A stretch of 64,000 nucleotides of DNA, from assembly GCA_043808155.1 (NCBI GenBank), contig JAZDFD010000012.1, positions 1 through 64,000 on the forward strand, given 5' to 3'. The DNA is from Candidatus Iainarchaeum sp. GTDB lineage: Archaea; Iainarchaeota; Iainarchaeia; Iainarchaeales; JAZDFD01. The notes beneath the pieces were generated by a model that had not been told where the DNA came from, did not search any database, and saw only the letters and a program-made list of their open reading frames with translations. The translations under genes and the position numbers were made by a program. Below are positions 1-64,000 of the stretch, one piece after another. Positions within the stretch are counted from its first letter, which is position 1. Each line of letters begins with the position of its first letter.

Positions 1-192
1 TGAACCTATTTTTTGGTTTGTCTCATATTTTTTTGCTTGAGATAAAAGACTTCTTTTGGGAACGAAATTCATGGTAGAAGAAGCCCGATAAGAATTTTTG
101 GTTTTTTCATTTAATCATCTATTCTGTGTTTGACTTATTATATCGTGTATTGTATAGTGATATTTTTTTAAAATTATAGTATTCGTTTTTAA

Positions 193-516
193 TTATTTAT
201 AAGGGCCAAACTTTTTTTCATTGATAAGAATGTATGCGACAGGCAGTATGATTCCAAACAAAAATACCGCAATCGCATAGTTGTGATTTAAGTGCAAAAG
301 AATTGCAGTAATAATTGAAAAACCAGCCATTACGAAAAGACTATTCCCAACAAGCCTGCTTAACCCAACAATATCGTATTTTTTCTGTTTTTCACGTGGT
401 TCAGTATTATAACCTGCAATAAGTTCATAGCATTTGAAGTGTTTGATTAAAATCCCTAGACTAAATAAAACAAATGCCACCCAGATAAATATTATACTTG
501 CTATGTTCATTTGCAC
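193..516 (-). CDS. DUF3784-like small membrane protein
   Basis: Three hydrophobic segments and a LIAGYNT motif. Confidence 0.6.
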   Translation of the reverse strand: MQMNIASIIFIWVAFVLFSLGILIKHFKCYELIAGYNTEPREKQKKYDIVGLSRLVGNSLFVMAGFSIITAILLHLNHNYAIAVFLFGIILPVAYILINEKKFGPYK

Positions 517-669
517 ACACTCTTATTTTTTGTTTTTTAACAAATATTATTACTTATAACATTCATTAGTTTTAATTTAATCATTACCTACTAAGATGTA
601 TAGAAGATAACGCTTTAATTGGTTACTTTTTTTTCAGTTTTTAGAAAAATCAGAAAAAGTTAATGTATG

Positions 670-1380
670 TTACTCAAGCTTGTCAATCACAACATCAGCG
701 TATTCCAGAGCATCATCAATTGTAAAATTGCCACCGTAGATTCCGCCAACCAGCACAGTGTGAATAAGGTTTTTTGTTCTGAATGAAACAGTTGCATAAG
801 TAAAAACATCCCCTTCTACTTCTCCATCTATTTCAAATCTGTAAGCAATGCTTTCATCACCCTTTGTTGGAGCTGATAAAACTGTAAATCCTTCAGCATC
901 ATTTATTGTCTGTTCCCAGTCAGCAAAACTGTTTTTTGCGCCCTCTGTACTGTCATAAAGGACTAACTCATGCTTTACAACAATGTCTTCCAGCAACACA
1001 TTTGCACTTATTTCTCTCTGAAAAAGAATTTGATACGCTTCCAGCCATCCATTTTCAATGGCTTTTTCCTTGTCGCTCTCTGATTCAAAAGCCTCTTCTT
1101 CTGTGGCGTATCCGCTGGATTCTTCCACTTCAAAATAACCTGATTTAAGATCTTCCAGTGAAAGAGCATAGCTGTCTACAGGACTTTCAAACAAGATTTC
1201 AGCTGGAGTTTCAATAAAATCAGTTTCTTTCACATCGCCTGTTTCATTAGTTATTGTCTGAGGTTCATTAATGGGTGTCTGCGGTTCTGCTGGTTTCTCA
1301 ACATTTTCTGGCTGAGTACATCCTGCCAAAATAATGCCTAAAAAAATCAATGCAACAATCATGCCCTGTGTTCTGTTCAT
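670..1380 (-). CDS. Acidic lipoprotein, function unknown
   Basis: Signal peptide ending in lipobox LAGC; acidic mature part. Confidence 0.6.
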   Translation of the reverse strand: MNRTQGMIVALIFLGIILAGCTQPENVEKPAEPQTPINEPQTITNETGDVKETDFIETPAEILFESPVDSYALSLEDLKSGYFEVEESSGYATEEEAFESESDKEKAIENGWLEAYQILFQREISANVLLEDIVVKHELVLYDSTEGAKNSFADWEQTINDAEGFTVLSAPTKGDESIAYRFEIDGEVEGDVFTYATVSFRTKNLIHTVLVGGIYGGNFTIDDALEYADVVIDKLE

Positions 1381-1471
1381 GTCATTATTAATTGAATAAG
1401 TTGTATAAAAATGTTCCTCTTGGTTTAGCTTTAGGTATTAACATCATCATCGCCTGAAAATAAATCGAAGG

Positions 1472-2992
1472 TTGAAGTTTTTAACATTATCTGATTATTT
1501 GTGTTTTATGAATCTGAATAAAAAGCAGGAAGAATTTCTGAAGCTCATGGATAGAGCTATTGGAAAACCAGAAGGACAAACCGCACTGCTTTTCTCTGGA
1601 GGTGTAGATTCCACTCTGCTTGCAATGCTTCTGAAACGTAAGAAAATCCCATTCGAAGCGTTTATTTCTGTGCTTGATGACTCTGCTTTTGCAGAACCAA
1701 AAGATTTAGCACATGCAAAAAAAGTATCAAAAGAACTTGGATTCAAACTCAATATTGTAAGAGTGAAATTAAACAGATTTGAAAAAGACATTGAAAACAT
1801 TGCGAAAGTGTCGCACTCCCAGAACTCAATTGAGCTGGGTATTTCAAGTACTTTTTATTATGCTGCTGAATTTGCATCAAAAAAGAAATTTAAAACACTT
1901 TATTATGGCTTGGGGCCAGATGAAACTTTCTGCGGATACTCGAAGTTTGAAAATGTGAAAAACATAAATAAATTCTGCAAAGAATGCGCAGAAAAAGCCC
2001 AAAAAACTGAAGTTAAAATAATACAAAGAATTGCAAAAAATTTCAAACTCAAAGTGAATGCCCCGTACATGCAAAAAAAGGTTGTTGACTTTTCACTCGC
2101 AATCCCATCAAAAGAAAAAATCTCAAAAACAAGGAATAAAATCTTCATAAGAGATTTAGCAAATACACTTGGTTTGAAAAAAGAATTTTCTGAACGTAAA
2201 AAATTAGCAACTCAGTATGGCAGTAATTTTGACAAAGCACTGGGTAAAATTGCAAAAAAGAAGTCTTTGGATGGGAAGCAAGCGCTTGTTGAGAGCTTTT
2301 CAAAACCAAAACTCTGTTCTTTATTCAGTTCTGGAAAAGACAGTACTTATTCGCTTTACCTGATGCAAAAGCAGGGTTATGATGTTGTATGTCTTGCAGT
2401 AATGAATACAGTAAACCCAAATTCATACATGTATCACAAACCAGATATGAAATTAGTGGAATTACAATCACAAGCATTGGGAATACCATTGCTAATTCAA
2501 AAAACAAAAGGCGTGAAAGAGAAAGAACTGAGGGAATTAGAGTTACTCTTGAAAAAGGCAAAACAAAAATACTGCATTGAAGGCGTAATCACGGGTGCAT
2601 TATTTTCAAACTACCAAAGAGAACGAATTGCAAAAATCTGTAAAAAACTGAAATTAGAATGTTTCAATCCATTATGGCACAAAAACCAGGAAGAATACAT
2701 GAAAGAATTAATTGACAATGATTTCAAATTCATTTTTACAAGTATTGCCTGTTATGGCCTTGATGAAAAATGGCTTGGTAAAACAATCAATAATGAACAA
2801 TTGAAGAAACTAATTGAATTGAATAAAACAATTGGAATTAACGTTGCGGGCGAAGGCGGAGAATTTGAATCATTGGTCTTAAATGCGCCAAATTTCAGAA
2901 AGAAAATTGAAATACAAAAATCAGAAAAAATAATGGGTAATGAATTTACCGGACTTTTAAAAATAAAAAAAGCAGTGCTGAAAAAGAAATGA
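1472..2992 (+). CDS. Fusion of asparagine-synthase-like PP-loop domain and diphthine-ammonia ligase (Dph6)
   Basis: N-terminal FSGGVDS and G.G.DE.F.GY; C-terminal LFSSGKDS, NSYMYH, PLW, GEGGEFES; start possibly 1508. Confidence 0.8.
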   Translation: MKFLTLSDYLCFMNLNKKQEEFLKLMDRAIGKPEGQTALLFSGGVDSTLLAMLLKRKKIPFEAFISVLDDSAFAEPKDLAHAKKVSKELGFKLNIVRVKLNRFEKDIENIAKVSHSQNSIELGISSTFYYAAEFASKKKFKTLYYGLGPDETFCGYSKFENVKNINKFCKECAEKAQKTEVKIIQRIAKNFKLKVNAPYMQKKVVDFSLAIPSKEKISKTRNKIFIRDLANTLGLKKEFSERKKLATQYGSNFDKALGKIAKKKSLDGKQALVESFSKPKLCSLFSSGKDSTYSLYLMQKQGYDVVCLAVMNTVNPNSYMYHKPDMKLVELQSQALGIPLLIQKTKGVKEKELRELELLLKKAKQKYCIEGVITGALFSNYQRERIAKICKKLKLECFNPLWHKNQEEYMKELIDNDFKFIFTSIACYGLDEKWLGKTINNEQLKKLIELNKTIGINVAGEGGEFESLVLNAPNFRKKIEIQKSEKIMGNEFTGLLKIKKAVLKKK

Positions 2993-2994
2993 AT

Positions 2995-5007
2995 TCACTT
3001 CTTTTCAACTAATTTCTTTGCACGCTTTGCAATGAATTCTGCTGTTAAACCAAATTTCTTCATTAATTCCCATGGTTCACCAGATTCGCCAAAAGTGTCC
3101 ATTACACCCATCATATCAATTGCAACAGGTTCATCAAAGTTCTTATTTCGTGAAACAACACCTGCAACAATATTTCCAAATCCGCCAACTTGGTGTTCTT
3201 CAACAGTAAGAATGCGCTTGGTTTCCTTTGTAGCCTTAATTATGGCTTCATTATCAATTGGTTTTAATGTATGAATATTTACAATTCGTGCTTCAATTCC
3301 AAATTCATTCTTTAAAATCCATGCTGCTCTCATAGCTTCTGAAACCATTGAGCCAGTTGCAATGATTGAAACTGATTCATTTTCATTTTTATATTTTGAA
3401 GCAAGTTTTATTTCAAATGCATCTATGAACTTTTCTTTTTCCCCTCTGAATCTTATTACATTTGCCTTTCCCATTTCAAAAACAGTTTCAGGTTTTGTAA
3501 TAATCGGAACTGCAGTTCTTCCAAATCGCAAATAACACGGACCATAAACATTAAGCACAGCCTCTTTTGTGATTTTTTTATTTTCGTGATAATCACAACC
3601 GCAAAACACATGCATATTTGGTAAAATTGTTGTAAGTGCAAATTCTTCAAGTGATTGATGTGTTGCACCATCCGGGCCAACTGAAATTCCACCATGCGCT
3701 CCGCCAATTTTAACATTCAGGTTTCCATAACATATTGTTGTTCTTATCTGGTCCCATGGCCTCCCAGATGCAAAAACACCATAGGTGCCTGTTATTGGGA
3801 TTTTGCCTTCTTTTGCCAGACCTGCAGCAACCTGCATCATATTTTGTTCTGCAATCCCAACACTAAAAACCCTGTTTTTTCTTTCAGGATGCTTTTTTTC
3901 AAAATCACCTATTTTAATTGAATCTGAAATATCAGCTTGAAGAGTCACAATTCTTTCATCATCCCCAATTTCTGAAAGTGCTTCACCCCATCCATGTCTT
4001 GTGGGTTTCATTTCTGTTTTCATGTTCTGACACGCGTTCCACCAGTAATTTTTTGAAAATTTAGGCATGCCTTTTTCCAGGTCTTCATCAACTTTTTTCT
4101 TAAAGTTATGTGCTTTCTCAAGAATTTTATTTGCTTCTTTTAAATCAAAATTCAATTCTTTCATTGCAGTTTCAAATTCTTCCTTGTTTGGTGCTTTGCC
4201 ATGCCAGCCTGCAACATTTTCCATGAATGAAACGCCTTTCCCTTTCACAGTATGTGCAATTATGACTGTTGGTTTTCCTTTTGTGTTTTCTGCTTCTGAG
4301 TATGCTTTGAGAATTTCTTCAATATTATGTCCGTCAATTTCAATAACATGCCAGTTGAATGCTTTGTATTTTTCTCCAAGAGGATCTATGTTCATTACAT
4401 CCGATACCTTGCCGTCAATCTGAAGTTCATTTTTATCAACAATTGCAACTAAATTATCCAATTTGAAATTTCCTGCTGCCATTGCTGCTTCCCATACAGA
4501 CCCTTCCTGCTGTTCTCCGTCACCCATAATGCAGTAAACCCTGTAAGTTTCACCATCAAGTTTCGCAGCAAGCGCATCTCCGACAGAAATTCCTAACCCC
4601 TGCCCTAAAGAACCTCCGGACATTTCAATGCCTATTTGTTCACACTTCAGTCTGTCAGTATGGCCCTGAAATTTACTTCCAAGTTTTCGAAGTGTTACAA
4701 TATCTTCTTTTGGATAATATCCTAACACGCCAAGTGCGGCATATAATGCAGGAACAACATGTGCCTTGCTTAAAAATAATCTGTCTCTTTTTTTCCAGCA
4801 TGGATTTTTTGGGTCGTGTTTCATATTTCCAAGATATGCAGCAGCAATCAAATCCATTGCAGAAAGAGAACCGCCTGGATGACCCGAACCTGCAGCATGA
4901 ATTCCCATTAATGCATATACGCGCATTAATTTTGCCTTTTCTTTAATTTCTTCAGCTGAATATTTTTTTTCTTTGCCTGTTTTTGAATCAGTTAATCCCA
5001 TTTGCAC
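2995..5007 (-). CDS. tkt: Transketolase, N- and C-terminal domains fused
   Basis: SGHPGGSLS, GSLGQG, GDGE..EG ThDP motif, GIAEQNM, DGATHQ. Confidence 0.92.
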   Translation of the reverse strand: MQMGLTDSKTGKEKKYSAEEIKEKAKLMRVYALMGIHAAGSGHPGGSLSAMDLIAAAYLGNMKHDPKNPCWKKRDRLFLSKAHVVPALYAALGVLGYYPKEDIVTLRKLGSKFQGHTDRLKCEQIGIEMSGGSLGQGLGISVGDALAAKLDGETYRVYCIMGDGEQQEGSVWEAAMAAGNFKLDNLVAIVDKNELQIDGKVSDVMNIDPLGEKYKAFNWHVIEIDGHNIEEILKAYSEAENTKGKPTVIIAHTVKGKGVSFMENVAGWHGKAPNKEEFETAMKELNFDLKEANKILEKAHNFKKKVDEDLEKGMPKFSKNYWWNACQNMKTEMKPTRHGWGEALSEIGDDERIVTLQADISDSIKIGDFEKKHPERKNRVFSVGIAEQNMMQVAAGLAKEGKIPITGTYGVFASGRPWDQIRTTICYGNLNVKIGGAHGGISVGPDGATHQSLEEFALTTILPNMHVFCGCDYHENKKITKEAVLNVYGPCYLRFGRTAVPIITKPETVFEMGKANVIRFRGEKEKFIDAFEIKLASKYKNENESVSIIATGSMVSEAMRAAWILKNEFGIEARIVNIHTLKPIDNEAIIKATKETKRILTVEEHQVGGFGNIVAGVVSRNKNFDEPVAIDMMGVMDTFGESGEPWELMKKFGLTAEFIAKRAKKLVEKK

Positions 5008-6209
5008 ACCTGTTTTGTATTATTAATAACAAACTCTTTCATTCTTTTAAGTCCTTCTTTAATATTTTCACTAGAAGTTGCGTATGAAAGTCTTATGTGT
5101 TCACCTTCACCCTGCACTTTGCCTCCAAAATGAATATCTGAAAGTACTGCAATACCAGCATCTTCCAGAAGCATTCTTCTGAATTCCTCTGCATTCCTTG
5201 CGCAGACTTTTTTACATGCTTCTGTTACATTTGGATATGCATAAAATGCACCCCCCGGTGTTTTACATTTGAAACCGGGAATTTCATTTAATAATTTTAC
5301 AATTAACTGTCTTCGTGTTTTAAATATACTAATCATTTTTTCAGACTCTGTTTGCGGACCTTTTATCGCCTGCAATGCTGCATATTGATTTGGATGTCCT
5401 GCACAAGATTCAACATTAGTAACCCATTTTGAAAGATGTTTTGCAAGTTTTGGATTAATTGCATAACCTATTCTCCAGCCAGTCATGGAGTATGCTTTTG
5501 AAAGCCCATCCATTATAATTGTGTGTTCCTGCATTCCGGGAAGTGATGCAATTGATTCAAATTTTTTATCATAAACAATTCTGCTGTAAATCTCATCTGC
5601 TAAAACAAAGAAATCATATTTTAATGCAAGCTCAGAGATTTCTTCAAGTTCTTTTTTTTGCAGAATTCCGCCGGTTGGATTTTGCGGTGTATTAATAATC
5701 AAAAGTTTTGTATTTTTGTTTACAATATTTGTAAGTGCAGTTAAATCAAATGCAAAATCTTTATCTTCTAACAGATCAAGAGGAACGGCTGTTGTTCCGT
5801 GAACAATTGCCTGTGACTGATAAATTGGATAACCTGGTCTTGGATAAATGACTTCATGACCTTTGCCATATTCTGTTGTTGCCATAATGCTGTAACCAAT
5901 AAATGGTTTTGCACCATTTGCAACAACCACATCATCTGATGAAATATCAACTCCCTTTAATTCAGACTGCATTTCAGCAATGGCAGATCTCAGAGTCAGC
6001 ATTCCTTCAGACGCAGTATAGCCTGTTTTGCCTTCATTTATTGATTTTATAGCGTAGTCTTTGATATGCTGAGGTGTGTCAAAATCTGGCTGGCCTATAC
6101 AGAAACTTATTATGTCCTTACCTCTGTAAATTTGATCCTGAACCTCTTTCAGGACTACAAATGCGTTTTCTGTCCCTAAATTCTTAGTTCTTTCTGATAC
6201 ATTAGGCAT
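4992..6209 (-). CDS. Class I/II PLP-dependent aminotransferase (AspC-like)
   Basis: GQPDF, NTPQNPTG, DEIY, SKAYSMTGWRIG. Confidence 0.9.
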   Translation of the reverse strand: MPNVSERTKNLGTENAFVVLKEVQDQIYRGKDIISFCIGQPDFDTPQHIKDYAIKSINEGKTGYTASEGMLTLRSAIAEMQSELKGVDISSDDVVVANGAKPFIGYSIMATTEYGKGHEVIYPRPGYPIYQSQAIVHGTTAVPLDLLEDKDFAFDLTALTNIVNKNTKLLIINTPQNPTGGILQKKELEEISELALKYDFFVLADEIYSRIVYDKKFESIASLPGMQEHTIIMDGLSKAYSMTGWRIGYAINPKLAKHLSKWVTNVESCAGHPNQYAALQAIKGPQTESEKMISIFKTRRQLIVKLLNEIPGFKCKTPGGAFYAYPNVTEACKKVCARNAEEFRRMLLEDAGIAVLSDIHFGGKVQGEGEHIRLSYATSSENIKEGLKRMKEFVINNTKQVCKWD

Positions 6210-6279
6210 TATCTATTTCCCACCATATATTAGAAAAAAGTTTGAAATGCTTATAAACGTTACTTATGCGTAAACCACA

Positions 6280-7578
6280 CTAAGCCATTAAATCATTGTC
6301 AGACTGTTTTTGAGCATTTAACTTTTTTTTAACAATAATTGTTTTGATTTCGGGTGTACCGCCACCATCAATATTAATCAAATTTTTCTCAGCAGCATAA
6401 ACCCCGATTGTTGTTGCAATATTTGAAATCAAAATAACCAAAAATGTGATTTGCGTTATTTGTATGAAAAAATCATTCTGTTCAAGTCCTAAAACTGCAG
6501 GATATGTTGCAAGTACAGCTGCAGCCAAACCACGCGCCATTAATGCAGTAATAAGTACTCTGTCTTTTTTAACATGAGGATTGATTTTTGCAAAAATCAT
6601 TGCAATTGAACCTCTTGCAAGTATTGCTACCGCCATTATAAGAATCGCAATTCCGAACATTGTCAGATTGAAGGCACTAATTTCAAATATCAGTCCCAAA
6701 TACACAAAGAAAAAAGTTTTAACAAAAAATGAAATTTCTTTATTGAATGAACTTATTGTTCTGTCAAGTTTTAATGGTTCCATTCTGGCAATTGTCATAA
6801 TTTCGGCTGAATTACCCAAAATCAAACCAAAAACCAATGCCGATATTGCACCATTGCCCCCGACAAATTCAACTAAAACATAAATTAAGAAAAGTGTTGC
6901 AACAGTGAGAATATATTCGTATTCTTTTATTGAATTGAAATCTCTTAGTAATTTCAGCCAGATTATTCCTGCAAGCACACCCACAACTGCGGCAATTGAA
7001 AACGCAGCAAAAATATTCTGGGCAACTAATCCAATATCAAGATAATTTGAAATGATTATTTCAAGAATTGCAAGTGCAACAATAACCACAATTGCATCTG
7101 TCAGTGCAGATTCCAGTGTTATAAGTGTTTTTGTTTCAGGAGATGCATTTGTTTTATTTATAATGGGGATTACAATTGCAGAACTAATCCCGCCTGTTAT
7201 TGCACCTAAAAGAAGACCATAAAGTATTGGCCAGCCCAGCATGCTCATAACAAGAGCAGTAAATCCCATGCTCAATGTAAATACAAGTACAGTGAATCCA
7301 GTCGCTTTGCTTAATTGCGTAATCACTCTGTAAAAATTAAGATGAAGTCCGCCTTCAAAAAGAAGCACAATTAACGCAAGTGATGCAAACAAGGGGGAAA
7401 TTCCTTTCAAAACTGCTACTGTTGCAGGATCAACAATCTGCAAAATCGGACCAACCAACAATCCCAAAAGCAAGAGAATCGTAATATCGGAGATTTTTGT
7501 TTTATTAAAAATCAAATTCCCAAAAAAACCAATAATCATTACAACTGCTATAAAAAAGAAAAACATCAGTATTTCCAT
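6280..7578 (-). CDS. Cation/H+ antiporter, CPA1 (NhaP-like)
   Basis: About 12 transmembrane segments; LFEGG, LESALTD, ARGLAAA. Confidence 0.85.
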   Translation of the reverse strand: MEILMFFFFIAVVMIIGFFGNLIFNKTKISDITILLLLGLLVGPILQIVDPATVAVLKGISPLFASLALIVLLFEGGLHLNFYRVITQLSKATGFTVLVFTLSMGFTALVMSMLGWPILYGLLLGAITGGISSAIVIPIINKTNASPETKTLITLESALTDAIVVIVALAILEIIISNYLDIGLVAQNIFAAFSIAAVVGVLAGIIWLKLLRDFNSIKEYEYILTVATLFLIYVLVEFVGGNGAISALVFGLILGNSAEIMTIARMEPLKLDRTISSFNKEISFFVKTFFFVYLGLIFEISAFNLTMFGIAILIMAVAILARGSIAMIFAKINPHVKKDRVLITALMARGLAAAVLATYPAVLGLEQNDFFIQITQITFLVILISNIATTIGVYAAEKNLINIDGGGTPEIKTIIVKKKLNAQKQSDNDLMA

Positions 7579-7632
7579 AGATTAACCCCTCTCTCAAATA
7601 TACTGCATTTCCATTTAAATTCCTTTCCGTAT

Positions 7633-7811
7633 TAATGAAAAATATGAGTGTTATAATGAAAAATAAGAGTGTTATTTTTGTCTCAAGCCGTCACGCCCAG
7701 CTAGTGCGAATATGTGCAGGGTTTCATTGCATTCAACCCTGCGGTAATATGTTTTTGGCAGTTGTTTAAATGGTGAGTTAATGAAAAATAAGAGTGTTAT
7801 ATTCGTCTCAA
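7633..7811 (+). repeat. Triplicated 5' end of rdgB flanking a hairpin element
   Basis: TAATGAAAAATA(T/A)GAGTGTTA at 7633, 7654 and 7779; the last two extend to about 33 bp. Confidence 0.85.
7703..7751 (+). repeat. Dispersed hairpin element, copy 1
   Basis: AATATGT-GCAGGGTT-TCATTGCATTC-AACCCTGC-GGTAATATG. Confidence 0.8.
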
Positions 7812-8350
7812 AAAATCGCTACAAATTTGAGGAAATGAACAACCTGCTTTCAAAATACGGGATTTCACTCTCCATGAATAACTTAGAAGTTCCTGAGAAC
7901 GCAGAAGGAACAATCACAGACGTAGCAATTGATAAAGCAAAAAAAGCATATGCCCTAGTGAAAAAACCCCTTATTATAGAGGACACTGGTGTCTTTTTTG
8001 ATGATTATAACGACTTCCCGGGAATTAACGCAAAACGCGCATATCTTCAGTTAGGTTTCACAGGGCTTCTTGCTCTGGCAAAAGCCACAAAAACAAAAAA
8101 AGCCCATTTCACTACTGTTGTCTGTTATATTTGGGGTCCCAACAAATACAAAACATTTGTTGGCAAAATGTCTGGAACATTATTAACAAAACTTTCCGGA
8201 AAAGAAAAAGACGTGCTTCCTTATGAAAAATTCTTTGTTCCTGAAGGACACAAGAAATCACTCTCACACATCACACGCGAAGAAAAAAACAAATTCTCCC
8301 ACAGAGCAAAAGCAACAGAAAAATTCGGGAAATGGTACGCCCAAAAATAA
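7781..8350 (+). CDS. rdgB: Non-canonical purine NTP pyrophosphatase (RdgB/HAM1)
   Basis: N..K..E, EDTG, FPG, EKNKFSHR. Confidence 0.9.
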   Translation: MKNKSVIFVSKNRYKFEEMNNLLSKYGISLSMNNLEVPENAEGTITDVAIDKAKKAYALVKKPLIIEDTGVFFDDYNDFPGINAKRAYLQLGFTGLLALAKATKTKKAHFTTVVCYIWGPNKYKTFVGKMSGTLLTKLSGKEKDVLPYEKFFVPEGHKKSLSHITREEKNKFSHRAKATEKFGKWYAQK

Positions 8351-8368
8351 GTGAATTGATAACTGATT

Positions 8369-9688
8369 TTATTTTCCCAGAATTTGTTTCATATGCTGAA
8401 CTCTTTTTTCAATGAGTTTTGCTGTTCCGATATCTTTTCTGTAGAAGATTTCACCTTTGACAGTTTCAATTGCATGCTGAGCTTTCTGTTCTGCATCACT
8501 TAATGTGTTTCCAATTCCAACAATTGAAATTGCTCTGCTCCCTGTCATTAAAAGTTTTCCATTTTCTTCATTAACTGCACCGTAGTAAACATTAACTCTT
8601 TTAGACTCTATCTTTGAAATATCAACAACTGCACTGCGTACAGGATTTTCGGGGTAGCCCTTCGGAACAACGTATTTGCATACTGTTGCTTTTTTTGCAA
8701 ATTCTAAGTGTTTTTGTTTCAAATTATTTTCAATCACGCCATAACATGCATCAACAAAATCACTTTCCAAAATTGGCAAACAATTCATTACTTCGGGATC
8801 TCCAAATCTTGAATTGTATTCAATTATTTTAACTCCGTCTTTTGTTAGAATAAAACCACCGTACAAAACACCTTTGTATTTTTCACCAGTTTCTTCCAGT
8901 AAAGCTTTTGCAACTTTTACTGAAATCTCATGTGCCGTTTGCAAATCTTTCTTTTTTAAAAATGGAAGAAGATGATTTTCACATGAATAAGAACCCATTC
9001 CACCGCAGTTAGGGCCTGTGTCATTTTCATAAGCACGCTTATGATCCTGCGCAACCACGCAGTCAACAACATTGACTCCGTCAGTTAAACTCTGCAATGA
9101 GAATTCTTCTCCTTCTAATTTTTCCTCAACAATAACACGCGGATGTTTTCCCAAAACTTCTTTGCAATATTTTATTGCATCATTAACATCTTTCAGATGA
9201 TCGTCCTGAACTTTAACTCCTTTTCCCCCAGTTAACCCATCTGGTTTTATCACAAATCCGTTAAGTGATTCAATAAACTCTTTAATTCCCTCAATGTTCT
9301 CAAAAATCTTAAATTTTGGATTTCCCGGAATCTTATACTTTATAATAAGTTCTCTTGCAAATGATTTGCTTGATTCTAATTTTGCAAGTTCTTTTTTTGG
9401 TCCGATGGATGGAATTCCAATCCTCTCCAACTCATCCGCCGCCCCTATTGCAATTGGGTCATCCGGACCTAAAAATGCAAAATCAACTTTATTTTCAGAT
9501 GCGAATTTTTTCACATTTTCAAAATCTAAGGTATCTCCAAATTTGAATTTTGCAGATTTTTTTATAACACCTGGATTCTTTGCATCCATATATGAATAAA
9601 GTTCAACTTTCTGGGCACTTTTTTTAATAGCTTCTGCAATACAATCCGCACGCGCAGTTTTGCCTATAAGAAGAATCTTTACAGTCAT
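8369..9688 (-). CDS. purD: Phosphoribosylamine-glycine ligase
   Basis: LESSK.FA, KPDGLTGGKGV, QDHKR, GPNCGGMG, EYNSRFGDPE. Confidence 0.95.
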   Translation of the reverse strand: MTVKILLIGKTARADCIAEAIKKSAQKVELYSYMDAKNPGVIKKSAKFKFGDTLDFENVKKFASENKVDFAFLGPDDPIAIGAADELERIGIPSIGPKKELAKLESSKSFARELIIKYKIPGNPKFKIFENIEGIKEFIESLNGFVIKPDGLTGGKGVKVQDDHLKDVNDAIKYCKEVLGKHPRVIVEEKLEGEEFSLQSLTDGVNVVDCVVAQDHKRAYENDTGPNCGGMGSYSCENHLLPFLKKKDLQTAHEISVKVAKALLEETGEKYKGVLYGGFILTKDGVKIIEYNSRFGDPEVMNCLPILESDFVDACYGVIENNLKQKHLEFAKKATVCKYVVPKGYPENPVRSAVVDISKIESKRVNVYYGAVNEENGKLLMTGSRAISIVGIGNTLSDAEQKAQHAIETVKGEIFYRKDIGTAKLIEKRVQHMKQILGK

Positions 9689-9739
9689 AATCTCTCACAC
9701 CTTAATTAAAAGAAAGAGAATTGTTTTTTTATTATTAAC

Positions 9740-11503
9740 CTATTCCAGGTCTTCTTTGCAGTGCCTTTTATCAGTAGCATCTTCTATTTTGTCGCAAATA
9801 TCTATATTTTCAAATTTGACTGCATAATCATAATAACAGGTGTCTGTCATTTCACCCTTTGTTTTGGCGCATGCACTTACATCAAGAGTCCCCAATGCAT
9901 AATTATAATAGCAGAAATTTTTTGCATGATAAATCGTCTGTGAAACATCTCCCGAAATTGATTCACATATAAAACTGTCTTCCACATCTATTGCAACATT
10001 GCTGTAACATTCTGCAAAGTCTTCTGTTGAACTTGTAATCATTTTGCAGAGATCCAAATTGAAAGTATTGAATGCAATTTCATGATAACATTCAACTCTG
10101 CCCTGTTTATCCCAGCTCATTTTTCCGCATAATTCATAATTTTCAGTTGCAATTGCTATGTCTTTATAACAGTCAGTTTTTAATAATCCGTCAAATTCAA
10201 TCATGTTGCATATTTTATAATCTTCTTCATCTTCTTTTGTTGCAACCCTATAATAACAGTCTTCCTTATCATCAATAACCGGCATCTGCTGACAAACTTC
10301 CAGAGTTGCACTTTCTTCAGCTATTGAATTAAGACAGTCTTGATATTCCTTTCCCGGAAGCATTTTACAAACTTTAAAATTTCCTGTGTCAATTCCCACA
10401 TCTGTTACACATTTTATAAAATTTCCGTCTTCTGAAAGACTATTGCAGACAGTTTCATCTTCTGAATAAATTGCAAATTCACTATAACAGTCATCTTTCA
10501 TATCCTTACTTATCATATTGTCACAAATTGTAACATCATTATATTCATCAATTATTGCACTGTAGCATTCATCTCGTGTGTAGCTTGCTTCTCCGCTTTG
10601 ATATTTGAATGATTTTGCAATCTGTCTGCACAAGCTTTCATCTTTTAGTGCTACTGCAACATTTTTATAGCAAACATCTTTTGCATACAGTGTGTCGGTA
10701 TTGTTTGCATAAATCATCTGTGCACAAACACTTGCATCTTTAAGTTCCACTGCAATTGTTTTATAGCAGTTATCTTTAAGTTCCAGAGATTCATTGCTGA
10801 TTTGCGCACAGTATAATTCATCATCCTCTTCCCATGCTTTATCATTATAACAGACATCTTTCAGTTCAGTTGTGTCCTGCGATTCACATTCTGCTACAAT
10901 TATCTCTTCCTCTTCTATGATGCTTCTGCATTTTTCAACTGAAAGAACAGTGAGTTCTTTGCATAGTGAAGCATCTTCGTTAACAATTGCAAGTGTTTTT
11001 ATACAAACATCTCGTGATACTGAAACTTTGCCCTCACAATCATTCATTGATTCTGGAATTTCTGCTTCTTCACTTTCTTCAGCATCTGTTTTTATCAAAT
11101 TATCAGTTATATTGAAAATAGAATCTTCAATTTCTGATTCTGAGCAGCTTACATAATCTGCAGTTTTAGCATCAGTAATAATTTTAAGTTCCCCGTCAAC
11201 TTCTTTTTTGCTCCATTTGTCATCATTTGATTTTTTTGTATAATAAAAATTCCCGTTAAGAACTGTTGTTTCATCCTTTGTTTCAATTCTTACTTTTTCG
11301 TCTTTAACATAAACCTGCATTTCTAAATTTCCAACATCTAAAATGCAATCATAATTGCCTTCACCTGAAAATACCTGATTTAAACCAACCACAACAGGCT
11401 CATTAGTTTCTGTATTTTCAAAAATCATACTCTCGTCTATAATGCAGCCACTAATTAGCAGAGCGAATACCACTAGAATTGAGATTATAATTAATTTATT
11501 CAT
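9740..11503 (-). CDS. Cys-rich repeat surface lipoprotein
   Basis: Lipobox ISGC; many repeats of C..I.......CY...A of about 25-30 aa. Confidence 0.7.
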   Translation of the reverse strand: MNKLIIISILVVFALLISGCIIDESMIFENTETNEPVVVGLNQVFSGEGNYDCILDVGNLEMQVYVKDEKVRIETKDETTVLNGNFYYTKKSNDDKWSKKEVDGELKIITDAKTADYVSCSESEIEDSIFNITDNLIKTDAEESEEAEIPESMNDCEGKVSVSRDVCIKTLAIVNEDASLCKELTVLSVEKCRSIIEEEEIIVAECESQDTTELKDVCYNDKAWEEDDELYCAQISNESLELKDNCYKTIAVELKDASVCAQMIYANNTDTLYAKDVCYKNVAVALKDESLCRQIAKSFKYQSGEASYTRDECYSAIIDEYNDVTICDNMISKDMKDDCYSEFAIYSEDETVCNSLSEDGNFIKCVTDVGIDTGNFKVCKMLPGKEYQDCLNSIAEESATLEVCQQMPVIDDKEDCYYRVATKEDEEDYKICNMIEFDGLLKTDCYKDIAIATENYELCGKMSWDKQGRVECYHEIAFNTFNLDLCKMITSSTEDFAECYSNVAIDVEDSFICESISGDVSQTIYHAKNFCYYNYALGTLDVSACAKTKGEMTDTCYYDYAVKFENIDICDKIEDATDKRHCKEDLE

Positions 11504-11564
11504 TGTTATGAAGTATGTATTTATTGTTTTTAACCTTTTGCCTCGCTAATATGAAATATAACAT

Positions 11565-11647
11565 GCAGGGGTCGGATAGTGGCAATTCCGCTAGATTCAG
11601 GGTCTAGTGCCTTAGTGGCTCCGTGGGTTCGAGTCCCACCCCCTGCA
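11565..11647 (+). tRNA. tRNA-Leu(CAG)
   Basis: GCAGGGG/CCCCTGC acceptor stem; CTAGA-TTCAGGG-TCTAG anticodon arm; long variable arm; GTTCGAG T-loop. Confidence 0.93.
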
Positions 11648-11677
11648 ATTTTAAAATAATCCGTCTTTTCTAATAAC

Positions 11678-11932
11678 ATGGAACTAGTTGAAATTATAGG
11701 TTTTTTTGCAGCTACTTTGACAACAATTGCTTTTTTGCCACAGGTACTCCAAGTGCACAAGACAAAATCTGCAAAAGACATTAGCCTGAAAATGTACATT
11801 CTTTTTTGCATAGGCATTACTCTTTGGTTTGTTTACGGTGTTATGCTTTCATCCCTGCCAATAATACTTGCAAATGGAATCACATTTATATTGGCATTAG
11901 TAATCATTTTTTATAAGCTGAAATATGGGTAA
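11678..11932 (+). CDS. SemiSWEET / PQ-loop transporter
   Basis: TTIAFLPQ, SAKDIS, PIILAN; three transmembrane segments. Confidence 0.9.
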   Translation: MELVEIIGFFAATLTTIAFLPQVLQVHKTKSAKDISLKMYILFCIGITLWFVYGVMLSSLPIILANGITFILALVIIFYKLKYG

Positions 11933-11971
11933 ACTTATGGCAAAGTTAGATTTGCATCTTTAAATTGTTAG

Positions 11972-12388
11972 CTAGTGTTTTTTTTTAGTTAGCCGTATAA
12001 TGTTGTTTTGTGCATTTGTCCATGCTTCAATTAACCGAGTTTTTTCTGTAACATTCGCATTTGATTGCGGTTGCCTGCCTTCATTTAGATCCCTAAAAAA
12101 ACTAAAGGCATCTGCTACTCGCGAGTCATCCAAAATCTCTATTTTTTCTGATATAAGTTCACAAAGTTGGACATGATTCTTAATTATGAATTCACTCCCT
12201 TGTTCACACAAGCCAGATATTTCTTGGGGTGTAATTTGCCGTTGTCCATATGTTTCTATACTGCTATGCTGTTTTATAAATTCATTTAATTTTGGGTCAT
12301 CTCTTTCTTTATCAGGCTTTTTATCAGGACGAGGTTTTCTTGGTTGTTTCCCCCGCGTAAATAAATTGTTTAAAAATCTGCGAATCAT
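11972..12388 (-). CDS. Hypothetical protein
   Basis: 138-aa ORF filling the intergenic space. Confidence 0.5.
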   Translation of the reverse strand: MIRRFLNNLFTRGKQPRKPRPDKKPDKERDDPKLNEFIKQHSSIETYGQRQITPQEISGLCEQGSEFIIKNHVQLCELISEKIEILDDSRVADAFSFFRDLNEGRQPQSNANVTEKTRLIEAWTNAQNNIIRLTKKKH

Positions 12389-12430
12389 AATATTTTAATA
12401 ATTAAACTAATTAATAACATTATAGTTTCA

Positions 12431-13120
12431 ATGAACTCAAAACAAATTCTTTCTGAATTAAAATCACACTCAAATAAAAAAAACAGAGAGGGAATGGCTC
12501 GCTTTGGTATTGAAACAAAAAACACACTCGGAGTTTCAGTGCCTGTTTTGAGAAAATTAGCGAAAGAAATTGGAAAGAATCACACATTAGCGCAGGAATT
12601 GTGGGATTCTGAAATTCACGAAGCAAGAATGCTAGCCTGCTTTATAGATGAGTCTGAAAAAGTAACAAAATCTCAAATAAACGCTTGGGCGAAAGATTTT
12701 GATTCATGGGACATCTGCGATCAGTGCTGTAGCTCTTTGTTTGATAAAACATCTTATGCATGGGATAAAGCAGTTGAGTTCACGAAAAGAAAAGAAGAGT
12801 TTGTAAGGCGCACTGGTTTTGTGTTAATGGCAACGCTTTCTGTTCATGATAAAAAAGCAAAGGATTCAGATTTTGAGAAATTTTTCCCGCTAATAAAACA
12901 ATACGCAACAGATGAAAGAAACTTTGTAAAGAAAGCAGTTAACTGGTCACTCCGACAAATTGGAAAAAGGAATCTGAAGCTCAACAAACGCGCAATTGCA
13001 GTTGCAAAAGAAATTCAAAAAATGGATTCCAAATCCGCACGCTGGATTGCTAATGATGCACTGCGTGAATTGCAAAGTAATGCAGTACAAGAAAGACTTA
13101 AAAAGAAGAAAAACAATTAA
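12431..13120 (+). CDS. DNA alkylation repair protein (AlkD-like)
   Basis: LGVSVP.LR, HEAR.LA, DSWDICD, YATDERNFVKKAVNW.LR. Confidence 0.88.
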   Translation: MNSKQILSELKSHSNKKNREGMARFGIETKNTLGVSVPVLRKLAKEIGKNHTLAQELWDSEIHEARMLACFIDESEKVTKSQINAWAKDFDSWDICDQCCSSLFDKTSYAWDKAVEFTKRKEEFVRRTGFVLMATLSVHDKKAKDSDFEKFFPLIKQYATDERNFVKKAVNWSLRQIGKRNLKLNKRAIAVAKEIQKMDSKSARWIANDALRELQSNAVQERLKKKKNN

Positions 13121-13127
13121 TGTTTTG

Positions 13128-13607
13128 ATGAATCTGAAAGAAATTGCAAAACTCATTGGCTTAATTCTCATTTGTCAGCTTGCAGGCATTATTGGAAGCA
13201 TTTTCACTTTTGATGCGATTCCAAACTGGTATGCCTCTCTTACAAAGCCATGGTTCAATCCCCCGAGTTTTATTTTCGCACCTGTTTGGATTTTACTTTA
13301 CACTTTGATGGGGATTTCACTTTATTTAATTATAAAAAAAGGATTTAACCGCAAAGAAGTGAAAATTGCAACAATGTTTTTTGGAGCGCAGCTTTCACTT
13401 AACGCAATCTGGTCCATTATATTCTTTGGATTACACAATATTTTCCTTGCACTTGTTGAAATAATTATTTTATGGGTTGTTCTATTGTTTACAATAATTA
13501 AATTTTACAAAATTTCAAAAAACGCAGCATATCTTTTAATCCCGTATTTTCTATGGGGCAGTTTTGCAACTCTGCTGACCTTATCAATTTGGATACTTAA
13601 TCCATAG
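13128..13607 (+). CDS. tspO: TspO/MBR tryptophan-rich sensory protein
   Basis: WYASLTKPWFNPP..IF.PVW, LNAIWS.IFF, PYFLW; start moved to ATG 13128. Confidence 0.92.
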   Translation: MNLKEIAKLIGLILICQLAGIIGSIFTFDAIPNWYASLTKPWFNPPSFIFAPVWILLYTLMGISLYLIIKKGFNRKEVKIATMFFGAQLSLNAIWSIIFFGLHNIFLALVEIIILWVVLLFTIIKFYKISKNAAYLLIPYFLWGSFATLLTLSIWILNP

Positions 13608-14973
13608 CATGAGAGTGTTCAATAATTCTCTTATTTTTCCAGTTGCCTTTAAGAAAAATGAATGTGATAATTACTGCCATTATTATGTTCGCAATAGGAT
13701 ATGCCCACATTATACCCAGAACTCCTAAGTCTGTAAATTGAGAAAGTATAAATGCAATTGGTAGCTCAAGAATCCACAAATAACAAATTGCAAGAAGCAT
13801 AGCAAGAACAGTGTCCCCTGCTCCTCTGAACGTTCCCATAAACCCAAGCTGAATTCCTATAAAACCAAAACTAAGTGAAAAAATTCTTATGAATTCAGCA
13901 CTTGTTTTAATAACTTCTAAATTGCCGGGAATAAAAAATTCAGCAATTGCTTCTGAAAAAATAAAACACAAAAGTCCTGCAAGTGCAAGCATGCCAAAAC
14001 TCAGGGCAACAGTAATTTTCCCGATTTTTTCAGCACGTTCAATCTTACCTGCACCAAAATGCTGGCCCACCATTGCAGTATTTGCAATTGAAAGACCCAA
14101 CGCAGGAATGAAAACAATTGAAAAAACTCTTGTGCTAATTCCAAATGCTGCTACTGCAACAGTTCCAAAACCGGCAACCAAAAACATCACAATTGCCATT
14201 CCAAGGGATCGTGATGTATGTTCAACAGACATGGGCAGACCCAAAAATAAAATTTTTTTCATTAATGCAAAATCCATTCCGAAATTTTCCTTTTTTATAT
14301 GAATTCCGTAGTTTCCGCTCATAAGTACTGAAATTCCGATTAACGCACCAACACCCTGAGTTAAAATTGTTGCTAGAGCAGCACCTGAAACACCCATTGC
14401 AGGTATGAAGTCAAATCCAAAAATAAAAATCGGGTCAAGAAGTATGTTCATTATAACTGTGGCAAGCACAACATAAAGCGGAGTTTTAACATCCCCCACA
14501 CCTCTTAATAACGACTGAAAAACAAAATAAATTCCAAGAAAAACAAACCCTATTGATGAAATCTGCAAATATGAAATCGCAGGTCCTAAAACACTTTGCT
14601 CAACACCCATTAATTTCACAATAGCTTCCGCAGAAAAATATCCGATTACTGAAAGAACTGCAGTTATAAAAACCATTATCTGAAGCGTCTGTGCAGAAAC
14701 ATAATCAATATTTTTGATGTCATTTCGTCCCCTGTACTGTGCAACGAGAATTGTTCCTGCCATTGTCATTCCCATTCCCAGTGAAATAAGAACAAAAAGA
14801 ATAGGGAAACTCAATGAAACTGACGCAACTGCCTCTGTGCTAAGTCGCCCTAACCAGAACATATCTACTATTTGATATGCTACTTGTAATACATTTGCAA
14901 GCATTATTGGCCAGCCAAGAATCAGAAGGTTCTTTATAATTGAGCCTTCAGTTAAATTTTTTGTTCCGCGCAT
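13597..14973 (-). CDS. MATE family efflux transporter
   Basis: 12 transmembrane segments; LRGVGDVKTP, NILLDPIFI, GVSGAALAT. Confidence 0.92.
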   Translation of the reverse strand: MRGTKNLTEGSIIKNLLILGWPIMLANVLQVAYQIVDMFWLGRLSTEAVASVSLSFPILFVLISLGMGMTMAGTILVAQYRGRNDIKNIDYVSAQTLQIMVFITAVLSVIGYFSAEAIVKLMGVEQSVLGPAISYLQISSIGFVFLGIYFVFQSLLRGVGDVKTPLYVVLATVIMNILLDPIFIFGFDFIPAMGVSGAALATILTQGVGALIGISVLMSGNYGIHIKKENFGMDFALMKKILFLGLPMSVEHTSRSLGMAIVMFLVAGFGTVAVAAFGISTRVFSIVFIPALGLSIANTAMVGQHFGAGKIERAEKIGKITVALSFGMLALAGLLCFIFSEAIAEFFIPGNLEVIKTSAEFIRIFSLSFGFIGIQLGFMGTFRGAGDTVLAMLLAICYLWILELPIAFILSQFTDLGVLGIMWAYPIANIIMAVIITFIFLKGNWKNKRIIEHSHAMD

Positions 14974-15040
14974 CTCAAAAATAACATAAGTACGGTTTTT
15001 TAAATTCTTTCAAATTCCTGTTAAGTATTGAGGTGATTGC

Positions 15041-15544
15041 ATGGCAAAAGTTCTGATGGTTATTGCAAATTCTAATTTCAGAGATGAAGAATTATTTCAT
15101 ACAAAGGAAGAGCTTGAAAACGCAGGAAATGAAACAGTAATTGCTTCAAATTCTTTGAATGAAGCAACAGGCTCACTTGGGGGAAAAATAAAACCATCTA
15201 TTCTGGTAAAAGATGTAAGCTTTGGTCAGTATGCTGCTGTTGTTTTTGTTGGCGGTTCAGGTTCTGCACTTTATTTTGATAATTCTGCTGCATTGACTCT
15301 TGCAAGAGAATTTTACAACAATGGAAAAATAACAACTGCAATTTGCATTGCACCAAGCATACTTGCAAATGCAGGAATTCTAAAAGGAAAAAAAGTCACT
15401 TGTTATGTTTCTGAAAAAGAAAATTTAGAAACAAAAGGTGCAATTTACACTGGCACTGATGTTGAAGTTGACGGCAAAATAATAACTGCAAATGGCCCTA
15501 AAGCTGCACACAAATTCGGAAAGAAAATAGCTGAAATGCTTTAA
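15041..15544 (+). CDS. DJ-1/PfpI family protein
   Basis: FRDEE, FVGGSG, AICIAP, ITANGP. Confidence 0.9.
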   Translation: MAKVLMVIANSNFRDEELFHTKEELENAGNETVIASNSLNEATGSLGGKIKPSILVKDVSFGQYAAVVFVGGSGSALYFDNSAALTLAREFYNNGKITTAICIAPSILANAGILKGKKVTCYVSEKENLETKGAIYTGTDVEVDGKIITANGPKAAHKFGKKIAEML

Positions 15545-16617
15545 TCTTTTCTTAAAAGATCGCCCATGTGAAATCTTTTACCTGATTTAGGTGCTGATGG
15601 CATTTCGGATTTGCTCCTCTTCCTTTCTTCTCCTTCAAATGCCCATTTTCCTGAGCTATGAGGTTCATCATCCATTCCGAAGAATTCAGTATCTGAGTAG
15701 AATGAATTACCTGAACCAAATCCGTTTCCTCTTGATTTGATAAATAAAAATGCTGCAATAATCACTACGACAATTAAAATTCCGATAATAATTATTGAAT
15801 TAATTTCAGGGAGAACTGCAAACATTGTGGGATTTTCATTCATAACAGTTTCTTCAGTTGTTTCTTCTGCTATTGTTTCTGGAACAACATCCTTATCTTC
15901 AGTTTTTGGAAAAATAAAACTGAGCAAACCGCGTTCCGTCTGGTCATTAATAATTTCCTGAATTGCTGAAAAATCAGTATACAGATTTTCTAAATCGCCT
16001 TTATTTGCATTAAGTTCATTTTGCAGTTCTGTAATTTCAGTTCTTAATCCCGAAACTTCTGAATTGTATCTGCTTTCAAGTTCATTGATTCTGCTCTGCA
16101 GTGTAGAAATTTCTGAATTTTTTGATTCAATTATTTTATCTAATTCAGAAATCCGGTCTGTCATTTGGTTGCCAAAATTATCAATATTATTTATTTTTTC
16201 CTGAATTTCATTTCTGTAACTTTCAGGAAGAACATCAAATGTGCTTATTTCAAAAGTTTGTTCATCAAAAACACTTCCGTTATCAAGCTCTCTTACCTTC
16301 AATTCGTGATTCCCTTCACTCACACCTAAAAAGGAAACATAAAGAATCAAATTTCCTTCATCCTGAACAAATGCTTTCAAAACAACTGATTCATCAAAAC
16401 TGTCAATCAGCCCGGAACCATCAGGAAGAACGTACATTGTAACAACTTTATCCCCGTCAAGGAAAACTTCTGCAGTATCATAATCATTTTCAGAGTCAAG
16501 CTCTGCTTTTAGAATCCAGTTAACGTTTTTTGGGACTTCTGTCGGGGCCTCAATATTCATTGCAAAAGCAGAGTTCATTAAAATAAAAATCAAAATTGAA
16601 AATAGTATCTTCTTCAT
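15541..16617 (-). CDS. Secreted coiled-coil protein with C-terminal membrane anchor
   Basis: Signal peptide, heptad-rich centre, one late transmembrane segment. Confidence 0.6.
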   Translation of the reverse strand: MKKILFSILIFILMNSAFAMNIEAPTEVPKNVNWILKAELDSENDYDTAEVFLDGDKVVTMYVLPDGSGLIDSFDESVVLKAFVQDEGNLILYVSFLGVSEGNHELKVRELDNGSVFDEQTFEISTFDVLPESYRNEIQEKINNIDNFGNQMTDRISELDKIIESKNSEISTLQSRINELESRYNSEVSGLRTEITELQNELNANKGDLENLYTDFSAIQEIINDQTERGLLSFIFPKTEDKDVVPETIAEETTEETVMNENPTMFAVLPEINSIIIIGILIVVVIIAAFLFIKSRGNGFGSGNSFYSDTEFFGMDDEPHSSGKWAFEGEERKRSKSEMPSAPKSGKRFHMGDLLRKD

Positions 16618-16689
16618 GTGTAATATATTTCACTTTCTAGTATTTAAAAGTTGCATTAAGTAAACATAATTCATTAGTTTAAGCAAAAT

Positions 16690-17892
16690 TCACTCTCTGC
16701 TCAGAGCATCCACAGGATCCATTTCTGCTGCGTTTTTAGCAGGTATGTAGCCTGCAACCATTCCCACAATCATTGCAAATGCAATTGACCCGACAAAAAT
16801 CATCGGATCCGGTGAGATGCTCATAGCAAACCCAGACATAGTTGCAATAACACTCACAATAACTGCAATAACAAAACCAACAATCAGCCCAATTATGCCT
16901 CCGCCCATGCCAATAACACCCGATTCAACAAGAAAAATATTTCTAACCATTTTATTTGTTGCACCAACTGATTTCATAATTCCGATTTCCTTTGTTCTTT
17001 CCAGCACAGACATAAACATTGTATTCATAATTCCAATTGCCCCCACAAGCAGTGAAATCGCAGCAATTCCAATAAGAACTGCATTAATAAGACCTAAAAT
17101 TGCATCTGCACTGCCCTGCATTTGTGATGAAGTCATTATTTGAAAGTCTTCTTCTCCGTGGGCTTTCTCTAAAACACGTGTTATTTTTTCTTTTACTTCA
17201 GGAACATCCTCTTTTGTAAAAGTTTTTACCGGAATTCTGAATGGAACTAATTCTTTACCTGTTAATTCTTCAAGCCCGTCTTTTGACATTATAACTGCAC
17301 TGTCAAACATTGAACCAAAACTTGATCCTGTTGCCTTTGTAATCCCGACAATTCTAAGAGCTTTACCATTAACTATTATTTTTTGTTTCAGCTGCAGTTC
17401 TTTGTCAAATCCTTCTTCTGCCAAGGAACTTCCCACAATCACTGAAAATTTATCTGAGTTTGATAGTTGTCTTCCCTCAGCAAGAGTTAGCATACCCATG
17501 CCTGAAAGACCTTCCTGATCTTCAGGTTCTACCCCCATTATTACAATGTTTCTTTTTTCATCCCTAACATATGCTTCTACTGCTTCAAAATAAACTGGAT
17601 TAACACTCTCAACTCCCTGTATTGATTCAATTCTTCTTGGGTCGTCTGCTTCAAGTCCTGCAAATACAGATTGTACCATGGAAGAACCAGGGAGAACAAT
17701 CAGTGTGTTTGAACCCATTTGTTCAAATTGATCCTGTACACTTTGATTAAGTCCCTGACCAATTAAAAGCAGTGCAACAATTGCGGCAATTCCAATCACA
17801 ACACCTAATGTTGTAAGATATGTTTTAATGCCCTGTCTTCTTAAGCTTCTGAATCCTTTTTTAAAAATTTCAAAATCAATTGCATTACTCAT
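16690..17892 (-). CDS. MacB/FtsX-type ABC permease
   Basis: LGVVIGIAAIV, IGIMNTM.MSV.ER..EIG.MK. Confidence 0.9.
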   Translation of the reverse strand: MSNAIDFEIFKKGFRSLRRQGIKTYLTTLGVVIGIAAIVALLLIGQGLNQSVQDQFEQMGSNTLIVLPGSSMVQSVFAGLEADDPRRIESIQGVESVNPVYFEAVEAYVRDEKRNIVIMGVEPEDQEGLSGMGMLTLAEGRQLSNSDKFSVIVGSSLAEEGFDKELQLKQKIIVNGKALRIVGITKATGSSFGSMFDSAVIMSKDGLEELTGKELVPFRIPVKTFTKEDVPEVKEKITRVLEKAHGEEDFQIMTSSQMQGSADAILGLINAVLIGIAAISLLVGAIGIMNTMFMSVLERTKEIGIMKSVGATNKMVRNIFLVESGVIGMGGGIIGLIVGFVIAVIVSVIATMSGFAMSISPDPMIFVGSIAFAMIVGMVAGYIPAKNAAEMDPVDALSRE

Positions 17893-19081
17893 AGTGAAGC
17901 GCCTCCACGGGATCTAATTCAGAAGCTCTTTTTGCAGGAATATATCCTGAAATCATTCCCACAATCATTGCAAAAATAAGTGCTTCTATAAACAGCACAG
18001 GTGACACATCAACTGGCAGAGAAAAACCTGCAACAGAGGAACCAAATCCAATCAACAATGCAAGTCCAAACCCAAATAACGCTCCAATTATTCCGCCAAC
18101 CATTCCGATAAATCCTGCTTCAAGAATAAACATGTTTCTTATTTTTTTATTTGTTGCACCAATTGCTTTCATTACACCAATTTCACGAGTTCTTTCTATT
18201 ACTGCCATAAACATTGTATTCATAATTCCAATTCCGCCAACTGCTAATGAAATCGCAGCAATCCCGACTAATACAAGCTGTATCAGCCCAAGAATCATAT
18301 CTGCACCTTCAAGCATCTGTTCCATACTCATAACATAAAAATCTTTTGAGCCATGATCTTTTTCTAATTCATATTCTATTTCTGCAACTACCTTTTTCAC
18401 ATCATCCTGTGATTTTGCAATAACTACTATTTCCATTGGGTCTTCTACGCCAAAAACTGATTTTACAATATCTTTGTGCATCCATGCCATTCCGCCAAAA
18501 CTGCCGCCCATCATTATACCGCCTTCATCTAAAAGTCCAACAATTCTGAATTGTTTCCCCCCCATTTCAAGACGGGATTTAACACCTAATTCATTTGAAA
18601 ATTCGTTTTTTGCAAAATTTTCACCAATAACAAATGAATATCTGTCATTAGGGTCCAGCATTCTTCCTTCAAGCAGTTTCATATAACCCATTCTTTCAAG
18701 ATGCTCAGTATATTCAGGGTCAAAACCAATTATCATAACTCCCGAGCTTTCTTTTCTATAAAATGCGTTAGCATTAGAATAATAGAATGGTATCACTACC
18801 TCAACACCATCTATTCTTTTCATTATTTCAACATCATTTTCAGAAAGAGTTCTGGAGAGTGCAGTTTCCAGAAAATCTCCTGAGCCAGGTTCAACTGCAA
18901 TTGTGTTCAATCCGATTGATTCAAATTCATTAAGTACTGCATTTTGAAGCCCCTCACCCACAGAAATAAGTGCAACAATCGCAGCTACACCTATAATTAC
19001 TCCTGCGAGAGTTAAAAAAGAACGTAAGCGCTGATGCCTTAGATTTCTCAGCGCTACAGTGAAAGTCTCAAGATCCATCAT
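17885..19081 (-). CDS. MacB/FtsX-type ABC permease (paralog)
   Basis: RSFLTL.GVIIG, GGIGIMNTM...V.ERTREIG, LDPVEAL. Confidence 0.9.
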   Translation of the reverse strand: MMDLETFTVALRNLRHQRLRSFLTLAGVIIGVAAIVALISVGEGLQNAVLNEFESIGLNTIAVEPGSGDFLETALSRTLSENDVEIMKRIDGVEVVIPFYYSNANAFYRKESSGVMIIGFDPEYTEHLERMGYMKLLEGRMLDPNDRYSFVIGENFAKNEFSNELGVKSRLEMGGKQFRIVGLLDEGGIMMGGSFGGMAWMHKDIVKSVFGVEDPMEIVVIAKSQDDVKKVVAEIEYELEKDHGSKDFYVMSMEQMLEGADMILGLIQLVLVGIAAISLAVGGIGIMNTMFMAVIERTREIGVMKAIGATNKKIRNMFILEAGFIGMVGGIIGALFGFGLALLIGFGSSVAGFSLPVDVSPVLFIEALIFAMIVGMISGYIPAKRASELDPVEALHYE

Positions 19082-19091
19082 TTAATAGACC

Positions 19092-20324
19092 TCACTTCTT
19101 TTTTATGTACTTTTTATAAGCCCATCTTCCTGCAACAATCAAAACTGCTAACACAACAACAGTAAACCACAGGTCAAAACCGCTGCCGTTTTTTGCCTGC
19201 ACTTCCATTGCAGAATAAACTTTGAAATCAAGTTCCTTCATGACTTCTTTCGGTTCACCAAACTGGTCTTTGTAATTCAATTTTAGATTTATTGTGTGAT
19301 TTCCAGGCTGAACATCACTCCTGATGTTCATATTAATTCTGAATGAATCAAAGTCATCTGCTTCCATTGTTCCTATGAAAACTTTTTTGCCTTCAAATTC
19401 ACCAGCGTTACTTGAAAGTTCTGCAATAATGTATTTTGCTGAACCAATACCTGCGTTGAACAAATCAACTTTAATTTCAGATGTTCCGCCTGGCATTGCA
19501 AGCGGTGTTGAACTGTTTACAATTGCATCAAGTTCTGCATCTTGTATTACTCTCAAACCAATGTATTCTATTTCTGTATTTGTGGTGCTGTTTCCATCTT
19601 TATATTCAAGAGTAACAGGAACAGTGTGTGCTTTAAGTTCAGCTTCAGGATTTGCAACAACATTTATTTTTACTATTGCAGTTTCTCCTGCGGCTATTAT
19701 ACTTATAAAACTCATAGATGCGCCAACAGGTGTTATATATCTTTCAACAACAACTCCTGTGCTTGTGACAGTCCGGTCTTCACTTACTCCAACAAGAACG
19801 TTTGTTGCGTCTTCAGTTCCAACGTTTCTTATTGTAAGCTCAAGCTGTTCACTTTGCCCTGGTGCAATGTTTTCAGGATAAACTCCTACAATTTCAAGAT
19901 CTGGTTTTCTGTTAACAATCTTGATTGTTAAAGGCTCTCTGTTTGTAGCTTGTCCATCTTCACCATAAAGTAAACCAAAAGTATAGTCTCCGTCAAATGC
20001 ATTTTTTTCAATCAGTAATCTGAATTTAACAATTGCACTCTGACCTCCGTTTATATTTCCAAGATTTCTTGTTAATGTGTCTCCTGATTCAAGCATGAAT
20101 GGGGCACCAGTTCCGATTTCAAATGCTCCTTTCAAATCAAGCTGGAAAACAACATCTTTCAAAGTTTGACCTCCGGTGTTTTTCACATGTACCCACAAAT
20201 CCATATATTTTCCCGGAGTTGCTGGGCTTGGGCTGTAGTTCACAGAATCAATTGCAAGATTTGCTGCGAATACAGTCTGCGCAATCATTAAGACTGCTAA
20301 AACTAATATTATATTTCTCTTCAT
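19092..20324 (-). CDS. COG1361-like S-layer/Ig-domain protein of the ABC operon
   Basis: Signal peptide, repeated PG...V.N.G Ig-like motifs, C-terminal transmembrane segment. Confidence 0.75.
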   Translation of the reverse strand: MKRNIILVLAVLMIAQTVFAANLAIDSVNYSPSPATPGKYMDLWVHVKNTGGQTLKDVVFQLDLKGAFEIGTGAPFMLESGDTLTRNLGNINGGQSAIVKFRLLIEKNAFDGDYTFGLLYGEDGQATNREPLTIKIVNRKPDLEIVGVYPENIAPGQSEQLELTIRNVGTEDATNVLVGVSEDRTVTSTGVVVERYITPVGASMSFISIIAAGETAIVKINVVANPEAELKAHTVPVTLEYKDGNSTTNTEIEYIGLRVIQDAELDAIVNSSTPLAMPGGTSEIKVDLFNAGIGSAKYIIAELSSNAGEFEGKKVFIGTMEADDFDSFRINMNIRSDVQPGNHTINLKLNYKDQFGEPKEVMKELDFKVYSAMEVQAKNGSGFDLWFTVVVLAVLIVAGRWAYKKYIKKK

Positions 20325-21010
20325 TTTGCACCACCTGTTTTGTTCCTCTTTTTTATAATTTCATTATTAACTAGTTTACCATCTTTCAAGTTAATTATCC
20401 GTTCTGCAAGTTCTCCAATTTCTCGTTCGTGTGTTACCATCAGCACAGTTTTCCCGTGTTTTACGTTAAGGTCATCTATTATGTCAAGAACCTGTTCTCC
20501 GCTTTTTGAATCCAAATTTCCTGTTGGTTCATCTGCAACAATAATATCAGGATTATTTGCAAGTGCTCTTGCAATTGCAACTCTCTGTTTTTGCCCACCT
20601 GACAGTTCATTCGGTCTGTGCATCATTCTGTCTTCTAAACCAACATCTGCCAACACTTTTTTTGCAATAGTTTCTCTTTTTGCAGGTTCAATTCCCTCAA
20701 ACCATAATGGAAGCATAACATTTTCAATTGCAGTCATTCTTGGAATTAAATTAAATGTCTGGAAAACAAAACCAAGTGTTTTTCCTCTGATACGTGCTAA
20801 TTGATTATCATCCATTTTTGAAATTGGTTTGCTGCGGATGTAAACTTCACCATGAGTTGGTCTTAACAATGCACTTAAAACATTCAGAAGAGTTGTTTTA
20901 CCGCTTCCACTTGGACCCATAATTGCAACATATTCTCCCTGCTTAATATCAATAGAAATATCATCCAGTGCTTTTACCTTAACTTTGCCCATGTCAAATA
21001 TTTTTGACAC
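20321..21010 (-). CDS. ABC transporter ATPase (LolD/MacB type)
   Basis: GPSGSGKT, LSGGQKQR, ADEPTGNLD; true start may be upstream at 21037. Confidence 0.93.
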   Translation of the reverse strand: MSKIFDMGKVKVKALDDISIDIKQGEYVAIMGPSGSGKTTLLNVLSALLRPTHGEVYIRSKPISKMDDNQLARIRGKTLGFVFQTFNLIPRMTAIENVMLPLWFEGIEPAKRETIAKKVLADVGLEDRMMHRPNELSGGQKQRVAIARALANNPDIIVADEPTGNLDSKSGEQVLDIIDDLNVKHGKTVLMVTHEREIGELAERIINLKDGKLVNNEIIKKRNKTGGAK

Positions 21011-21046
21011 ATTTACTGCTTTTACAATTGAATCTATTTTTTCACC

Positions 21047-21526
21047 CTATTTTTCACAGCCCATTTGAAGCATATGCTCCATTAATTTTTCTGCCTGTTT
21101 AACCTGCTTGTAATAATTCTCTAAATTTTTCAATGCGTCTTTAGATTCTTGAGAGTTTTCTTTTTTATAATGTTCTATTATTTTAGGGATTTTTTCCAGT
21201 GATGGTTTGACAACTTTTTCAAGTTTTTTTCTCATTAACTGGATTGTGGTTTTCACCATGTCTTTTTCCATGTAAAAATAAACTTTCCTTGATTTTGGTT
21301 TTTTCATTTTTTTTATAAGCCCGATATTTTCCAGAAATTTCATTGAAGTGCTTACTGCTGAAAGACTATAGCCTGTGCGCTCTGCTAATTCTTCCAGCGA
21401 AATCTCAGTTGATTCAACATACAAAATACCCATTGCTTTTGAGGGCAAATCATCCAGTCCATTGGCTTTTGAATTCTCTGTTACTAATTTGATAAATTCT
21501 TCTTTTGCTGAGCTCATCCATAACAC
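21047..21526 (-). CDS. GbsR/MarR-type HTH regulator
   Basis: SLEELAERTGYSLSAVST...L...GLI. Confidence 0.8.
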   Translation of the reverse strand: MLWMSSAKEEFIKLVTENSKANGLDDLPSKAMGILYVESTEISLEELAERTGYSLSAVSTSMKFLENIGLIKKMKKPKSRKVYFYMEKDMVKTTIQLMRKKLEKVVKPSLEKIPKIIEHYKKENSQESKDALKNLENYYKQVKQAEKLMEHMLQMGCEK

Positions 21527-21641
21527 ACCTTTCTGAACTTTCAGAATATACTAAAAGTTATGAAAACCCCTTATAAATGTTCTGCTTGTTTCAAATCTAA
21601 AAATTCCCTTAAAAACTTACTTATCCTAAAATTATTCAATT

Positions 21642-21714
21642 GGGCTTGTGGTCTAGTGGCTATGACATCGCCTTCACATGGCGGGAGTCGGGAGTTCGAA
21701 TCTCCCCAGGCCCA
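21642..21714 (+). tRNA. tRNA-Val(CAC)
   Basis: GGGCTTG/CAGGCCC acceptor stem; TCGCC-TTCACAT-GGCGG anticodon arm; GTTCGAA T-loop. Confidence 0.93.
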
Positions 21715-21839
21715 CTTAGCCGCACCGGAAAGACCCGGTGGAGATCTGTGCACCTTCGGTAGCACTGGCGCAGTCCAAATGAACTGGCATCGCCAACTGT
21801 ATTTTATACATTTTCAATCGTATTTTATTGGTGATTTAA

Positions 21840-22124
21840 ATGAAATTAACTTTTTGTCCGAGATGCGCGGGAATTGATCTAAGAAAAGATTCAAATACTG
21901 GGATGCAGAAGTGCAACAGATGCGGTTATTTTGGAAAAATGAGTGAAGGCGCAATGGATGAAATTAATTCTTATAAAACAAAATTAAATAAAAGCATGAG
22001 TTCTTCTGAAACATTTGCTAATGAACGTGTTGAAATGCCAAATCCGGAAAAATCCCAAAATCAGCTGAAAGAAAGATTAAAATCTCTCAAAGGAAAATCA
22101 AATCAAAATTCCGAATTTCTTTAA
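21840..22124 (+). CDS. Small zinc-ribbon protein
   Basis: CPRC...CNRCGY; GGTGA RBS. Confidence 0.7.
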   Translation: MKLTFCPRCAGIDLRKDSNTGMQKCNRCGYFGKMSEGAMDEINSYKTKLNKSMSSSETFANERVEMPNPEKSQNQLKERLKSLKGKSNQNSEFL

Positions 22125-22133
22125 ATCTGATTT

Positions 22134-24449
22134 TTAATTTAACTTGTCCTTGTCAACCCAGTGGATATGAACAAATTCATTTGAATAAATTTTATCCAAA
22201 AACTGGAATTCAATTTCTTCCTTGTAAGTATTATCCCCCACTGGTTTTTCATCTAAATATATTGATCTGTTAATTACATAATCAATACTATATTCTTTCA
22301 GAATCTCAGGATCTTTTTCTTTTAAAAATCTGAAACTATCATCTATCATCTGTTCATTTGCATATTCTACTGCCAAATCTGCAGAAGATTTTCTCTGTGC
22401 ATCATGAATGAAGGGGTGCCCGAGATAAGGTTCATTCAAAAAGTTTGCTTCAGTTGATGAATAGTCTGCAGTATAATTAAATGAATGTGACAAAGAAGGC
22501 GGAACAGTGTAAAAATTCAGAATTATGAAAAACATTATGACATAGCTTAATGAAAAAAAAGCAGCTGTTGCGTATTCTGAAAATTTATCTTTCAAAAAAT
22601 CTTTTGGAAACAGTAATGAAATTAATAATGCAAATGCAACTGTTGCCGCAACATTAATTCTGTATGAAACGAAAAGCTGTATGAATAAATAAACCAGAAG
22701 CATGCCCAAAACCCTTAATGAAAAATTATCAAATTTGCTTTTTCCGGAAAGCAAAAACGGAGCAATAAATACTGCAATTAACATTAAAATTGGCAGATAA
22801 TCCAGGAAGAATCCGTACAAAGGAATGCTCCAGAAATATCCCCATACATCGTATTTTGCCTGACTCGGAATTCCCGAACTCAAAAATGTCGGGATGAAAA
22901 ATATAAATGCAATTATTGCACCTATCACCAATGCTTTAACTAATTCGAAGACCTGTTCTTTCTTTTGAATCAGCAACGGACTTAATGCAATGAAAATCGC
23001 GTACAAAGGTCCCTGAATAAATGTGCAGAACCCCAACACAACTCCACTCATAACTCCTTTATTTCGTCTGAGCAGATACATACTCAAAATTAAAAATGAA
23101 TAACTTATAACATGCCGTATATTAAAACTGAAATCGCTGAAAACAAAGCCCCCGAATAATACTACGGCAGCTCCTAAAAATGCTTTTTTCTCAAGACCAT
23201 AACTCCTGAAAAATAAATATAGCGATGCAACAAACGCAATCTGTGAAAGCAGCATAATTATTGCATAACTTTGCTGTCCTTCCAGTCCCGTCAACCACCC
23301 AATCCCTGGTTTAATGTAAAAATAAGCTGACATATAACCATAAGGTTTTGTTCCAAGAAAACTGAATTCATCAATCTCTGGAATTTTTTCAATTTCAGTA
23401 ATTGTTTTTGACTGCCTTTCATAAAAACTTGTCCAGACTCCGTAATAACTGAAAGTGAACATATTGAAAATAAGTGCAGACCCAAGAATAAGTGCAATCA
23501 GCAAAATAATCATGGGACTTGCTTTTTTTATCATTTCCGAACATTTAACATTTTCAAGAGAATCTTTTTTCTTAAGGTTTTTTCTGAAAAAAATACTTAT
23601 TGCAATAATCGCAATTAAAATTCCAACAACATAATTAAATGCATTAAGTGTTCCGGTAACTAAAAGTGCAAAAAACAAGATAACAAAAATTGAAAAAAAT
23701 GAAACCAGAGTAAATGCAATGCGTTCTGCAAAATCATTTTCTCTGAAAACAAAAGTCCACAAAACAAAAATCAAAACAGAAAGTATTGCAATCCCGAAAA
23801 TATTATTCATATGAAATTTAGGTTCCTTTGAAATTGTAAGTGTTTTCTCAATTCCCTGGAATTCTGCTTTAATTTCATTTTCCCCTTCCTGCAATTTCAC
23901 TGTCTCAGCAGAGGAAAATTCATTTCCAGAAAAATAAACTCTGTGGTCTAAGTTACCATTAACATAAATTGAAACAGGGGCATAGGCTTTTCCGTCATAA
24001 TTATTTATCTCAATTTCAACTTTTTCATTTTCTGCACTTAAAAAAAATTCAGGAACAGTTTTCTCATAGTTCTGTACTACCACATGATAAAACAAGGTAT
24101 GAGACCCGAAAAACATTGTAACTTTGTTTTCACCAGAATTCAAAAACTCTGAAGAAACACACTCACTAATCCCATGTCTGTTTGAAACATCAACTTTTTT
24201 CTGCAGTACAACAGACTCATTTGCAACTATGGTCATATCCTGAAAATTTTCCGTGTAATAATTTGATTCAATTCCCATTATGAAGCAGCTGTCCTCGTCC
24301 TCACTAACTTTTTTGTCAAACTCCTCCAGAAATATGTTTACTGATTTGAAATCTCCTGAAAAAGTTCCCCAGTAAAAGCTGCCCTGCCATGCAATAACTA
24401 ATAATAAAAAAATCCCTGCAAACAGCAGTATCTGATTTTTAGTAATCAT
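22134..24449 (-). CDS. Multi-pass membrane protein, possible GT-C glycosyltransferase
   Basis: Extracellular N-terminal domain, 12 or more transmembrane segments, C-terminal LKEYSIDYV...IYSN similar to STT3-like C-termini. Confidence 0.55.
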   Translation of the reverse strand: MITKNQILLFAGIFLLLVIAWQGSFYWGTFSGDFKSVNIFLEEFDKKVSEDEDSCFIMGIESNYYTENFQDMTIVANESVVLQKKVDVSNRHGISECVSSEFLNSGENKVTMFFGSHTLFYHVVVQNYEKTVPEFFLSAENEKVEIEINNYDGKAYAPVSIYVNGNLDHRVYFSGNEFSSAETVKLQEGENEIKAEFQGIEKTLTISKEPKFHMNNIFGIAILSVLIFVLWTFVFRENDFAERIAFTLVSFFSIFVILFFALLVTGTLNAFNYVVGILIAIIAISIFFRKNLKKKDSLENVKCSEMIKKASPMIILLIALILGSALIFNMFTFSYYGVWTSFYERQSKTITEIEKIPEIDEFSFLGTKPYGYMSAYFYIKPGIGWLTGLEGQQSYAIIMLLSQIAFVASLYLFFRSYGLEKKAFLGAAVVLFGGFVFSDFSFNIRHVISYSFLILSMYLLRRNKGVMSGVVLGFCTFIQGPLYAIFIALSPLLIQKKEQVFELVKALVIGAIIAFIFFIPTFLSSGIPSQAKYDVWGYFWSIPLYGFFLDYLPILMLIAVFIAPFLLSGKSKFDNFSLRVLGMLLVYLFIQLFVSYRINVAATVAFALLISLLFPKDFLKDKFSEYATAAFFSLSYVIMFFIILNFYTVPPSLSHSFNYTADYSSTEANFLNEPYLGHPFIHDAQRKSSADLAVEYANEQMIDDSFRFLKEKDPEILKEYSIDYVINRSIYLDEKPVGDNTYKEEIEFQFLDKIYSNEFVHIHWVDKDKLN

Positions 24450-24485
24450 CTAAGAAATTTTATACAGAAAGCTTTAAAACTGCCC

Positions 24486-27080
24486 TTATCTGAGGAATGC
24501 GCTGGCAGTAACACCTGCATCCCATGAATATCTCGGCCTGACTCTAATCATCCAGATTTTCTCAGTATTGTCATCTATAATCAGTGCATAACCCTTTTCT
24601 TTGGGCATTTCTGCATAATACTTATCCAGATCCTGATGCAGATAACTCGGTCTTAATGCAGAAACTGCATCAATATCAGGTTTTGAAGTCATTCTGTGAC
24701 TTATGAATAAATCACACTGGGAGATGGCATCGGGATGCAGTTTATTCGGACGTTGTGTTGCCAACAAAAGGCTCAAACCTGGTTGCCGTCCCACACGCAC
24801 CCATTCAAGCAGAACTCTTAATGCAATATTGTCTTCATCTTTGGGCATGAACATATGCGCTTCATCAATCATCATCCAGATAATTGGCATTGAACTTTCT
24901 TTTGTTTTCCCCTGAATTAGTTTCATTTCTTCTTCCTTTCTGTAAAGCATTCTTTCTTCAAAAAGTTTTTTTCCAAGCAGTGCAACAATAATGTCTTTAG
25001 TTCCTTCCATTCCAATTGCCTGTCTGTAAGCAGAAACATCAATAATTGTAACTTTTCCCGGCTTTGTAATATCTTTTATTTTAGTTCCTTCCTTTTCAAT
25101 CAAACCCCAGCTTTTTGCAATGTTTATTCTGTTAATAGTTGCCTGTTTTTCATGTGGGGAAGATTCTGTATCCTGCTTTATTGCAGTTATAATATCGTCA
25201 AGCCCAAAGTAGGTTCCCATTTTTTCTTTTATTGTTTCAATAACACGTGTAAGGAGAATTCCTTCGGGATCTCTCCATGTAAGTTTAAATAATGCCATCC
25301 ATTCAATTGCTTCCAATTCACTTGCTTTTAATGTGAATGCACCATCAACAGGAATGTTTTTTTCTTTGTAAAATTTAAGTTTTCCTTTGGGTACAAAAAC
25401 TTTTGTGTCTGTTCCCGCTGGTTCCAAATCCCAGCTTTTCAAATATTCTACGTTCGCAGTATCTGGTAATTTCAAACTCCAAAAAATTCCAACAGTATCA
25501 ATCACAATAACTGACACTCTTGATTTCACACTCGGCGGAAGTCTTGCAAATTCTTCTATAAGAACTGCCATAGTGTAACTGTTGTGAATTATTATGTCAT
25601 TTGCTACAAAATTGTGCATTTCAGGAACTGAAATATCGTAGACTGTTGTTTTTTCATTTATTTCCTCAATTTTTTTTATCTCATCCCAGTAAACATCTGA
25701 TTCTGCAATATTTTGAATTAATTCATTTTCATCCGCAAGTGCAATTTGCAATAATTTATTTCTGCTCGGTGAATATCTAACACTTTCCCGTAATGCTTTT
25801 GGATGCTTGTAACCAATTTTTCTTCCAACCGCAGCCCAGTTTTCAGGAATATAATAATCCCAGATTTCTTTCGGAATTGTGTCTAAATTAGGATTGAATT
25901 TCTTGTCTTTAATGTCTTTTTGAAATTGCGCCTGCAATTCCTCTTTTTTCCCAAAGAACCCAATTTGATTTATAAACTCCTTGCAGAATTGACCCTCAAT
26001 AGTTAATTCAAATGATGTAAACTGTTTTCCATCCAAAATAATTTTTTTATCTCTTAGAATCGAAACAATCCCAAATTTAAGCAATAAGTGCTGAATCTGT
26101 TTTATCATTTTTTCAGAACTTGAACAATAGCTTATCCGATATCTTGTGTCTTCTTTCCAGATGCTACCGTCACAGGAAAACAAACGGTTCAGGAATAGTG
26201 CTGTTTTTTGTTTTGTTAGTGAGAAGACTTCTTTTGGAATTGTTTTTTCTGTTGCTTTAAATCCGTATGCGCCAATCGAAATAAGCCAATCTTTCAACGA
26301 GTGCTGTTTCTCAAATATAATTCCCTTTGCAAATTTCCCTTCATTTCTTACATTTTTTTCAATTTTTTGTTTAAATTCTTTGCATACTACTCTGAATTGC
26401 TCTTCAGTATTTTTCATTTTTTTGACAGTGAGTTTTTCATCAAAAGTTATTACTGCTTTTTTGAAATCATTTTGGATTTTTTTATCAGTGTTCGTGAACC
26501 ATACTGCTTTTCGCATTGTGTGGCCTTCTGCAATAAGATATGCCAATAGTTTAATCTGTGATTCACTCATGAATTCATTGCCGAAGAAACTTATTTTTCT
26601 TGGCGTAGCAATGCGTGAACCTTCTGAAAGTTCACTTACTGGTTTCCACCCGTCAATTGTAAGCAAGGGGTGTTCAGGAGTCAAAGTTATTTCTTTCCCT
26701 GCTCGTGTTGTTATTTTCAAAACTTTTTCTACTTCTCTGCTGAAAAAATCACTTTTTTTTGCAGGTTCTAATTTGTAGCTTTCATTTAATGCAATTATTT
26801 TTTTTGAATTTTTTTTCAAATTTTCAATTTTTTCAATAGATCCATCTTCAAGAATTATTTCGGTATCTCCTGAAACGCATTTTCCTCCTCCGCGCTTGCC
26901 GCATACAAGCATAACATGCGGCATTGCTAAATCAATAAGGATTTTTCTTCCCATTACTGGAGTTTCACCTGAACTCATTACAACTTTTCCCAGATAACCA
27001 GTGCCGTCTTCCCCGTATTTCTCAATATCCGAAAGGGAACGCCCCACAATTGAACTCTTTTCACTAAGCTCCATAGCCAT
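24486..27080 (-). CDS. HerA/FtsK-like (DUF87) ATPase containing an intein
   Basis: Walker A GKRGGGK|SYT split by the intein; IDEAH, GRQPG, ATQRP. Confidence 0.88.
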   Translation of the reverse strand: MAMELSEKSSIVGRSLSDIEKYGEDGTGYLGKVVMSSGETPVMGRKILIDLAMPHVMLVCGKRGGGKCVSGDTEIILEDGSIEKIENLKKNSKKIIALNESYKLEPAKKSDFFSREVEKVLKITTRAGKEITLTPEHPLLTIDGWKPVSELSEGSRIATPRKISFFGNEFMSESQIKLLAYLIAEGHTMRKAVWFTNTDKKIQNDFKKAVITFDEKLTVKKMKNTEEQFRVVCKEFKQKIEKNVRNEGKFAKGIIFEKQHSLKDWLISIGAYGFKATEKTIPKEVFSLTKQKTALFLNRLFSCDGSIWKEDTRYRISYCSSSEKMIKQIQHLLLKFGIVSILRDKKIILDGKQFTSFELTIEGQFCKEFINQIGFFGKKEELQAQFQKDIKDKKFNPNLDTIPKEIWDYYIPENWAAVGRKIGYKHPKALRESVRYSPSRNKLLQIALADENELIQNIAESDVYWDEIKKIEEINEKTTVYDISVPEMHNFVANDIIIHNSYTMAVLIEEFARLPPSVKSRVSVIVIDTVGIFWSLKLPDTANVEYLKSWDLEPAGTDTKVFVPKGKLKFYKEKNIPVDGAFTLKASELEAIEWMALFKLTWRDPEGILLTRVIETIKEKMGTYFGLDDIITAIKQDTESSPHEKQATINRINIAKSWGLIEKEGTKIKDITKPGKVTIIDVSAYRQAIGMEGTKDIIVALLGKKLFEERMLYRKEEEMKLIQGKTKESSMPIIWMMIDEAHMFMPKDEDNIALRVLLEWVRVGRQPGLSLLLATQRPNKLHPDAISQCDLFISHRMTSKPDIDAVSALRPSYLHQDLDKYYAEMPKEKGYALIIDDNTEKIWMIRVRPRYSWDAGVTASAFLR
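25581..26879 (-). mobile_element. Intein with LAGLIDADG homing endonuclease (433 aa)
   Basis: Starts CVSGDT; block B TPEHP; LAYLIAEG and LFSCDG; ends HNFVAND...HN followed by Ser. Confidence 0.93.
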
Positions 27081-27203
27081 GCTATCATTAACACTTTTGA
27101 ATATTTAAATGTTATATCTGCGTGTTTATAGTTCCTCTACTGAATTAAAACTTCCTTTAATATCAGCGAAAACTTTAAATGTAAGCCCCCACTTATTTAT
27201 ACC

Positions 27204-27662
27204 ATGGCTGATTTAAAAGAACAGGAAGAAACCTACAGACTTCTCATCAGAAAAATTGATACTGAATTAACAAAATTTGAGAAATTAAAAGAAAAAATAA
27301 AATCAAAAAGAAGAGAAGTTACTGACGAAGTTAAAAAAGCGGGATTTGATACTGTTCCTGTTAGAATAACTCCGCATTCAAACACTAAAGACGATTTAAT
27401 TTCTGAAATTGAAACTCACATTATGTCTCTTACGAAAACCAAAAATTTCATAAGTATGAAATTAGAGTCAATAATGCAGGAAGAAGAACTTTTGGCAGAA
27501 TTAAAAAAGAAATTCAAAGACAGTGTCAAACTAACAAAATTAGAGCATGGTGAATTTGAACTTAATTTCACTGATGCTGAAACAAAAGATGCTTACACTG
27601 AACTTTCTCAAAGTACAAAACTCATTGAAAACATAAAGAAAACAATGCAAAACAAAGAATAA
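27204..27662 (+). CDS. Coiled-coil hypothetical protein
   Basis: Lys/Glu-rich heptads. Confidence 0.6.
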   Translation: MADLKEQEETYRLLIRKIDTELTKFEKLKEKIKSKRREVTDEVKKAGFDTVPVRITPHSNTKDDLISEIETHIMSLTKTKNFISMKLESIMQEEELLAELKKKFKDSVKLTKLEHGEFELNFTDAETKDAYTELSQSTKLIENIKKTMQNKE

Positions 27663-27672
27663 GTTTTAAATC

Positions 27673-28803
27673 GTGAACAAGATGAATAATTGGAATTTTT
27701 TTAACCCAGTTGACGTTGCTTTTGGTGAAGGACGATTTGCAGAGTTTGCAGATTTTGCATCAAAATTTGAAAATAAAAGAATACTTCTTGTTACTGGAAA
27801 ATCATCCATGACAAAATTAGGTTTCACTGGAAAAATAAAAAAATTCTTTTCAGGAAATGAGATCGAGGTTTTCAATAAAGTTGAGCCAAATCCCTCATTA
27901 AAAACTATTGATGAATCTGCACAGTTTGCACGTTTATTTCATCCTGATTTAATTATTGGTTTAGGCGGAGGCTCTGCAATTGATGCTGCGAAATTCTGTG
28001 CTGCGTTAAACACAAACCCCGGGGATGCAAAAGACTATTTTTATGATAAAAAAGAATTTTCAAAACCCGCTACGACTTTAGTTGCAATTACAACAACTTC
28101 AGGAACCGGAAGTGAAGTTACACCCTATGGTGTTTATACTGACCATGAAAAAAATTTAAAGCAGGGATTTTCAACTCCTGTATTTTTTGCTCAAAAAGCA
28201 ATTGTTGATCCTTCATTGACTGTTTCAATGAGCAAAGACTTAACTTCCTCAACAGGACTTGATGCATTTTCTCATGGTATTGAATCTTTGTGGAGTCCTA
28301 AGGCATCTAAGTTTTCACAATTGTTTTCAGTTGAAGCAATAAAATTAGTTTATGAAAATCTGATTAACACAATTCACAAACCACTTAATATTGAACTCAG
28401 AACTTCAATGAGCCATGGACAACTTTTAGCAGGTTATTCAATTTCATTAGCAGGTACGAATGCAATGCATGCATTTTCATATCCCTTGACTGTGAAATAT
28501 AATGTTCCTCATGGAACTGCGTGTGCAATAACAACTGTTGGTTTTATGAATGCAGTAAAAAAAGAAAAAAATAAAGAACTGCAGATGATTACTTGTGCTA
28601 TCGGAGCAGATAATATTGATGACGCAATTTCCAAAATTGAACAGTTTTTCCATGCTGCGGGTGTTAAGAAACTCAGTGATTATGGTGTAAGTGAGGAGGA
28701 TTTAGATGATTTATTAGATGGGACAAATGTCCCAAAAGTTAAGGCATCTTTCCCTAATTTTAATGAAGTAAAAATAAGAGAAGTTTTTGAAAACTCGTTA
28801 TAG
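27673..28803 (+). CDS. Iron-containing alcohol dehydrogenase family
   Basis: GGGSAIDAAK, TTSGTGSEVT, DAFSH, HA.SY, HG. Confidence 0.9.
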   Translation: MNKMNNWNFFNPVDVAFGEGRFAEFADFASKFENKRILLVTGKSSMTKLGFTGKIKKFFSGNEIEVFNKVEPNPSLKTIDESAQFARLFHPDLIIGLGGGSAIDAAKFCAALNTNPGDAKDYFYDKKEFSKPATTLVAITTTSGTGSEVTPYGVYTDHEKNLKQGFSTPVFFAQKAIVDPSLTVSMSKDLTSSTGLDAFSHGIESLWSPKASKFSQLFSVEAIKLVYENLINTIHKPLNIELRTSMSHGQLLAGYSISLAGTNAMHAFSYPLTVKYNVPHGTACAITTVGFMNAVKKEKNKELQMITCAIGADNIDDAISKIEQFFHAAGVKKLSDYGVSEEDLDDLLDGTNVPKVKASFPNFNEVKIREVFENSL

Positions 28804-29458
28804 TTTCCAAATATTATTTAAACTTACAAGCCCTATTTCTAATATGCCTGTAAGACCTTTACCCCCTGCACTTGTTAAACGCTTGACAAAATCGTCACGT
28901 GTTATAAGCGCGTATTTGGGCAATATGGAAAATTTGGACCATAGACCATATATTGAATTAGATGACCTCAGGGATACGCACTCATCAGGTGGGCGCGTAA
29001 GAGAAATGAATATTTCAAAAAATTTTCCAGGTGATGACTTAGTAATAAAGCGAGCGCACACTGGGCTTTTTGGTGAAGCAGAAATTAAAGATGACGCACC
29101 TGCTCGGATAATAAAACATTTTTCCGAACTTGTTGATAAACATAACTCACTATTCAAACCGGGCGACTATGAGCTTAGAAAACCAATAATTTATGATATT
29201 GGTCACGGACTTATAGCAATGGCAAAAACTGATGCACCATCTATCGAAGAAATGATTCATACGGATATTAGCCGAAGAACAAAAAGAGGACGCGCATTTA
29301 TGCGTAAGTTAATTAAAGATCACAACATAAGTGTTAAAAAATTCGAAGACATTTGTAAAACTCTGCGTACTAGAACAAAGCTCCCTTCTGCGCATCTGCT
29401 TGTGTTAGGTGTTGAAAATGGAAAAATTATTTTCATGCCTCTGCCTGACGTAGCATAA
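28787..29458 (+). CDS. Hypothetical protein
   Basis: 223-aa ORF; start probably ATG near 28843. Confidence 0.5.
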   Translation: MKTRYSFQILFKLTSPISNMPVRPLPPALVKRLTKSSRVISAYLGNMENLDHRPYIELDDLRDTHSSGGRVREMNISKNFPGDDLVIKRAHTGLFGEAEIKDDAPARIIKHFSELVDKHNSLFKPGDYELRKPIIYDIGHGLIAMAKTDAPSIEEMIHTDISRRTKRGRAFMRKLIKDHNISVKKFEDICKTLRTRTKLPSAHLLVLGVENGKIIFMPLPDVA

Positions 29459-29470
29459 TTTTAATTTTCT

Positions 29471-29651
29471 ATTAACAAATTTCAGGGGTTGGCAAGGGGA
29501 TGAAATCCAAAGTTCCATTAAAAAATTTCAGGGTTTGAAAAGGGACAGAGTCCCTATCCGGCGCTCCGGATGTGAGCATATGTGCCCTATCTTCGATAGG
29601 GCGGTAATTTACATTAACAAATTTCAGGGTATGAAAAGGGACAGAGTCCCT
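29471..29651 (+). repeat. Direct repeats (AAATTTCAGGG..AAGGGACAGAGTCCCT) enclosing hairpin element copy 5
   Basis: 39-bp copies at 29517-29555 and 29613-29651 with 2 mismatches; partial copy at 29471; ATATGT-GCCCTATC-TTC-GATAGGGC-GGTAATT at about 29578-29609. Confidence 0.85.
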
Positions 29652-29722
29652 TTCAGGCGAAGGAGTTGGGTATTTGAGAAAGTTGGCAAAGAGGTGGGGG
29701 TTGGGAGTTAAAAAGAAGTAAC

Positions 29723-30214
29723 TCATGACTTTGCCAAATACAGTACTTTTCTGCCAGACTGAACTTTTCTCAAATACCCTTCCTTATATAATTTATTTAA
29801 GCGCTGTGATGCTGCATTAGTTCCTTTGTAGCCTAATGCAGACTTTATATCTTTTGCTTCTACTGAGCCATTTTCCTGAACAAGATTAATAATCATCTGA
29901 TCCTGCTCAGGTAACACTTCAACTAATTCTCTATTCTCTGCCACCCCGTTCTTCTTCTTTTTTACTTCCTCTTTTCTTAGGTGGAAGTTTATTTCATCTA
30001 ATTTTTCACCAATTTGCTCCATTATTTTATTGGTTTGTTCCCGTTCCTGTGCCAGTTTGTACATCAGAACCGAGAGAAACGCAGGATTCTTGCTAAGTTC
30101 CATGATTTCCTGTAAATCAAGGCTTAAACCCTCGATTTTGGGATTTATCTTGTTAATTAGCTCTTCCTGACGCATTGTGTCATGAATATCCAGTGAAGTG
30201 TCATGATTTTTCAT
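29723..30214 (-). CDS. Coiled-coil plus winged-HTH regulator
   Basis: A..I...LG....AASQRLNKL...GYL; likely start 30175. Confidence 0.7.
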   Translation of the reverse strand: MKNHDTSLDIHDTMRQEELINKINPKIEGLSLDLQEIMELSKNPAFLSVLMYKLAQEREQTNKIMEQIGEKLDEINFHLRKEEVKKKKNGVAENRELVEVLPEQDQMIINLVQENGSVEAKDIKSALGYKGTNAASQRLNKLYKEGYLRKVQSGRKVLYLAKS

Positions 30215-30247
30215 AGCATATCATGATAGTGTCATGATATATATAAA
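30177..30247. promoter_or_regulatory. Four TCATGA palindromes next to a TATA box; candidate autoregulatory operator
   Basis: TCATGA at 30180, 30201, 30221 and 30232, three of them as GTGTCATGA. Confidence 0.55.
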
Positions 30248-30341
30248 GCTTTCGTGTTTGGAGGCTTTGCACATAAAGGGATTAGAAATTCGGGATTTGA
30301 ACACCCCCTTTTTGTGCAAAAAGAAAAAACGAATAGTTAAT

Positions 30342-30584
30342 CTACTTAGGTCTCTTTGGAGGGGGTAATGCTTTATGATGTGGCTTAAATTCATGAACAT
30401 TTTGTATTCGGTACGTATGAAGTTTGCTTCTTAAAGCATTAAATTCTTCTAACATTTCTTTTGTCTCTTTTGAATTTGGGTCTTTTATCAGCCTGTGACT
30501 GAGTTGAACATCAAGCAAACTTAAGGCAGATAAACTGTTTACCCATTTCCTATAACTTGTAATCTCTTGCATGAATAACATCAA
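30342..30584 (-). CDS. Hypothetical protein
   Basis: Short ORF with no recognisable motif. Confidence 0.35.
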   Translation of the reverse strand: MMLFMQEITSYRKWVNSLSALSLLDVQLSHRLIKDPNSKETKEMLEEFNALRSKLHTYRIQNVHEFKPHHKALPPPKRPK

Positions 30585-30671
30585 TCTCTTTTCTTCTAAA
30601 AAAAGGTTTCGGAAACCACATTTTATTCTTTTGGAACGCCTTAAATGTGCAGAATATAGTTTATGTGCATA

Positions 30672-31148
30672 TTAAACAAACGTTCCCGCAATCCACATTC
30701 CTACGCAATTTGCTATGAAAACAACAACTAATGCAAGAGAAATATGCTCTGCAATAACGTGGAGTGTGCTTGTTTTATGGTCTTTTGAAATATAGTAGCT
30801 CAAAACACTAAGAATTAACAAACCCCAAACCACACTAACAATAACTGCAGTTCCCAAGTCAAACAAGAACACAGGCACTGCGAAGGTTAAAGCACAGAAA
30901 AATTTGAAAAGAAATGTTGAAATTGTAGAAGTCCAGATTTCCTTTTGCGTATGCTTATTTTCTGATTCTTCAGAAATATGAATTCCAAACGCATCTGAAA
31001 ATGCATCTGCAATTGCAATCATTATTATTCCGCCAAGAACAATAACTGTTGAATTAGTGCTTGCACTAAGTCCGACTAATAATCCAAGTGTGGTTATAAC
31101 TCCGGAAGTTAAACCAAAACATAAACCCACTTTAACAGAATGTTCCAT
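30672..31148 (-). CDS. VIT1/CCC1-like membrane transporter
   Basis: FGLTSGVITTLGL, ADAFSDAFG....E. Confidence 0.75.
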   Translation of the reverse strand: MEHSVKVGLCFGLTSGVITTLGLLVGLSASTNSTVIVLGGIIMIAIADAFSDAFGIHISEESENKHTQKEIWTSTISTFLFKFFCALTFAVPVFLFDLGTAVIVSVVWGLLILSVLSYYISKDHKTSTLHVIAEHISLALVVVFIANCVGMWIAGTFV

Positions 31149-31200
31149 CAGATATAAGAAACTCTAACTAATATTTTAAACTTACGCATTTTCATAAGTT

Positions 31201-31707
31201 TCACTTAAAACTAATTTCTGTTTTCTTTCCGTTAATTTCAGAAATTATTGTCTCAACTGTTTTTTTATCTGCAGGCAATCGATGTTCATCTGCTTTTGGA
31301 ATAAAAAGTAGAGTCTCTTCCGTCCCTGGTTTGAATACTTTGTTCATTCCCAAAACCCTAACATTACCAAGAACATTCTGCACATTGTCTTTTTCAGAAT
31401 TAGTATGTTCAACAATTCTTATTTTTTTACCAAAATCTTTTGAAAGCGATTTTACAATTTCCCCGCCTTTGCCAATCAATGCACCAACATTCCCTTTGCA
31501 AACAATAAGAATGAATTCCCCAGCTTCATAAGCTTTAACAAATTCAGTGTCTTTAAGCACCAAGGTTTTTTCCATATCCTGAAGTTTCCTCAGAACTTTC
31601 AAATCAGTTTCACTGACCAAACCCTGTTTTATTTTTGCATTGCACAATGCACAGAAACTGTTATTTTTCAATTCTTCATTACAGAGCGGACTTTTCATTT
31701 TTATCAC
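31201..31707 (-). CDS. NusA-like KH-domain protein with Cys-rich N-terminus
   Basis: GALIGKGG KH motif, GKKIRIVE, N-terminal C..C. Confidence 0.75.
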   Translation of the reverse strand: MIKMKSPLCNEELKNNSFCALCNAKIKQGLVSETDLKVLRKLQDMEKTLVLKDTEFVKAYEAGEFILIVCKGNVGALIGKGGEIVKSLSKDFGKKIRIVEHTNSEKDNVQNVLGNVRVLGMNKVFKPGTEETLLFIPKADEHRLPADKKTVETIISEINGKKTEISFK

Positions 31708-31821
31708 TAACTGAGTTCAATCCCAATATATTATGATAGAAAAAGATTAACAGGGGGTACTATTGCAATCTGATATCTAAAATCTGCTAAAAATAAAAAG
31801 AAAAAAGTGAAATAAAAAATT

Positions 31822-32097
31822 TCACCTTGCTAATTTAATCTCAATTGCTGAGACTTTTAAAGGACTCCCATCTTCAATAGGGATTTCCTCTGTTGAAATT
31901 GAAATATTTGCAATCTTTGCATCTGTTATGAATTTGTTTCTTACGATCTCTGCTACGTCTACTGCTCTGCTGATTGCTTTGCCTCTTGCTTTGATGTAAA
32001 CTTCATTTGAACCCTTGTTATTCATCTGGGTTACGACTGCAAGGACATAACTCATTGTACCTTTCTTTCCAACGAAAACTGCATTTTCTTCTGCCAT
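31822..32097 (-). CDS. albA: Chromatin protein Alba
   Basis: [28 protein letters not shown]; GGAGGTG RBS. Confidence 0.96.
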
Positions 32098-32115
32098 TTT
32101 GTGCACCTCCAGGGA

Positions 32116-32331
32116 TCACTTAATAATAGTTTCTGCATTATTTTCTGTTTTTACAAGTATTGCATTTTTTGGACAGGCATTGTAACATAGTTTACAATCA
32201 ATGCATAATGACTGTTTTTCAGGATGAACGCTTACGCGTCCCTGTGTCATAATGAATAATTCCAATGGGCAAGCATGCACACAGATTCCGCAGTGCGTAC
32301 ACTCTCCTAAATCATGGAATATTTCAGTCAC
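32116..32331 (-). CDS. 2[4Fe-4S] ferredoxin
   Basis: Two CxxCxxCxxxCP motifs. Confidence 0.9.
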   Translation of the reverse strand: MTEIFHDLGECTHCGICVHACPLELFIMTQGRVSVHPEKQSLCIDCKLCYNACPKNAILVKTENNAETIIK

Positions 32332-32435
32332 AATACCCCCCTATGATTGCTGTAAATATAGCTCTGGAAATGATATTTAATACTTATGGTTAAGCTCAAA
32401 TAAAAAAGAAAATAAGGAAATAAGCCCTAATTGGC

Positions 32436-33287
32436 TTATCTCAGATATTCTAAAGTGTTTTCAAATACACCGCGTGTTTTACCAGGGTCGTAATTGAAGT
32501 AAATGCTTTTTCCCACAATCTGAGTTCTTTCAACAATTGCAGGGAAGTAACGCGGAGTTGCAACATCCTGAATAGATGCTATGATTTTACCTGTTGGTGT
32601 AACATCAAATGTTTCAAGTAATAATGGTGCGTCATTTGGCTGTGCAGGAATTCTGTCAATCCCTTCCATTATTTTATGGTCAAAGTCCTGCTTGTAAATT
32701 ACACCGTGTACTGAGTATTTTACTGTACAACTTGGAACACTATTTTCAAGTGGTCCGCACTCAACAGGAATTGCATCCCCAAATGTTGCTTTCCATCCCA
32801 CAACATCTTTTGCAGGATTGCCTAAACCAACTTCTCTGTAAATTCCAGAATCCATTACAGTAATTAATTTTCCGCCCTTATTGACATAGCTTTCAATTGC
32901 TTCACCAAGCTGTCTTGAAACTGCTTTATTTGAATTGTATGCCTGATAAAGCATTACTACATCATACTGAGCTAATTGTTCGTCTGGACTTATATTTAAT
33001 GCAGACGAACTTTTGACATAGTACTTGACAAGATCTCTGTCCTGATCAAGAATTATCTGCAGGTCTGCACTAGGTGAACCAATAATTAACATTTGCATTG
33101 GGTCATTCCCATCAAAGCCTGGAAGAAATCCTAAGTCTATGAAATTAAATTTGTGTGCCAAGAAAGCCACAATAATTATTATAAGAATCAAAGGAATGAG
33201 GCCTTCGAGATTTGATGTTAGTTTTGATTTTAAGCTACCGCCCATATTCATTGGTTCAGCTGCTCCTCCACCATTATCAGGATACAT
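32436..33287 (-). CDS. Membrane-anchored hypothetical protein
   Basis: N-terminal transmembrane segment; L..YDVV...YV..GGKLI, similar to GATase-like folds. Confidence 0.65.
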   Translation of the reverse strand: MYPDNGGGAAEPMNMGGSLKSKLTSNLEGLIPLILIIIIVAFLAHKFNFIDLGFLPGFDGNDPMQMLIIGSPSADLQIILDQDRDLVKYYVKSSSALNISPDEQLAQYDVVMLYQAYNSNKAVSRQLGEAIESYVNKGGKLITVMDSGIYREVGLGNPAKDVVGWKATFGDAIPVECGPLENSVPSCTVKYSVHGVIYKQDFDHKIMEGIDRIPAQPNDAPLLLETFDVTPTGKIIASIQDVATPRYFPAIVERTQIVGKSIYFNYDPGKTRGVFENTLEYLR

Positions 33288-33428
33288 TTTTTCTTACCTC
33301 GCTAATTTTTTATAATATATTTGAATATATTATACTTTGTGCCTGCCCTAATTTAAATACGTTTCGGGCAGTTTTGAGTTTATAAAGCGTTTTCTAGTTT
33401 AAAAACCTTTCCGTGAGATTAATTGGAT

Positions 33429-34364
33429 TCAGCCCCAGAGCATTCCATAGTACATATTTTCCAGAATTAACATATACTCATTATTTTTAACATAGTATTC
33501 CGGAGGCATTGCATAGTATGCGATTTTCCCGCCAACACCTGACTTAACAATCATTGGCGAACTACTACCGATAAGGTCACCATCAAGTGTGTAAATATTA
33601 CTCCCATAAGTTACTGAAAGAACTTCCTCAGTCAATGTTCCCGAAAGTGCTTTAACCAGTCCGAAGTCTTCCTCCGGAACAATACTCAAAGTTCTGCTTG
33701 ATGCAAATCCCTCAATTAATGGGTCACTTCTGCTGGGTTCAGGAATCAAAGTTCCAACATAAATTTTTCCTTCTGCATCCGGCACACAATTTTTCATTTC
33801 ACAATAATTTCCAACATATTTTACTGAAAGAAGATTATCTAATGAAATAATATCTTCTCCCTGTTTTCTTGCCCATGGCCCTAATGCAGTATGTTCTGCC
33901 CCTTCTGTTTTTTCATCAGCATAAAGCATTTCATCTCCTGGTCCTAATTCCGTTCCTGCATCACCTGTCCAGATTAATCTTCCACCTGTAGGGCCCATGG
34001 TATAGTCTATAAATGCACGCATTTTCTCAGTTGACATTTCTCTTGCTTCCTCAACAATTACAAGATCATATTTTTTCAGATTTCCAACATTAACATTATC
34101 AACATGGCTCAAATAGGGGGTGACTCCAATTATGTTTGGATTTGACATGTATTGCTTTAATAACAGATGATCCCCTAATCCTTCATTCCCGTATACAATA
34201 AGCACTTTTGGTTGTCCCATTATGCCCCAGTAAATATTGCACCATCCCGGAATTGTTTTGCATTTTACAACTCCACCCCATGTAAGCATGAAAAGCAGTG
34301 CAAATATCAGTACAAGAAGAACTGCAACATGCAGGACATCTTTCATCATATCTTTTGAAACCAT
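33429..34364 (-). CDS. Membrane-anchored hypothetical protein, likely paralog of the adjacent gene
   Basis: L.KYDLV...GGRLIW.GD.G; C-terminal G...Y......ENM. Confidence 0.65.
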   Translation of the reverse strand: MVSKDMMKDVLHVAVLLVLIFALLFMLTWGGVVKCKTIPGWCNIYWGIMGQPKVLIVYGNEGLGDHLLLKQYMSNPNIIGVTPYLSHVDNVNVGNLKKYDLVIVEEAREMSTEKMRAFIDYTMGPTGGRLIWTGDAGTELGPGDEMLYADEKTEGAEHTALGPWARKQGEDIISLDNLLSVKYVGNYCEMKNCVPDAEGKIYVGTLIPEPSRSDPLIEGFASSRTLSIVPEEDFGLVKALSGTLTEEVLSVTYGSNIYTLDGDLIGSSSPMIVKSGVGGKIAYYAMPPEYYVKNNEYMLILENMYYGMLWG

Positions 34365-34455
34365 TTTGACACCAATAACAATCTTTATATTCCTTCCCCT
34401 ATTTATTAGATTTATATAAACGAACTATATTAAAGTTCTCTTTTTTGGTGATATA

Positions 34456-34632
34456 ATGGTTAAATTAAGAAAAGGTCCTGGCGTCTCAAGCCCAAGTTCA
34501 TCTTTGGGGATTATGAGATTCTTTGATGCAGACACAAAAGGACCCAAAATGTCCCCTGAGTTTGTGATTGCATTATCTTTAGGACTCATTTTAGTAGTTC
34601 TCGCAGCAAGATACTTTTTGGGATTGAATTAA
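34456..34632 (+). CDS. secG: Preprotein translocase subunit Sec61beta (absent from the ORF track)
   Basis: Translates to MVKLRKGPGVSSPSSSLGIMRFFDADTKGPKMSPEFV followed by a transmembrane segment; GGTGA RBS. Confidence 0.88.
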   Translation: MVKLRKGPGVSSPSSSLGIMRFFDADTKGPKMSPEFVIALSLGLILVVLAARYFLGLN

Positions 34633-34635
34633 GAT

Positions 34636-37479
34636 TCACTTCTTAATCTCAATGTAAAAAGACCTTTCAAGAACTTTCTGCAGTTCACCCTGTTTTTCTG
34701 AAATTTTTGTGTTTGTTTCTTTTTCAATTAGGGTTTTCCATTTTTTCAAAAACATAGAGTCATCACTCCCTAAAAACAAATCAATTGTGTCATTAGGATT
34801 GAGTTTTTCTTCTTTTCTCATTGACTGAATTCTTCTTACGAGTTCTCTGAATTCCCATTCTTGCTTCAATTCAGAATCTGCATCAATATTCAATACAAAT
34901 TTAATTCCTGAAGCTTCACCTTCTGCATAATTTCCTGAAACACTTTCATGAACTCTGATTTTTTTCACATTAACCATGCTTGCAAGAACATGTTTCAGAT
35001 TTGGAAATATGTCTTCTTTTGAAAGCACAACTAATTCTTTAAGCGGCCATCTCAGTCTCATTTTATGTTCTTCACGCAATGAAAGTGCACTTTGTGAAAT
35101 TTCTCTTACTAAATTCATTTCTTTTTCCAGACTTTCATCTTTCAGTGCATCAAATGCTTTTGGAAAGGGAAGCATGTGAACTGATTCTGGAGACTTAGCT
35201 TTCTTCAAATACTGATAAATATATTCTGAAATATGCGGAGTAACTGGTGCAAGGATTTTCATAAGTGTCTTAACAACAACACTCATTACTTTGCTTGCTT
35301 CTTCTCCGGTTTCAGTTCCAATTCTGCCCCTTACTAATTTAATGTAAGTTCTGCTGAAATCTTCCAGAACAAAATCAGAAACTAATTTTGGAACTTTAAA
35401 ATAAACATATGTTTCAAATGCATTGTCACATTCTTCAACCAATGAATTTAACCTGCTCAAAATCCACTTATCTTCTGCCTGCAATTTTTTCATATTAACT
35501 TTTGCATCTAAATCCAAATTCATGTAAAGTGCTGCAAAATTCATTGAGTTCCAGAAAATATTAAAGAATCTTGAAATGTCTTTGTAAATTTCCCAGTCAA
35601 AACCAAAGTCTTCCCCTCTTGAAGCCATTGTTAAATGGAATCGTAAATAATCTCTGTTGTGTTTTTCAAAAACTTCTGAAGGCTGAACATTGTTCCCTAA
35701 ACTTTTACTCATTTTTTTCTTATCTAAATCAGTAACCATTCCGTGAACCATGATATTTTTGAATGGTTTTTCATCAAATGAAATCACTGAATTTAATAAC
35801 TCCGCATTCCACCATCCGCGTACCTGCTCAGTTGCTTCAATGTTCAAATCAGCAGGCCAGTATTTTTTGAAAAGCTTGTCCCCTTTAGAATAATCCAATG
35901 CACCCCAGCTTGAAATCCCCGCATCAAACCAAACATCTAATGTTTCTTTAACGCGTGTCATAGTCCCTCCGCATTTGCAGGGAATTGTAATTTCATCAAT
36001 GAAAGGTTTGTGCAATTCTAAATCTTTAGGAACTTTTGTCTTCTCTTTAAGCTCTTTTAGCGAACCAATAACAACCTGTTCTCCGCACTCACAAATCCAG
36101 ATTGGGCACGGCGCACCCCAATATCTTTCACGCGTAACTGGCCAGTCATTCAAAGTATCTAACCAGTCATGCATTCTGTCTTCCATCCAGCTTGGTACCC
36201 AGTTAACTTCCTGATTCAAATCAACTGCTTTTTTCTGGATGCTTTCAACTTTCAAAAACCACTGAGGAATTGAAACCATCAGTAACGGACTTTTACAACG
36301 CCAGCAAATTGGGTAATCATGTGTATAAGGATGTTTGTAAATTAAGTTTCCTGATTCTTCTAAATCAGAAACAATTTCTTTATCAACTTCTCTTGCTTTC
36401 TTTCCTGCATATTTTCCAGTTTCTTCTGTTAACTCACCGTTAATTTTCACAGGGCAGTACGCTGGCAAACCTGTTTCTCTGCCAACTGTAAAATCTTCTT
36501 TACCATGTCCTGGTGCAGTATGAACCAAACCAGTTCCGTCTTCAACATTAACAAATCTTGCACTTAACACAACTCTGTTCGCATTTTCAAATTCAGGACG
36601 CTTCATGTGTTTTTCTAATGGGTTTTCATATCTCCAGCCTTCCAATTCTTTTCCTGGAAATTCTCTTTTCACAACATAACCTGCTTCTATTGCTTCCATT
36701 AATTTCTGCAGTAATTCTTTTGCCATAATCCATGTTTCACCCATCACTTCAACTTCAACATATGTTTCAGTCGGGTGAACCATCACACCTGTGTTGCCTG
36801 GTAGCGTCCACGGAGTAGTAGTCCAAATCAATAAGAAGGTTTTTTCTTTTCCCATAACCGGAAATTTAAAATAAATTGAATTATCTGTTTGTTTTGTATA
36901 TTCAATCTCATTATATGCAACTGCAGTTGCACATCTCGGACAAACATGAACAGGATATGTCCCTTTGTATAACAAACCTTTTTCCTCTGCTTTTTTAAAA
37001 GTCCACCAGATTGATTCTATATATTCATTATTAAGTGTCAAATATGGATTTTCCCAGTCCATCCAGACTCCCAAATCTGCAAACTCATCATTCATTGTGC
37101 CAATGAATTTTGTTGCATACTCCCTGCACTTTTCAACAAACTTTCCAACGCCGTAATTTTCAATATCGTGTTTTCCTCTAAATCCTAATTCTTTTTCAAC
37201 CTGAAATTCAATTGGCATTCCATGGCAATCATAACCTGGTCTGTCAAACACGTCACGACCGTTCATTCTCCAGTATCTGATTGCAACATCCTTCAGAATT
37301 TTATTTAATGCAGTTCCCATGTGAATGTGACCTGTTGCATACGGCGGGCCGTCCATGAAATAAAAAGTTTTTTCAGCACTGTCATTCATGTGCCTGACTT
37401 TATTTGCAATGTCATGTTTATCCCAGAAGTCTTTCACTTCTTTTTCCTTTTCCTTATTGTATGCTTCTAATGTTTTCAT
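34636..37479 (-). CDS. ileS: Isoleucyl-tRNA synthetase
   Basis: DGPPYATGHIHMG, WTTTPWTLP, GTGLVHTAPGHG, KMSKS. Confidence 0.95.
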   Translation of the reverse strand: MKTLEAYNKEKEKEVKDFWDKHDIANKVRHMNDSAEKTFYFMDGPPYATGHIHMGTALNKILKDVAIRYWRMNGRDVFDRPGYDCHGMPIEFQVEKELGFRGKHDIENYGVGKFVEKCREYATKFIGTMNDEFADLGVWMDWENPYLTLNNEYIESIWWTFKKAEEKGLLYKGTYPVHVCPRCATAVAYNEIEYTKQTDNSIYFKFPVMGKEKTFLLIWTTTPWTLPGNTGVMVHPTETYVEVEVMGETWIMAKELLQKLMEAIEAGYVVKREFPGKELEGWRYENPLEKHMKRPEFENANRVVLSARFVNVEDGTGLVHTAPGHGKEDFTVGRETGLPAYCPVKINGELTEETGKYAGKKAREVDKEIVSDLEESGNLIYKHPYTHDYPICWRCKSPLLMVSIPQWFLKVESIQKKAVDLNQEVNWVPSWMEDRMHDWLDTLNDWPVTRERYWGAPCPIWICECGEQVVIGSLKELKEKTKVPKDLELHKPFIDEITIPCKCGGTMTRVKETLDVWFDAGISSWGALDYSKGDKLFKKYWPADLNIEATEQVRGWWNAELLNSVISFDEKPFKNIMVHGMVTDLDKKKMSKSLGNNVQPSEVFEKHNRDYLRFHLTMASRGEDFGFDWEIYKDISRFFNIFWNSMNFAALYMNLDLDAKVNMKKLQAEDKWILSRLNSLVEECDNAFETYVYFKVPKLVSDFVLEDFSRTYIKLVRGRIGTETGEEASKVMSVVVKTLMKILAPVTPHISEYIYQYLKKAKSPESVHMLPFPKAFDALKDESLEKEMNLVREISQSALSLREEHKMRLRWPLKELVVLSKEDIFPNLKHVLASMVNVKKIRVHESVSGNYAEGEASGIKFVLNIDADSELKQEWEFRELVRRIQSMRKEEKLNPNDTIDLFLGSDDSMFLKKWKTLIEKETNTKISEKQGELQKVLERSFYIEIKK

Positions 37480-37490
37480 TCTATCACTCT

Positions 37491-37525
37491 CATATTACCG
37501 CAGGGTTGAAAACCCTGCACATATT
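37491..37525 (-). repeat. Hairpin element, copy 2 (shortened loop)
   Basis: Reverse strand AATATGT-GCAGGGTT-TTC-AACCCTGC-GGTAATATG. Confidence 0.8.
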
Positions 37526-37550
37526 GCGGACCATCCGTACGCAATTGGAT

Positions 37551-37624
37551 TGGGCATGGGAGGATTTGAACCCCCGACCCTTGGTGTATAAGACCAATGC
37601 TCTGCCAGACTAAGCTACATGCCC
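37551..37624 (-). tRNA. tRNA-Ile(UAU)
   Basis: GGGCATG/CATGCCC acceptor stem; TTGGT-CTTATAC-ACCAA anticodon arm; GTTCAAA T-loop. Confidence 0.9.
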
Positions 37625-37705
37625 ACAAGGCCACAACCTTGAATTGCAACCCATACTCACTTTGTTCATATGGGTTTTGCTCACTTCGTTTGCACACGCT
37701 CCTCG

Positions 37706-37756
37706 AGTGCGAATACGTGCGATATTTCGCTTTGCTCAATATCGCGGTAATATTCC
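37706..37756 (+). repeat. Hairpin element, copy 3
   Basis: AGTGCGAATACGT-GCGATATT-TCGCTTTGCTC-AATATCGC-GGTAATATTCC. Confidence 0.8.
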
Positions 37757-37916
37757 TATAACCCGAGCTTAAAGCGCAATTAAAATTAGAATTAGAAATA
37801 TGTTTAAATAGATGATTAATCTGTTTCCGGGTGAATCCGCTGCCCGAGTATTTGATAACACCTTCTGGTAGTCATGAATTATTCCTTCTATGAATGGTTT
37901 TTAAAGCTAACCATGT

Positions 37917-38456
37917 TTACCCAACAGTTTCAAAAATATCAACCAATTTCTCAACATCTCTTTTAAGAGCTTCAAAATCAGAATTATTTTCAATTTCTTC
38001 ATCTGCAGAGTCAATTACTTTTCCAAGTCCTTTATTTTTAACATCTCTCTCATCACGCGCAAAGAATTCAACTCTGTCTTGTGCATCCTGTGAATTTTTC
38101 CTGTCAAATCTTTTATCACTTTCAGCAACAACTCTCACGAGAACACATTTTTCCAGATACTTTTTTAAATATTCAACCTCTTCCAATGAACGTGCACCAA
38201 CAAAAACTGCTTTTTCTGCGTTCGTATTTTTTGCTTTCTCAAAAACTAACTGTGCAACAACATCCATTCCTCTTTCTGTTCTAAGTTCATCTCCGACTTG
38301 GGAAAGATTCATTTTTGTAAGTTCAAGATTTTGTTTTCTTAATTCATCAAACAAACAGTCACTGAAAACAAAAATATCATAACCAAAATCATGCAGCATT
38401 TTTGCAACAGTATCTTTTCCGCTTCTGGCTAAACCCGTAATTATAATTCCATTCAT
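37917..38456 (-). CDS. P-loop kinase, archaeal dephospho-CoA kinase-like
   Basis: GLARSGKDT, LR...G..V.A, GAR...E, RD.R. Confidence 0.75.
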   Translation of the reverse strand: MNGIIITGLARSGKDTVAKMLHDFGYDIFVFSDCLFDELRKQNLELTKMNLSQVGDELRTERGMDVVAQLVFEKAKNTNAEKAVFVGARSLEEVEYLKKYLEKCVLVRVVAESDKRFDRKNSQDAQDRVEFFARDERDVKNKGLGKVIDSADEEIENNSDFEALKRDVEKLVDIFETVG

Positions 38457-38500
38457 TTTCTCACTTTATAAAAAAGCCCACACATCCTTTTATACTTTCT

Positions 38501-38590
38501 GGACAGGGGACTGCCCCCTTGTTACGCTATTTCACTAAAGTGAAATGCGCCTATTTCAACTTTGTTGAAATCGGGACCCCTGAAATTGTT
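38501..38590. repeat. Composite palindromic repeat (GGGGACTGCCCC plus two ATTTCA hairpins)
   Basis: ATTTCAC-TAAA-GTGAAAT and ATTTCAAC-TTT-GTTGAAAT; reverse-strand AATTTCAGGGG matches the 29.5-kb repeats. Confidence 0.65.
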
Positions 38591-38618
38591 ACTCAATAAA
38601 AAGAATAAAAAAGAAAAA

Positions 38619-38663
38619 GGAATATTACCGAGACATTGAGCAAAACGAAAATGTCTCACATAT
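38619..38663 (-). repeat. Hairpin element, copy 4
   Basis: Reverse strand ATATGT-GAGACATT-TTCGTTTTGCTC-AATGTCTC-GGTAATATTCC. Confidence 0.8.
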
Positions 38664-38691
38664 CTCGGTACGTCCGGTCGAAAACGGACGG

Positions 38692-40326
38692 TTACATCAT
38701 TGGAGGCATTCCGCCGCCCATGCCACCTGACATGTCTGGCATTCTGCCTTTTCCAGTTCCTAAGATGATATCATCAATTCGAAGTATCATTTCAGCAACT
38801 TCAGTTGCGGAAGTAACTGCCTGTGTTTTAACTCTTAAAGGTTCAACAACATTCAGTTTTCTCATGTCTGCATATCCTGCATTGTAAACATCAATACCGA
38901 TATACTTTCCTTCCTTACCTTTGTGCTTACTTCTCAAGTTCACAATTGAATCAAGCGGATCCATACCTGCAGTTTCTGCAAGAGTTCTTGGAATTTCTTC
39001 CAGTGTATCTGCAAATGCTTCAACTGCTAATTGTTCTTTTCCGCCAACTGTGCTTGCGTATGCTCTAAGTTTCATTGCAACTTCAACTTCAATTGAACCC
39101 CCGCCTGAAACTATTTTTCCTTCTCTTAATGCAGTGGTTGTTGAACCGATTGCATCTTTCAAAGCTCTTTCAGCTTCATCTACAACGTGTGCTGTTCCGC
39201 CGCGTACTAAAACTGAAACTGCTTTAGGATTTTTGCATCCTTCAACAAAGACCATGTCATCGCCTGAAACTTTATCTTCGTAAACTGATGCTGCGTTTCC
39301 CAAATCAGATTTTGTTAAGTCCTTAATTCTTGAAACAACTTTTGCACCTGTTGCTCTTGCTAATGCATCCATGTCAGATTTCTTAACTCTTCTAACAGCT
39401 GCAATTCTTTCTTTTGCTAAGAAGTGCTGTGCAACATCATCAATTCCTTTCTGGCACATTACAACATTTGCACCTGATGCTTTAATTGTTGCAACCATGT
39501 CTCTGAGCATTCTTTCTTCCTGATCTAAAAATGCCTGTAGCTGTTCAGGTGTTGAAATCTCAACTTTTGTGTCTGTTTCGGGACCCTTGATTTCAAGTGC
39601 TGCATCAATTAATGCAATTTTTGCATTGTTTGTTCTTTTCGGCATTCCGCTGTGAACAAATTCTTTGTCAATAACAATTCCTTTGATGAGTTTGCTGTCT
39701 TTCAAAGAGCCACCGCTCTTTTTCTCAAGCTTTATGTTGTCTGCATCAATGTACATTTTTCCGTTTTCTTCATCTGCAACCATTAAAACTGCGTTAACAA
39801 CAAGCTCTGATAATTCAGCTGCTGATTCTGAAGCCTTTCCTGTCATTGAAGTTAATGCAATATTCTTCAGAGTTTTTTTGTCAGTGTATGCAACTTTGTC
39901 TGCTGTGTATTCTAAAATTTCAATTGCTTTTTTTGATGCCATTCTGTAACCCTTTATGATAACACTTGGGTGAATTTCATCATCAAGCAAATTTTCTGCT
40001 CTCTTCAGAAGTCCGCCTGCAAGTACAACTGCAGTTGTTGTTCCGTCACCGCATTCACTGTCCTGTGTTTTTGCAACTTCAACCATCATCTTCCCTACTG
40101 GGTGATCAATTGAAATTTCACTTAAAATTGTTGCACCATCATTTGTGATTATTACATCACCTAAATCATCAACAATCATTTTGTCCATTCCTTTAGGACC
40201 TAGTGTACTTTTCACTGCATTAGCTACTGCCTTTGCAATCAAAAGATTGATTCTTTGTGCATCTCTGCCTCTGGTTCTTTTTGTGCCGTCTGACATGAAA
40301 ACCCCAGATTGCTGTTGTTCTGACAT
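38692..40326 (-). CDS. ths: Thermosome (group II chaperonin) subunit
   Basis: [27 protein letters not shown] tail; start MSEQ after a GGAGG RBS. Confidence 0.96.
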
Positions 40327-40493
40327 ATTATCATTCCTCCACATATAAGCGCTCTATGGGTCTTAAACCCCAAAATAAGCTTCTTAATACATTATTGATG
40401 GATATGAATGTTTATAAACCTACACTTCTTGATGGATATACATGTAAGGTCTCAATAGAAGATAGTAAGCAAAATAGGTGAAAAACCTTTATA

Positions 40494-40625
40494 TTATTTA
40501 CGTTTTGCTTTCAGAAGCCCCAGTATGATTTGCTCGTAGGTTTCGCCCTTTTTTCCCAATTCTTTGAGTTTATCCCTCGTTTGAGGGCTCATCTGTATGG
40601 TTGTAACACCTTTTGTGTATGGCAT
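40494..40625 (-). CDS. Small ribbon-helix-helix / antitoxin-like protein (absent from the ORF track)
   Basis: MPYTKGVTTIQMSPQTRDKLKELGKKGETYEQIILGLL; resembles the ORF at 59183. Confidence 0.7.
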   Translation of the reverse strand: MPYTKGVTTIQMSPQTRDKLKELGKKGETYEQIILGLLKAKRK

Positions 40626-40758
40626 AGTGCTATATAAGGGCTGTAGGTGTATATATTTGTTTCGTTTTTATTGGTTCAAACTTAATCTACGCCTTTTCTT
40701 TGTGCCAAGCTTCACCTGCAAAAACTATATATAGCTCTTTTGCGTTTGATTATAGTGG

Positions 40759-41502
40759 ATGACTCACCCTATTTTGGAGAAAAAAATCAAGTTCGCGTTG
40801 AATGATTTAGTGAAGAAAAGGCACACGTTTTCTTTGGATGAAGTAAATGAGTATCTTGAACCCGAAAACAGAATGGATTTTAAGGATATTTTTGAAATAG
40901 CTCATCCTATTCTGCAGAAAATGAATGTTTCATGGCATGGTGCAGCAACCCCTCCATGCATAATGATTTCTGCTGATGAATCCTTCATTGCCAAGGTCCA
41001 TGTTGTTCAACAGCATTTCCCTGATTTTATGGGCGAGGGGGAGTGGAGCGCAATTGTTGAATTGTTTAAGGAAAAAGGTGACGTCAAATGGGCTAAGATT
41101 TTAGGCGGCTTGCTTGCCGAGTATATGAAAAGAAATCCTGAGTTAAAAAAGGTTGATTTTATTTCCCCAGTTCCTTGCGATAGGGGAACCATAGAGAGTT
41201 TAGGCTATGATCCCAACATGCTGCTTGCCGCTGAAATTATTAAAGAAACAAACATTCCTGCAATAAAAGTTTTTTCAAAGACACAAAAAACTAATTTTTG
41301 CAAAATGAAGTCGTTGAACGAAAAAGAAGAATTGGTTAAAAATACTTTTATTTTGATTAATGAGGATTTGATTAGAGAAAAACATGTTTTGCTGCTGGAT
41401 GACATTATGAATTCCGGGGCAACAATAAAACAGTTAACTGGAATGCTTGAAAGAGCCGAAGCAAAAAAAACAGACGTGCTTGTATTAAGCCAAAACCGCT
41501 AA
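40759..41502 (+). CDS. ComF-family phosphoribosyltransferase-like protein
   Basis: PVP...GY..., VLLLDDIMNSGAT PRPP-binding loop. Confidence 0.8.
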   Translation: MTHPILEKKIKFALNDLVKKRHTFSLDEVNEYLEPENRMDFKDIFEIAHPILQKMNVSWHGAATPPCIMISADESFIAKVHVVQQHFPDFMGEGEWSAIVELFKEKGDVKWAKILGGLLAEYMKRNPELKKVDFISPVPCDRGTIESLGYDPNMLLAAEIIKETNIPAIKVFSKTQKTNFCKMKSLNEKEELVKNTFILINEDLIREKHVLLLDDIMNSGATIKQLTGMLERAEAKKTDVLVLSQNR

Positions 41503-41511
41503 ATCTTTTAA

Positions 41512-41877
41512 CTAAGTTTTTTTCAAGTATTCTTCCAAAATTTTTACTCTGCTACTTTTTGGTAATTTTTCTTTTTTTGAATAAAGCAGTTCAGCTTTTT
41601 TAAAGGGTTTTATTTCTTTTAACTCGTTTTGAATTTGAATTGCTGTTTCTTCCAGGGCATTGATTCTTGAATAAATGTTTTCTTGCTGGTTTTTTAACCC
41701 GTTGATTTCTGCCAAAAAATCATTGTTTTGTAAACTGCCTGTTTTTTGGTTTTTTAAAAGAGTTGTTTCAAAACCAGCGTTTGCCTTTTTATTCTTTTTT
41801 TCGGCAAACCAGAGCACAGCGTTTGCTGAGCCAAACAAGCCAATTAAAACTAACAAAAAAATGGTTATTGCAGACAT
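41512..41877 (-). CDS. Membrane-anchored coiled-coil protein
   Basis: N-terminal transmembrane segment followed by a coiled coil. Confidence 0.6.
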   Translation of the reverse strand: MSAITIFLLVLIGLFGSANAVLWFAEKKNKKANAGFETTLLKNQKTGSLQNNDFLAEINGLKNQQENIYSRINALEETAIQIQNELKEIKPFKKAELLYSKKEKLPKSSRVKILEEYLKKT

Positions 41878-42065
41878 AGTACCCCCCCTCCCGCAATATA
41901 ATTAAAAGAGGCGAATCCTTTAAATAGCTTATTAATTTGTTAAGGTTAATGCATTATTTTTTTACTTTTTGCTCTTTCCATAATAGAATTCGGCAATGTA
42001 TCTGTCCATTTGCTGCGCAAAAGCCTTAAACTTTTCCTGTAATCCCTTAACTGAACTCAATCCAC

Positions 42066-42836
42066 TCACCTGCGCCTTGCCAAAAACGTGTTAAATCTAT
42101 CCATAATGGATGTCTTTTCCTCGTATTTTTTCCCAATTAATGTAGCGGCAATTTGTTTAAACGCATAAGCAGCCGGAGAAAAAGGGTAAAGCGTTACAAC
42201 AGGCTGCCCAAAAGAAACAGAGCTCGCCACCAACGAGTCTTCAGGCACTTTCCCCAAAATTTTAATATTTCCCATGATCAAAACAATTTCCTCATCAGTT
42301 AGCTCGTGCTTGAATCTTCCGCTCCTGTTAATTATTACTCCCGCGATTTCTACTCCAAGATCTTGGGCAATCTGAATAGTTTTGCTCGCATCAGCCAACG
42401 AGGGCAATTCAGGGTTCAGGACAATAATCGCATTTTCACTTGCCTTAAGAGCATTAATTACTTCAACCCCCAAGCCGGGAGCGCAGTCAATTAAAGTCAA
42501 ATCGTTGTTTGCTTCAATTTTTTTAATCAGTTTCTTAAATTTTTTTGGTTCAAATCCCTGAAGGCTTTCAACGCCGAATGCAGCCGGAATCACTCTGACG
42601 CGTGGTTTCAATAAATAGGTTGCTTTCTCTATTCCGGCTTCTCCTCTAATTACGTCATTCAATGTTTTCACTTCTACCGGAATCTTTAAATGCAGTGCAA
42701 TATTGGGCGTGGGCAAATTAGCATCAACAATAGTTATATCCTTTCCAAACATCCCTAATGCCACACCTAAATTGATTGTTGTGCAGGTTTTTCCAACACC
42801 GCCTTTTCCACTGCAGATTAAAAAACTTTTATTCAT
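42066..42836 (-). CDS. minD: MinD/ParA-family ATPase
   Basis: SGKGGVGKT deviant Walker A, VDAN, IDCAPG, C-terminal amphipathic IMDRFNTFLARRR. Confidence 0.85.
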   Translation of the reverse strand: MNKSFLICSGKGGVGKTCTTINLGVALGMFGKDITIVDANLPTPNIALHLKIPVEVKTLNDVIRGEAGIEKATYLLKPRVRVIPAAFGVESLQGFEPKKFKKLIKKIEANNDLTLIDCAPGLGVEVINALKASENAIIVLNPELPSLADASKTIQIAQDLGVEIAGVIINRSGRFKHELTDEEIVLIMGNIKILGKVPEDSLVASSVSFGQPVVTLYPFSPAAYAFKQIAATLIGKKYEEKTSIMDRFNTFLARRR

Positions 42837-43460
42837 TCAAAATCTCCTAAGCTTTTTCAATTTTTCTTCTAATTCCTTAAATCTCTTTGCACTCCAATTA
42901 AATTCTTCTTCCTCTTTTGTTTTGGGGATTGAAATTTCAGTGTAATGCCCGATAATAGTAGCTGTTTCAACAGGCTTTTTTTCTTTCTCAACTTTTTCAA
43001 TTTTTGGTTTTTCTTCCGGCAAAGATTCTTTTAAAATAGCGGCAACTAATTCTTTTTCTTTTTCAACAGGCTTAACAGCTTTCGTCTTAACCTTTGGCTT
43101 TAATTTTATTCTCTGGTTTTTAATTTTTTTCTTTTTTTCTCTTTTAACTTCTTTTTTTAATTCTGCTGCGACAGCTTTAACTTTTTCCTCAACAGCTTTA
43201 ACTGGTTTTTCTATTTTCTCTTCAACCTTTTCAGTAACAGCAGCTATTTCTGGAATTTTTACATCAAATTTGGCTGCTCTTCTGTTCCATTTTGCTGTAC
43301 GTTTTTCTGCCCAAGTATCCGTCCTTGCCTTTCTTCTGGCATGCCTAAAAGCATGTTTTTCTGCCCAAGTATCCGTCCTTGCCTTTCTTCTGGCATCCCT
43401 TGCAGCATCATTTCTCTCAATTTTCGCATGATGCAAATCAATTTTTCTCTCCAAATCCAT
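42837..43460 (-). CDS. Basic low-complexity protein with an 18-aa repeat
   Basis: ARRKARTDTWAEK twice (42-bp exact repeat at 43301 and 43355); Lys/Glu-rich; C-terminal coiled coil; abuts minD. Confidence 0.65.
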   Translation of the reverse strand: MDLERKIDLHHAKIERNDAARDARRKARTDTWAEKHAFRHARRKARTDTWAEKRTAKWNRRAAKFDVKIPEIAAVTEKVEEKIEKPVKAVEEKVKAVAAELKKEVKREKKKKIKNQRIKLKPKVKTKAVKPVEKEKELVAAILKESLPEEKPKIEKVEKEKKPVETATIIGHYTEISIPKTKEEEEFNWSAKRFKELEEKLKKLRRF

Positions 43461-43477
43461 ACATATCACGTGTAAAT

Positions 43478-43627
43478 TTATTCGGCTTCAAGTTTTTTGT
43501 CCCTTTCTTCAAGCCACTTGTCCCACTTTCTCTTCCACTTTGCGCTCTTGCCTGTAAAGCCACTTCTCCTTGCCCATTTAGCATTCCATCTGGCTTCCCT
43601 TCGAGAGGCTTTTTCCCCCAATTCCAT
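43478..43627 (-). CDS. 49-aa Trp/Arg-rich small protein (absent from the ORF track)
   Basis: MELGEKASRREARWNAKWARR...; GGTGG RBS; resembles the N-terminus of the next ORF. Confidence 0.55.
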   Translation of the reverse strand: MELGEKASRREARWNAKWARRSGFTGKSAKWKRKWDKWLEERDKKLEAE

Positions 43628-43650
43628 TTTAAATCCACCAAATAAAAATT

Positions 43651-43938
43651 TTATTTTGTTTCTTCCTCACTTATTTCTGACGGGCCAGTATCGCATTTTC
43701 TCCTTACTGAAACCCGACTGTAACCCAAAAGATTATTGCTTGCATCAAAGGTCAACTTGTATTGGCCAATGAGGTTCTGTGTGTCAGGTATTGCTTCCCT
43801 TTCAAGCACTTCAACCAATGCAACTGATTTGTTGCCTTCTTTTGTTACGCTGATTACGCTTAACGGCTTTTTATCTATCAGCTCTTTAACGTTTTCCTTA
43901 GCCAGCTTAACGATTTCATTGAATTCATTTTTTGCCAT
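43651..43938 (-). CDS. gvpO: Gas vesicle protein GvpO
   Basis: VEVLERE.IPDTQ.LIG.Y....D...L.GY.R. Confidence 0.88.
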   Translation of the reverse strand: MAKNEFNEIVKLAKENVKELIDKKPLSVISVTKEGNKSVALVEVLEREAIPDTQNLIGQYKLTFDASNNLLGYSRVSVRRKCDTGPSEISEEETK

Positions 43939-43956
43939 TTCTCATACCTCCTAACT

Positions 43957-44322
43957 TCAGGGGACATAAATGTAATGATCTCCCTTTTCCTTAACAACTT
44001 TTACTTTTTTATTTTTCCATTTACGAATGTTATCAACTAAATTGTACTCCTCCGGAGAATCTGTTAATTTGTAGTAAGTTAAAAATTTCGCAAGCTTCTC
44101 CCTTCTTAACTTGGCAATGTGATTCGGGGTTTGCAATGAAAAAGTTCCGTCTGCTTTCAGGCAGGTGAAAAAAGTTTCCTTTACATTTTCACCGCCTTTT
44201 ATTTTTGCTGTAACAACAATTGCATCAGTGTCATTGAATGTAAGGCATTTGGGCTTGCGTTTCCATAAATCAAATACTTTGTAAATCTTTGCATCTTGAA
44301 TCACTGCATTTTTTTCTTCCAA
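43957..44322 (-). CDS. Hypothetical protein inside the gvp operon
   Basis: Tightly packed between gvpN and gvpO. Confidence 0.6.
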   Translation of the reverse strand: MEEKNAVIQDAKIYKVFDLWKRKPKCLTFNDTDAIVVTAKIKGGENVKETFFTCLKADGTFSLQTPNHIAKLRREKLAKFLTYYKLTDSPEEYNLVDNIRKWKNKKVKVVKEKGDHYIYVP

Positions 44323-44328
44323 ATTAAT

Positions 44329-45393
44329 TCACCATTTGTGCAAGTTTAATTTATCGATTGCGGTTTTAATTAATGCCCCTTTCTGCTCCAAGTCCACTGA
44401 ATCCTTTGTCTTTGAAGCAATTGCATCAAAGCATAATTGCTCAAACAAATCCGTGCTCATGCCGTTTGTTACTCTAATTGCATGGGCAAGCATTATCGCT
44501 GGTCTTGTTCCTGGGGCTTCGGTTCCCTTCAGAGTTTCCCTCAAGTGCCTGACTACTCCAACTATTTTTTTAGCATCTGCGTCAGCAATTTTGGCGTGGG
44601 CCTTAACTATTGCAACTTCAGTTGCCTCGTCATAGTAGTCCATGTAAATTGCGCAAATTCTGTCCAGCAAAGCATCTTGCGGCTGGTGTACGCCGGCATA
44701 CTCAGTATTGTTTGAGGTTAAAATCAGATTGAAATCAGGGTGCACTTTTATGTAGCGATCTTCACCAAACTTTGTTGGCAGTTCAAGAATTCCTTCTTCT
44801 AAAATCGAAAGCAAAATGTTATTTGCCTCCGGCTTTGACCTGCTGAACTCATTATAAATCAGGGTATAGCCTTTCTGGCAGGCTAATGCCAAAGGGTTGT
44901 TAACCCACTGCGGCTCAATAATGTCCTCACTTTTGTAAACATTGTGAATGTACTTATCCCTCAGGCTTTTCATTTCAATTCTTGAGTAGCCGCCAATTAA
45001 CTCATGAGTTGTAAGCTGTTCATCCCCGTTAATCCAAACTGCGGGCTTTCCCAGCTTTTCAGCAATGTGAATTGCCAAAGCAGTTTTTCCACAGCCTGTT
45101 GGACCAATAATATGCACGGGATAGCCGGCCTTAATCCACAAAAGAGCCCTGTCCTCATATTTTTTAACTGCATCTGTTAAAACAAAATTTTTCGATTCTG
45201 GGGTTAAAAACTTTGCTTCAACAATCTGGGTTTCCTCCAGCTTGTAAGTTTTCTCAATATCTCTTTCCCTTACTGCTGATTTTTTTCTTTCAACAGTCTG
45301 CTGTTTTTTTCTTTCCTCCTGCGTATGATGAACTGATTTCCCTCTAGTAGTTCTCGGATGTGTTTCTACATATGTCATTTCTTTAACCCCCAT
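44329..45393 (-). CDS. gvpN: Gas vesicle AAA+ ATPase GvpN
   Basis: GYPVH..GPTGCGKT, YNEFSRSKPEANN.LL, EYAGVH..QDALLDR. Confidence 0.95.
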   Translation of the reverse strand: MGVKEMTYVETHPRTTRGKSVHHTQEERKKQQTVERKKSAVRERDIEKTYKLEETQIVEAKFLTPESKNFVLTDAVKKYEDRALLWIKAGYPVHIIGPTGCGKTALAIHIAEKLGKPAVWINGDEQLTTHELIGGYSRIEMKSLRDKYIHNVYKSEDIIEPQWVNNPLALACQKGYTLIYNEFSRSKPEANNILLSILEEGILELPTKFGEDRYIKVHPDFNLILTSNNTEYAGVHQPQDALLDRICAIYMDYYDEATEVAIVKAHAKIADADAKKIVGVVRHLRETLKGTEAPGTRPAIMLAHAIRVTNGMSTDLFEQLCFDAIASKTKDSVDLEQKGALIKTAIDKLNLHKW

Positions 45394-45579
45394 TGTAAAT
45401 TTTTATCATTAAGTTTTCCCAACTGCTAAATATTATATGTATCGCTAATTTAAACATAACGGAAACAAAAAAAATTATCGGAAAGTTAAGCCAGCAGAAA
45501 AACCTAAATATGTGTCCCATATGTCCCAACACCCAAAAATAAAAAAAGAGAAAAGCCAAGCAAAGAGAGACACTAGTTG

Positions 45580-45951
45580 TTACTCTTTAACATGGCCGTG
45601 GTAGAACCGATCAATGAATTTCTCTGTGTCCTTTTCTAAAGCCCTTATGCTGGCATGCATTATGTTAACGCCTTTCTCTATTTCTCTAGTTTTTTCTCTT
45701 ATGCCAGCTTTTACTGCATCGATACCTTTTTCAATTTCCTTTACGGCTGCTGTGTTTTCTCGCTCCTGTGCTCTAATGCCAGCAACTACTTCCGAAGTGC
45801 CTTTCTCCATTGCCTTTACTGCTGCTTCATTTTCTCTTGCTTGCCTTTCAAATGATTCCAGATGTTTTTTTACACAAGTTACTTTCTCTTTTTCCCTATG
45901 TTTTACTCTGTGCTTTACCTTATGTCTGGTTTTAAGTTTCTTTCTAGCCAT
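45580..45951 (-). CDS. GvpC-like helical repeat protein
   Basis: Lies between gvpA and gvpN; about 25-aa repeats Q.REN.AAVK..EKG...V.AGIR. Confidence 0.6.
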   Translation of the reverse strand: MARKKLKTRHKVKHRVKHREKEKVTCVKKHLESFERQARENEAAVKAMEKGTSEVVAGIRAQERENTAAVKEIEKGIDAVKAGIREKTREIEKGVNIMHASIRALEKDTEKFIDRFYHGHVKE

Positions 45952-45993
45952 ACATGAACTCCTCCTTTTTTAGGTATTGGAAAAGCATTAGGC

Positions 45994-46215
45994 TTACTTT
46001 GCCGGCGCTGCTATCGCTGCTTGCTCTACCTTTGTAATCTCTTCAGCGTAGTGCAGGAACGTATCAACACTTGCTACTACAACACGAGCTTCAATAGTTA
46101 AAATTTCAATTCCAACCAATGAAATTCTTGCCCATATGTCTACCACAATTCCTTTGTCTAAAATTCTGTCCAAAACTTCTGCTAAGCTTGAAACATCAGG
46201 TCCTTGATTTACCAT
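45994..46215 (-). CDS. gvpA: Major gas vesicle shell protein GvpA
   Basis: [51 protein letters not shown]; start MVNQ after a GGAGGTG RBS. Confidence 0.97.
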
Positions 46216-46304
46216 AGCTTTTACACCTCCATTTTTATTGTAAAAACTTACATTAGAAATATGTAATAGGTTGCTTATATGCTGATTTAACAAATCGCGA
46301 CATG

Positions 46305-46319
46305 TGTCGGAATTCGACA
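46305..46319. promoter_or_regulatory. Palindromic operator candidate upstream of gvpA
   Basis: TGTCG-GAATT-CGACA; the same motif recurs at 48090 and 48120. Confidence 0.6.
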
Positions 46320-46518
46320 TTTGGTTAAATGCCTCAAAATATTTTTACTTGCTCGCCAGGTCTTTTCTTTTAACATACGTCAAGACCTTTTCGTCATCTC
46401 GCTTGGGGCAACTGGCTCTGAGCCAAAAACACTCTCTGCTGAAAAAAATAAAAACTTTTTCTAATCATATCAATTATTAAATATTTTTGTTGCAAATTTT
46501 ACATATTGAGATAAATGC

Positions 46519-47670
46519 GTGAATGAAATGGCAAAAAGTTCAATTGTTAAATTAAAGCGCCGAAATAAAGGCATCGAAGCAGATGAATTTATTAGATTTT
46601 CCAAAAAAATTCCCTTCACACAAAAGGAGCGAATTGTTTTTTATGGCTTAGTTAAATTTCCTGACTTAAACGACCAAAAATTGTCCAAAAAATTGAAAAT
46701 TAAGAGGCCGACTGTTACAGCAATCAGAAATAAGTTGAAGAGGCAAAATTTTTATTTTCCTCGCGTTATCCCAAATTTTAAATTGCTGGACTATGAGTTA
46801 ATGACATTTATTTGGGGTAATTCAAGCTACTCTGTATCATTGGAAGAAAAAAGAAAAATTTCTGCAATTAAAAACGCTATGCAATCGCCTGAAGTAGTTT
46901 TTCAAATTATAACAGATAATGAATTTTTTTCTTTACTAATTTTTAAAAACTTTACAGAATTTAAAAAAATGGAGGATGGATTTGCACACATGTATAAAAA
47001 ATATTCTTCCAGGGAACGCAATGTTAACATTGCCCATTTTCCACTTGAAACAAGCGAAATACTTTCTTTATTTGATTATTCCTTATGTTTAAAAGATTTG
47101 TTAAAATTAAAGCCTGAAGACAAAAAGACTGCAACAAAACCAAAAACATCAAAAGCAGTGCCATTAATGGAACTGAAGGAAAGAGAAAAGGCTGTTTTAG
47201 GCGTTCTAATCAAATACCCTGGATTAAATGATGCGGAGATTGCAGAGAAAGTTAGCATCACAAGGCAAACTGCTTCAAAAATTAAAGCAGGGTTAATAAA
47301 AGAAGGGGCAATTAAACTAATTAATGAGCCGAATTTTAAAAAAATTGGCTGTGAGTTATTTGTTGCCACGCATACTAGATTTAATCCCCAAGTTGAACCA
47401 AATAAAAGAAAGTTGTTGCTGGAAAAGCCAAAAAGCAAATGCCCCACAATAATTGACGTGGAAAGCTGTACAGAAGAAATGTGTGGCGGCTTTTTCGAAG
47501 ATTACCTAAGCTTTAAAATGACTCAAGACGATTTGGAAAAAGTTTATAGGCAAAAGGATTTGTTGTTAAGAGAACCAGTAACCCAAATAATTCCAATGCA
47601 ACAAATAAAATTTTACAAAATAGATTTTGTTCCAATTACTGAAAAAGCCTTGAATATAAAAATACCATAA
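46519..47670 (+). CDS. Tandem winged-HTH (Lrp/AsnC-like) regulator
   Basis: Two similar halves: L.K.P.LND..L...L.I.R.T...I...L. Confidence 0.75.
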   Translation: MNEMAKSSIVKLKRRNKGIEADEFIRFSKKIPFTQKERIVFYGLVKFPDLNDQKLSKKLKIKRPTVTAIRNKLKRQNFYFPRVIPNFKLLDYELMTFIWGNSSYSVSLEEKRKISAIKNAMQSPEVVFQIITDNEFFSLLIFKNFTEFKKMEDGFAHMYKKYSSRERNVNIAHFPLETSEILSLFDYSLCLKDLLKLKPEDKKTATKPKTSKAVPLMELKEREKAVLGVLIKYPGLNDAEIAEKVSITRQTASKIKAGLIKEGAIKLINEPNFKKIGCELFVATHTRFNPQVEPNKRKLLLEKPKSKCPTIIDVESCTEEMCGGFFEDYLSFKMTQDDLEKVYRQKDLLLREPVTQIIPMQQIKFYKIDFVPITEKALNIKIP

Positions 47671-48089
47671 AAAAGGATTATTTTTTCATTTATTTTGATT
47701 TCTGCCACTCCTTTAACTCCCACCATTTTATCAAACAGTTTCTGACAGCAAAACCTAATTCTTCATCATCAATTTTGTTAATTATTTGAAGCCTCTTTAC
47801 CACCTCTTTTGGAATATTCATTTCCAACTTTTGTTTTGCTAGCTTTTTAGTCATTTTGAAAAACCAATCCCACGGCAATTTATTTGAATTGAAAAAGAAA
47901 CCGACATATCTATAATCTTAACTTTTAGATGTTTTAAAAGCTTAATTAATAACTTTAAGTTTTAAAAAAGAAAAAAAATATAACTTAGTGATATTTTATT
48001 TATCAAATGTTGTGGTTAAAAGTATCCGAATATTAACGTAAAGCATTTAAATTCTAACATTATGATAGTATCGGGTTAATTAATATCCG

Positions 48090-48134
48090 TGTCGGATAAT
48101 GACATAAATTTCAGAAATATGTCGAAGCCCGACA
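48090..48134. promoter_or_regulatory. Two operator-like palindromes upstream of the rightward gvp operon
   Basis: TGTCG-GATAA-TGACA and TGTCG-AAGCC-CGACA, 30 bp apart. Confidence 0.6.
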
Positions 48135-48266
48135 AAAAAGAATAAGTCTCAAAAATTAGGGGTTGGGATATTTGGCTAAATGCATAACTAATAAAGAAAA
48201 AGCAGCGAATTCTTTTTCGGAGAATGGAACATTCAAATCACAGTCTCTTTCGGGGGGGGGCAACGA

Positions 48267-49148
48267 ATGAAAAAACATGAATCCCACACCAAAAAAATCA
48301 AAACTATTTTTTCAGGCATTGGTGGGAAGAAACACATATTGCATTTATACGTTCCAACATTGGATAAGTATGCAATTCAGTCCTCTTTTCTGGGAAATAA
48401 AAAAGAAAAAGCTGCCTATGTCTCAACCGAGCAACCAGAAACTGTGCATGCACAACTTGATTCATCACACAAAAACTTGTCAATAATTTCTCCAAAGGAA
48501 ATGGAAACAATTGAAAACTATAATAAAATAATTATTGATGCAGGCTCAATCAGTTCAAAAACAATTGACACCAGCAAAAAACACAAAAGAAAAATTGGAG
48601 AAGACTTAATAATAAAGGAATGCACAGACCACATCAAAAGGGAAAAATATTTATCAAAGCTTAAAGGTGATAAATCAATTCTCTGCACTTATGATATAAG
48701 CAAATTAACACCAAACAAAATCAGGCAATTAGTTAAGGTCCATGACCAATTGATTTTGACAACAGACGACACAGCTGTGGTTTCATCAAAAACCCTTTCA
48801 CAAGAGCATTTGAACATCAGCAGTGAATTAATCGACGAATTCCTAAAAAATGAATTAGAAACAGTTGTTTTGGCACTAATTGTAGCAAAACCGAGGTGCG
48901 GGACAGAAATCAAAAAAGCAATCCATAAAAAATTTGGAATTCTGCTCAGCTCCGGCACGCTTTATCCCTTACTGCACAAGCTGCAAAAAAACGATTTAGT
49001 GAAATGCGAGTACGGGGTAAAAACAAAAACATACAGACCAGCTAACGGAAAAGATATTCAAATAATTTTGGATGAAAGAATGAAGGCAAAAGATTTCTTA
49101 ACCAGCTTTATTCAAGCAAACATGGGGGGGAATAAAAAATGGCTTTAG
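48267..49148 (+). CDS. MEDS-like sensor domain plus PadR HTH (GvpE-like regulator)
   Basis: N-terminal HILHLY...ILCTYD; C-terminal G.EI...I...FG.LLSSGTLYPLLH.L. Confidence 0.7.
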   Translation: MKKHESHTKKIKTIFSGIGGKKHILHLYVPTLDKYAIQSSFLGNKKEKAAYVSTEQPETVHAQLDSSHKNLSIISPKEMETIENYNKIIIDAGSISSKTIDTSKKHKRKIGEDLIIKECTDHIKREKYLSKLKGDKSILCTYDISKLTPNKIRQLVKVHDQLILTTDDTAVVSSKTLSQEHLNISSELIDEFLKNELETVVLALIVAKPRCGTEIKKAIHKKFGILLSSGTLYPLLHKLQKNDLVKCEYGVKTKTYRPANGKDIQIILDERMKAKDFLTSFIQANMGGNKKWL

Positions 49149-49798
49149 GTGAATATGTTTACTGTGTTATATCTAGCAAAGACACGCCAGAAGAATTTAA
49201 TATTAAAGGGATGGACGGAAATCCCATATATCCCTTAAAATATAAACTTCTTACAGCAATAGCAAGCAAAGCAGTAATGAAAGAATACAAGCCAACAGAC
49301 GAAAACGTTGAAATACACAAAAATGTTGAACTGGAAGTAATGAAACACTGCTCGGTTCTGCCAGTGGCATATGGAATGGTATTCAAAAGCAGGGGCATTG
49401 TATTGGGAACAGTGAAAAAAGTTTATCCATTGCTTTGGAGAAGCCTGAAAAAAGTGGAGAATAAAGTAGAATTGGGAATCAAAGTAATTGTTCCAAAAGA
49501 AAAAAAAGAATTAGAAAAATTATTGAACAAAAAAAGTTTGGATGAATTCAGGAAAGAATGCGAAACAGAATTCATTGAAAATTTGAGTGAAATAGCTGTA
49601 AGTACAAAAAAAGACCGCTTGTTTTCAGATAAGCTGGTTTGCAACCAGTCATTTTTAGTGGAAAAAGATAAAGTTGATACATTCACTGAAAAAGTGGGGG
49701 AATTGAGAAACAAGCACAAGTCATTGAAAATCCAGTACACTGGACCATGGCCGGCGCACAACTTTGTAAACATAAGAATAATGGGTGGAGGCAGATAA
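49139..49798 (+). CDS. gvpF: Gas vesicle protein GvpF (GvpL/F family)
   Basis: YVYCV, H..V, VLP..YG.VF, SFLV, YTGPWPAHNFV. Confidence 0.9.
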   Translation: MALGEYVYCVISSKDTPEEFNIKGMDGNPIYPLKYKLLTAIASKAVMKEYKPTDENVEIHKNVELEVMKHCSVLPVAYGMVFKSRGIVLGTVKKVYPLLWRSLKKVENKVELGIKVIVPKEKKELEKLLNKKSLDEFRKECETEFIENLSEIAVSTKKDRLFSDKLVCNQSFLVEKDKVDTFTEKVGELRNKHKSLKIQYTGPWPAHNFVNIRIMGGGR

Positions 49799-49800
49799 AA

Positions 49801-50103
49801 ATGGTGCTTATGGTTGATGATTTACTTACATTGCCATTTGCATTTGTAGGCATGGAGCTCTTGCCTAATTATTTTACTATTATATTTAATGCAATATATA
49901 AACACACTCTTGAGGAAATGTATCCCTTGGATAAAATCAATGACGCAATAAAAGAAAACCGTATGCTGTACGAGTTTGACGAACTTACAACAAAAGAATA
50001 TGAGGCAACAAAAAAACAATTAATGGAAAAATTGGAGATGGCAAAAAAGGTAAGGGATATGGATTTAGGACCAAGGTTAGATATTTTGGGAATTGGTGGT
50101 TAA
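49801..50103 (+). CDS. gvpG: Gas vesicle protein GvpG
   Basis: DDLL..PF...EEMY..D.I...IKENR.LYE..E....EY; start moved to 49801. Confidence 0.8.
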   Translation: MVLMVDDLLTLPFAFVGMELLPNYFTIIFNAIYKHTLEEMYPLDKINDAIKENRMLYEFDELTTKEYEATKKQLMEKLEMAKKVRDMDLGPRLDILGIGG

Positions 50104-50105
50104 AA

Positions 50106-50669
50106 ATGGAAAGAAAAAGAAAACCTGCGAAAGGATTGTTGGATGGATTGGCAGACTTCATCCGGTTGATTGAGGAAATGGAAAAAAAGGGCTTGACTGA
50201 ACAGGTGAAAAGGGGAGACTTGGAAGGGCCTTACGGCTCAAAAGTAAAATATGAGTACAGGGTAAGAACCGGTTTGGGAATAAGGCCTGGGAGCATGGAA
50301 AGGTTTGCAGGCAAACCAAGCGAACCATTTTATAGGGCAAGCAAAAGAATGCCAACCAAGGTAATAAAGCCGGAGGAAATGAAAGAAAAAGAGGAACTGG
50401 CAGAAGTAACAGAAAAAAAAGACACAATAGAAATTACAGTTGAACTGCCCACGGTTGAAGAAAAAGACATTGATTTAAAGATAGTGAAAAACGCTTTGAA
50501 AATTACTGTTAAAAGACCTGAGGGAAAAATAGAGAAAATGATTTCAATTCCAAAAGGCAGCAAAGCAGAAAAGATTGAAAAGGCTTCATTCAAAAACGGC
50601 ATACTTGAAATAACTTTAAAAAAGAAAATAAAGAAGAAAAATAAAAAGGGGGTAAAACCAAATGGTTGA
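50106..50669 (+). CDS. gvpH: Gas vesicle protein GvpH (Hsp20-like)
   Basis: YEY.V.TGL, VELP.V....I, FKNGILEI; follows gvpG. Confidence 0.75.
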   Translation: MERKRKPAKGLLDGLADFIRLIEEMEKKGLTEQVKRGDLEGPYGSKVKYEYRVRTGLGIRPGSMERFAGKPSEPFYRASKRMPTKVIKPEEMKEKEELAEVTEKKDTIEITVELPTVEEKDIDLKIVKNALKITVKRPEGKIEKMISIPKGSKAEKIEKASFKNGILEITLKKKIKKKNKKGVKPNG

Positions 50670-51039
50670 CGAAATCGGCAGATGGAAGGTTGGAGCTGAC
50701 TCAGTGGACAGAAGGGACGTAATAAAAGACAGAATCAGAAGGAGGGCGGAGCAAAACTTGGAAAAAAGCAGGAGAAAAATTCTGGAGCTCAGGAGAAGAT
50801 ACAAAATAAAAGTCAAAAGAAACGAGGAAAAAATGAAGAAGCGCAAAAAATATGGGGAAAAGCTGGGCCCAACATGCGTTTCCCTGATGGATTCAAGGGA
50901 AAAGGCAAAACAAAAACGCTCGGCAATAGGGTCTTTGGTTCCTGAAAAACCAAAGTTCTCCCAGGCAAAAGGCCGTCCGGAAAGAATCTATGGAAAAAAA
51001 TTTGAATTAAGGGAACTGAAACAAGAGCAAAGGAGGTAA
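50662..51039 (+). CDS. Highly basic protein, possible GvpI analogue
   Basis: Arg/Lys-rich; occupies the gvpI position. Confidence 0.5.
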   Translation: MVDEIGRWKVGADSVDRRDVIKDRIRRRAEQNLEKSRRKILELRRRYKIKVKRNEEKMKKRKKYGEKLGPTCVSLMDSREKAKQKRSAIGSLVPEKPKFSQAKGRPERIYGKKFELRELKQEQRR

Positions 51040-51045
51040 TCCCAA

Positions 51046-51432
51046 ATGAGAAGAAAGCATGAATGGATTCGCCAAAGAAAAAAGAGGGGGGAGGGATTTT
51101 CTGAAGAAGACTCCCCAGAAGAAACTACCGAGTTTGCAGAAGAACAGGCTGAAGAAGCAACGGGAGAACCGATTGAAGAAGCAGCGGAAGAAAAAATAGG
51201 AATAGAACCATTACAAGAACAAGAGGTTGTTTTAAGACCATTGAAAATAAGTTCACAGAAAAGAAGTTTCATAACATTCAGAAAAAGAAGAAAAATTGGT
51301 GATGGCATGCTTGAAAAAGAAATTAAAGAGCAAAAAGCCAAAGCTAAAAAAGCAATGAAAAAGCTGATAAACGAATTACCTGAAGAGCAGAGAAAAGCAT
51401 TCCTTGAGGAACTCCTTGAAGAATATGAATGA
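51046..51432 (+). CDS. Hypothetical protein with alternating charge blocks
   Basis: Basic-acidic-basic blocks; tightly packed in the operon. Confidence 0.55.
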   Translation: MRRKHEWIRQRKKRGEGFSEEDSPEETTEFAEEQAEEATGEPIEEAAEEKIGIEPLQEQEVVLRPLKISSQKRSFITFRKRRKIGDGMLEKEIKEQKAKAKKAMKKLINELPEEQRKAFLEELLEEYE

Positions 51433-51448
51433 GTTTGAGTGAAACAAA

Positions 51449-51775
51449 ATGCCTAAATTAAGACCCAAAAGTTATCAATCGCACGGAGTAAAGCAAATTA
51501 TTGAAAGAATGTTAGACAAGGGAGTAGTAATTAATGCAAAGATTAGAGCTTACCTTGTTGATTTTAAATTAATTGAGCTGGAAAGCATTGTTGTGCTTGC
51601 GTCGTTTGAAACTGCGGCAAAAATTGGCGTGTCTTTCCCAAAGGGTATTGATTTTGAAACAAAAGCATGGAAGGAGCTTTTAACAAAAGAAACCTGTCCT
51701 CAATGCAGGAAAAAGGTCTATGAAGAAGAACTGCGATTAGGTTGTCCTTGGTGCAGCTATAAATTAGGAGGTTAG
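51449..51775 (+). CDS. GvpA/J-family protein with C-terminal zinc ribbon
   Basis: IERMLDKGVVIN...ASFETAAK.G; CPQC...CPWC. Confidence 0.85.
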   Translation: MPKLRPKSYQSHGVKQIIERMLDKGVVINAKIRAYLVDFKLIELESIVVLASFETAAKIGVSFPKGIDFETKAWKELLTKETCPQCRKKVYEEELRLGCPWCSYKLGG

Positions 51776-51782
51776 ATTTAGG

Positions 51783-52193
51783 GTGAAGGAAAAAGAGAAA
51801 TTGGAAGTAATTGAATTTGAAGATGAAGAGGCATTGCAGCCGGAAAAAAGCACCCAAACAGATTCAACTCTAGCAGCAGTGATTGACAGAGTATTGGAAA
51901 AGGGGCTGGTGATAAATGCAGACATAACTGTAAGCGTTGCTGATACGGAACTGCTTGGGATAAAAATCAGGGCAGCACTGGCAAGTTTTGAGACAGCGGC
52001 AAAATACGGCTTGCAGTTTCCTCAGGGCACGAATATGGAAACAGCAGCATGGAAAGAGGCAATAGTTGAAAAGGAAGAATGTCCAAACTGCGGAAAGAAA
52101 GTGGAAACAGAACAGCTTTTGAATAAGTCATGCTATTGGTGCGGATGGCAGTCTGCTAAATCAAAAGCTTTGAAAAAAATTGAAGTTCGTTAA
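51783..52193 (+). CDS. gvpJ: Gas vesicle protein GvpJ with C-terminal zinc ribbon
   Basis: LAAVIDRVLEKGLVINADI.VSV...ELLGIKIRAALASFETAAKYGL.FP.GT; CPNC...CYWC. Confidence 0.88.
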   Translation: MKEKEKLEVIEFEDEEALQPEKSTQTDSTLAAVIDRVLEKGLVINADITVSVADTELLGIKIRAALASFETAAKYGLQFPQGTNMETAAWKEAIVEKEECPNCGKKVETEQLLNKSCYWCGWQSAKSKALKKIEVR

Positions 52194-52212
52194 AGCTGTA
52201 AAGGTTTTTGCA

Positions 52213-52395
52213 ATGATTGACCCAGTTAGCCAAACAATTCTAAGGAGGATTGAAGAAAGGGTAAAAGCAGAACCAAGAGAGGGGAATATTGCCTATAGAA
52301 AGCAGTGTCCAAGGTGTATGAAATGGCAAGTAAAAGAAGTTTTAATGAAAGAAGGTTGTTTTAAATGCGGATGGAAACAAAACAAAGCAAGGTAA
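52213..52395 (+). CDS. Stand-alone zinc-ribbon protein
   Basis: CPRC...GCFKCGW, with the same spacing as the GvpJ tails. Confidence 0.6.
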   Translation: MIDPVSQTILRRIEERVKAEPREGNIAYRKQCPRCMKWQVKEVLMKEGCFKCGWKQNKAR

Positions 52396-52913
52396 ATTTA
52401 TTCATGAATGAATTGGATACCGAAAGCAGGTCAATTGTTTCATATCTTTTAATCAAAAAGCATGCGCGAATAAATGAGTTAAGTGATTTAATAAACGAAA
52501 ATGATACTCTTACTATAATTAAAATAAAGGAAGCCATAAATCCGCTGGCTGAAAAAATTTTTGGAATGCAGATTCTTGTTTTTAAAGAAAGTGCAATTGA
52601 TATAAGCGAAGGAAGGAAAGTATTGTTTTCCTGGTGGCTGGAAAACGCGGAAGAATTAATTGAAGAGCAGAAAAAGGAATTAATTGATGTTTTTGACGAA
52701 AAAGATTATGTAAAAGTTGTAATGGAACTGCCTGACAGCAAAAATATTAATGCAAAAATCAACGGAAACGAACTAATAATAACTGCAGAAAAATCAAATG
52801 AAAAAATTTGCAGAAAAATTCCCTTAAGTGCGGATGTGAAAAAAATAATTGGAAAAAGATACAACAACAGCGTGCTGGAAATTAAACTGGAGAAAGGGGC
52901 GGAAAATGTCTGA
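52365..52913 (+). CDS. HTH-like N-terminus plus Hsp20-like C-terminus protein
   Basis: DVFDE...VKVVMELP...NNSVLEIKL; start may be 52403. Confidence 0.65.
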   Translation: MRMETKQSKVNLFMNELDTESRSIVSYLLIKKHARINELSDLINENDTLTIIKIKEAINPLAEKIFGMQILVFKESAIDISEGRKVLFSWWLENAEELIEEQKKELIDVFDEKDYVKVVMELPDSKNINAKINGNELIITAEKSNEKICRKIPLSADVKKIIGKRYNNSVLEIKLEKGAENV

Positions 52914-52971
52914 AAGGAAGAAAAGAAAAAGTAGCGATTGGTTTGAAGAATTTTGGAAAAGGTAATAAAAA

Positions 52972-53316
52972 ATGGTTACAAAAATTGATTTGAAAAATGA
53001 TGACAAAGAGAGCCTGAAAAACGGCGTAATGGGATTGGTGCTTGCAATAGTTGAAGTGATAAGGGATGCCTTGCGCCTGCAGGCAATAAGGCGAATTGAA
53101 GGAGGCTCTCTTACAGAAGAAGAAGAGGAAAGATTGGGAAGAGCGTTGGAAGACTTTGATGAAGCAATTGAAAAAATGAAGGAAGAGCAAGGCCTGAATG
53201 AAGCAACGCAAAGTGTTAGAAATGGTCTTGACGATTTGGCAAACGATTTAGTGAATAACTTTCTCAATGAGGAGCAAATAAAAGCTGCAGATAAGGGTGG
53301 AAAGCTTGGAAAATAA
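52972..53316 (+). CDS. gvpK: Gas vesicle protein GvpK
   Basis: G...LVL.IVE..R..L..QAIRR.EGGSLTEEE.ERLG.AL. Confidence 0.92.
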   Translation: MVTKIDLKNDDKESLKNGVMGLVLAIVEVIRDALRLQAIRRIEGGSLTEEEEERLGRALEDFDEAIEKMKEEQGLNEATQSVRNGLDDLANDLVNNFLNEEQIKAADKGGKLGK

Positions 53317-54073
53317 AGAGCAGGGAAGGTATATTTACTGCGTAGCAAAAGGCAGTGAACAAACAGATTTGGGGAAAATAGGGATAGAAAACAGCGAAGT
53401 TTACACTATTCCAAGCAATGGATTAATTGCAGTAGTGCATGACTGTGGAGCAAAAGCATACGATTCAAAAAATGAGGAAAAAGTGAAGGAATGGATTAAA
53501 CAGCATGAAAATGTGATAGAGAAAACGCAGAAAAAATTTGAAACAATTGTTCCATTAAGTTTTAATGTAATAATAAAAGGGGAAAACGCAAGCAAGGAAG
53601 TGACTAATTGGCTGCAAACTGAAAAAGAGAGACTTGAAAGAAACCTGGAAAAAGTAAAGGGAAAAGAGGAATTCGGAGTGCAAATAACTTGGGACCCTAT
53701 AAACATTGGAGAAAAATTAAGCAAAGAAAAAGAGGGAATCAAAAGTTTATTAGAAGAGATGGAAAAAGCCTCAAAGGGACAGGCCTACTTTATCAAACAA
53801 AAGATAAAGAAAGCATTGAAACAGGAAATGGAAAAACTGGCTGACGAGAAATTCAAGCAATTTTATTCAGAAATCAAAAAGCACTGCTACCGGGTAAATA
53901 TTGATAAAAACAAAAAAACCGAGGTAGAAAAAGAAATGCTAATGAACCTGAGCTGCCTTGTGGCAAAGGAAGAGGTTAAAGCCCTTGGAAAGGCGCTGGA
54001 TAAAATAAACAAATTAGATGGATTTAGTGTAAGGTTCACAGGTCCCTGGCCGCCTTACTCATTTGTAACTTAA
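53297..54073 (+). CDS. gvpL: Gas vesicle protein GvpL (GvpL/F family)
   Basis: GRYIYCV, HENV, IVPLSF, NLSCLV, FTGPWPPYSFV. Confidence 0.9.
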   Translation: MESLENKEQGRYIYCVAKGSEQTDLGKIGIENSEVYTIPSNGLIAVVHDCGAKAYDSKNEEKVKEWIKQHENVIEKTQKKFETIVPLSFNVIIKGENASKEVTNWLQTEKERLERNLEKVKGKEEFGVQITWDPINIGEKLSKEKEGIKSLLEEMEKASKGQAYFIKQKIKKALKQEMEKLADEKFKQFYSEIKKHCYRVNIDKNKKTEVEKEMLMNLSCLVAKEEVKALGKALDKINKLDGFSVRFTGPWPPYSFVT

Positions 54074-54080
54074 AGGAGCG

Positions 54081-54395
54081 ATGAAAATGGAACCAACGAG
54101 AGAAAAAAATGCAACGCTTGTTGATGTGCTGGACAGGGCATTGAATAAAGGATTGTTAATTAATGCTGACTTAATTATTTCAGTTGCAGATATCCCGCTT
54201 ATTGGGGTTAATTTGAAAGCAGCAATTGCAGGAATGGAGACAATGCTCGAATATGGCATGATGAAAGATTGGGATGAGGCATTGAGAGCAATTGCAAGGG
54301 AAGAAAGAGCTAGAATTGCAAAAAAAGAAAAAATTATTACGTCTTTAAGTGAGAAAAATGAACACAGCACTATATCTTTACTGCGCAGTAAATGA
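54081..54395 (+). CDS. gvpM: Gas vesicle protein GvpM (GvpA/J/M family)
   Basis: MEPTR...LVDVLDR.L.KG....AD.IISVADIPLIG.NL.AAIAGM.TM.EYG...WDE. Confidence 0.85.
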   Translation: MKMEPTREKNATLVDVLDRALNKGLLINADLIISVADIPLIGVNLKAAIAGMETMLEYGMMKDWDEALRAIAREERARIAKKEKIITSLSEKNEHSTISLLRSK

Positions 54396-55071
54396 AAGAA
54401 GTGAAAAAAGCTTTGGCCACATTGGCTTTCAGGAACAGGAGGTTTACGCTGTTCCGTATAAAACTATTAGTGTTGTTGTGCAGTCTTGCTCTGCTAAGGA
54501 ATTAAGGAACAAGCGCCAAACAGAGTTAGCTATAAATCACCAATATATAATAGATTTGGTAATGAGAGAATTTAATGAGGTAATTCCATTTAATGCTGCT
54601 ATAGCGGTTAAAAACAAAAAAAATTTGAATAAAGTGCTTTCACTCAAATACAAAAAAATTAAATCAGAGTTGGCGGAAAAAAAAGACAAAAGGGAATACG
54701 GCATTCAAATATTTTATTCTCCTCTCTATTTAAAGGAAAAAGCAGGGGTTTTAACCAGTGTAAAGTCATTTGTTTTGCAGCAGGAGCAAAAAAGAAACCT
54801 GTCAATGCATAAAGAAGCCAAATACAAAACCTTCCTGTTAAACGAGTTAAGGGAGTTAATTGATGAAATAAAAGTTAACTCCGCTTTCAGGGCATCAATT
54901 GAAGACTTAAGGGATAAAAGAATTTTATTAAACTTAAGCTGTTTGGTGCATAAGGACAATGCAAAAAAACTTGAGGAAAAACTTGCTGAAATCAATAATA
55001 AAAAGGAATTCACCGTCAAATTTAACGGCCCGTGGGCGCCATATTCTTTTACAGAAATACTTGAGGAATGA
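54349..55071 (+). CDS. Third GvpL/F-family protein
   Basis: LYLYCAV, VIPFN, EYGIQI, NLSCLV, GPWAPYSF. Confidence 0.85.
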   Translation: MRKMNTALYLYCAVNERSEKSFGHIGFQEQEVYAVPYKTISVVVQSCSAKELRNKRQTELAINHQYIIDLVMREFNEVIPFNAAIAVKNKKNLNKVLSLKYKKIKSELAEKKDKREYGIQIFYSPLYLKEKAGVLTSVKSFVLQQEQKRNLSMHKEAKYKTFLLNELRELIDEIKVNSAFRASIEDLRDKRILLNLSCLVHKDNAKKLEEKLAEINNKKEFTVKFNGPWAPYSFTEILEE

Positions 55072-55074
55072 AAA

Positions 55075-55761
55075 ATGAGGAAATTGTTGTATGTGCCTAT
55101 TCTGCATTCCGCTGCAGACCTTGGCAGTATTGGGAAAGATGTTACAAGCAAGGGAGTTGAATTAGTTGGCCCAGAAAAATGGAAAAAGCATTTGCACACA
55201 ATTGACTTGTTTTGGGATTCAATTGAAAACTATTTTCATGAACTGAACGTAGAGAAATTTAAAATATTTCAAGACGGCTTTGTTGTCAGCGGAGAAACCA
55301 GTGAAAAAATTGTTAACGAAGTAGCAGCAAAGGGAAGCAGAAACTATGAAGTAATTAGAGACCTCATTAGCAGGGGCGCAAAAATTATGAAAACAGAGGA
55401 GCTTTCTTTAGTTAAAAGAGAGGTAGTTTACGTAAGCAAACTTGCAAAGGCAAAAAAGTTAACAGAAAAACTGACTGCTTATTTGCAATATAAATTAAAC
55501 AAAGGAAACCTGTTAAATAAAAGGGATGAATTTATTGCAAAAACAATTAATGAATCCTTAAAAGAGGGGGAAACTGGCGTATTGTTCTTGGGGGCATTCC
55601 ATAATGTAGTGCCTAAACTTGAGGGAGATATAAAAGTAATTGAACTGAAGGAAAAAGAAAAAGTTGTCAAATACCAGAAAATTTATTACTTCAAAACAAA
55701 AGAAAAGGAAACAGATGAGTTAAGCAAATACCTTGTGGCGCCAATAAAGGAAGTGTTTTAA
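55075..55761 (+). CDS. Hypothetical protein at the end of the gvp operon
   Basis: YVPILH..ADLGS, QDG, RDEFIA..I, LFLGAFH (TraB-like motifs). Confidence 0.65.
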   Translation: MRKLLYVPILHSAADLGSIGKDVTSKGVELVGPEKWKKHLHTIDLFWDSIENYFHELNVEKFKIFQDGFVVSGETSEKIVNEVAAKGSRNYEVIRDLISRGAKIMKTEELSLVKREVVYVSKLAKAKKLTEKLTAYLQYKLNKGNLLNKRDEFIAKTINESLKEGETGVLFLGAFHNVVPKLEGDIKVIELKEKEKVVKYQKIYYFKTKEKETDELSKYLVAPIKEVF

Positions 55762-55762
55762 A

Positions 55763-56194
55763 ATGAAAAACTTCAGGGAACTGCATGGAAAAAAGAGGAG
55801 AGGCAAAGTTTCAGCAAAGAGAAAAATGGAGCTAAGCGAAAAAAGATTGCTGGCAAATGCAAGAAAAGTGTTTCAAAAAATCAGGAGAAGAAAGAAAACA
55901 AAAGAACTGGCTTCACTGCTCCCTGATACTGCAATAAGAATTGATTTGGTTGGCTCGCCGGAAGTAAGCTTTATGCTGTTAATAAAAAATGGGAAAATTG
56001 GTTTTTCTACAAAGAGAACAGCTGCGAGGCTTGCAATAGGAATCCATAAAGAGCTGTTCTTAAAACTAATTAAAAATCCCCCTAAAACAGGGAACCTGAA
56101 AATTGCATTATTTGACAACATTTTCCTAAGAAAGGGCCCGATAAGGGAATTTCGATGGCTAAAGGCAATCTTGGTGCACTTTTTGTTAGGGTAG
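55763..56194 (+). CDS. Basic hypothetical protein, possible SCP2-like fold
   Basis: Operon-packed; weak beta-strand pattern. Confidence 0.5.
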   Translation: MKNFRELHGKKRRGKVSAKRKMELSEKRLLANARKVFQKIRRRKKTKELASLLPDTAIRIDLVGSPEVSFMLLIKNGKIGFSTKRTAARLAIGIHKELFLKLIKNPPKTGNLKIALFDNIFLRKGPIREFRWLKAILVHFLLG

Positions 56195-56264
56195 AAAATA
56201 GACTTATATAAGTACCCCCTGAACTAAAAGAAAAATAAAAATTGAGGGTTTAATTGAATCTTAT

Positions 56265-56699
56265 TTATTCTCCGCCCTCTATTTCAGCACACTCGCCTTC
56301 AACGCACTCTTGCCCTTCAGCACATTCCACTTCTGCACAAAGATCAACTGCAATACATTCTCCTTCAAGGCATTCCTCTCCTTCAAGGCATTCAACGCTT
56401 TCACAGGGATCCACAATCACTGTCTGGCATTCAACAGCACAGCACGCTTCGGTATCACTTGCTTCAATTAACTGCTCGCAGGTTTGCTCTTCTGCGCAAA
56501 TGCTTCCGTCCTGCTCTTCACAGGTTTTCAGTACACACTCGCCTTCAGCGCACTTTTGGTTTGCTTCGCAGGTAACGTCAGCGCAAGGGTCTGCTGGAGG
56601 AGTTTCCTCTTCTTTCACTGGTGGTATAGTCAACACAATTGCTGCCAATATTACAATGACTACAACGCCAATAATTATGTACAAAGTATTATTTTTCAA
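56265..56699 (-). CDS. Membrane-anchored acidic Cys-rich repeat protein
   Basis: DPC..V.C..G..C..G.C repeats. Confidence 0.75.
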   Translation of the reverse strand: MKNNTLYIIIGVVVIVILAAIVLTIPPVKEEETPPADPCADVTCEANQKCAEGECVLKTCEEQDGSICAEEQTCEQLIEASDTEACCAVECQTVIVDPCESVECLEGEECLEGECIAVDLCAEVECAEGQECVEGECAEIEGGE

Positions 56700-56874
56700 A
56701 TTAATAACCTCCCTAAAGTTTGTTAATTAAAAAGTTTATTGTTTAATTAAAAGTGTTGGAGAAATCGGAGTTCGACTCAGAAAGCTAAAAGAAGGGATGG
56801 CAGGGGCAAGCCACTCACATATGATAGCCCCTGCTAATAAAATGGCAACTTAGAAGAAAACCACTTTAAGCATT

Positions 56875-57255
56875 TCACTTTGCTCTTTCGGATGTCTTAG
56901 CTAAGGCGTAAACTGCTTTCAGTCCAACTACAATGACTGCTGGTGCAATGAATACTACAATATTTGCCAAGATTGCCTGCAAAATTGTTCCCACGCCAGC
57001 AACAACTGTGTCAATTACCAGCAAGTTAGCTGAACCTGCAACAATTAAGCCAACTGAAGCCACCATGAATGTTAAAACTTCCTTGTCTGAAATGTTCAGG
57101 TAGCCGACAATTAAACCCAGAATCACTAAAACCAAAGCAATTCCGCCAGCATACCCGGCAACTAACCCGCCAACAATCCCTGCAAGTAAAGCTATAACTA
57201 CACCAACAATGAAAGCATAGCCACCAATTTTTTGAGTAGATAACGGCAATTTCAT
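56875..57255 (-). CDS. Four-transmembrane protein
   Basis: LGLIVG.LNI..KE...F; GGAGGT RBS before ATG 57255. Confidence 0.75.
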   Translation of the reverse strand: MKLPLSTQKIGGYAFIVGVVIALLAGIVGGLVAGYAGGIALVLVILGLIVGYLNISDKEVLTFMVASVGLIVAGSANLLVIDTVVAGVGTILQAILANIVVFIAPAVIVVGLKAVYALAKTSERAK

Positions 57256-57528
57256 GTACAATACCTCCATTCTAAAGAATAACAAAACTAATATTTAAAC
57301 GAATCCCGCAAATCGAAAGCCGACACTGTTTTTAAAAGGAGGCGGCTTTTCAACAGGCTTTTAAGTACCAGATATTACCTGTAAACCGCTAAATTATACT
57401 CTTTCTTCGGTTTTAATCATCTATTCTCTTGTTACCACATTTTATAAATTTTTTACATAATATTTATTTTGTGGTAACAAATGGTTTTTGTGCTTAAGCG
57501 CGTAATCAGTCTAATTTAATAGTAATTA

Positions 57529-57861
57529 TCAGCCGATTTTTATTTTCAGCAGATGTTTGCTTTCAGGAATTAGCTGCACTTTTTCGCCTTTTTTCAGTTT
57601 GTAAAATTTTGCTAAATCTGTAGGAATGGTTATTGCCAAGCTCCTGCCTGTAGAAACTATTGGTCTTGTAACCGAAAATACGTTTAACTGCTTTTCAGTT
57701 TCTTTCATTTGTTCAGAAGTAACGAATTCCTTTTTGCATTTTTTGCATTTGTAGTAAGGTTGCTGTTTCAGAATAACTTTTCCTTCAAGAAGTTCAATTG
57801 TTTCATACTTTAATTCAGCTTCAGCTTCACAAAAAACACATTTTATTTTTTCTTTTTCCAT
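57529..57861 (-). CDS. Antitoxin with YgiT/MqsA-type zinc finger and AbrB domain
   Basis: CVFC...CKKC..EF; TGRSLAITIP...L..G. Confidence 0.8.
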   Translation of the reverse strand: MEKEKIKCVFCEAEAELKYETIELLEGKVILKQQPYYKCKKCKKEFVTSEQMKETEKQLNVFSVTRPIVSTGRSLAITIPTDLAKFYKLKKGEKVQLIPESKHLLKIKIG

Positions 57862-58106
57862 AATTCAACCTCGTTTACATTTGATTCCCAGATGCTTACA
57901 ACATTAATAATTTTTTTTGTTTCTTCTTTTATTACAGTAAAATAATAATCCATTATCTTGAATATTGTTTTAATTGTTCCTTCCTTCTGTTTTTGTTTCA
58001 CCTTCTGTTTCACTATTTCCTGTTCCACTTCACTATGAGTAATCCCATATTTAAGTGAACGCTCAAAAAATCTTTCTCTAGCATGCCTTGTCCATACTAC
58101 ATCCAT
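57843..58106 (-). CDS. Putative RelE/BrnT-fold toxin (DUF4258-like)
   Basis: WTRHARERF.ER..GI; overlaps the antitoxin gene. Confidence 0.7.
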   Translation of the reverse strand: MDVVWTRHARERFFERSLKYGITHSEVEQEIVKQKVKQKQKEGTIKTIFKIMDYYFTVIKEETKKIINVVSIWESNVNEVELWKKKK

Positions 58107-58513
58107 AAGAAACTAACTCACCAAAAAATATTTAAATGTATTCATTACCATTTCATTATCTTTTCATTAATTGATTTGTGTTATAAAAAGTATGTGATTA
58201 CAAGTTTGTGAATATGCAATAGATGTAGTCACACAATACTTAGACGCAGGATTCCAAGTGCAGGTACTTGCTGTTTTATAATTCTTTCATTTTTGATGGA
58301 TGTGCGTGTAATAGCAGTCTAGACGACCACCTCCAGAAATGATTATTAATAACTTAGCGCTTTTTCTTAGTATGAATTCTTTTGAGGTTCTTGCAATTGT
58401 ATTGCTTGCCTGCATGTTTTTCACAGTATGGGCGTTTCTTGAGATTTCCAGAAAACGTGCAATGAAAAAGAACTAATCGCAAAGTTTAAGTTTGCCTTGT
58501 TCTTTGTTTTATT

Positions 58514-59131
58514 ATGCTGTCTTTAGAAGAACGTTTGGAAAAATTTCTTGATGAGAACTCCCTGAAAAAAATTGAAAAAATTTCCAAGGGGTGGAGTTCG
58601 GAAATCTATTTAGTTGAAAATTTAAAAAGTGAAAATTCAAAAGAAGAAAATTCAAAAAAAGAAAATTCCGAAAAAGAAAAATTCGCACTAAAAATTGAGC
58701 GTGAAAAATCCCCGCGTGAAAATATGGCAAAGAAAGAAGTTGAAAATTTAAAACTTGCAAACTCAGTAAACATCGGACCAAAATTAATTTCGTGGGATTT
58801 TGAAAAGCGTGTCATTCTTATGCAATACATTCCCGGCAAAACTTTTCAGGACTGGATTCACGAAAACCCATCCCGCGAAGACTTACAAAAAGTAATGCAG
58901 GATTTATTTTTCCAGGCAAGAGAATTAGATAAACTTGGATTGGATCATGGGCAATTAGCAGGGCCGGGAAAAAATATTTTAGTATGGGACACATGTCCCA
59001 TAATTATAGATTTTGAAAAAGCTTCCATTGGAAGAAAAACCCACAACGCAAATGTCCTCCAGGCCTTATTCCACCACAACCCCAGCTCTGCAATAACAAA
59101 AAAGATTCAAGAGATTCTAACCAAAAAGTGA
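58514..59131 (+). CDS. RIO/Bud32-like Ser/Thr kinase
   Basis: SKGWSS.IY, ALK.E, GP.L, DHGQL...KNI, IIDFE. Confidence 0.8.
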   Translation: MLSLEERLEKFLDENSLKKIEKISKGWSSEIYLVENLKSENSKEENSKKENSEKEKFALKIEREKSPRENMAKKEVENLKLANSVNIGPKLISWDFEKRVILMQYIPGKTFQDWIHENPSREDLQKVMQDLFFQARELDKLGLDHGQLAGPGKNILVWDTCPIIIDFEKASIGRKTHNANVLQALFHHNPSSAITKKIQEILTKK

Positions 59132-59182
59132 TTTTTCAACCAAAACAAAACTTTAAATATACTTTACTATAGTATATTATAG

Positions 59183-59437
59183 GTGATTATAATGTCTGAA
59201 ACAACAACAATCCAAATCCCAATTAAACTCAAAAAAGAACTTACGTCTCTTAAAGATTATAATAGAGAAACCTATGCAGATGTTATTGAAAAATTAATTT
59301 CAATTGCAAAACAAGATGAAGAAGACAAATTTGAACTGAGTGAAGAAACATTAAAAAATATTGCTGAAGCCAGAGACGACATAAAAAAAGGCAGAGTTTA
59401 TTCATCTAAACAAATAAAGAAAGACCTGGGTTTGTGA
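59183..59437 (+). CDS. Antitoxin (RHH, RelB-like)
   Basis: TTIQI...ETY..VI; LSEET...I.EA..DI..GR. Confidence 0.8.
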   Translation: MIIMSETTTIQIPIKLKKELTSLKDYNRETYADVIEKLISIAKQDEEDKFELSEETLKNIAEARDDIKKGRVYSSKQIKKDLGL

Positions 59438-59698
59438 ATGAAACTATTCGTTGTCTGGACTAACAGAGCAAAGAAAGATCTTAAAAATCTGGAAAAATCA
59501 ATCGCAAAAAGAATTTATCTTAAAACAGATGACTTAAGCGAAGGAAAAATTCAGTTGCAAAAAGTCCAAGGTCATGATTTTTACAAATTCAGAGTGGGAC
59601 ATTATCGGATTTTTGTAACTAAGCTGGCATCCCACGACACATTATTAATTTTGACAATTAAACATCGGAAAAATGCCTATAAAAATTTGAAGAAGTGA
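59438..59698 (+). CDS. relE: RelE/ParE-family toxin
   Basis: A.KDL..L, YKFRVGHYRI, HRKNAY. Confidence 0.88.
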   Translation: MKLFVVWTNRAKKDLKNLEKSIAKRIYLKTDDLSEGKIQLQKVQGHDFYKFRVGHYRIFVTKLASHDTLLILTIKHRKNAYKNLKK

Positions 59699-59702
59699 TT
59701 AC

Positions 59703-60254
59703 ATGAATGAATTAATTGATTTCATTTTACAAGTTGAAAATTTAAAAGAAGAAAAAAGAAAAGGATGGAAACTGCGTAAAGTGAAATCACCTGAATCAGT
59801 TGCAGACCACTCTTTTGCAGTCACATTTCTCACACTAATCCTTGCAGAAAACTCAAAGCAAAAATTAAATAAACAAAAACTCCTTGAACTTGCAATAATT
59901 CACGACATTGCAGAATCAATCTGCGGTGATATTACCCCTTGGGACAAAAATGCGAAATACAAATCAGAAATTGAAGACTCTGCAATGCAGGAATTAACAC
60001 AACATCTTCCACCAAAATTAAAAAAGAAAATTCTCACTTTATGGAATGAATACGAAGAAGAAAAAACAAAAGAAGCAAAATTCGTAAAAGAAATTGACAG
60101 ATTAGAAGTATTCTTTCAGGCATACAAATACGAAAAACAAAACAAAGGCGAAAAAAACTTATTTGAAAAATTCCCAATCTGGAAATCACAAATCAAAACT
60201 AAAGAACTAAAAGAAATTTACAATGAATTAAAGAAAAAAAGAAAAAGAAATTAA
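59703..60254 (+). CDS. HD-domain 5'-deoxynucleotidase-like protein
   Basis: R.GW, ESVADHS, IHDIAE...GDI, EA.FVK..D.LE. Confidence 0.88.
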   Translation: MNELIDFILQVENLKEEKRKGWKLRKVKSPESVADHSFAVTFLTLILAENSKQKLNKQKLLELAIIHDIAESICGDITPWDKNAKYKSEIEDSAMQELTQHLPPKLKKKILTLWNEYEEEKTKEAKFVKEIDRLEVFFQAYKYEKQNKGEKNLFEKFPIWKSQIKTKELKEIYNELKKKRKRN

Positions 60255-60685
60255 AGCTGGAATTTTCTGTCAACTTCTCTTGCTAATGAATCACAGTCTG
60301 CTTTAATTTTCTCAAGATATTTGATAATTCTTTCTTTTTCTAATTCAATATCCTGAACTTTTTCATATGTTTCAACTGCTTCTTTGAACATTGAATAATC
60401 AACATATGTGTAAGGATAGCTGTCCATTTTCTTTGAGATTCTTTCAACCATTTTCCCAAGCCAGATATTCATTTCATCTTTAACCTGTCCTTTGATTTGC
60501 TTTCCAGGACTAAGATGTTTTCTCATCATATTAACAATTGTTGCTCTTGGAAATGGTAATTTACTCTCATCAACTAATCCTTCTTCTTCCTCTCCAGAGG
60601 CTTCTTCTTTGATTTCGGCTTCAACTGCCCCTTCTGAAACCTCTTCTGCCAGCTTTTCTTTTTCTTTATGTGTTTTTTTACTCAT
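60251..60685 (-). CDS. Histone-fold protein with acidic N-terminal tail and C-terminal coiled coil
   Basis: LPFPRATIVNMMRK.L....I, a long second helix, then V...F..A. Confidence 0.65.
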   Translation of the reverse strand: MSKKTHKEKEKLAEEVSEGAVEAEIKEEASGEEEEGLVDESKLPFPRATIVNMMRKHLSPGKQIKGQVKDEMNIWLGKMVERISKKMDSYPYTYVDYSMFKEAVETYEKVQDIELEKERIIKYLEKIKADCDSLAREVDRKFQL

Positions 60686-60890
60686 TTATATCACCAAAAA
60701 TCGCCTTATAGCGTACAAAAAAGATAATATTATTTGTGAAACATTGAGATTTTAAATGCTTCCATGCACAAAAAAGCCCCCTTCAAAAATGAAAAACCCA
60801 TCAAAAAACATGAAATTTTGCAAACAATTTTAATATAGTTAATACTTTTATTAATGAGAATTATAAATCATATTATTATAAGGGATTAAA

Positions 60891-61862
60891 ATGTTAGAAG
60901 GGTTTTTTACTATTGCAAATGGCTGGCTGTTTGCAAATGATTTAACATCAATAGCAATTCGCGTAATTCTAATTTTGGCAATTACTTTTATTTTAGGCAG
61001 ATTAGTACACATGTTTCTTTCAAAACACTTCAAAAGAACTGCCCGCAAACTAAAAATTGATGAAACTCAGTTCATAATGGTAAAGAGAGTTGCATCCTTG
61101 CTGATTTATATTTTCGGTGTTATGATTGCACTTTCCCAATTACCTGATTTCCAATCAATCTGGGTTTCAATTTTTGCTTCTGCAGGTATTATTGCAATTG
61201 TTGTTGGTTTAGCAGCCCAGCCTACACTTTCAAATGTTGTTGCAGGAATCTTCATGACAACTTTCAGGCCTTTCCGCGTAGGAGATAAAGTAAGAATTCA
61301 GGGTGAATATGGTGCAATTGAAGACATCACTTTGCGACACACTGTTCTCAAAACATGGGACAATAGAAGAATAATAATTCCAAATTCAAAAATGAATGAT
61401 GAATACATTATGAATTATACAATTTCCGATCCGAGGATTTTAGGTTATCTTGATATTATGATAAGTTATGATTCGGATGTTTCATTAGCAAAAAAAATAA
61501 TGGTTGAAGAAGCGTTAGCGCATTCCGATATTTTAGACGCAACAAAAGATGCAGATTTACTTGCAGGAAAAGATTCTGCATTTGCAAGAATCCGAGAATT
61601 CCAGGATAATGGATTGCAATTAAGACTTTATTTTTGGGTTGCAGACCAACCAAAATTCAGAAGAATGAGAGCTGAGCTTTTTGAAACAATAAAGAAAAGA
61701 TTCCAGAAAGAAGGAGTTGAAATACCCTACCCATACAGAACAATTGTTTACAAAACAGATTTACCTAAAACAACACAGTTACGCAATGGCATAGATGAAA
61801 AACAAAAGAGATTAGAATTGGGTGACAACCCAACCGAACCCCCTGACAGGGAACTGTTGTAA
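60891..61862 (+). CDS. mscS: Small-conductance mechanosensitive channel
   Basis: GLAAQ.TLSN..AG, PFRVGD, IPNS, GVEIPYP. Confidence 0.92.
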   Translation: MLEGFFTIANGWLFANDLTSIAIRVILILAITFILGRLVHMFLSKHFKRTARKLKIDETQFIMVKRVASLLIYIFGVMIALSQLPDFQSIWVSIFASAGIIAIVVGLAAQPTLSNVVAGIFMTTFRPFRVGDKVRIQGEYGAIEDITLRHTVLKTWDNRRIIIPNSKMNDEYIMNYTISDPRILGYLDIMISYDSDVSLAKKIMVEEALAHSDILDATKDADLLAGKDSAFARIREFQDNGLQLRLYFWVADQPKFRRMRAELFETIKKRFQKEGVEIPYPYRTIVYKTDLPKTTQLRNGIDEKQKRLELGDNPTEPPDRELL

Positions 61863-61906
61863 ACTCCTTTCTCCACGAAATCTTTTATATTCTCCTGTAG
61901 TTATAT

Positions 61907-62968
61907 ATGTTTATGAAAAAAACACAGCGGGGCTCGAAAAAATCCGGGCTTCCCCCCGGCACACTTGTTCACATAGGGCATAAAAAAGAAGAACAAGTGG
62001 AAATACAAATAATTGATTACAGCGAATTCGGCGTAACAGAAAAAATTGCAAAAAACATTGAAGAAATCATGCCCTTTAAAGAAACACCAAGTGTCACATG
62101 GGTAAACATTAATGGTCTGCACGATATTTCACTCCTTGAAAAAATTGGGGAAATGTTTGAAATCCATCCTCTTGTTCTTGAAGACATTCTCAACACAGAA
62201 CAAAGGCCAAAAATAGAAGAATTTGAAAATCATCTTTTCACTGTTTTGAAAATGCTTTTCTTCGAAGATAAAAATCTGCATACTGAACAGGTAAGTATGA
62301 TTGTAGGAAAAAATTTTTTAATTTCTTTTCAGGAACAAAAGGGCGATGTTTTTGATCAGATACGTGAAAGAATAAAAGATCCCAAAAGAAAATTCAGAAA
62401 ATACGGTCCTGATTATCTGGCTTACACAATTATTGATGCAATTGTTGACAATTATTTTGTTGTTCTTGAGAAAATAGGTGACCGAATAGAAGAACTTGAA
62501 GAAGCAGTAATAAAAAATCCCTCTCCTGACACTCTACAGAAAATTCACTTTCTTAAACGAGAAATGATTTTCATACGAAAATCTGTCTGGCCTTTGCGGG
62601 AAGTAATAAGCGCACTTCTCAGATCTGAATCCCCGCTAATAAAAAAATCAACTGCAGTTTATTTTAGAGATGTTTACGATCACACAATTCAGGTAATTGA
62701 CGCAGTAGAAACCTTCAAAGATATGCTTTCCGGAATGCATGACACATATCTTTCAGGAATAAGCAACAGAATGAACGAAGTAATGAAAGTCCTTACAGTT
62801 TTTGCATCTATTTTCATACCCCTTACATTCATTGTAGGGGTTTACGGAATGAATTTCAAATATATGCCTGAATTAGAATGGGAATTTGCATATCCTCTTC
62901 TTTGGGCAATAATGATTACAATTGGAGTTTCGATGTTCCTTTATTTTAAAAAAAAGAATTGGGTTTGA
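61907..62968 (+). CDS. corA: Mg2+/Co2+ transporter CorA
   Basis: HPLVLED..N..QRPK, YGMNF..MPEL. Confidence 0.95.
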   Translation: MFMKKTQRGSKKSGLPPGTLVHIGHKKEEQVEIQIIDYSEFGVTEKIAKNIEEIMPFKETPSVTWVNINGLHDISLLEKIGEMFEIHPLVLEDILNTEQRPKIEEFENHLFTVLKMLFFEDKNLHTEQVSMIVGKNFLISFQEQKGDVFDQIRERIKDPKRKFRKYGPDYLAYTIIDAIVDNYFVVLEKIGDRIEELEEAVIKNPSPDTLQKIHFLKREMIFIRKSVWPLREVISALLRSESPLIKKSTAVYFRDVYDHTIQVIDAVETFKDMLSGMHDTYLSGISNRMNEVMKVLTVFASIFIPLTFIVGVYGMNFKYMPELEWEFAYPLLWAIMITIGVSMFLYFKKKNWV

Positions 62969-63103
62969 ATTTCTAATGCGCATGCCCACTAACTTAAAAC
63001 TAGGTGAAAACCCAACAGAACCCCTTGACAGAGAACCGCTTTAATACGCACCTTTTTATTCTTTATTAATAAGTGAATATTATAATTCACGGGGGGTTTA
63101 GGA

Positions 63104-63685
63104 GTGAATTTTAGGCATTTATATTTAGCAGTTTTTTTGGTTTTGGCAGTTGGTATTTTCATTTCTCTTTCTGATAACGAATCAATAAACGTTTCTAAGT
63201 TCTCAGGAAACATTGTTGTGCCTCTTTTGGAAACTCCTGCTTCTGAAAAAGAAACTGAAGTTGCTAATTTTAATATTGAAGAGAAAGAACAACCTTTAGT
63301 TGGAACAGCTAACCCTGCAACTGTTTATTGTGGTGAGTTAGGATATCAGTGGAAAATAAATGAAAATCCAATGGGGCAACAAGGTATTTGCATTTTTTCA
63401 GATGAAAGCGAATGTGATGAATGGGATTTTTTAAGGGGCACTTGTGGGCAGCAATGGTCGTATTGTGCTGTAAATGGTTATGATATAATTACCAAAGATG
63501 ATGGTCGAAATCCTTTTACTCCTGAGTACGCGGTTTGCGTTGATGAAGAAGGTAATGAAATTGGTTCTGTAACAGAGCTGATGAATTTGCTTGAAGAGCC
63601 TTTGGGTTGTGCAGTTAAGTCAGATAAGCAAGAAACAAATACGAAAACTGCTGAAAATTTCTCGTTTAATAATTTGGAAAACTGA
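63104..63685 (+). CDS. DUF333-domain secreted protein
   Basis: ANPATVYC...G...GIC......CDEW.F.RG.C. Confidence 0.75.
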   Translation: MNFRHLYLAVFLVLAVGIFISLSDNESINVSKFSGNIVVPLLETPASEKETEVANFNIEEKEQPLVGTANPATVYCGELGYQWKINENPMGQQGICIFSDESECDEWDFLRGTCGQQWSYCAVNGYDIITKDDGRNPFTPEYAVCVDEEGNEIGSVTELMNLLEEPLGCAVKSDKQETNTKTAENFSFNNLEN

Positions 63686-63695
63686 ATGTGATAAA

Positions 63696-64000
63696 ATGAA
63701 ATCTACAAAACTTTTTGTAATTATTTTTTTGTTGGCATTTGGTTACTTTATACCTTTTGTTGCTGCTCTTCCAAGCAACTTTGACTGGAGAAATCACGAT
63801 GGCTATAATTGGATGACTTCTGTAAAAAATCAGGGTGATTGCGGTTCCTGTTGGGCTTTTTCTACTGTTGGTTCAGTAGAAGCAGTTTACAATATCCGCA
63901 AAAATAATTACAATCTTGATTTAGATCTAGCCGAAGAAGAAATAGTTTCGGATTGCCTTCTAGATAGCGACTGTTGTGTTGGTTGGATTAGTTCAGCTTT
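63696..64000 (+). CDS. Papain-like C1A cysteine peptidase (partial, runs off the window)
   Basis: Signal peptide then LPSNFDWR...VKNQGDCGSCWAFS. Confidence 0.9.
   Translation, partial: MKSTKLFVIIFLLAFGYFIPFVAALPSNFDWRNHDGYNWMTSVKNQGDCGSCWAFSTVGSVEAVYNIRKNNYNLDLDLAEEEIVSDCLLDSDCCVGWISSA

What the first reader, a model, noticed from the sequence alone, without database searches (positions are those of the whole stretch)
7703..38663. Dispersed hairpin element with fixed flanks and fully covarying stems (five copies)
Seen: ATAYGTG...CGGTAAT occurs at 7703-7751(+), about 29578-29609(+), 37491-37525(-), 37706-37756(+) and 38619-38663(-). The 8-bp stem differs but always pairs perfectly: GCAGGGTT/AACCCTGC (twice), GCCCTATC/GATAGGGC, GCGATATT/AATATCGC and GAGACATT/AATGTCTC. 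The loop is either TTC or a TCGCTTTGCTC-like sequence. The flanks form a bulged outer stem, and three copies have a second small CCG/CGG hairpin just upstream. All copies are intergenic. Inference: compensatory change around a conserved bulge suggests selection on structure, either a REP-like ssDNA element recognised by a HUH/RAYT-type nuclease or an undescribed structured RNA motif. No transposase is present in the window.
Basis: partly seen in the sequence, partly recalled or inferred. Interest (0 to 1): 0.8.

Follow-up and report, generated by a model that had tools for sequence, protein, structure and literature searches.

The report
Tiny hairpin mobile element in archaea
A roughly 60-base two-hairpin DNA element is scattered through the genomes of some very small archaea and appears to have inserted itself next to genes, duplicating unusually long and variable stretches of the target, a behaviour that fits no described family of small prokaryotic mobile elements.

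Summary
There are five copies of ATAYGT-[perfect 8-bp stem]-loop-[stem']-GGTAAT in 64 kb, against none in 300 shuffles. The window comes from a DPANN archaeon close to Diapherotrites/Iainarchaeota.

One genome scan found four more copies plus one variant, all in archaeal MAGs. All 80 stem pairs in the 10 copies are Watson-Crick. Six of 9 aligned pairs show compensatory change and none is broken. Rfam has no match.

The new finding is that the hairpin is only the core of a 55-70 nt unit. Upstream sits a 22-28 nt left arm with its own small hairpin. In 6 of 10 copies the unit lies between direct repeats of 11-51 bp. These repeats often contain a gene's start or stop codon. Controls gave 0 of 2000 random positions and 0 of 71 look-alike sites with an exact repeat of 11 nt or more. 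The left junction is precise and the right one is fuzzy, with 0-30 nt of filler.

Best reading: a non-autonomous mobile element that makes long, variable target duplications. The enzyme is unknown, and no transposase lies in the window. It is not REP, attC, a MITE or an IS200/IS605 derivative. The closest analogues are IS1549/IS1634 and Replitron-1. Only ten copies were seen.

The parts
7687..7750 (+). Copy 1. Left arm 7687-7709, core 7710-7748 (stem GCAGGGTT, 11-nt loop), tail AT.
   Evidence: (80 bits).
7654..7686 (+). Copy 1, left (orphan) copy of the 33-nt target duplication. It holds a copy of the start codon and first codons of the HAM1/RdgB gene.
   Evidence: D5: 33 nt, 94%; score 56; left repeat ends 23 nt before the core.
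7749..7778 (+). Copy 1, 30-nt filler between GGTAAT and the right repeat. It carries a GGTGA Shine-Dalgarno-like word just before the gene's ATG.
   Evidence: and the sequence.
7779..7811 (+). Copy 1, right copy of the duplication. This is the real 5' end of the HAM1/RdgB gene (ATG at 7781).
   Evidence: (protein 6).
7632..7655 (+). A further, insert-free partial tandem copy (about 21 nt) of the same gene start, directly before the left repeat.
   Evidence: D4: three copies, spacing 21 and 125.
29556..29608 (+). Copy 2. Left arm about 29556-29577 (hairpin ATCCGG/CCGGAT), core 29578-29608 (stem GCCCTATC, loop TTC).
   Evidence: (62.9 bits).
29513..29563 (+). Copy 2, left copy of the 51-nt duplication. 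Its last 8 nt overlap the left arm, so the boundary is ambiguous (43-51 nt).
   Evidence: D1: 54 nt, 89%; score 77, 46 of 51 identical.
29609..29659 (+). Copy 2, right copy of the duplication. It starts directly after GGTAAT with no filler.
29464..29517 (+). An older, insert-free third copy (63% identical) of the same repeat unit, 46 nt upstream.
   Evidence: D1.
37492..37550 (-). Copy 3. The left arm starts at the 3' end of tRNA-Ile(UAU). Core 37494-37524 (stem GCAGGGTT, loop TTC). It ends 14 nt before the ileS ATG (37479). No flanking repeat.
   Evidence: (protein 29).
37689..37753 (+). Copy 4. Left arm 37689-37712, core 37713-37751 (ATACGT variant, stem GCGATATT, long loop TCGCTTTGCTC). It lies head to head with copy 3 across the tRNA. 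No flanking repeat.
   Evidence: (78 bits).
38622..38691 (-). Copy 5. The left arm (hairpin CGTCCG/CGGACG) starts right after the thermosome stop codon (38692-38694). Core 38624-38663 (stem GAGACATT, long loop). No flanking repeat.
   Evidence: protein 32; 76.3 bits.

Best explanation
**What it is.** The hairpin is the core of a miniature (55-70 nt), non-coding, non-autonomous mobile DNA element found in Diapherotrites/Iainarchaeota-type (DPANN) archaea.

**Anatomy, 5' to 3'.**
- A 22-28 nt left arm that folds into a small hairpin (about 4-6 bp, about 9-nt loop) and carries a conserved YTKCG word.
- The linker ATAYGT.
- A perfectly Watson-Crick 8-bp hairpin. Its sequence is free except for G...C at the base and a T-A pair near the top.
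- A single-stranded tail, GGTAAT(AT).

**Shown.**
- The unit has been inserted at many unrelated sites, typically at gene boundaries.
- Insertion duplicated 11-51 bp of the target.
- The left junction is precise and usually follows an A-run. The right junction is fuzzy, with 0-30 nt of filler.

**Inferred.**
- A sequence-free but always perfect stem between fixed single-stranded words indicates recognition as a folded single strand by a protein supplied in trans.
- One precise end, one fuzzy end and long variable duplications fit a copy-and-paste reaction. In that reaction only the left (5') end is joined by the enzyme to a free 3'-OH. The right (3') end is then resolved by re-priming or annealing on the target, which re-copies a variable stretch.
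- My preferred catalyst is an HUH-type Rep/relaxase-like nuclease that reads 'hairpin plus conserved tail'. I give about 0.3 to that specific step. I give about 0.7 to 'mobile element that makes long variable target duplications'.
- A long duplication that includes a start or stop codon leaves the neighbouring gene intact. That would explain why copies survive at gene ends in these compact genomes.
For: **1. Real family.** Five of 5 pattern hits carry perfect stems, against 0 in 300 shuffles. The covariance model separates the 5 copies (E <= 9e-11) from everything else in the window (next hit E = 1.4).

**2. Present in other genomes at unrelated loci.** Of 75 pattern hits in 185,579 species' genomes, 4 have perfect 8-bp stems. 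All 4 are in archaeal MAGs: L004 (labelled Candidatus ainarchaeum), L013, L049 and L063. L013 also holds a long-loop variant. The neighbouring genes differ: ogg, aIF5A/NYN, PTH2, pheS/pheT. In the window they are HAM1, ileS/tRNA-Ile and the thermosome gene.

**3. Flanking direct repeats in 6 of 10 copies.**
- The repeats are 33 nt (31/33 identical), 51 nt (46/51), 43-45 nt (95%), 24 nt (24/24), 19 nt (18/19) and 11 nt (11/11).
- Flank-alignment score >= 33 was reached by 5 of 10 elements, 14 of 1000 random window positions and 2 of 71 non-hairpin pattern hits.
- An exact repeat of 11 nt or more at the expected boundaries was found in 4 of 10 elements, 0 of 2000 random positions and 0 of 71 controls.

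**4. Boundaries.**
- The left repeat ends 23, 25, 25, 24 and 28 nt before the core (14-22 for copy 2).
- The right repeat starts 0, 8, 9, 9, 28 and 30 nt after it.
- Five of the 6 repeats end in A and 4 of 6 in AA. The A frequency in the window is 0.32.

**5. The repeats contain gene ends.** They include the HAM1 start codon (copy 1), the ogg stop (L004), the pheS stop (L063) and the stop of ORF 425-889 (L013 variant). Copy 5 starts right after a stop codon, and copy 3 starts at the tRNA 3' end.

**6. Structure.**
- All 80 of 80 stem pairs are Watson-Crick.
- Helix 2 is 100% paired with 6 of 9 pairs doubly changed. No shuffle of 500 reached the observed covariation score (0/500), and sliding the partners drops pairing to 27-52%.
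- All 10 copies fold as two hairpins plus a free tail.

**7. Precedents.** Long variable duplications are documented for IS1549/IS1634 (8-514 bp; PMC2266710, passages read). A precise left end, fuzzy right end and variable duplications are documented for Replitron-1 (PMC10288648, section 9 part 1 read).
Against: - Only 10 copies from 5 genomes were seen.
- No empty site in a relative could be compared, so 'insertion' is inferred from the duplications alone.
- Four of 10 copies (c3, c4, c5, L049) have no significant flanking repeat. L049's 7-nt repeat is at chance level (120 of 2000 random positions reach 7 nt).
- No candidate enzyme was seen, either in the window or in the +-2 kb around the MAG copies.
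- The element has no terminal inverted or direct repeats, so it fits no known transposase's substrate.
- Near-identical subfamilies occur in genomes of different composition. For example, copy 2 and L049 differ only by one compensated pair. This could equally mean a host function under selection.
- Both loci that carry an extra insert-free tandem copy show that local duplication can also occur without the element.
- The four MAG copies were picked by requiring a stem, so their perfect pairing is partly by selection. Their shared left arm and duplications were not selected for.
Confidence: 0.6

Rival explanations
1. SINE-like retroposon. A small structured RNA, transcribed from the strand complementary to the one described here, is copied into DNA at a nick by target-primed reverse transcription. 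Its 3' end gives the precise 'left' junction. Its 5' end gives the fuzzy junction with filler. A loosely placed second-strand nick gives long variable duplications.
For: - Variable duplications of 11-51 bp, one precise and one fuzzy junction, and filler of up to 30 nt. From general knowledge of LINE/SINE insertion (recalled), these are the classic signature of target-primed reverse transcription.
- Five of 6 duplications end in A. That would pair with a U-run at the 3' end of an archaeal transcript (inference).
Against: - No reverse transcriptase was found in the window ORFs scanned.
- None of the 80 stem pairs is G-T. That is unexpected for a structure selected at the RNA level.
- The left arm shows no truncated copies.
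- As far as I know, no retroposon of this kind has been described in Archaea. This is recalled; my three literature searches found none.
Confidence: 0.15
2. Miniature derivative of a DDE transposon. Its transposase cuts the two target strands far apart, as IS1549 and IS1634 do. The 8-bp stem would be what remains of the two inverted ends after internal deletion.
For: - Long, variable direct repeats (8-514 bp) are documented for IS1549/IS1634, and the IS1634 family is reported as preferentially found among Euryarchaeota (PMC2266710, passages read).
- The L013 variant carries 46 nt in the loop. So the loop can hold extra DNA.
Against: - The conserved words ATAYGT and GGTAAT are not inverted copies of each other.
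- The left arm has no counterpart on the right. The true ends show no inverted repeat (read by eye from the junctions; no tool test was run).
- The stem sequence differs between copies in one genome. That is the opposite of a transposase-binding end.
- No DDE domain was found in the window ORFs scanned.
Confidence: 0.1
3. A host-functional hairpin that is not itself mobile. It would be a protein-binding or RNA-level signal, for example a terminator, a processing site or a regulatory site at gene boundaries. The flanking repeats would arise from hairpin-provoked replication slippage.
For: - Exact conservation of the flanks and of two loop subfamilies across genomes of different composition.
- Location at gene boundaries, often beside translation genes: ileS, tRNA-Ile, pheS/T, aIF5A, PTH2.
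- Insert-free tandem duplications next to copies 1 and 2.
Against: - Orientation is antisense to both neighbours in L049, and antisense to the gene it follows in L004 and L063. It is sense in c1, c3 and c5.
- No shared neighbouring gene and no Rfam match.
- Slippage across a hairpin would not place the same 22-28 nt left arm precisely against the repeat in 5 loci of 4 genomes.
Confidence: 0.08

Closest known systems
REP / REPIN elements mobilised by RAYT (Y1 HUH) transposases
   Same: - A short dispersed extragenic palindrome with a fixed short word beside a stem.
- Thought to be read as a folded single strand.
- No coding capacity; the enzyme acts in trans.
- One inverted pair is present (copies 3 and 4).
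   Different: - REPs carry a 5' GTAG-type word and imperfect GC-rich stems that are similar within a genome, and they make no target duplication (all recalled).
- Here the flanks are ATAYGT/GGTAAT, the stems differ between copies, there is a second hairpin arm, and 6 of 10 copies have 11-51 bp duplications.
- No RAYT gene was seen.
IS200/IS605-derived miniature elements (PATEs)
   Same: Hairpins near the ends, no inverted terminal repeats, known in archaea, single-strand logic.
   Different: - Those elements insert 3' of a fixed tetra- or pentanucleotide without duplicating the target, and their left and right hairpins resemble each other (recalled).
- Here there are long duplications, unlike hairpins, and only an A-rich preference at the left junction.
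IS1549 / IS1634 (IS1634 family, DDE)
   Same: The only prokaryotic elements I found reported to make long, variable-length direct repeats (8-514 bp). The mechanism is unexplained, and the family is common in Euryarchaeota (PMC2266710, passages).
   Different: They are 1.5-2 kb autonomous insertion sequences with inverted ends and a DDE transposase. This unit is about 60 nt and has neither.
Replitron-1 / Replitron-N1 (eukaryotic HUH Rep transposons of Chlamydomonas)
   Same: A precise left end placed after a short purine target, a 'fuzzy' right end carrying extra bases, variable-length target duplications, a hairpin near the right end, and a non-autonomous partner (PMC10288648, section 9).
   Different: - They are eukaryotic and 0.9-3.6 kb.
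- They have 6-bp direct terminal repeats, which are not seen here.
- Their fuzzy bases come from the parental flank. I could not show that here.
Integron attC sites
   Same: Structure is conserved while sequence is free, with fixed words at the two feet of the hairpin, and recognition as a folded single strand. Integrons have been reported in Archaea (recalled).
   Different: - attC feet are the mutually complementary R''/R' words RYYYAAC and GTTRRRY with extrahelical bases, and cassettes are inserted without duplication (recalled).
- Neither word is present, and the two feet here do not pair.
SINEs / target-primed retroposons
   Same: Short, structured, non-coding. Variable target duplications, an A-rich target, and one ragged junction.
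   Different: They are known from eukaryotes. No reverse transcriptase is seen here, and the stems are all Watson-Crick.

Membership tests
REP/RAYT | Conserved 5' GTAG-type tetranucleotide next to an imperfect GC-rich palindrome that is similar among copies of one genome (recalled definition) | tested here: not met
   The flanks are ATAYGT and GGTAAT. Four different stems occur among the 5 window copies, and all are perfect.
REP/RAYT | No target-site duplication | tested here: not met
   Six of 10 copies are flanked by 11-51 bp repeats.
REP/RAYT | A RAYT (tnpA-like Y1 HUH) gene in the genome, flanked by the repeats | not testable with these tools
   None was found among the window ORFs scanned. 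The rest of the genome is not available, and the source genome is absent from the scanned collection.
MITE | Terminal inverted repeats matching a parent insertion sequence | tested here: not met
   The left-end and right-end sequences defined by the duplications show no inverted repeat (junctions, read by eye).
MITE | Target duplication of fixed, short length | tested here: not met
   Lengths are 11, 19, 24, 33, 43-45 and 43-51 nt.
IS200/IS605-derived (PATE) | Insertion 3' of a fixed 4-5 nt target without duplication, and similar hairpins at both ends (recalled) | tested here: not met
   Duplications are present. The left hairpin (4-6 bp, about 9-nt loop) is unlike the right one (8 bp). The only target preference is an A-run.
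Integron attC | Complementary R''/R' core words (RYYYAAC ... GTTRRRY) at the base of the hairpin (recalled) | tested here: not met
   The alignment of 9 copies shows the invariant words ATA-GTG and CGGTAAT instead, and these do not pair.
IS1634 family | Long variable-length direct repeats on insertion | tested here: met
   11-51 bp. Compare 8-514 bp reported in PMC2266710 (passage read).
IS1634 family | DDE transposase gene between inverted ends, 1.5-2 kb | tested here: not met
   The unit is 55-92 nt and non-coding. No DDE domain was found in the window ORFs scanned.
Any Rfam RNA family | Score at or above the family's gathering threshold | tested here: not met
   The whole window at gathering threshold gives 2 tRNA matches only. 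The E-value search of 37450-38720 (three copies) gives no hit better than E = 1.9 apart from the tRNA.
Rolling-circle / HUH Rep-mobilised element (functional analogy, not membership) | A hairpin plus a conserved single-stranded word as the nuclease site, one precise and one imprecise end, and a Rep gene in trans | tested here: inconclusive
   The hairpin with an invariant tail and the asymmetry of the ends are present. No Rep gene was seen, and strand bias cannot be tested with 5 copies (3 on +, 2 on -).

The most novel reading that the evidence does not exclude
This is the first example in Archaea of a miniature element that spreads by a one-ended, copy-and-paste reaction. A single strand carrying a hairpin is joined at one precise end, either by a Replitron-like HUH Rep or by target-primed reverse transcription. 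The other end is resolved by host replication or repair. This produces long variable target duplications that preserve the neighbouring gene's start or stop. If so, it is a previously unrecognised insertion mechanism in prokaryotes. It may also explain how the stems stay perfectly paired while their sequence drifts.
Probability: 0.3. Interest if true: 0.85.

Novelty: new variant of a known kind. Interest (0 to 1): 0.66.

Why it matters
**Gap in knowledge.** I know of no described small repeat family in DPANN archaea. The one MITE review I consulted lists archaeal MITEs only from Sulfolobus, haloarchaea and a few others (PMC10969869, passages read).

**Mechanism.** A 60-nt element with conserved structure and free sequence points to an enzyme that reads DNA shape. 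The long, variable duplications point to an insertion chemistry that is unexplained even for IS1634 (PMC2266710 states that no model exists).

**Practical consequences.**
- The element creates orphan copies of gene starts and stops. These can mislead gene callers.
- It can supply new upstream sequence to a gene, as in copy 1.
- It gives a compact marker for strain-level comparison of these uncultured archaea.

Tried and rejected
- **Outer bulged stem (ATAT/ATAT).** No covariation, mismatches in 2 of 5 window copies, and absent from all 10 DNA folds.
- **Stem sequence copied from the flanking target.** Only copy 2 shares a 7-mer with its flank (14 of 500 shuffled stems reach it). The other 9 copies are at chance.
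- **Composite transposon [copy 3 - tRNA-Ile - copy 4].** No direct repeat flanks the pair (best score 18, which is background).
- **Rfam.** No family matched.
- **BLAST of copy 5 against phage and plasmid collections.** Only chance hits (E >= 2).
- **Second alignment A2.** It misaligned copy 2 and was not used.
- **L036 (Patescibacteria).** It scored 28.9 bits with the model but has no stem and only a chance flank match. L027 (Odinarchaeota) and L051 (Micrarchaeota) also lack a full stem.
- **L049's 7-nt flanking repeat.** Not above chance (6% of random positions).
- **In-situ purifying selection on the stems.** From the divergence of the repeats I expected only about 2 stem mutations, so seeing none is not informative. 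This was a hand estimate.
- **Known RNA motifs.** I looked by eye for K-turn, C/D box, H/ACA, sarcin-ricin and bulge-helix-bulge motifs, using recalled consensus words. None fits, and no tool test was run.
- **A promoter role for GGTAATAT.** The spacing to start codons is inconsistent.
- **Alternative pairing of the left spacer with CGGTA.** Possible in only 3 of 9 copies (read by eye).


Full report
**1. The observation**

Reading the five sites and scanning both strands with a regex gives exactly five matches to ATAYGTG-N-CGGTAAT:
- 7710-7748(+)
- 29578-29608(+)
- 37494-37524(-)
- 37713-37751(+)
- 38624-38663(-)

Each has a perfect 8-bp stem. The stems are GCAGGGTT (twice), GCCCTATC, GCGATATT and GAGACATT. 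The loops are either 3 nt (TTC) or 11-12 nt.

All five CGGTAAT words in the window belong to these copies. In 300 dinucleotide-preserving shuffles the flank pattern appeared 0.13 times on average, and never with a stem. A covariance model built from the five copies recovers them at E <= 9e-11. Nothing else in the window scores better than E = 1.4.

**2. The host**

The window is an archaeal chromosome with 35% G+C. It encodes a thermosome subunit, archaeal Dph6, a NusA-like factor, IleRS, MinD and gas-vesicle proteins, plus three tRNAs. The nearest named relatives of the thermosome protein (70-73% identity) are labelled Candidatus Diapherotrites, Candidatus ainarchaeum or 'archaeon'; one hit each is labelled Aenigmarchaeota and Micrarchaeota. 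The host is therefore a DPANN archaeon close to Iainarchaeota.

No transposase, integrase or reverse-transcriptase domain was found among 40 ORFs scanned with NCBIfam or 33 scanned with Pfam. The two largest unassigned ORFs resemble lipoprotein-like and membrane glycosyltransferase-like clusters (these are leads only).

**3. Copies elsewhere**

That pattern would match only copies 1 and 3 of the window. It returned 75 loci.

Sorting them by stem length gave 4 loci with 8 consecutive pairs, 1 with 7, 2 with 6, and 68 with 5 or fewer. The four are all archaeal MAGs: L004 (Candidatus ainarchaeum), L013, L049 and L063. The source genome itself is not in that collection.

With the model, these four score 30.5-60.8 bits. 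The 71 others score 16.6-28.9 bits, which is what the 18 fixed bases alone provide. I checked the best of those, L036, and it has no stem. L013 holds a second, variant copy (ATATGC ... AGTAAT) with 46 nt in the loop.

Because the pattern was strict and only +-2 kb was fetched around each hit, copy numbers in those genomes are unknown.

**4. Structure**

I aligned nine copies. RNAalifold predicts the 8-bp hairpin plus an invariant T-G at its foot, and a small upstream helix.

Pair counts:
- The main helix is 100% paired. Six of 9 pairs have changes on both sides and 3 are invariant.
- The observed covariation score is 0.603, against 0.156 in shuffles (0 of 500 reach it). Sliding the partners drops pairing to 27-52%.
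- The upstream helix is weaker: 80.6% paired, with 2 of 4 pairs doubly changed.

All 80 stem pairs of the ten copies are Watson-Crick. None is G-T. Folded as DNA, all ten copies give the same picture: a small left hairpin, a short linker, the 8-bp hairpin and a free GGTAAT(AT) tail.

The four MAG copies were chosen for having a stem, so their pairing is not independent evidence. Their shared left arm and flanking repeats were not selected for.

Two loop subfamilies are shared between genomes:
- Short loops: TTC, TGTT, TTGC.
- Long loops near TCGYTTTKCTC: copies 4 and 5 and L063.

Copy 2 and L049 differ in the core only by one compensated pair.

**5. The new finding: flanking duplications**

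A repeat scan of the window showed that copy 1 lies between two 33-nt direct repeats (94% identical). Copy 2 lies between two 54-nt repeats (89%).

The same holds in the MAGs:

| Copy | Repeat length | Identity |
|---|---|---|
| c1 | 33 nt | 31/33 |
| c2 | 51 nt | 46/51 |
| L004 | 43-45 nt | 95% |
| L013 | 24 nt | 24/24 |
| L063 | 19 nt | 18/19 |
| L013 variant | 11 nt | 11/11 |

Copies 3, 4, 5 and L049 have none. L049's 7-nt repeat is at chance level.

Controls:
- Flank-alignment score >= 33: 5 of 10 elements, 14 of 1000 random window positions, and 2 of 71 non-hairpin pattern hits.
- Exact repeat of 11 nt or more at the expected boundaries: 4 of 10 elements, 0 of 2000 random positions, and 0 of 71 controls.

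**6. Junctions**

The left repeat ends 23, 25, 25, 24 and 28 nt before ATAYGT (14-22 for copy 2, where the boundary is ambiguous). So the unit has a defined left arm. The right repeat starts 0, 8, 9, 9, 28 and 30 nt after GGTAAT, so that end is ragged and sometimes carries filler. Five of 6 repeats end in A and 4 of 6 in AA; the A frequency in the window is 0.32.

The copies without repeats obey the same left-arm length:
- Copy 5's arm begins right after the thermosome stop codon.
- Copy 3's arm begins at the 3' end of tRNA-Ile, and the unit ends 14 nt before the ileS ATG.
- L049 lies within the 67-nt spacer between two genes, with its left arm starting at the neighbouring ORF's start codon.

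**7. Insertion sites**

The repeats contain gene ends:
- the start codon and first codons of HAM1/RdgB (copy 1);
- the stop codon of ogg (L004);
- the stop codon of pheS (L063);
- the stop codon of ORF 425-889 (L013 variant).

In each case one repeat copy continues the intact gene and the other is an orphan.

Orientation relative to the neighbours is mixed. It is sense in c1, c3, c5 and L013. It is antisense to the gene it follows in L004 and L063, and antisense to both neighbours in L049. There is no common neighbouring gene.

**8. Interpretation**

The following together are what an insertion with target duplication looks like, not a regulatory RNA:
- an identical short unit at unrelated sites in five genomes;
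- bracketing by site-specific repeats that duplicate functional gene ends;
- one exact and one ragged junction.

All-Watson-Crick stems and mixed orientation also favour DNA over RNA.

A stem whose sequence is free but whose pairing is perfect, set between invariant single-stranded words, suggests recognition of a folded single strand by a protein acting in trans.

Long, variable duplications with one precise end suggest that only one end is joined by that protein, and that the other is resolved by re-priming on the target. I consider an HUH Rep/relaxase-type nuclease the most likely catalyst, at about 0.3. Such enzymes read 'hairpin plus adjacent conserved word'. Replitron-1 shows the same trio of features: a precise left end, a fuzzy right end and variable duplications (PMC10288648, section 9 part 1 read).

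Target-primed reverse transcription and a DDE enzyme of the IS1549/IS1634 type remain open. The latter makes 8-514 bp repeats, and no model has been proposed for it (PMC2266710, passages read). None of these steps is shown here.

A purely host-driven route is also conceivable. In it, a 5' flap protected by hairpins escapes flap processing and is ligated. This idea rests on recalled knowledge of flap-endonuclease mutants.

**9. What it is not**

- Not any Rfam family.
- Not REP: different flank words, variable stems, duplications present.
- Not attC: the core words are absent and the feet do not pair.
- Not a MITE: no inverted ends, and the duplication length is variable.
- Not an IS200/IS605 derivative: duplications are present and the two hairpins are unlike.

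The definitions of these families are recalled, not tested against reference sequences.

Three literature searches found no paper on such an element in DPANN archaea. Nor did passages of a 2024 review of prokaryotic MITEs (PMC10969869). Subscription journals and bioRxiv supplements were not searchable, so 'not described' rests on those searches alone.

**10. Limits**

- Ten copies from five genomes.
- No empty-site comparison and no view of the rest of the source genome.
- The single genome scan used a pattern that misses most variants.
- Four of 10 copies show no repeat.
- The extra insert-free tandem duplications beside copies 1 and 2 may be excision footprints or independent slippage. I cannot tell which.

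**11. Verdict**

This is a real family that I could not find in the literature I searched. It is best read as a miniature structure-dependent mobile element with long variable target duplications.
- About 0.7 for mobility.
- 0.6 for the explanation as a whole.
- About 0.3 for the HUH step.

It is a new variant of a known kind (small non-autonomous mobile elements), with features that fit no described prokaryotic family.

Noticed in passing
window 37648-37676 (+): A further perfect 8-bp hairpin (AACCCATA/TATGGGTT) lies between tRNA-Ile and copy 4. Its 13-nt loop contains a word 9 of 11 identical to the long-loop consensus. It lacks the ATAYGT/GGTAAT flanks, and the model did not find it. It may be a decayed or variant copy. 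The loop match alone is at chance level, since 22 such matches occur in the window.
   Followed up: partly
window 29479, 29525, 29621 (+) and 38578 (-): The word (A)AATTTCAGGG, followed by a short hairpin, recurs in the repeats around copy 2 and 39 nt to the right of copy 5. It occurs 6 times in the window against 1.09 expected. It could be a preferred target, a terminator-like host signal or a small RNA gene.
   Followed up: partly
window 7632-7655 and 29464-29517: Insert-free tandem partial duplications (21 nt and 46 nt periods) lie directly beside the target duplications of copies 1 and 2. They may be footprints of earlier insertion and excision, or independent slippage.
   Followed up: no
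window 37550-37625 (-) and 34636-37479 (-): tRNA-Ile with anticodon TAT lies immediately upstream of the isoleucyl-tRNA synthetase gene. It is bracketed head to head by copies 3 and 4.
   Followed up: partly
window 24486-27080 (-): An 864-aa ORF combines a HerA-type helicase region with an intein: the N- and C-terminal splicing motifs and a large insert at residues 68-501 (protein 20). The 771-aa neighbour at 22134-24449 has no family; the Atlas suggests it is a membrane glycosyltransferase-like protein.
   Followed up: no
window about 43950-50100: A gas-vesicle gene cluster (GvpN at 44329-45393, GvpA-like at 45994-46320, GvpF/L-like at 49139-49798) lies in what appears to be a DPANN genome. 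As far as I recall, this is unusual for that group.
   Followed up: no
window 43301-43408 (-): Two tandem 54-nt units, 93% identical, lie inside the unassigned ORF 42837-43469.
   Followed up: no
window 1472-2992 (+): Diphthine-ammonia ligase (Dph6, residues 282-500) is fused to an N-terminal asparagine-synthase-like PP-loop domain (protein 2).
   Followed up: no
window 40392-40445 (-): Two 20-nt direct repeats, 34 nt apart, lie upstream of the thermosome gene (D9). They may be a regulator binding site. The thermosome start region also contains ATATGT and TAATATG words that gave a weak, non-significant model hit (E = 1.4).
   Followed up: partly

Follow-up and report, generated by a model that had tools for sequence, protein, structure and literature searches.

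The window (the whole stretch of 64,000 nucleotides that was analysed) carries a gas vesicle (gvp) gene cluster with two divergent arms. On the minus strand the order is gvpA, a gvpC-like gene, gvpN, orf121, gvpO, orf49, a gene for a basic protein that we refer to here as the adaptor, minD, orf35 and a gene for a membrane-anchored helical protein. The 49-aa Trp/Arg peptide, the basic protein and minD all lie downstream of gvpO on the same strand, as the original prediction had it. The features of the locus are the following.

46519..56194, plus strand: divergent gvp cluster, from Pfam matches
45994..46320, minus strand: gvpA, ORF of 108 aa (PF00741, 2.6e-14)
45580..45951, minus strand: gvpC-like protein of 123 aa; the translation shows about three internal helical repeats
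44329..45393, minus strand: gvpN, AAA+ ATPase (TIGR02640, 1e-102; 343 bits against a cut-off of 266.8)
43957..44322, minus strand: orf121, a 121-aa ORF in the interval between gvpN and gvpO (coding score 0.192)
43651..43938, minus strand: gvpO (PF05800, 1.5e-16)
43478..43627, minus strand: orf49, 49 codons, rich in W, R and K, 23 nt after gvpO
42837..43469, minus strand: putative adaptor, 210 aa from GTG or 207 aa from the ATG at 43460
43301..43408, no strand assigned: 54-nt tandem duplication inside the adaptor gene, copies 93% identical
42066..42836, minus strand: minD, archaeal-type MinD of 256 aa (TIGR01969, 4.1e-66)
41962..42069, minus strand: orf35, candidate 35-codon ORF whose GTG overlaps the minD stop (GTGA)
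41512..41877, minus strand: membrane-anchored helical protein, 121 aa, with a hydrophobic N-terminal segment and a long helix

The gvpA product scores above the cut-offs of two NCBIfam models (NF006874, 1.5e-37; NF046092, 3e-38). Its GvpA domain occupies residues 36–104, so that the true start is likely to be the internal ATG at 46215, giving a protein of 73 aa. The gvpC-like protein has no Pfam or NCBIfam family at E ≤0.01 and is named solely for its position and the make-up of its repeats. For orf121, too, Pfam and NCBIfam gave no match, and its single-sequence AF2 model (pLDDT 39) is too poor for use. GvpO relatives account for 18 of 19 matches, with the window's own record left out, and 11 of them are 64–83% identical to the window's protein. 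This arm had been described as a plain gvpACNO series; gvpA, gvpN and gvpO are found there along with the gvpC-like gene, but orf121 intervenes, and a 186-nt gap with T7, T5, T5 and T8 runs separates the gvpC-like gene from gvpN.

The divergent arm encodes gvpF, gvpG, gvpH, two gvpJ-like genes, gvpK, gvpL, a gvpM/A-like gene and a gvpF-like gene, together with a double winged-helix regulator, a PadR-like gene and unassigned ORFs, of which two precede the gvpJ-like pair, one follows it and two lie at the end. Leaving the MinD module aside, the window has the full canonical gvp set. At E ≤0.01, orf49, the adaptor, MinD and the membrane protein matched no Gvp model of Pfam or NCBIfam, in agreement with the earlier view that the module lies outside the canonical set. 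Our literature search found no description of a complete gvp cluster from a DPANN-type genome such as this one.

The genes from gvpN to minD form a tight chain, with gvpN as the first member and minD as the last. The gaps are, in order, 6, 18, 23, 8 and 0 nt, the final value reflecting the fact that the first base of minD comes directly after the TGA of the adaptor gene. In the rest of the window, outside the gvp region, 7 of 28 same-strand gaps are likewise ≤25 nt; some unrelated genes are closely packed as well in this compact genome, but a run of five such gaps exceeds what the gene density of the window gives. We infer that the chain is co-transcribed. Oligo-T is the archaeal termination signal, and a T5 run is located immediately 3′ of the gvpO stop (43644–43648), with 19 T5-type runs over the surrounding 5.1 kb. 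Scans with bacterial models, which are uninformative for an archaeon, gave 11 promoter-type sites against 12.1 expected and 2 terminator-type sites against 4.6 expected. The only Rfam matches are two tRNAs, and none falls inside the gvp/minD region.

The T5 run behind gvpO and the close packing elsewhere in the window both suit a reading in which the adjacency is incidental: minD would be the ordinary MinD of the lineage, accompanied by a lineage-specific partner, and would act in cell division, in chromosome or envelope organisation or in the placing of pili, a role that has been proposed for archaeal FleN/MinD ATPases. Five tight gaps in succession are unusual for the window and argue against this reading, which on all the evidence given here and below we consider rather doubtful.

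The ATPase is a MinD of the archaeal type. It belongs to TIGR01969 minD_arch (222.7 bits, cut-off 201.75), whereas the bacterial MinD model applied to the same protein stays below its cut-off (114.7 against 212.9). The deviant Walker A motif, SGKGGVGKT, is intact, and K11, K16, T17, D38 and D117, whose roles we take to be those familiar from MinD proteins, show no variation in the alignments of 18 and 14 rows. The closest solved structure is 1hyq, the A. fulgidus MinD-1 (1.3e-43). The C-terminal stretch, SIMDRFNTFLARRR, is amphipathic; the pattern is conserved over residues 243–254, with a helical hydrophobic moment of 0.64 for residues 244–254. An AGGAG lies ahead of the minD start, within the final codons of the adaptor gene. 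The expectation of a MinD-type ATPase that follows the basic protein without a gap and has an amphipathic C-terminus was thus borne out. No MinC or MinE gene is present among the 72 window ORFs scanned.

Judged from its sequence, the ATPase itself has no feature pointing to vesicles; its motifs and its predicted C-terminal helix are the same as those of ordinary DPANN MinDs, as the incidental reading would have it. Phylogenetically, the protein falls in a clade of 18 rows (SH-aLRT 88; 21 rows at SH-aLRT 95) that is separate from the other sampled DPANN MinDs, and its identity to any protein outside the clade is at most about 50%. The sister group is from Micrarchaeota and carries the name ‘cell division ATPase MinD’, which again favours an ordinary MinD, as does PMC4858521, in which archaeal FleN/MinD paralogues are described as regulators of a general kind whose genes often lie away from those of their targets. 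On the other hand, two MinDs from Iainarchaeota/Diapherotrites-labelled genomes (L010 and L019) fall outside the clade on long branches, which hints that the clade represents an extra paralogue.

For the adaptor, the ATG at 43460 is the start common to the members of its family, and the ESM Atlas record starts there too. The protein is highly charged (63 K+R and 39 D+E among 210 residues). Its N-terminal basic helix is conserved; behind it come a helical, lysine-rich spacer that varies between members, a beta-hairpin and a C-terminal helix that is almost invariant across the family alignment and ends in RRF. The size of about 207 aa and the doubled motif ARRKARTDTWAEK given in the original prediction both stand; for its terminal coiled coil, a candidate feature only, the AF2 model (pLDDT 77) gives a predicted helix at residues 192–209. 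The motif is present twice because of the 54-nt tandem duplication. Among the 12 rows that span the N-terminal region in the 14-row alignment, this duplication is unique to the window's adaptor, and the repeat is a recent duplication in the window rather than a family feature.

The adaptor family has no name, and it has 12 representatives among 1,835,955,588 proteins at E ≤0.001. None of its 14 members shares a Pfam family at E ≤1, the best match of the adaptor to PDB sequences has an E of 0.51, Foldseek against the PDB gave no match at E ≤0.001, and searches against the ESM Atlas and against plasmids yielded no usable match and no match, respectively. The family is as rare as the MinD clade and is seen solely with it, which is not expected if the adjacency with gvp genes is incidental. 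Co-folding of two MinD, two ATP and adaptor residues 163–210, with an alignment supplied for each protein, gave scores of 0.34, 0.29 and 0.42, which did not exceed those of the controls (0.00, 0.19 and 0.01) by the required margin.

An ATG preceded by GGTGG opens orf49, the frame of which has a coding score of 0.161 per codon, with 0.134 for an overlapping frame at 43438–43641, and its coding status is uncertain. We rejected the idea that orf49 is a shortened copy of the adaptor, as the likeness is weak and driven by composition (E 0.007, single pair). The candidate orf35 has a coding score of 0.099, with all five remaining frames at −0.09 to −0.59, and matches no Pfam family at E ≤1; a proposed likeness to the C-terminus of the gvpC-like protein was dropped when no alignment was obtained. 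The membrane-anchored coiled-coil gene that had been placed next after minD does encode a protein with a hydrophobic N-terminus and a long helix, but it lies beyond the candidate orf35 and a 188-nt gap from minD. The gap contains TATA-like stretches and a G-rich site; the gene is probably served by a promoter and a ribosome-binding site of its own, and a run of T8 (41463–41470) lies 3′ of it. Its product has no Pfam or NCBIfam family, and its ESM Atlas matches are generic ones to a transmembrane segment plus helix.

A genome scan with the 18-row MinD alignment, the motifs of which are near-universal, covered the best 80 of 467 relatives (599 stretches). There was no true MinD orthologue among these 80, the top identity being 41%, and they serve only as a control set of ordinary MinDs. 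None of 16 query proteins from the gvp cluster is present at these best 80 of 467 loci, and the adaptor family is absent from their 19,890 reading frames. With gvp genes at 0 of 80 ordinary MinD loci, a minD beside gvp is not the rule.

Contigs of identical size suggest the same association elsewhere. A GvpO (P0125) and an adaptor (P0121) are on contigs of 6,222 nt, both named Diapherotrites (chance expectation 0.002); a GvpO (P0129) and a MinD (P0015) are on contigs of 5,440 nt (chance expectation 0.03); and a MinD (P0009) and an adaptor (P0122) are on contigs of 3,339 nt (chance expectation 0.003). These exact matches place GvpO with adaptor, GvpO with MinD and MinD with adaptor on three other contigs, and P0015 belongs to the deepest branch of the MinD clade. 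They speak against an incidental adjacency, with the limit that the GvpO relatives on the matching contigs are close (77–81% identical), so that the shared gene order may simply be inherited. A fourth pair of equal size (1,810 nt), MinD P0100 and GvpO P0131, was set aside as a coincidence, as the identity of this MinD (41%) is far too low for a neighbour of that GvpO and the full table of 119 × 18 should give about 0.2 matches by chance.

Other contigs are more in line with an ordinary MinD. Among the 19 GvpO matches there is none of the same size as either of the two longest MinD-orthologue contigs (P0002, 97,173 nt, 88% identity; P0004, 51,367 nt, 86% identity): either these contigs end near minD, or the orthologues on them sit away from gvpO. 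MinD orthologue clusters, at 17, are somewhat more numerous than close GvpO clusters, at 11. The contigs of the more distant, Nanoarchaeota-named GvpO relatives (13,482, 74,284 and 12,398 nt; 52–58% identical) match none of the 119 MinD contigs listed, a point against the positioning reading given next.

Our best reading, a tentative one, is that the module comprises a MinD ATPase with a dedicated adaptor, recruited into the gvpN–gvpO transcription unit of a DPANN-type archaeon and acting in gas vesicle positioning or partition. Its most likely job would be to hold gas vesicles, or their nucleation sites, at positions along the membrane and to divide them among the daughter cells. ATP-bound MinD would dimerise and then contact the membrane through its C-terminal amphipathic helix. 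One conserved end of the adaptor would bind MinD and stimulate its ATPase, the other would grip either the surface of the vesicle or the assembly machinery of GvpN/GvpO, and the lysine-rich helical middle would act as a spacer between them. Cycles of binding and release could then position the cargo, as in other ParA/MinD systems. The original prediction had proposed a gas vesicle positioning system, and to that proposal the present analysis contributes a real archaeal MinD, a short-gap chain to gvpN and gvpO, a neighbour from a rare family and the three contig matches. The analysis establishes what kind of MinD this is, how the adaptor is built, how rare it is and how the genes are linked, and it proposes the binding steps and the cargo. 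The cell would be a few hundred nm across and would hold very few vesicles, in which case active sharing at division would matter.

Such a positioning role has precedents. McdA/McdB, the carboxysome positioning system, consists of a ParA/MinD family ATPase and a charged, partly disordered adaptor. As in McdAB, the gene for an ATPase of the ParA/MinD superfamily adjoins that for a small, highly charged, low-complexity partner, and the genes of a protein-shelled organelle lie next to the pair. The partner here has conserved ends and a variable middle and, unlike that of McdAB, is without any Pfam family. Unlike McdA, the ATPase here is MinD-type with a predicted C-terminal membrane helix, which suggests the membrane, and not the nucleoid, as the matrix. 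Among archaeal MinDs, Haloferax volcanii MinD4 places archaella and chemosensory arrays. The protein described here resembles MinD4 and the solved MinDs (1hyq, 1ion and 1g3q) in its TIGR01969 assignment, deviant Walker A and amphipathic C-terminus, and differs from known archaeal MinDs in falling in a distinct clade and in being chained to gvpN/gvpO and to the gene of a partner whose family has no name.

The module may instead serve vesicle biogenesis rather than placement, by marking a membrane nucleation site or by delivering or chaperoning hydrophobic Gvp proteins. To our knowledge, MinD-family proteins are placement switches and not chaperones. The canonical gvp set is already complete without the module, which is not seen on the Nanoarchaeota-named GvpO contigs or in the 11 plasmid-borne clusters examined. 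These points make a biogenesis role improbable in our view, even though the module shares a tight chain with gvpN and gvpO, the products of which act in vesicle growth according to excerpts of PMC9372576. The membrane-anchored helical protein encoded after minD would also fit such a role, as would the parallel with the one proposed for ArsA-type ATPases of bacterial gvp clusters. ArsA homologues are reported there with Hsp20 in the accessible text of PMC2963123, and in Nostoc sphaeroides plasmid p4 we find an ArsA gene at the end of the gvp cluster. MinD here is like these ArsA proteins in its broad ATPase class, its position at a cluster end and its place outside the canonical set. The ArsA homologues are two-domain proteins of about 600 aa, whereas MinD is single-domain with 256 aa, and ArsA-family models score far below their cut-offs on it.

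Placement of gas vesicles in the cell and their passage to daughter cells are largely an open question. Chromosomes, plasmids, carboxysomes, chemoreceptor arrays and flagella are known cargos of ParA/MinD systems, and if a positioning role is correct, gas vesicles join this list and the adaptor represents a new family of simple layout, with two conserved ends and a spacer. In our literature search we found no paper that connects gas vesicles with MinD or ParA, and GvpU was the only organising factor for gas vesicles to be found. As described in the part of its preprint available (bioRxiv 10.1101/2023.06.01.543273), GvpU is a phase-separating protein that clusters gas vesicles. Both GvpU and the module are accessory products of gvp clusters without a structural part in the vesicle, and the role in vesicle location that GvpU has is for the module a candidate only. 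GvpU works without an ATPase, unlike the ATP-driven switch, with proteins lacking a Pfam family, that is proposed here. Accessory genes for vesicle number or position would be of interest for engineered acoustic reporter cells.

A wider proposition, which at present seems to us questionable, is that placement and inheritance of gas vesicles are driven by an ATP-dependent system of their own, in which a membrane-bound MinD and a new family of bipartite basic adaptors would tether and distribute the few vesicles for which a very small cell has room, and that ParA/MinD/ArsA ATPases have been recruited repeatedly and independently to the 3′ ends of gvp operons, as MinD in the window, ParA in the Halobacterium p-vac region and ArsA in bacteria. 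If true, it would mean a general and overlooked need for an ATPase of these families in gas vesicle cell biology.

For the module in the window, a DNA partition cassette also has to be considered, in which a ParA-like ATPase and a basic centromere-binding protein travel on a gvp-carrying mobile element. The partner is indeed very basic, many gvp clusters are mobile and carried on plasmids (26 plasmid records), and a ParA-type gene follows gvpO in pNRC100. Against this, the ATPase is MinD-type with a predicted membrane helix and scores 49.6 bits on ParA_partition against a cut-off of 180. In the adaptor, no match to helix-turn-helix, ribbon-helix-helix or ParB was found, nor any DNA-binding domain in any of the 14 family members. 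The partner is without a plasmid match, and for MinD the best match on a plasmid has 36.8% identity. Housekeeping genes, IleRS, thermosome, Alba, RIO kinase and CorA among them, flank the gvp cluster on both sides, no integrase or replication gene is present among the 72 window ORFs scanned, and the window looks chromosomal. We therefore regard a partition cassette as very improbable.

A gene of the same superfamily as minD is also seen behind gvpO in plasmid-borne gvp clusters. In Halobacterium salinarum pNRC100, the next gene on the gvpO strand, 28 nt further on, is a ParA family gene (VNG_RS12340), and a Haloplanus plasmid likewise has a ParA family gene directly behind gvpO. Together with the ArsA genes, these cases show related ATPases recurring in gvp clusters, a point in favour of the positioning reading. 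No ParA follows gvpO in the 5 other examined regions with an annotated gvpO, and no MinD-type gene is present in the 11 plasmid-borne gvp regions examined. The pNRC100 ATPase is ParA-type and just 27% identical to the MinD of the window, there is no annotated partner gene, and its location on a megaplasmid makes DNA partition the obvious reading there. The two plasmids have in common a block of 7.2 kb that is 89% identical and ends at the ParA stop codon.

All gene elements of the original prediction are present: a 49-codon ORF, a basic protein, a MinD gene abutting it and a membrane-anchored helical protein. They come last in the minus-strand part of a full gas-vesicle cluster (window 45994-56194) which consists of two divergent parts. 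The minus strand carries gvpA, a gvpC-like repeat protein gene, gvpN, an unknown 121-aa ORF, gvpO and then the module genes. On the plus strand, two regulators precede gvpF, G, H, two gvpJ-like genes, gvpK, gvpL, an M/A-like gene and a further F-like gene, with several unknown ORFs interspersed.

46519-47670, plus strand: protein with two winged-helix domains
48267-49148, plus strand: PadR-like protein
minus strand: gvpN (TIGR02640, 1e-102)
43957-44322, minus strand: orf121, between gvpN and gvpO (gaps 6 and 18 nt)
43651-43938, minus strand: gvpO (PF05800)
43478-43627, minus strand: orf49, rich in W, R and K
43438-43641, minus strand: 67-codon ORF overlapping orf49 in another frame
42837-43469, minus strand: basic partner (candidate adaptor) of MinD
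42066-42836, minus strand: minD
41962-42069, minus strand: orf35, possible ORF of 35 codons with a GTG that overlaps the stop codon of minD (GTGA)
41512-41877, minus strand: membrane protein

The double winged-helix protein and the PadR-like protein hold the place that GvpD and GvpE have in haloarchaeal clusters, and are probably the regulators of this one. In the plus-strand part or at its end, six ORFs of 125-228 aa (50662-51432, 52365-52913 and 55075-56730) have no Pfam family. Orf121 likewise has no family match and gave an unusable single-sequence structure model; it could be a Gvp protein particular to this lineage.

MinD (256 aa) starts at an ATG directly after the partner TGA. It passes the archaeal MinD model (222.7 bits versus a curated cut-off of 201.75) and falls below the cut-offs of the bacterial MinD model and of all ParA partition models; that the module is a DNA partition cassette seems to us very improbable. 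Its top solved relatives are the Archaeoglobus and Pyrococcus MinDs, followed by FleN/FlhG proteins and bacterial MinD. The alignments show no variation in the Walker A lysines or the two aspartates. The amphipathic pattern of the final 14 residues is kept across the clade, and ordinary DPANN MinDs have a similar one. Among 84 MinDs placed in a tree, the window protein falls within a group of 18 (SH-aLRT 88) and one of 21 (support 95), with a sister that includes proteins named Micrarchaeota MinD. Identity to the window MinD is 62-88% in the group, and about 50%, then about 40%, beyond it.

Counted from a GTG the partner has 210 aa, and from the ATG common to family members 207 aa; it is basic (K+R 63, D+E 39). 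It had been described as a basic repeat protein. The doubled motif is indeed there, arising from a 54-nt tandem duplication with copies 93% identical, but it is not a family trait: in a 14-row alignment the other members covering that region lack the duplication, which is therefore recent and local. The layout in the alignment begins with a basic helix at the N-terminus, which is conserved and includes a conserved tryptophan; then come a lysine-rich middle of highly variable length, a short conserved motif, a hairpin and a nearly invariant C-terminal helix with RRF at its end. The AlphaFold2 model (pLDDT 77) places helices at 6-68, 73-122, 135-147 and 192-209, and the hairpin at 169-182. The family is rare: a word-indexed search returned three relatives, and a profile search run exhaustively over 1.84 billion representatives returned 12 at E 0.001 or better. 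No Pfam family is shared by any of the 14 members, and nothing similar was found among PDB sequences, Foldseek, ESM Atlas or plasmids; judged by these comparisons, the partner appears to resemble nothing known.

The genes are tightly spaced. From gvpN to minD the gaps are 6, 18, 23, 8 and 0 nt; among the 28 same-strand gaps in the rest of the window the median is 71 and 7 measure at most 25 nt. The AGGAG stretch before the minD start falls inside the partner's last codons. Punctuation is stronger outside this chain. The 186-nt gap upstream of gvpN contains T7, T5, T5 and T8 runs and TATA-like stretches. TATA-like stretches and a G-rich site also precede the membrane protein gene, which lies 188 nt past minD, encodes 121 aa (hydrophobic at the N-terminus, with a long helix) and is followed by a T8 run. 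From this punctuation, three transcription units are likely: gvpA and the gvpC-like gene; the genes from gvpN to minD, and perhaps orf35; and the membrane protein. Partial termination could occur at a T5 run immediately 3′ of the gvpO stop codon, one of 19 such runs in these 5.1 kb. Orf49 is doubtful as a coding ORF. Its codon score of 0.161 is nearly equalled by the 0.134 of the overlapping frame, so that between gvpO and the partner gene either frame, or neither, may be translated. Orf35 scores 0.099, versus -0.09 to -0.59 in all five other frames, and has no family match.

The best-supported reading, which we hold tentatively, is that a MinD equipped with its own adaptor would have joined the gvpN-gvpO unit, and that at the membrane the two would position or divide up gas vesicles or the sites where these nucleate. 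The data themselves show which genes these are, how the partner is built and how rare it is, how tightly the genes are spaced, a limited co-location in relatives, and that such neighbours are absent around ordinary MinDs; we infer co-transcription, each binding step and the cargo. If the reading is true, this is a ParA/MinD cargo system whose cargo and adaptor family are both new, and no new principle is involved.

Alternatively, this may be an ordinary MinD of the lineage that merely adjoins gvp genes, a possibility on the unlikely side. Archaeal FleN/MinD ATPases are described as regulators that have many paralogues and, in some cases, a link to pilus loci (PMC4858521).

As a control, we used 80 MinD loci listed by a genome scan (best 41% identical, no orthologue among them). 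None of 16 gvp-cluster query proteins matched at these loci (tblastn), nor did the partner profile in their 19,890 reading frames; ordinary MinD genes thus do not normally adjoin gvp or partner genes. In relatives, co-location of the module genes is limited. GvpO P0125 and partner P0121, both named Diapherotrites, come from contigs of identical size (6,222 nt; 0.002 expected by chance), as do MinD P0009 and partner P0122 (3,339 nt; 0.003) and GvpO P0129 and MinD P0015 (5,440 nt; 0.03). P0015 is on the branch that lies deepest in the clade of 18. Three points count against a firm link. No GvpO match on an equal-sized contig was found for orthologues P0002 (88% identical) and P0004 (86%), whose contigs of 97,173 and 51,367 nt are the longest carrying orthologues; either these contigs end near minD or the orthologue sits away from gvpO. 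Contigs of more distant, Nanoarchaeota-named GvpOs matched none of the 119 MinD contigs listed. Finally, the matching relatives are close, so they may share their gene order by descent and not through selection.

A GvpN search returned 26 plasmid records, of which 11 gvp regions were compared; none contained a MinD-type gene. Three have a ParA or ArsA family ATPase gene:

Halobacterium salinarum pNRC100 (L081), 7448-8212: ParA family protein gene, same strand as gvpO and 28 nt after it, in the classic p-vac region
Haloplanus sp. GDY1 plasmid (L084), 6448-7212: ParA family protein gene, same strand as gvpO and 28 nt after it
Nostoc sphaeroides plasmid p4 (L089), 9801-11705: ArsA family ATPase, then AAA ATPase, closing the gvp cluster

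The two haloarchaeal regions form one 7.2-kb block, 89% identical, that ends at the ParA stop codon. Unlike the window MinD, their product is of the ParA type, and the two are only 27% identical. Five other compared regions with an annotated gvpO lack a ParA gene after it, and the other 8 of the 11 have neither this gene nor a terminal ArsA. The Nostoc arrangement fits the published ArsA-gvp link: PMC2963123 reports ArsA homologues in the gvp clusters of bacteria from several phyla. The Methylocella and Methylosinus clusters (L090, L091) end in AAA or CDC48 ATPases. That the module serves vesicle biogenesis or nucleation, not placement, we regard as improbable. GvpU has been described as the vesicle-clustering factor (bioRxiv 10.1101/2023.06.01.543273). 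No paper tying MinD/ParA ATPases to gas vesicles was found in literature outside subscription journals and supplementary files; a 'MinD' match in the retrieved text of PMC9372576 was the ordinary word 'mind'.

Within the same scope, searches by lineage name turned up no account of gas-vesicle genes in DPANN archaea, the matches concerning hosts or other organisms, and the protein collection holds GvpO-named proteins from MAGs of Diapherotrites and Nanoarchaeota. Uncultured DPANN archaea are the closest named relatives for the window proteins: GvpO and the partner point to 'Candidatus Diapherotrites', the next MinD group to Micrarchaeota. The region (G+C of the window about 35%) looks chromosomal, since the scan of window ORFs turned up no integrase or replication gene, and archaeal housekeeping genes flank it on both sides (isoleucyl-type tRNA synthetase, thermosome, Alba, transketolase, RIO kinase, CorA). 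Elsewhere in the window, an intein that includes a LAGLIDADG endonuclease domain splits a HerA-like ATPase gene (24486-27080, minus strand).

Follow-up and report, generated by a model that had tools for sequence, protein, structure and literature searches.

Positions 42066-56194 of the DNA analysed here (the window, 64,000 nucleotides of an archaeal contig) form a divergently arranged gas vesicle (gvp) cluster. The leftward arm encodes GvpA, then a repeat protein, GvpN, an uncharacterized protein that is conserved, and GvpO. The rightward arm opens with two candidate regulators, followed by GvpF, G and H, an I-like basic protein, two proteins of GvpJ type, another Hsp20-like protein and GvpK, L and M; its last three genes are a third F/L paralogue and two further conserved ones. 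Pfam matches were counted when above the gathering score, and NCBIfam models were read against their own cut-offs.

42066..42836, minus strand: second, divergent archaeal MinD-type ATPase (NCBIfam minD_arch 222.7 bits, cut-off 201.75)
42837..43469, minus strand: Lys-rich repeat protein, 210 aa (18-residue direct repeat; pI 10.0)
43651..43938, minus strand: gvpO (Pfam GvpO 60.6 bits, cut-off 25)
43957..44322, minus strand: uncharacterized protein, 121 aa, between gvpN and gvpO, conserved in gvp clusters
44329..45393, minus strand: gvpN, AAA+ ATPase (Pfam AAA_5 62.1 bits; NCBIfam gas_vesic_GvpN 343.1 bits, cut-off 266.8)
45580..45951, minus strand: basic repeat protein, 123 aa, in the gvpC position (pI 9.9)
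45994..46215, minus strand: gvpA, major shell protein (Pfam Gas_vesicle 53.5 bits; the ORF reaches 46320)
46519..47670, plus strand: winged-helix (TrmB/MarR-like) protein, 383 aa (Pfam TrmB 34.1 bits, HTH_24 27.6 bits)
47690..47878, minus strand: small ORF, 62 aa
48267..49148, plus strand: fusion of a MEDS-like N-domain and a PadR winged helix, 293 aa (Pfam PadR 37.1 bits)
49139..49798, plus strand: gvpF (Pfam GvpL_GvpF 143.1 bits)
49801..50103, plus strand: gvpG (Pfam GvpG 31.8 bits, cut-off 30.6)
50106..50669, plus strand: gvpH-like Hsp20-domain protein (Pfam HSP20 32.4 bits; GvpH 21.3 bits, cut-off 22)
50662..51039, plus strand: very basic protein, 125 aa, putative GvpI analogue
51046..51432, plus strand: acidic uncharacterized protein, 128 aa (close relatives only, 44-58%; dN/dS 0.26-0.34)
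51449..51775, plus strand: GvpJ-type protein 1, C-terminal CxxC...CxxC tail (Pfam Gas_vesicle 25.6 bits, cut-off 25)
51783..52193, plus strand: GvpJ-type protein 2, C-terminal zinc-ribbon tail (Pfam Gas_vesicle 55.5 bits)
52180..52395, plus strand: stand-alone zinc-ribbon protein, 71 aa (CxxC-x14-CxxC motif; weak zf-C6H2 hit only)
52365..52913, plus strand: second Hsp20-like protein, 182 aa (NCBIfam archaeal Hsp20 E 1.2e-14, below cut-off)
52972..53316, plus strand: gvpK (Pfam GvpK 68.4 bits)
53297..54073, plus strand: gvpL (Pfam GvpL_GvpF 217.9 bits; NCBIfam gas_vesic_GvpL 206.2 bits, cut-off 200)
54081..54395, plus strand: gvpM (Pfam Gas_vesicle 55.5 bits)
54349..55071, plus strand: third GvpF/L paralogue (Pfam GvpL_GvpF 131.8 bits)
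55075..55761, plus strand: conserved accessory protein, 228 aa, predicted TraB/PrgY/GumN-ChaN-like fold (AlphaFold2 model, structural matches)
55763..56194, plus strand: very basic uncharacterized protein, 143 aa, pI 11.6 (close relatives only, 76-77%; dN/dS 0.18-0.19)
56875..57285, minus strand: small membrane protein, 136 aa, neighbour just past the cluster

Gas vesicle families of Pfam and NCBIfam are matched by 12 ORFs, and the Gas_vesicle and GvpL_GvpF models matched in none of 14 control genomes; the matches in the block are therefore far beyond chance. No frameshift or internal stop was seen in any ORF of the cluster. Every gene that an earlier, sequence-only reading had named lies where that reading placed it, the C- and I-like calls being made by position and composition. 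Its view of a complete cluster also holds: A, O, F, G, J, K, L and M, the genes described as essential in Halobacterium in a review (PMC9501494), all occur here in intact form, along with N and H. The same cluster type occurs on seven independent metagenome contigs (32-39% GC), three of which (L114, L117 and L118) keep the full order, uncharacterized ORFs included. G160, a genome of the same order and another family, has two short contigs that bear the gene runs PadR-F-G-H-I-like and K-L-M-228 (42-88% identity); GvpN and a GvpA-type gene were not found in this assembly (82% complete, 210 contigs).

In the leftward arm, GvpA scores above the cut-offs of the NCBIfam GvpA models (129.8 bits, cut-off 112; 127.4 bits, cut-off 100) and matches the solved shell proteins 8gbs (E 1.9e-22) and 7r1c (E 1.4e-21). 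Translation probably begins at the ATG at 46215, which is preceded by GGAGGTG, for a product of 73 aa. The adjacent repeat protein had been called GvpC-like, a label that stands for its position and its three repeats of about 25 residues (internal repeat at offset 25). It matches no GvpC model and no Pfam or NCBIfam Gvp family, and homology to GvpC was rejected for want of a model match. Searches of the PDB returned weak coiled-coil-type hits only (E 0.085 and above). The protein is conserved in L117 (78%) and L118 (51%) with dN/dS of 0.06-0.25, has weak matches at the same position in Methanoperedens and Altiarchaeota-labelled loci, and is a candidate outer brace. Another conserved member is the 121-aa protein between gvpN and gvpO, which matches no Pfam or NCBIfam family and is placed by Atlas among archaeal hypothetical-protein clusters. 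Its orthologues (33-50% identity, 20 invariant alignment columns) lie within gvp clusters of Bathyarchaeota-labelled and Altiarchaeota-labelled genomes and at five loci of a second small-genome phylum (that of G215).

Whether the two leftmost genes belong to the cluster is uncertain. The stop codon of the Lys-rich repeat gene abuts the MinD start; its product matches no family and has no homologue in any fetched locus. The other MinD of the genome, on contig C1, scores 302.6 bits and is 37% identical to the one here. In genome G522, a ParA-like gene likewise lies beside gvpF.

Two candidate regulators occupy the divergent middle. The winged-helix gene at 46519-47670, divergent from gvpA, has the same position in L114, L117 and L118 (49-70%) and in G160. 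The PadR fusion, whose MEDS match is weak (16.3 bits, cut-off 29.8), has orthologues with 26 invariant alignment columns that lie ahead of gvpF in the clusters of Bathyarchaeota-labelled genomes, Methanoperedens, G160 and the second phylum, and may regulate the cluster. The 62-aa ORF between them matches no Pfam family and is conserved in L117 (64%) and in locus L008 of G160 (58%).

In the rightward arm, the gvpG ORF is listed from 49747, and its ATG at 49801 comes after the gvpF stop; GvpG is its best NCBIfam hit (55.6 bits, below the cut-off of 85). The I-like assignment is favoured by the position after gvpH and a pI of 10.7, whereas no Pfam or NCBIfam family is matched; the protein is conserved at 69-85% in close relatives, 39% in Methanoperedens and 33-40% in second-phylum clusters. 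For both GvpJ-type proteins the NCBIfam match is halo_gas_GvpJ, below cut-off (best hit of the first, 54.2 bits; second, 106.5 bits against 125), and for GvpM the best hit is halo_gas_GvpM (101 bits, cut-off 109). Such tails as the zinc ribbon of the second are common: at least one is present in 54 of the 62 bacterial loci and in 9 of the 11 other archaeal ones. The stand-alone zinc-ribbon protein is 56-64% identical in close relatives and weakly matched in 37 fetched loci, and the second Hsp20-like protein has matches in 68. The 228-aa protein was found in 21 fetched loci, chiefly bacterial gvp clusters. Its AlphaFold2 model (mean pLDDT 88.6) most resembles ChaN (Z 8.5) and HopBA1 (Z 8.1), then EreC, 2rad and RRSP. 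Of 20 family members, 14 show a weak match to Pfam TraB_PrgY_gumN (best E 0.0013, all below cut-off); the protein is a candidate hydrolase or binding protein. The sequence-only reading noted many extra genes, and the block contains several that it did not name: the 121-aa gene, the 383-aa winged-helix protein, the stand-alone zinc ribbon, the second Hsp20-like protein, the 228-aa and 143-aa proteins, and the MinD paralogue and Lys-rich repeat protein at the left end.

GvpL/F genes are rare in the host phylum: 2 of 215 genomes have them (one of the 214 other than the host), and none of the 58 that are at least 90% complete. In the second small-genome phylum they occur in 8 of 401 sampled genomes, G215 counted, with full clusters on contigs that are 283,780 bp and 76,837 bp long. 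The proposed search of other DPANN genomes revealed sparse recurrence in at least two small-genome phyla; the trait, expected to be surprising in such an archaeon, is not unique to this genome. The literature searched contains no report of DPANN gas vesicles, yet public records already give Gvp names to homologues from MAGs that bear the labels Micrarchaeota, Nanoarchaeota, Aenigmarchaeota and Altiarchaeota.

The GvpN tree that had been suggested recovers an archaeal clade of 15 rows (SH-aLRT 100) with Bathyarchaeota and Methanoperedens. Among the best 120 GvpN relatives all named ones are archaeal, the nearest being MAGs labelled Micrarchaeota (70%), Nanoarchaeota (60-65%) and Aenigmarchaeota (60%). 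The cluster falls in an archaeal gvp lineage common to Bathyarchaeota-labelled, Methanoperedens and other small-genome archaeal genomes. Within DPANN phyla its occurrence is patchy, a pattern compatible with acquisition by transfer between archaea and later vertical inheritance within a small clade.

By homology with haloarchaeal and bacterial systems, GvpA would polymerise into a ribbed shell that is gas-permeable and excludes water. GvpJ-type proteins, GvpM, F, G, K, L and O would form an early nucleation complex, and the AAA+ ATPase GvpN would drive enlargement. Chaperone or modulator functions may fall to the two Hsp20-like proteins and the basic I-like protein, and the short 25-residue-repeat protein in the gvpC position would perhaps brace the shell from outside. 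The interval that separates gvpA from the 383-aa winged-helix gene would be the meeting point of two divergent transcription units.

A real and resident cluster might nonetheless serve no buoyancy role, being silent acquired cargo or acting in cell-shape or volume control or as a gas reservoir. Its patchy occurrence would suit this, and many gvp-bearing organisms have never been seen making vesicles; according to PMC4390858, only a few of the Haloarchaea possessing the genes produce them. However, all 21 genes compared with both diverged relatives, L117 and L118, are under purifying selection (dN/dS 0.006-0.34, at dS of 0.5-2.3, which is near saturation), and GvpA is 100% identical to the L118 protein at dS of about 1. 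The ORFs are unbroken, the cluster takes up about 14 kb of a 1.08-Mb genome, and the genome, at 88% complete, yielded no archaellin gene, so that no other motility device is evident. A role other than buoyancy is judged improbable; that vesicles are made and give buoyancy is predicted by homology.

Far less probable is that the block comes from another community organism, such as a member of the Bathyarchaeota or a methanogen, and was wrongly joined or binned. The block is compositionally atypical, its tetranucleotide distance from the genome mean exceeding that of most genome windows (92nd-97th percentile) while staying within the range of the genome (maximum 0.034). The trait is also rare in the phylum, and the nearest GvpA/GvpN relatives outside small-genome archaea are Bathyarchaeota-labelled and Methanoperedens. 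Yet identity to those proteins is only 35-56% for most genes, which leaves no close donor of that kind. The block is internal to a contig of 87,821 bp, so two false joins would be required, and its GC of 0.35-0.36 equals the genome mean (0.350). The sequence on either side matches the lineage. IleRS, tRNA-Ile and the thermosome lie on the left, and RIO, HD, MscS and CorA on the right, with CorA 52-64% identical to genes of 11 same-order genomes. Genome contamination is 0.36%. The cluster type recurs in G160 and the seven metagenome contigs; L114, L117 and L118 share the 136-aa membrane protein in the same place and strand (66-82%), and their flanks then diverge from the window. A chimera, which had been raised as a concern, is unlikely as far as tested.

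The host genome (G000) comprises 1,077,490 bp in 35 contigs and is 88.47% complete. Its phylum holds 215 genomes, all small (about 0.5-1.5 Mb). Thermosome relatives, which the sequence-only reading had wanted examined, are Diapherotrites/Iainarchaeum in 16 of 23 cases with organism names; the other seven are labelled 'archaeon' (five), Aenigmarchaeota (one) and Micrarchaeota (one). These neighbours and the GTDB grouping give the phylum name, and they support a DPANN host, probably of the Iainarchaeota, in keeping with the DPANN-like host proposed before. A non-DPANN host, from some other lineage of archaea whose genome is small or was recovered incompletely, is scarcely credible: the name draws on neighbours of one protein, and the labels given by submitters disagree (Micrarchaeota rather than Diapherotrites for the nearest named GvpL and GvpN relative), but both labels are DPANN phyla, the 88%-complete genome measures 1.08 Mb, and the same-order genomes listed are all 0.5-1.5 Mb, including single-contig ones 94-99% complete. 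The host is not a halophile, as predicted; 24 of 39 cluster and flank proteins have a computed pI of at least 8.

The locus is likely to be a genuine gvp cluster, intact and chromosomal, whose host is an uncultured DPANN archaeon with a small genome. The phylum is most probably Iainarchaeota (Diapherotrites), which gives a known system a new host lineage. Genes for a flotation organelle are intact and conserved in a tiny-genome DPANN archaeon, a trait so far undiscussed for these ultra-small cells. The layout mirrors the haloarchaeal p-vac, as had been claimed, only in outline because the cluster has neither GvpD nor GvpE. In their place stand the MEDS-like/PadR fusion and the double winged-helix protein, the likely regulators here.

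By every sequence criterion testable here, the cluster at 42066–56194 is a member of the gas-vesicle family. ORFs were listed over positions 40000–58500, and 25 candidate proteins were scanned against Pfam and NCBIfam (E up to 0.01). The outcome bears out the gene list proposed earlier from the nucleotide sequence alone (the sequence-only reading). The genes are arranged as follows:

42066–42836, minus strand: MinD-type ATPase, abutting the gene for the 210-aa protein
42837–43469, minus strand: 210-aa Lys-rich repeat protein with an 18-residue direct repeat, after a 181-nt gap following gvpO
43651–43938, minus strand: gvpO (Pfam GvpO 60.6 bits, cut-off 25)
43957–44322, minus strand: 121-aa conserved protein, between gvpN and gvpO
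44329–45393, minus strand: gvpN (TIGR02640 343.1 bits, cut-off 266.8)
45580–45951, minus strand: 123-aa basic repeat protein in the gvpC position
45994–46320, minus strand: gvpA ORF, probable start ATG at 46215 with GGAGGTG upstream, giving 73 aa
46519–47670, plus strand: 383-aa winged-helix protein
48267–49148, plus strand: 293-aa PadR fusion
Following on the plus strand: gvpF, gvpG and a gene for a gvpH-like Hsp20 protein, in that order
Then, plus strand: 125-aa protein (pI 10.7, I-like) and 128-aa acidic protein
Then, plus strand: two GvpJ-type proteins with CxxC...CxxC tails and a 71-aa zinc-ribbon protein
Then, plus strand: second Hsp20-like protein, gvpK, gvpL, gvpM and a third GvpF/L paralogue
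Last, plus strand, up to the cluster end at 56194: 228-aa protein and 143-aa protein

GvpA scores 53.5 bits with the Pfam Gas_vesicle model (cut-off 25) and exceeds the cut-offs of the NCBIfam GvpA models, and solved gas-vesicle shell proteins from the PDB align to it (8gbs, E 1.9e-22; 7r1c, E 1.4e-21). Pfam GvpL_GvpF (cut-off 23.6) recognizes three ORFs, with scores of 143, 218 and 132 bits; one of them also exceeds the NCBIfam GvpL cut-off (206.2 versus 200). GvpG and GvpK are recognized by their Pfam models at 31.8 bits (cut-off 30.6) and 68.4 bits (cut-off 25), respectively. The two GvpJ-type proteins and GvpM score 25.6, 55.5 and 55.5 bits with Gas_vesicle; their best NCBIfam models, halo_gas_GvpJ (106.5 versus 125) and halo_gas_GvpM (101 versus 109), fall under the haloarchaeal cut-offs. 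In 14 control genomes, neither the Gas_vesicle nor the GvpL_GvpF model had a match. A review (PMC9501494) gives A, O, F, G, J, K, L and M as essential in Halobacterium, and all eight are found here by Pfam or NCBIfam, as the first reading had held.

Other parts of the inventory depart from that reading. The gene at 45580–45951 had been called GvpC-like, a label that applies to position and repeat design only: neither Pfam nor NCBIfam gave its product a GvpC match (E up to 0.01), and the likeness consists of its place in the cluster and three repeats of about 25 residues. A related metagenome contig, L117, matches this repeat protein twice (976–1491), in adjacent and overlapping stretches, which suggests a protein that is longer, or has more repeats, than the one in the window. 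Repeat number in the gvpC-position protein may thus vary among relatives, as it does for GvpC. The I-like designation holds in part, in that the 125-aa protein follows gvpH and resembles GvpI in size and charge (the same review gives GvpI a pI of 10.8); the cluster scans contain no GvpI homologue. GvpD and GvpE models from Pfam and NCBIfam (E up to 0.01) matched none of the 25 cluster ORFs. Scans for bacterial-type promoters and terminators, with bacterial models ill-suited to archaea, gave sites not above those in shuffled sequence.

A chimeric assembly could place such genes in a foreign contig, and the indirect evidence is against it: the block is internal to a contig of 87,821 bp, with IleRS, tRNA-Ile and thermosome genes on its left and RIO kinase, HD hydrolase, MscS and CorA genes on its right, the CorA being 52–64% identical to genes in 11 genomes of the same order, and its GC content of 0.35–0.36 compares with 0.350 for the genome. 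The tetranucleotide distance of the block to the genome mean is at the 92nd–97th percentile of 262 windows, inside the genome's range, and that of the flanks is at the 45th–56th percentile. The cluster is strongly biased toward purines and Lys/Glu, which probably explains part of the distance.

Several features of the flanks are worth recording in their own right. The tRNA-Ile gene (37550–37625, minus strand) has the anticodon TAT and lies immediately upstream of the IleRS gene (34636–37479). A UAU isoleucine tRNA is an unusual archaeal way of reading AUA. Further left, the region 24486–27080 (minus strand) encodes an 864-aa HerA/DUF87-type ATPase split by an intein, the splicing domain of which spans residues 75–500, with a LAGLIDADG homing-endonuclease domain. 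Its neighbor at 22134–24449 (minus strand) is a 771-aa ORF with no Pfam match at E 1e-4. On the other side of the cluster, 56265–56699 (minus strand) encodes a 144-aa Cys-rich protein of pI 4.1 with a hydrophobic segment at its N-terminus and C-x-EGEC-like repeats, for which no Pfam match was found. Overlapping ORFs of 110 and 87 aa at 57529–58106 (minus strand) have a toxin–antitoxin-like arrangement; the 110-aa product begins with CxxC...CxxC motifs and has no Pfam match at E 1e-4.

The host is supported as a DPANN archaeon, most probably of the Iainarchaeota, with the thermosome as the one housekeeping gene behind the placement. This gene lies 1.7 kb from the cluster, and the 23 organism-named relatives among its best 120 comprise 14 Candidatus Diapherotrites, two Candidatus Iainarchaeum, five labelled 'archaeon', one Aenigmarchaeota and one Micrarchaeota, so that 16 of the 23 are Diapherotrites or Iainarchaeum. 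The genome measures 1,077,490 bp in 35 contigs (88.47% complete, 0.36% contaminated). Its GTDB phylum comprises 215 species genomes, and those listed span 0.5–1.5 Mb, including single-contig genomes that are 94–99% complete. These data uphold the DPANN-like host of the sequence-only reading, and its exclusion of a haloarchaeon stands as well: computed pI is at least 8 in 24 of 39 cluster and flank proteins, which is at odds with a salt-in halophile. Of the two assignments, DPANN is more secure than the phylum, since the closest named gvp relative bears a Micrarchaeota label from its submitter. A search of the genome, 88% complete, revealed no archaellin gene. Positions 39000–48900 are matched in part by seven sequencing-run entries of four studies, from groundwater and biofilm metagenomes, with a best word share of 0.33; no RNA runs are listed among those sharing words with this stretch.

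Independent copies of the cluster exist. Two of the 215 genomes of the phylum carry GvpL/F genes, this one and G160, a member of another family in the same order (82% complete, 210 contigs); none of the 58 phylum genomes of at least 90% completeness does. The G160 genes are split between two short contigs, PadR-F-G-H-I-like on the first and J-J-Hsp20-like-K-L-M-228 on the second, at 42–88% identity. GvpN and GvpA-type genes were not found in this 82% complete genome. A GvpL scan of metagenome contigs returned seven loci of 68–95% identity, three of which (L114, L117 and L118) keep the whole order: N, repeat protein and A on one strand, and on the opposite strand the 383-aa gene, a 62-aa ORF, PadR fusion, F, G, H, 125-aa, 128-aa, J, J, zinc-ribbon, Hsp20-like, K, L, M, F/L, 228-aa and 143-aa genes. 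As in the window, a gene for a small membrane protein (minus strand) lies past the 143-aa gene, and beyond it these contigs diverge from the window. Pairwise dN/dS (NG86) is 0.006–0.34 in 21 of 21 genes against both L117 and L118, at dS of 0.5–2.3, and the GvpA protein is identical in the window and L118 at dS of about 1. Every ORF, including those of unknown function, is therefore constrained, and the cluster is not decaying.

A wider search of DPANN genomes for gvp genes, which the sequence-only reading had recommended, extended the distribution to a second small-genome phylum. When genome contigs were searched with the GvpL profile, the top match was a MAG labelled Nanoarchaeota (57%), followed by a MAG labelled Altiarchaeota (49%); the rest of the 80 loci listed are mostly bacterial (Dehalococcoidia, Desulfobacterota and others). 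GvpL/F is present in eight of 401 sampled genomes of the phylum of the Nanoarchaeota-labelled MAG, that MAG included, as against the two of 215 in the host's own phylum. All eight genomes are 1.1–1.8 Mb, and full clusters occur there on contigs of 283,780 bp and 76,837 bp.

The named relatives of GvpN among its best 120 are all archaeal. A GvpN tree of 49 rows comprises an archaeal clade of 15, 33 bacterial rows and one Methanomicrobiaceae row. The archaeal clade has SH-aLRT support of 100 and is divided from the bacterial and Methanomicrobiaceae rows by a branch of 1.2; it contains the window, L117, two copies from the Altiarchaeota-labelled MAG, Methanoperedens, five Bathyarchaeota-labelled rows and five from the second phylum. 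GvpL was less uniform. With LG+G4 and 95 rows, the window clade fell on the bacterial/methanogen side, to which GvpK, GvpL and the 228-aa protein also lean in sequence identity. With a mixture model and 45 rows, it joined the Bathyarchaeota/Methanoperedens/second-phylum clade with support of 85. A mosaic origin of the cluster was dropped, as the second GvpL tree contradicts the first. The patchy distribution, archaeal affinity and close relatives fit a gain within the Archaea and subsequent vertical inheritance in a small clade. The Altiarchaeota-labelled MAG, G216, has two GvpN genes on different contigs (L023/L092 and L094), 54% and 56% identical to GvpN of the window; one reading contains an internal TAA, and the second GvpN adjoins a homolog of the 228-aa gene. 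This MAG possibly carries two gvp clusters that differ in type.

How far the cluster extends beyond gvpO is less clear-cut. The MinD-type ATPase at 42066–42836 is a second, divergent archaeal paralogue, scoring 222.7 bits against 302.6 for the copy on another contig of the genome (C1). It and the 210-aa Lys-rich gene (together 42066–43469) are translationally abutted and lie directly downstream of gvpO. In G522, a genome of the other phylum, a ParA-like gene adjoins gvpF; the gvp-side MinD is 37% identical to that gene and 37% identical to the other MinD of its own genome. No ParA/MinD-like gene occurs within 20 kb of five other second-phylum clusters, and the related metagenome contigs do not extend to this left end. 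A role as a vesicle-positioning ATPase is a weak lead, with a mere neighbor as the alternative, and the MinD paralogue and its Lys-rich companion may or may not belong to the cluster.

Among the accessory genes, the strongest candidate for the sensor-regulator of the cluster is the 293-aa PadR fusion. Its N-terminal domain has motifs conserved in eight orthologues (H-x-LHLY, DAGS, CTYD and H-x-x-L-x-LTT), and Pfam MEDS matches it weakly, at 16.3 bits against a cut-off of 29.8 and over residues 126–159 only. The fusion gene sits before gvpF in the Bathyarchaeota-labelled, Methanoperedens, G160 and second-phylum clusters. Another conserved component is the 121-aa protein, the conservation of which is confined to archaeal gvp clusters. 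Its identification as a RegA-like translational repressor was provisionally rejected: an Atlas feature scored 0.91, yet none of eight members matches the Pfam family. Zinc-ribbon tails on J-type proteins were likewise ruled out as a special feature, being common in such clusters (at least one in 54 of 62 bacterial loci and nine of 11 other archaeal loci).

The 228-aa protein belongs mostly to bacterial gvp clusters and also occurs in the Altiarchaeota-labelled MAG. The nearest structure to its AlphaFold2 model (pLDDT 88.6) is ChaN, with a borderline Z of 8.5 (values near 8 are borderline) over 164 aligned residues at an rmsd of 4.7, followed by HopBA1 (Z 8.1), EreC (5.7), 2rad (5.7) and RRSP (5.4). 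ChaN is also the top Foldseek match, at E 0.03. Pfam TraB_PrgY_gumN scores 13.3 bits on the protein of the window against a cut-off of 26.8, and gives weak, sub-threshold matches in 14 of 20 family members (best E 0.0013). The predicted fold and the Pfam signals, both sub-threshold, agree in pointing to the TraB/PrgY/GumN–ChaN–EreA (TIKI-like) superfamily. A hydrolase or ligand-binding role would be a lead only.

Archaeal gas vesicles are treated as a trait of haloarchaea and some methanogens in the review PMC9501494. DPANN archaea are described, in another source (10.1101/2023.02.24.529834), as having minimal genomes and small cells, with every cultivated member dependent on a host. No report of gvp genes or gas vesicles was found in the literature on DPANN and related phyla, where supplementary tables may list them; in the papers examined that use the term, it concerns haloarchaeal hosts or stands in a reference list. 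Public annotation names Gvp homologs in MAGs labelled Micrarchaeota, Nanoarchaeota and Aenigmarchaeota. As far as can be told, DPANN gvp genes are visible in databases yet undiscussed. Judged from its genes, from which function is inferred, the cluster represents a genuine and somewhat surprising host range for a well-known organelle, the mechanism of which is not new. With confidence slightly better than even for the whole taken jointly, ultra-small DPANN archaea of an Iainarchaeota clade would build gas vesicles to regulate depth, as free cells or as a host–symbiont pair; similar clusters are scattered through at least one further phylum of small-genome archaea. The same joint reading has a short brace protein of 25-residue repeats in place of GvpC and a MEDS-like/PadR sensor-regulator in place of GvpD and GvpE, the archaeal cluster type adding a TraB/TIKI-like putative hydrolase.

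If this is true, the host cells would be among the smallest known with a protein-bounded organelle, which would speak for a planktonic phase, free-living at least in part, in a lineage usually deemed host-bound. That a genome of about 1.1–1.2 Mb maintains a conserved 14-kb cluster, with its genes under purifying selection, implies that buoyancy would be worth more than 1% of coding capacity. The finding bears on free DPANN life in the water column, on dispersal and host finding, and on the minimum cell size that can house gas vesicles. The cluster and its relatives, as compact gvp sets with basic proteins from a non-halophile, are possible entries in a screen for acoustic reporter genes. Candidates for new assembly or control factors are four conserved genes common to many uncultured anaerobes: those for the 121-aa and TraB/ChaN-like proteins, the MEDS-like/PadR fusion and the short repeat protein.

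The best-known system for comparison is the p-vac cluster of Halobacterium salinarum (gvpACNO / gvpDEFGHIJKLM), the layout of which the cluster had been said to mirror. This holds for the two divergent units and their shared order: A, the C position, N and O on one side, and on the other F, G, H, the I position, J, K, L and M in identical order. It does not hold for the full gene content. The cluster in the window is without homologs of GvpD, GvpE, GvpC and GvpI, its regulators are the MEDS-like/PadR fusion and the winged-helix protein, and its proteins are basic rather than acidic. It also has extra genes, namely the 121-aa gene between N and O, a second J-type, the zinc-ribbon, a second Hsp20-like, a third F/L, the TraB/ChaN-like and the 143-aa genes.

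Closer counterparts are found in Bathyarchaeota-labelled MAGs and Candidatus Methanoperedens (L059, L078, L082, L086 and L090), for which, along with Altiarchaeota, no experimental study of gvp clusters was found in the literature. The order there runs A, (repeat protein), N, (121-aa), O, PadR fusion, F, G and onward to J, Hsp20-like, K, L and M; their GvpN forms one clade with that of the window (SH-aLRT 100) and their GvpA is 80–85% identical. However, these clusters are unidirectional whereas that of the window is divergent, most of their proteins are just 35–56% identical, and the fetched stretches are without the 228-aa TraB/ChaN-like, 128-aa, 143-aa and 383-aa winged-helix genes. The second phylum (G336, G489, G357, G383 and G615) likewise has complete clusters, in genomes of 1.1–1.5 Mb, with A, PadR-like, N, O, PadR fusion, F, G, I-like, J, 121-aa, K, L and M genes and a GvpN in the same archaeal clade. 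These differ in having the 121-aa gene after J, one detected J-type gene and a GvpL of 25–35% identity, and in fetched stretches without the 228-aa gene, the second Hsp20-like gene or the third F/L paralogue.

Bacterial 'anaerobe-type' clusters (Dehalococcoidia, Desulfobacterota and others) share the zinc-ribbon-tailed J-type protein, the Hsp20-like protein, K-L-M and the 228-aa TraB/ChaN-like gene (37–49% identity). They differ in their GvpN, a long branch away from the archaeal clade, and are without the PadR fusion, the 121-aa gene and the I-like gene. By analogy, the cluster would work like the haloarchaeal p-vac in outline; to this p-vac-like core are added accessory genes that, judged by homology, are common to unstudied clusters of anaerobic archaea and bacteria.
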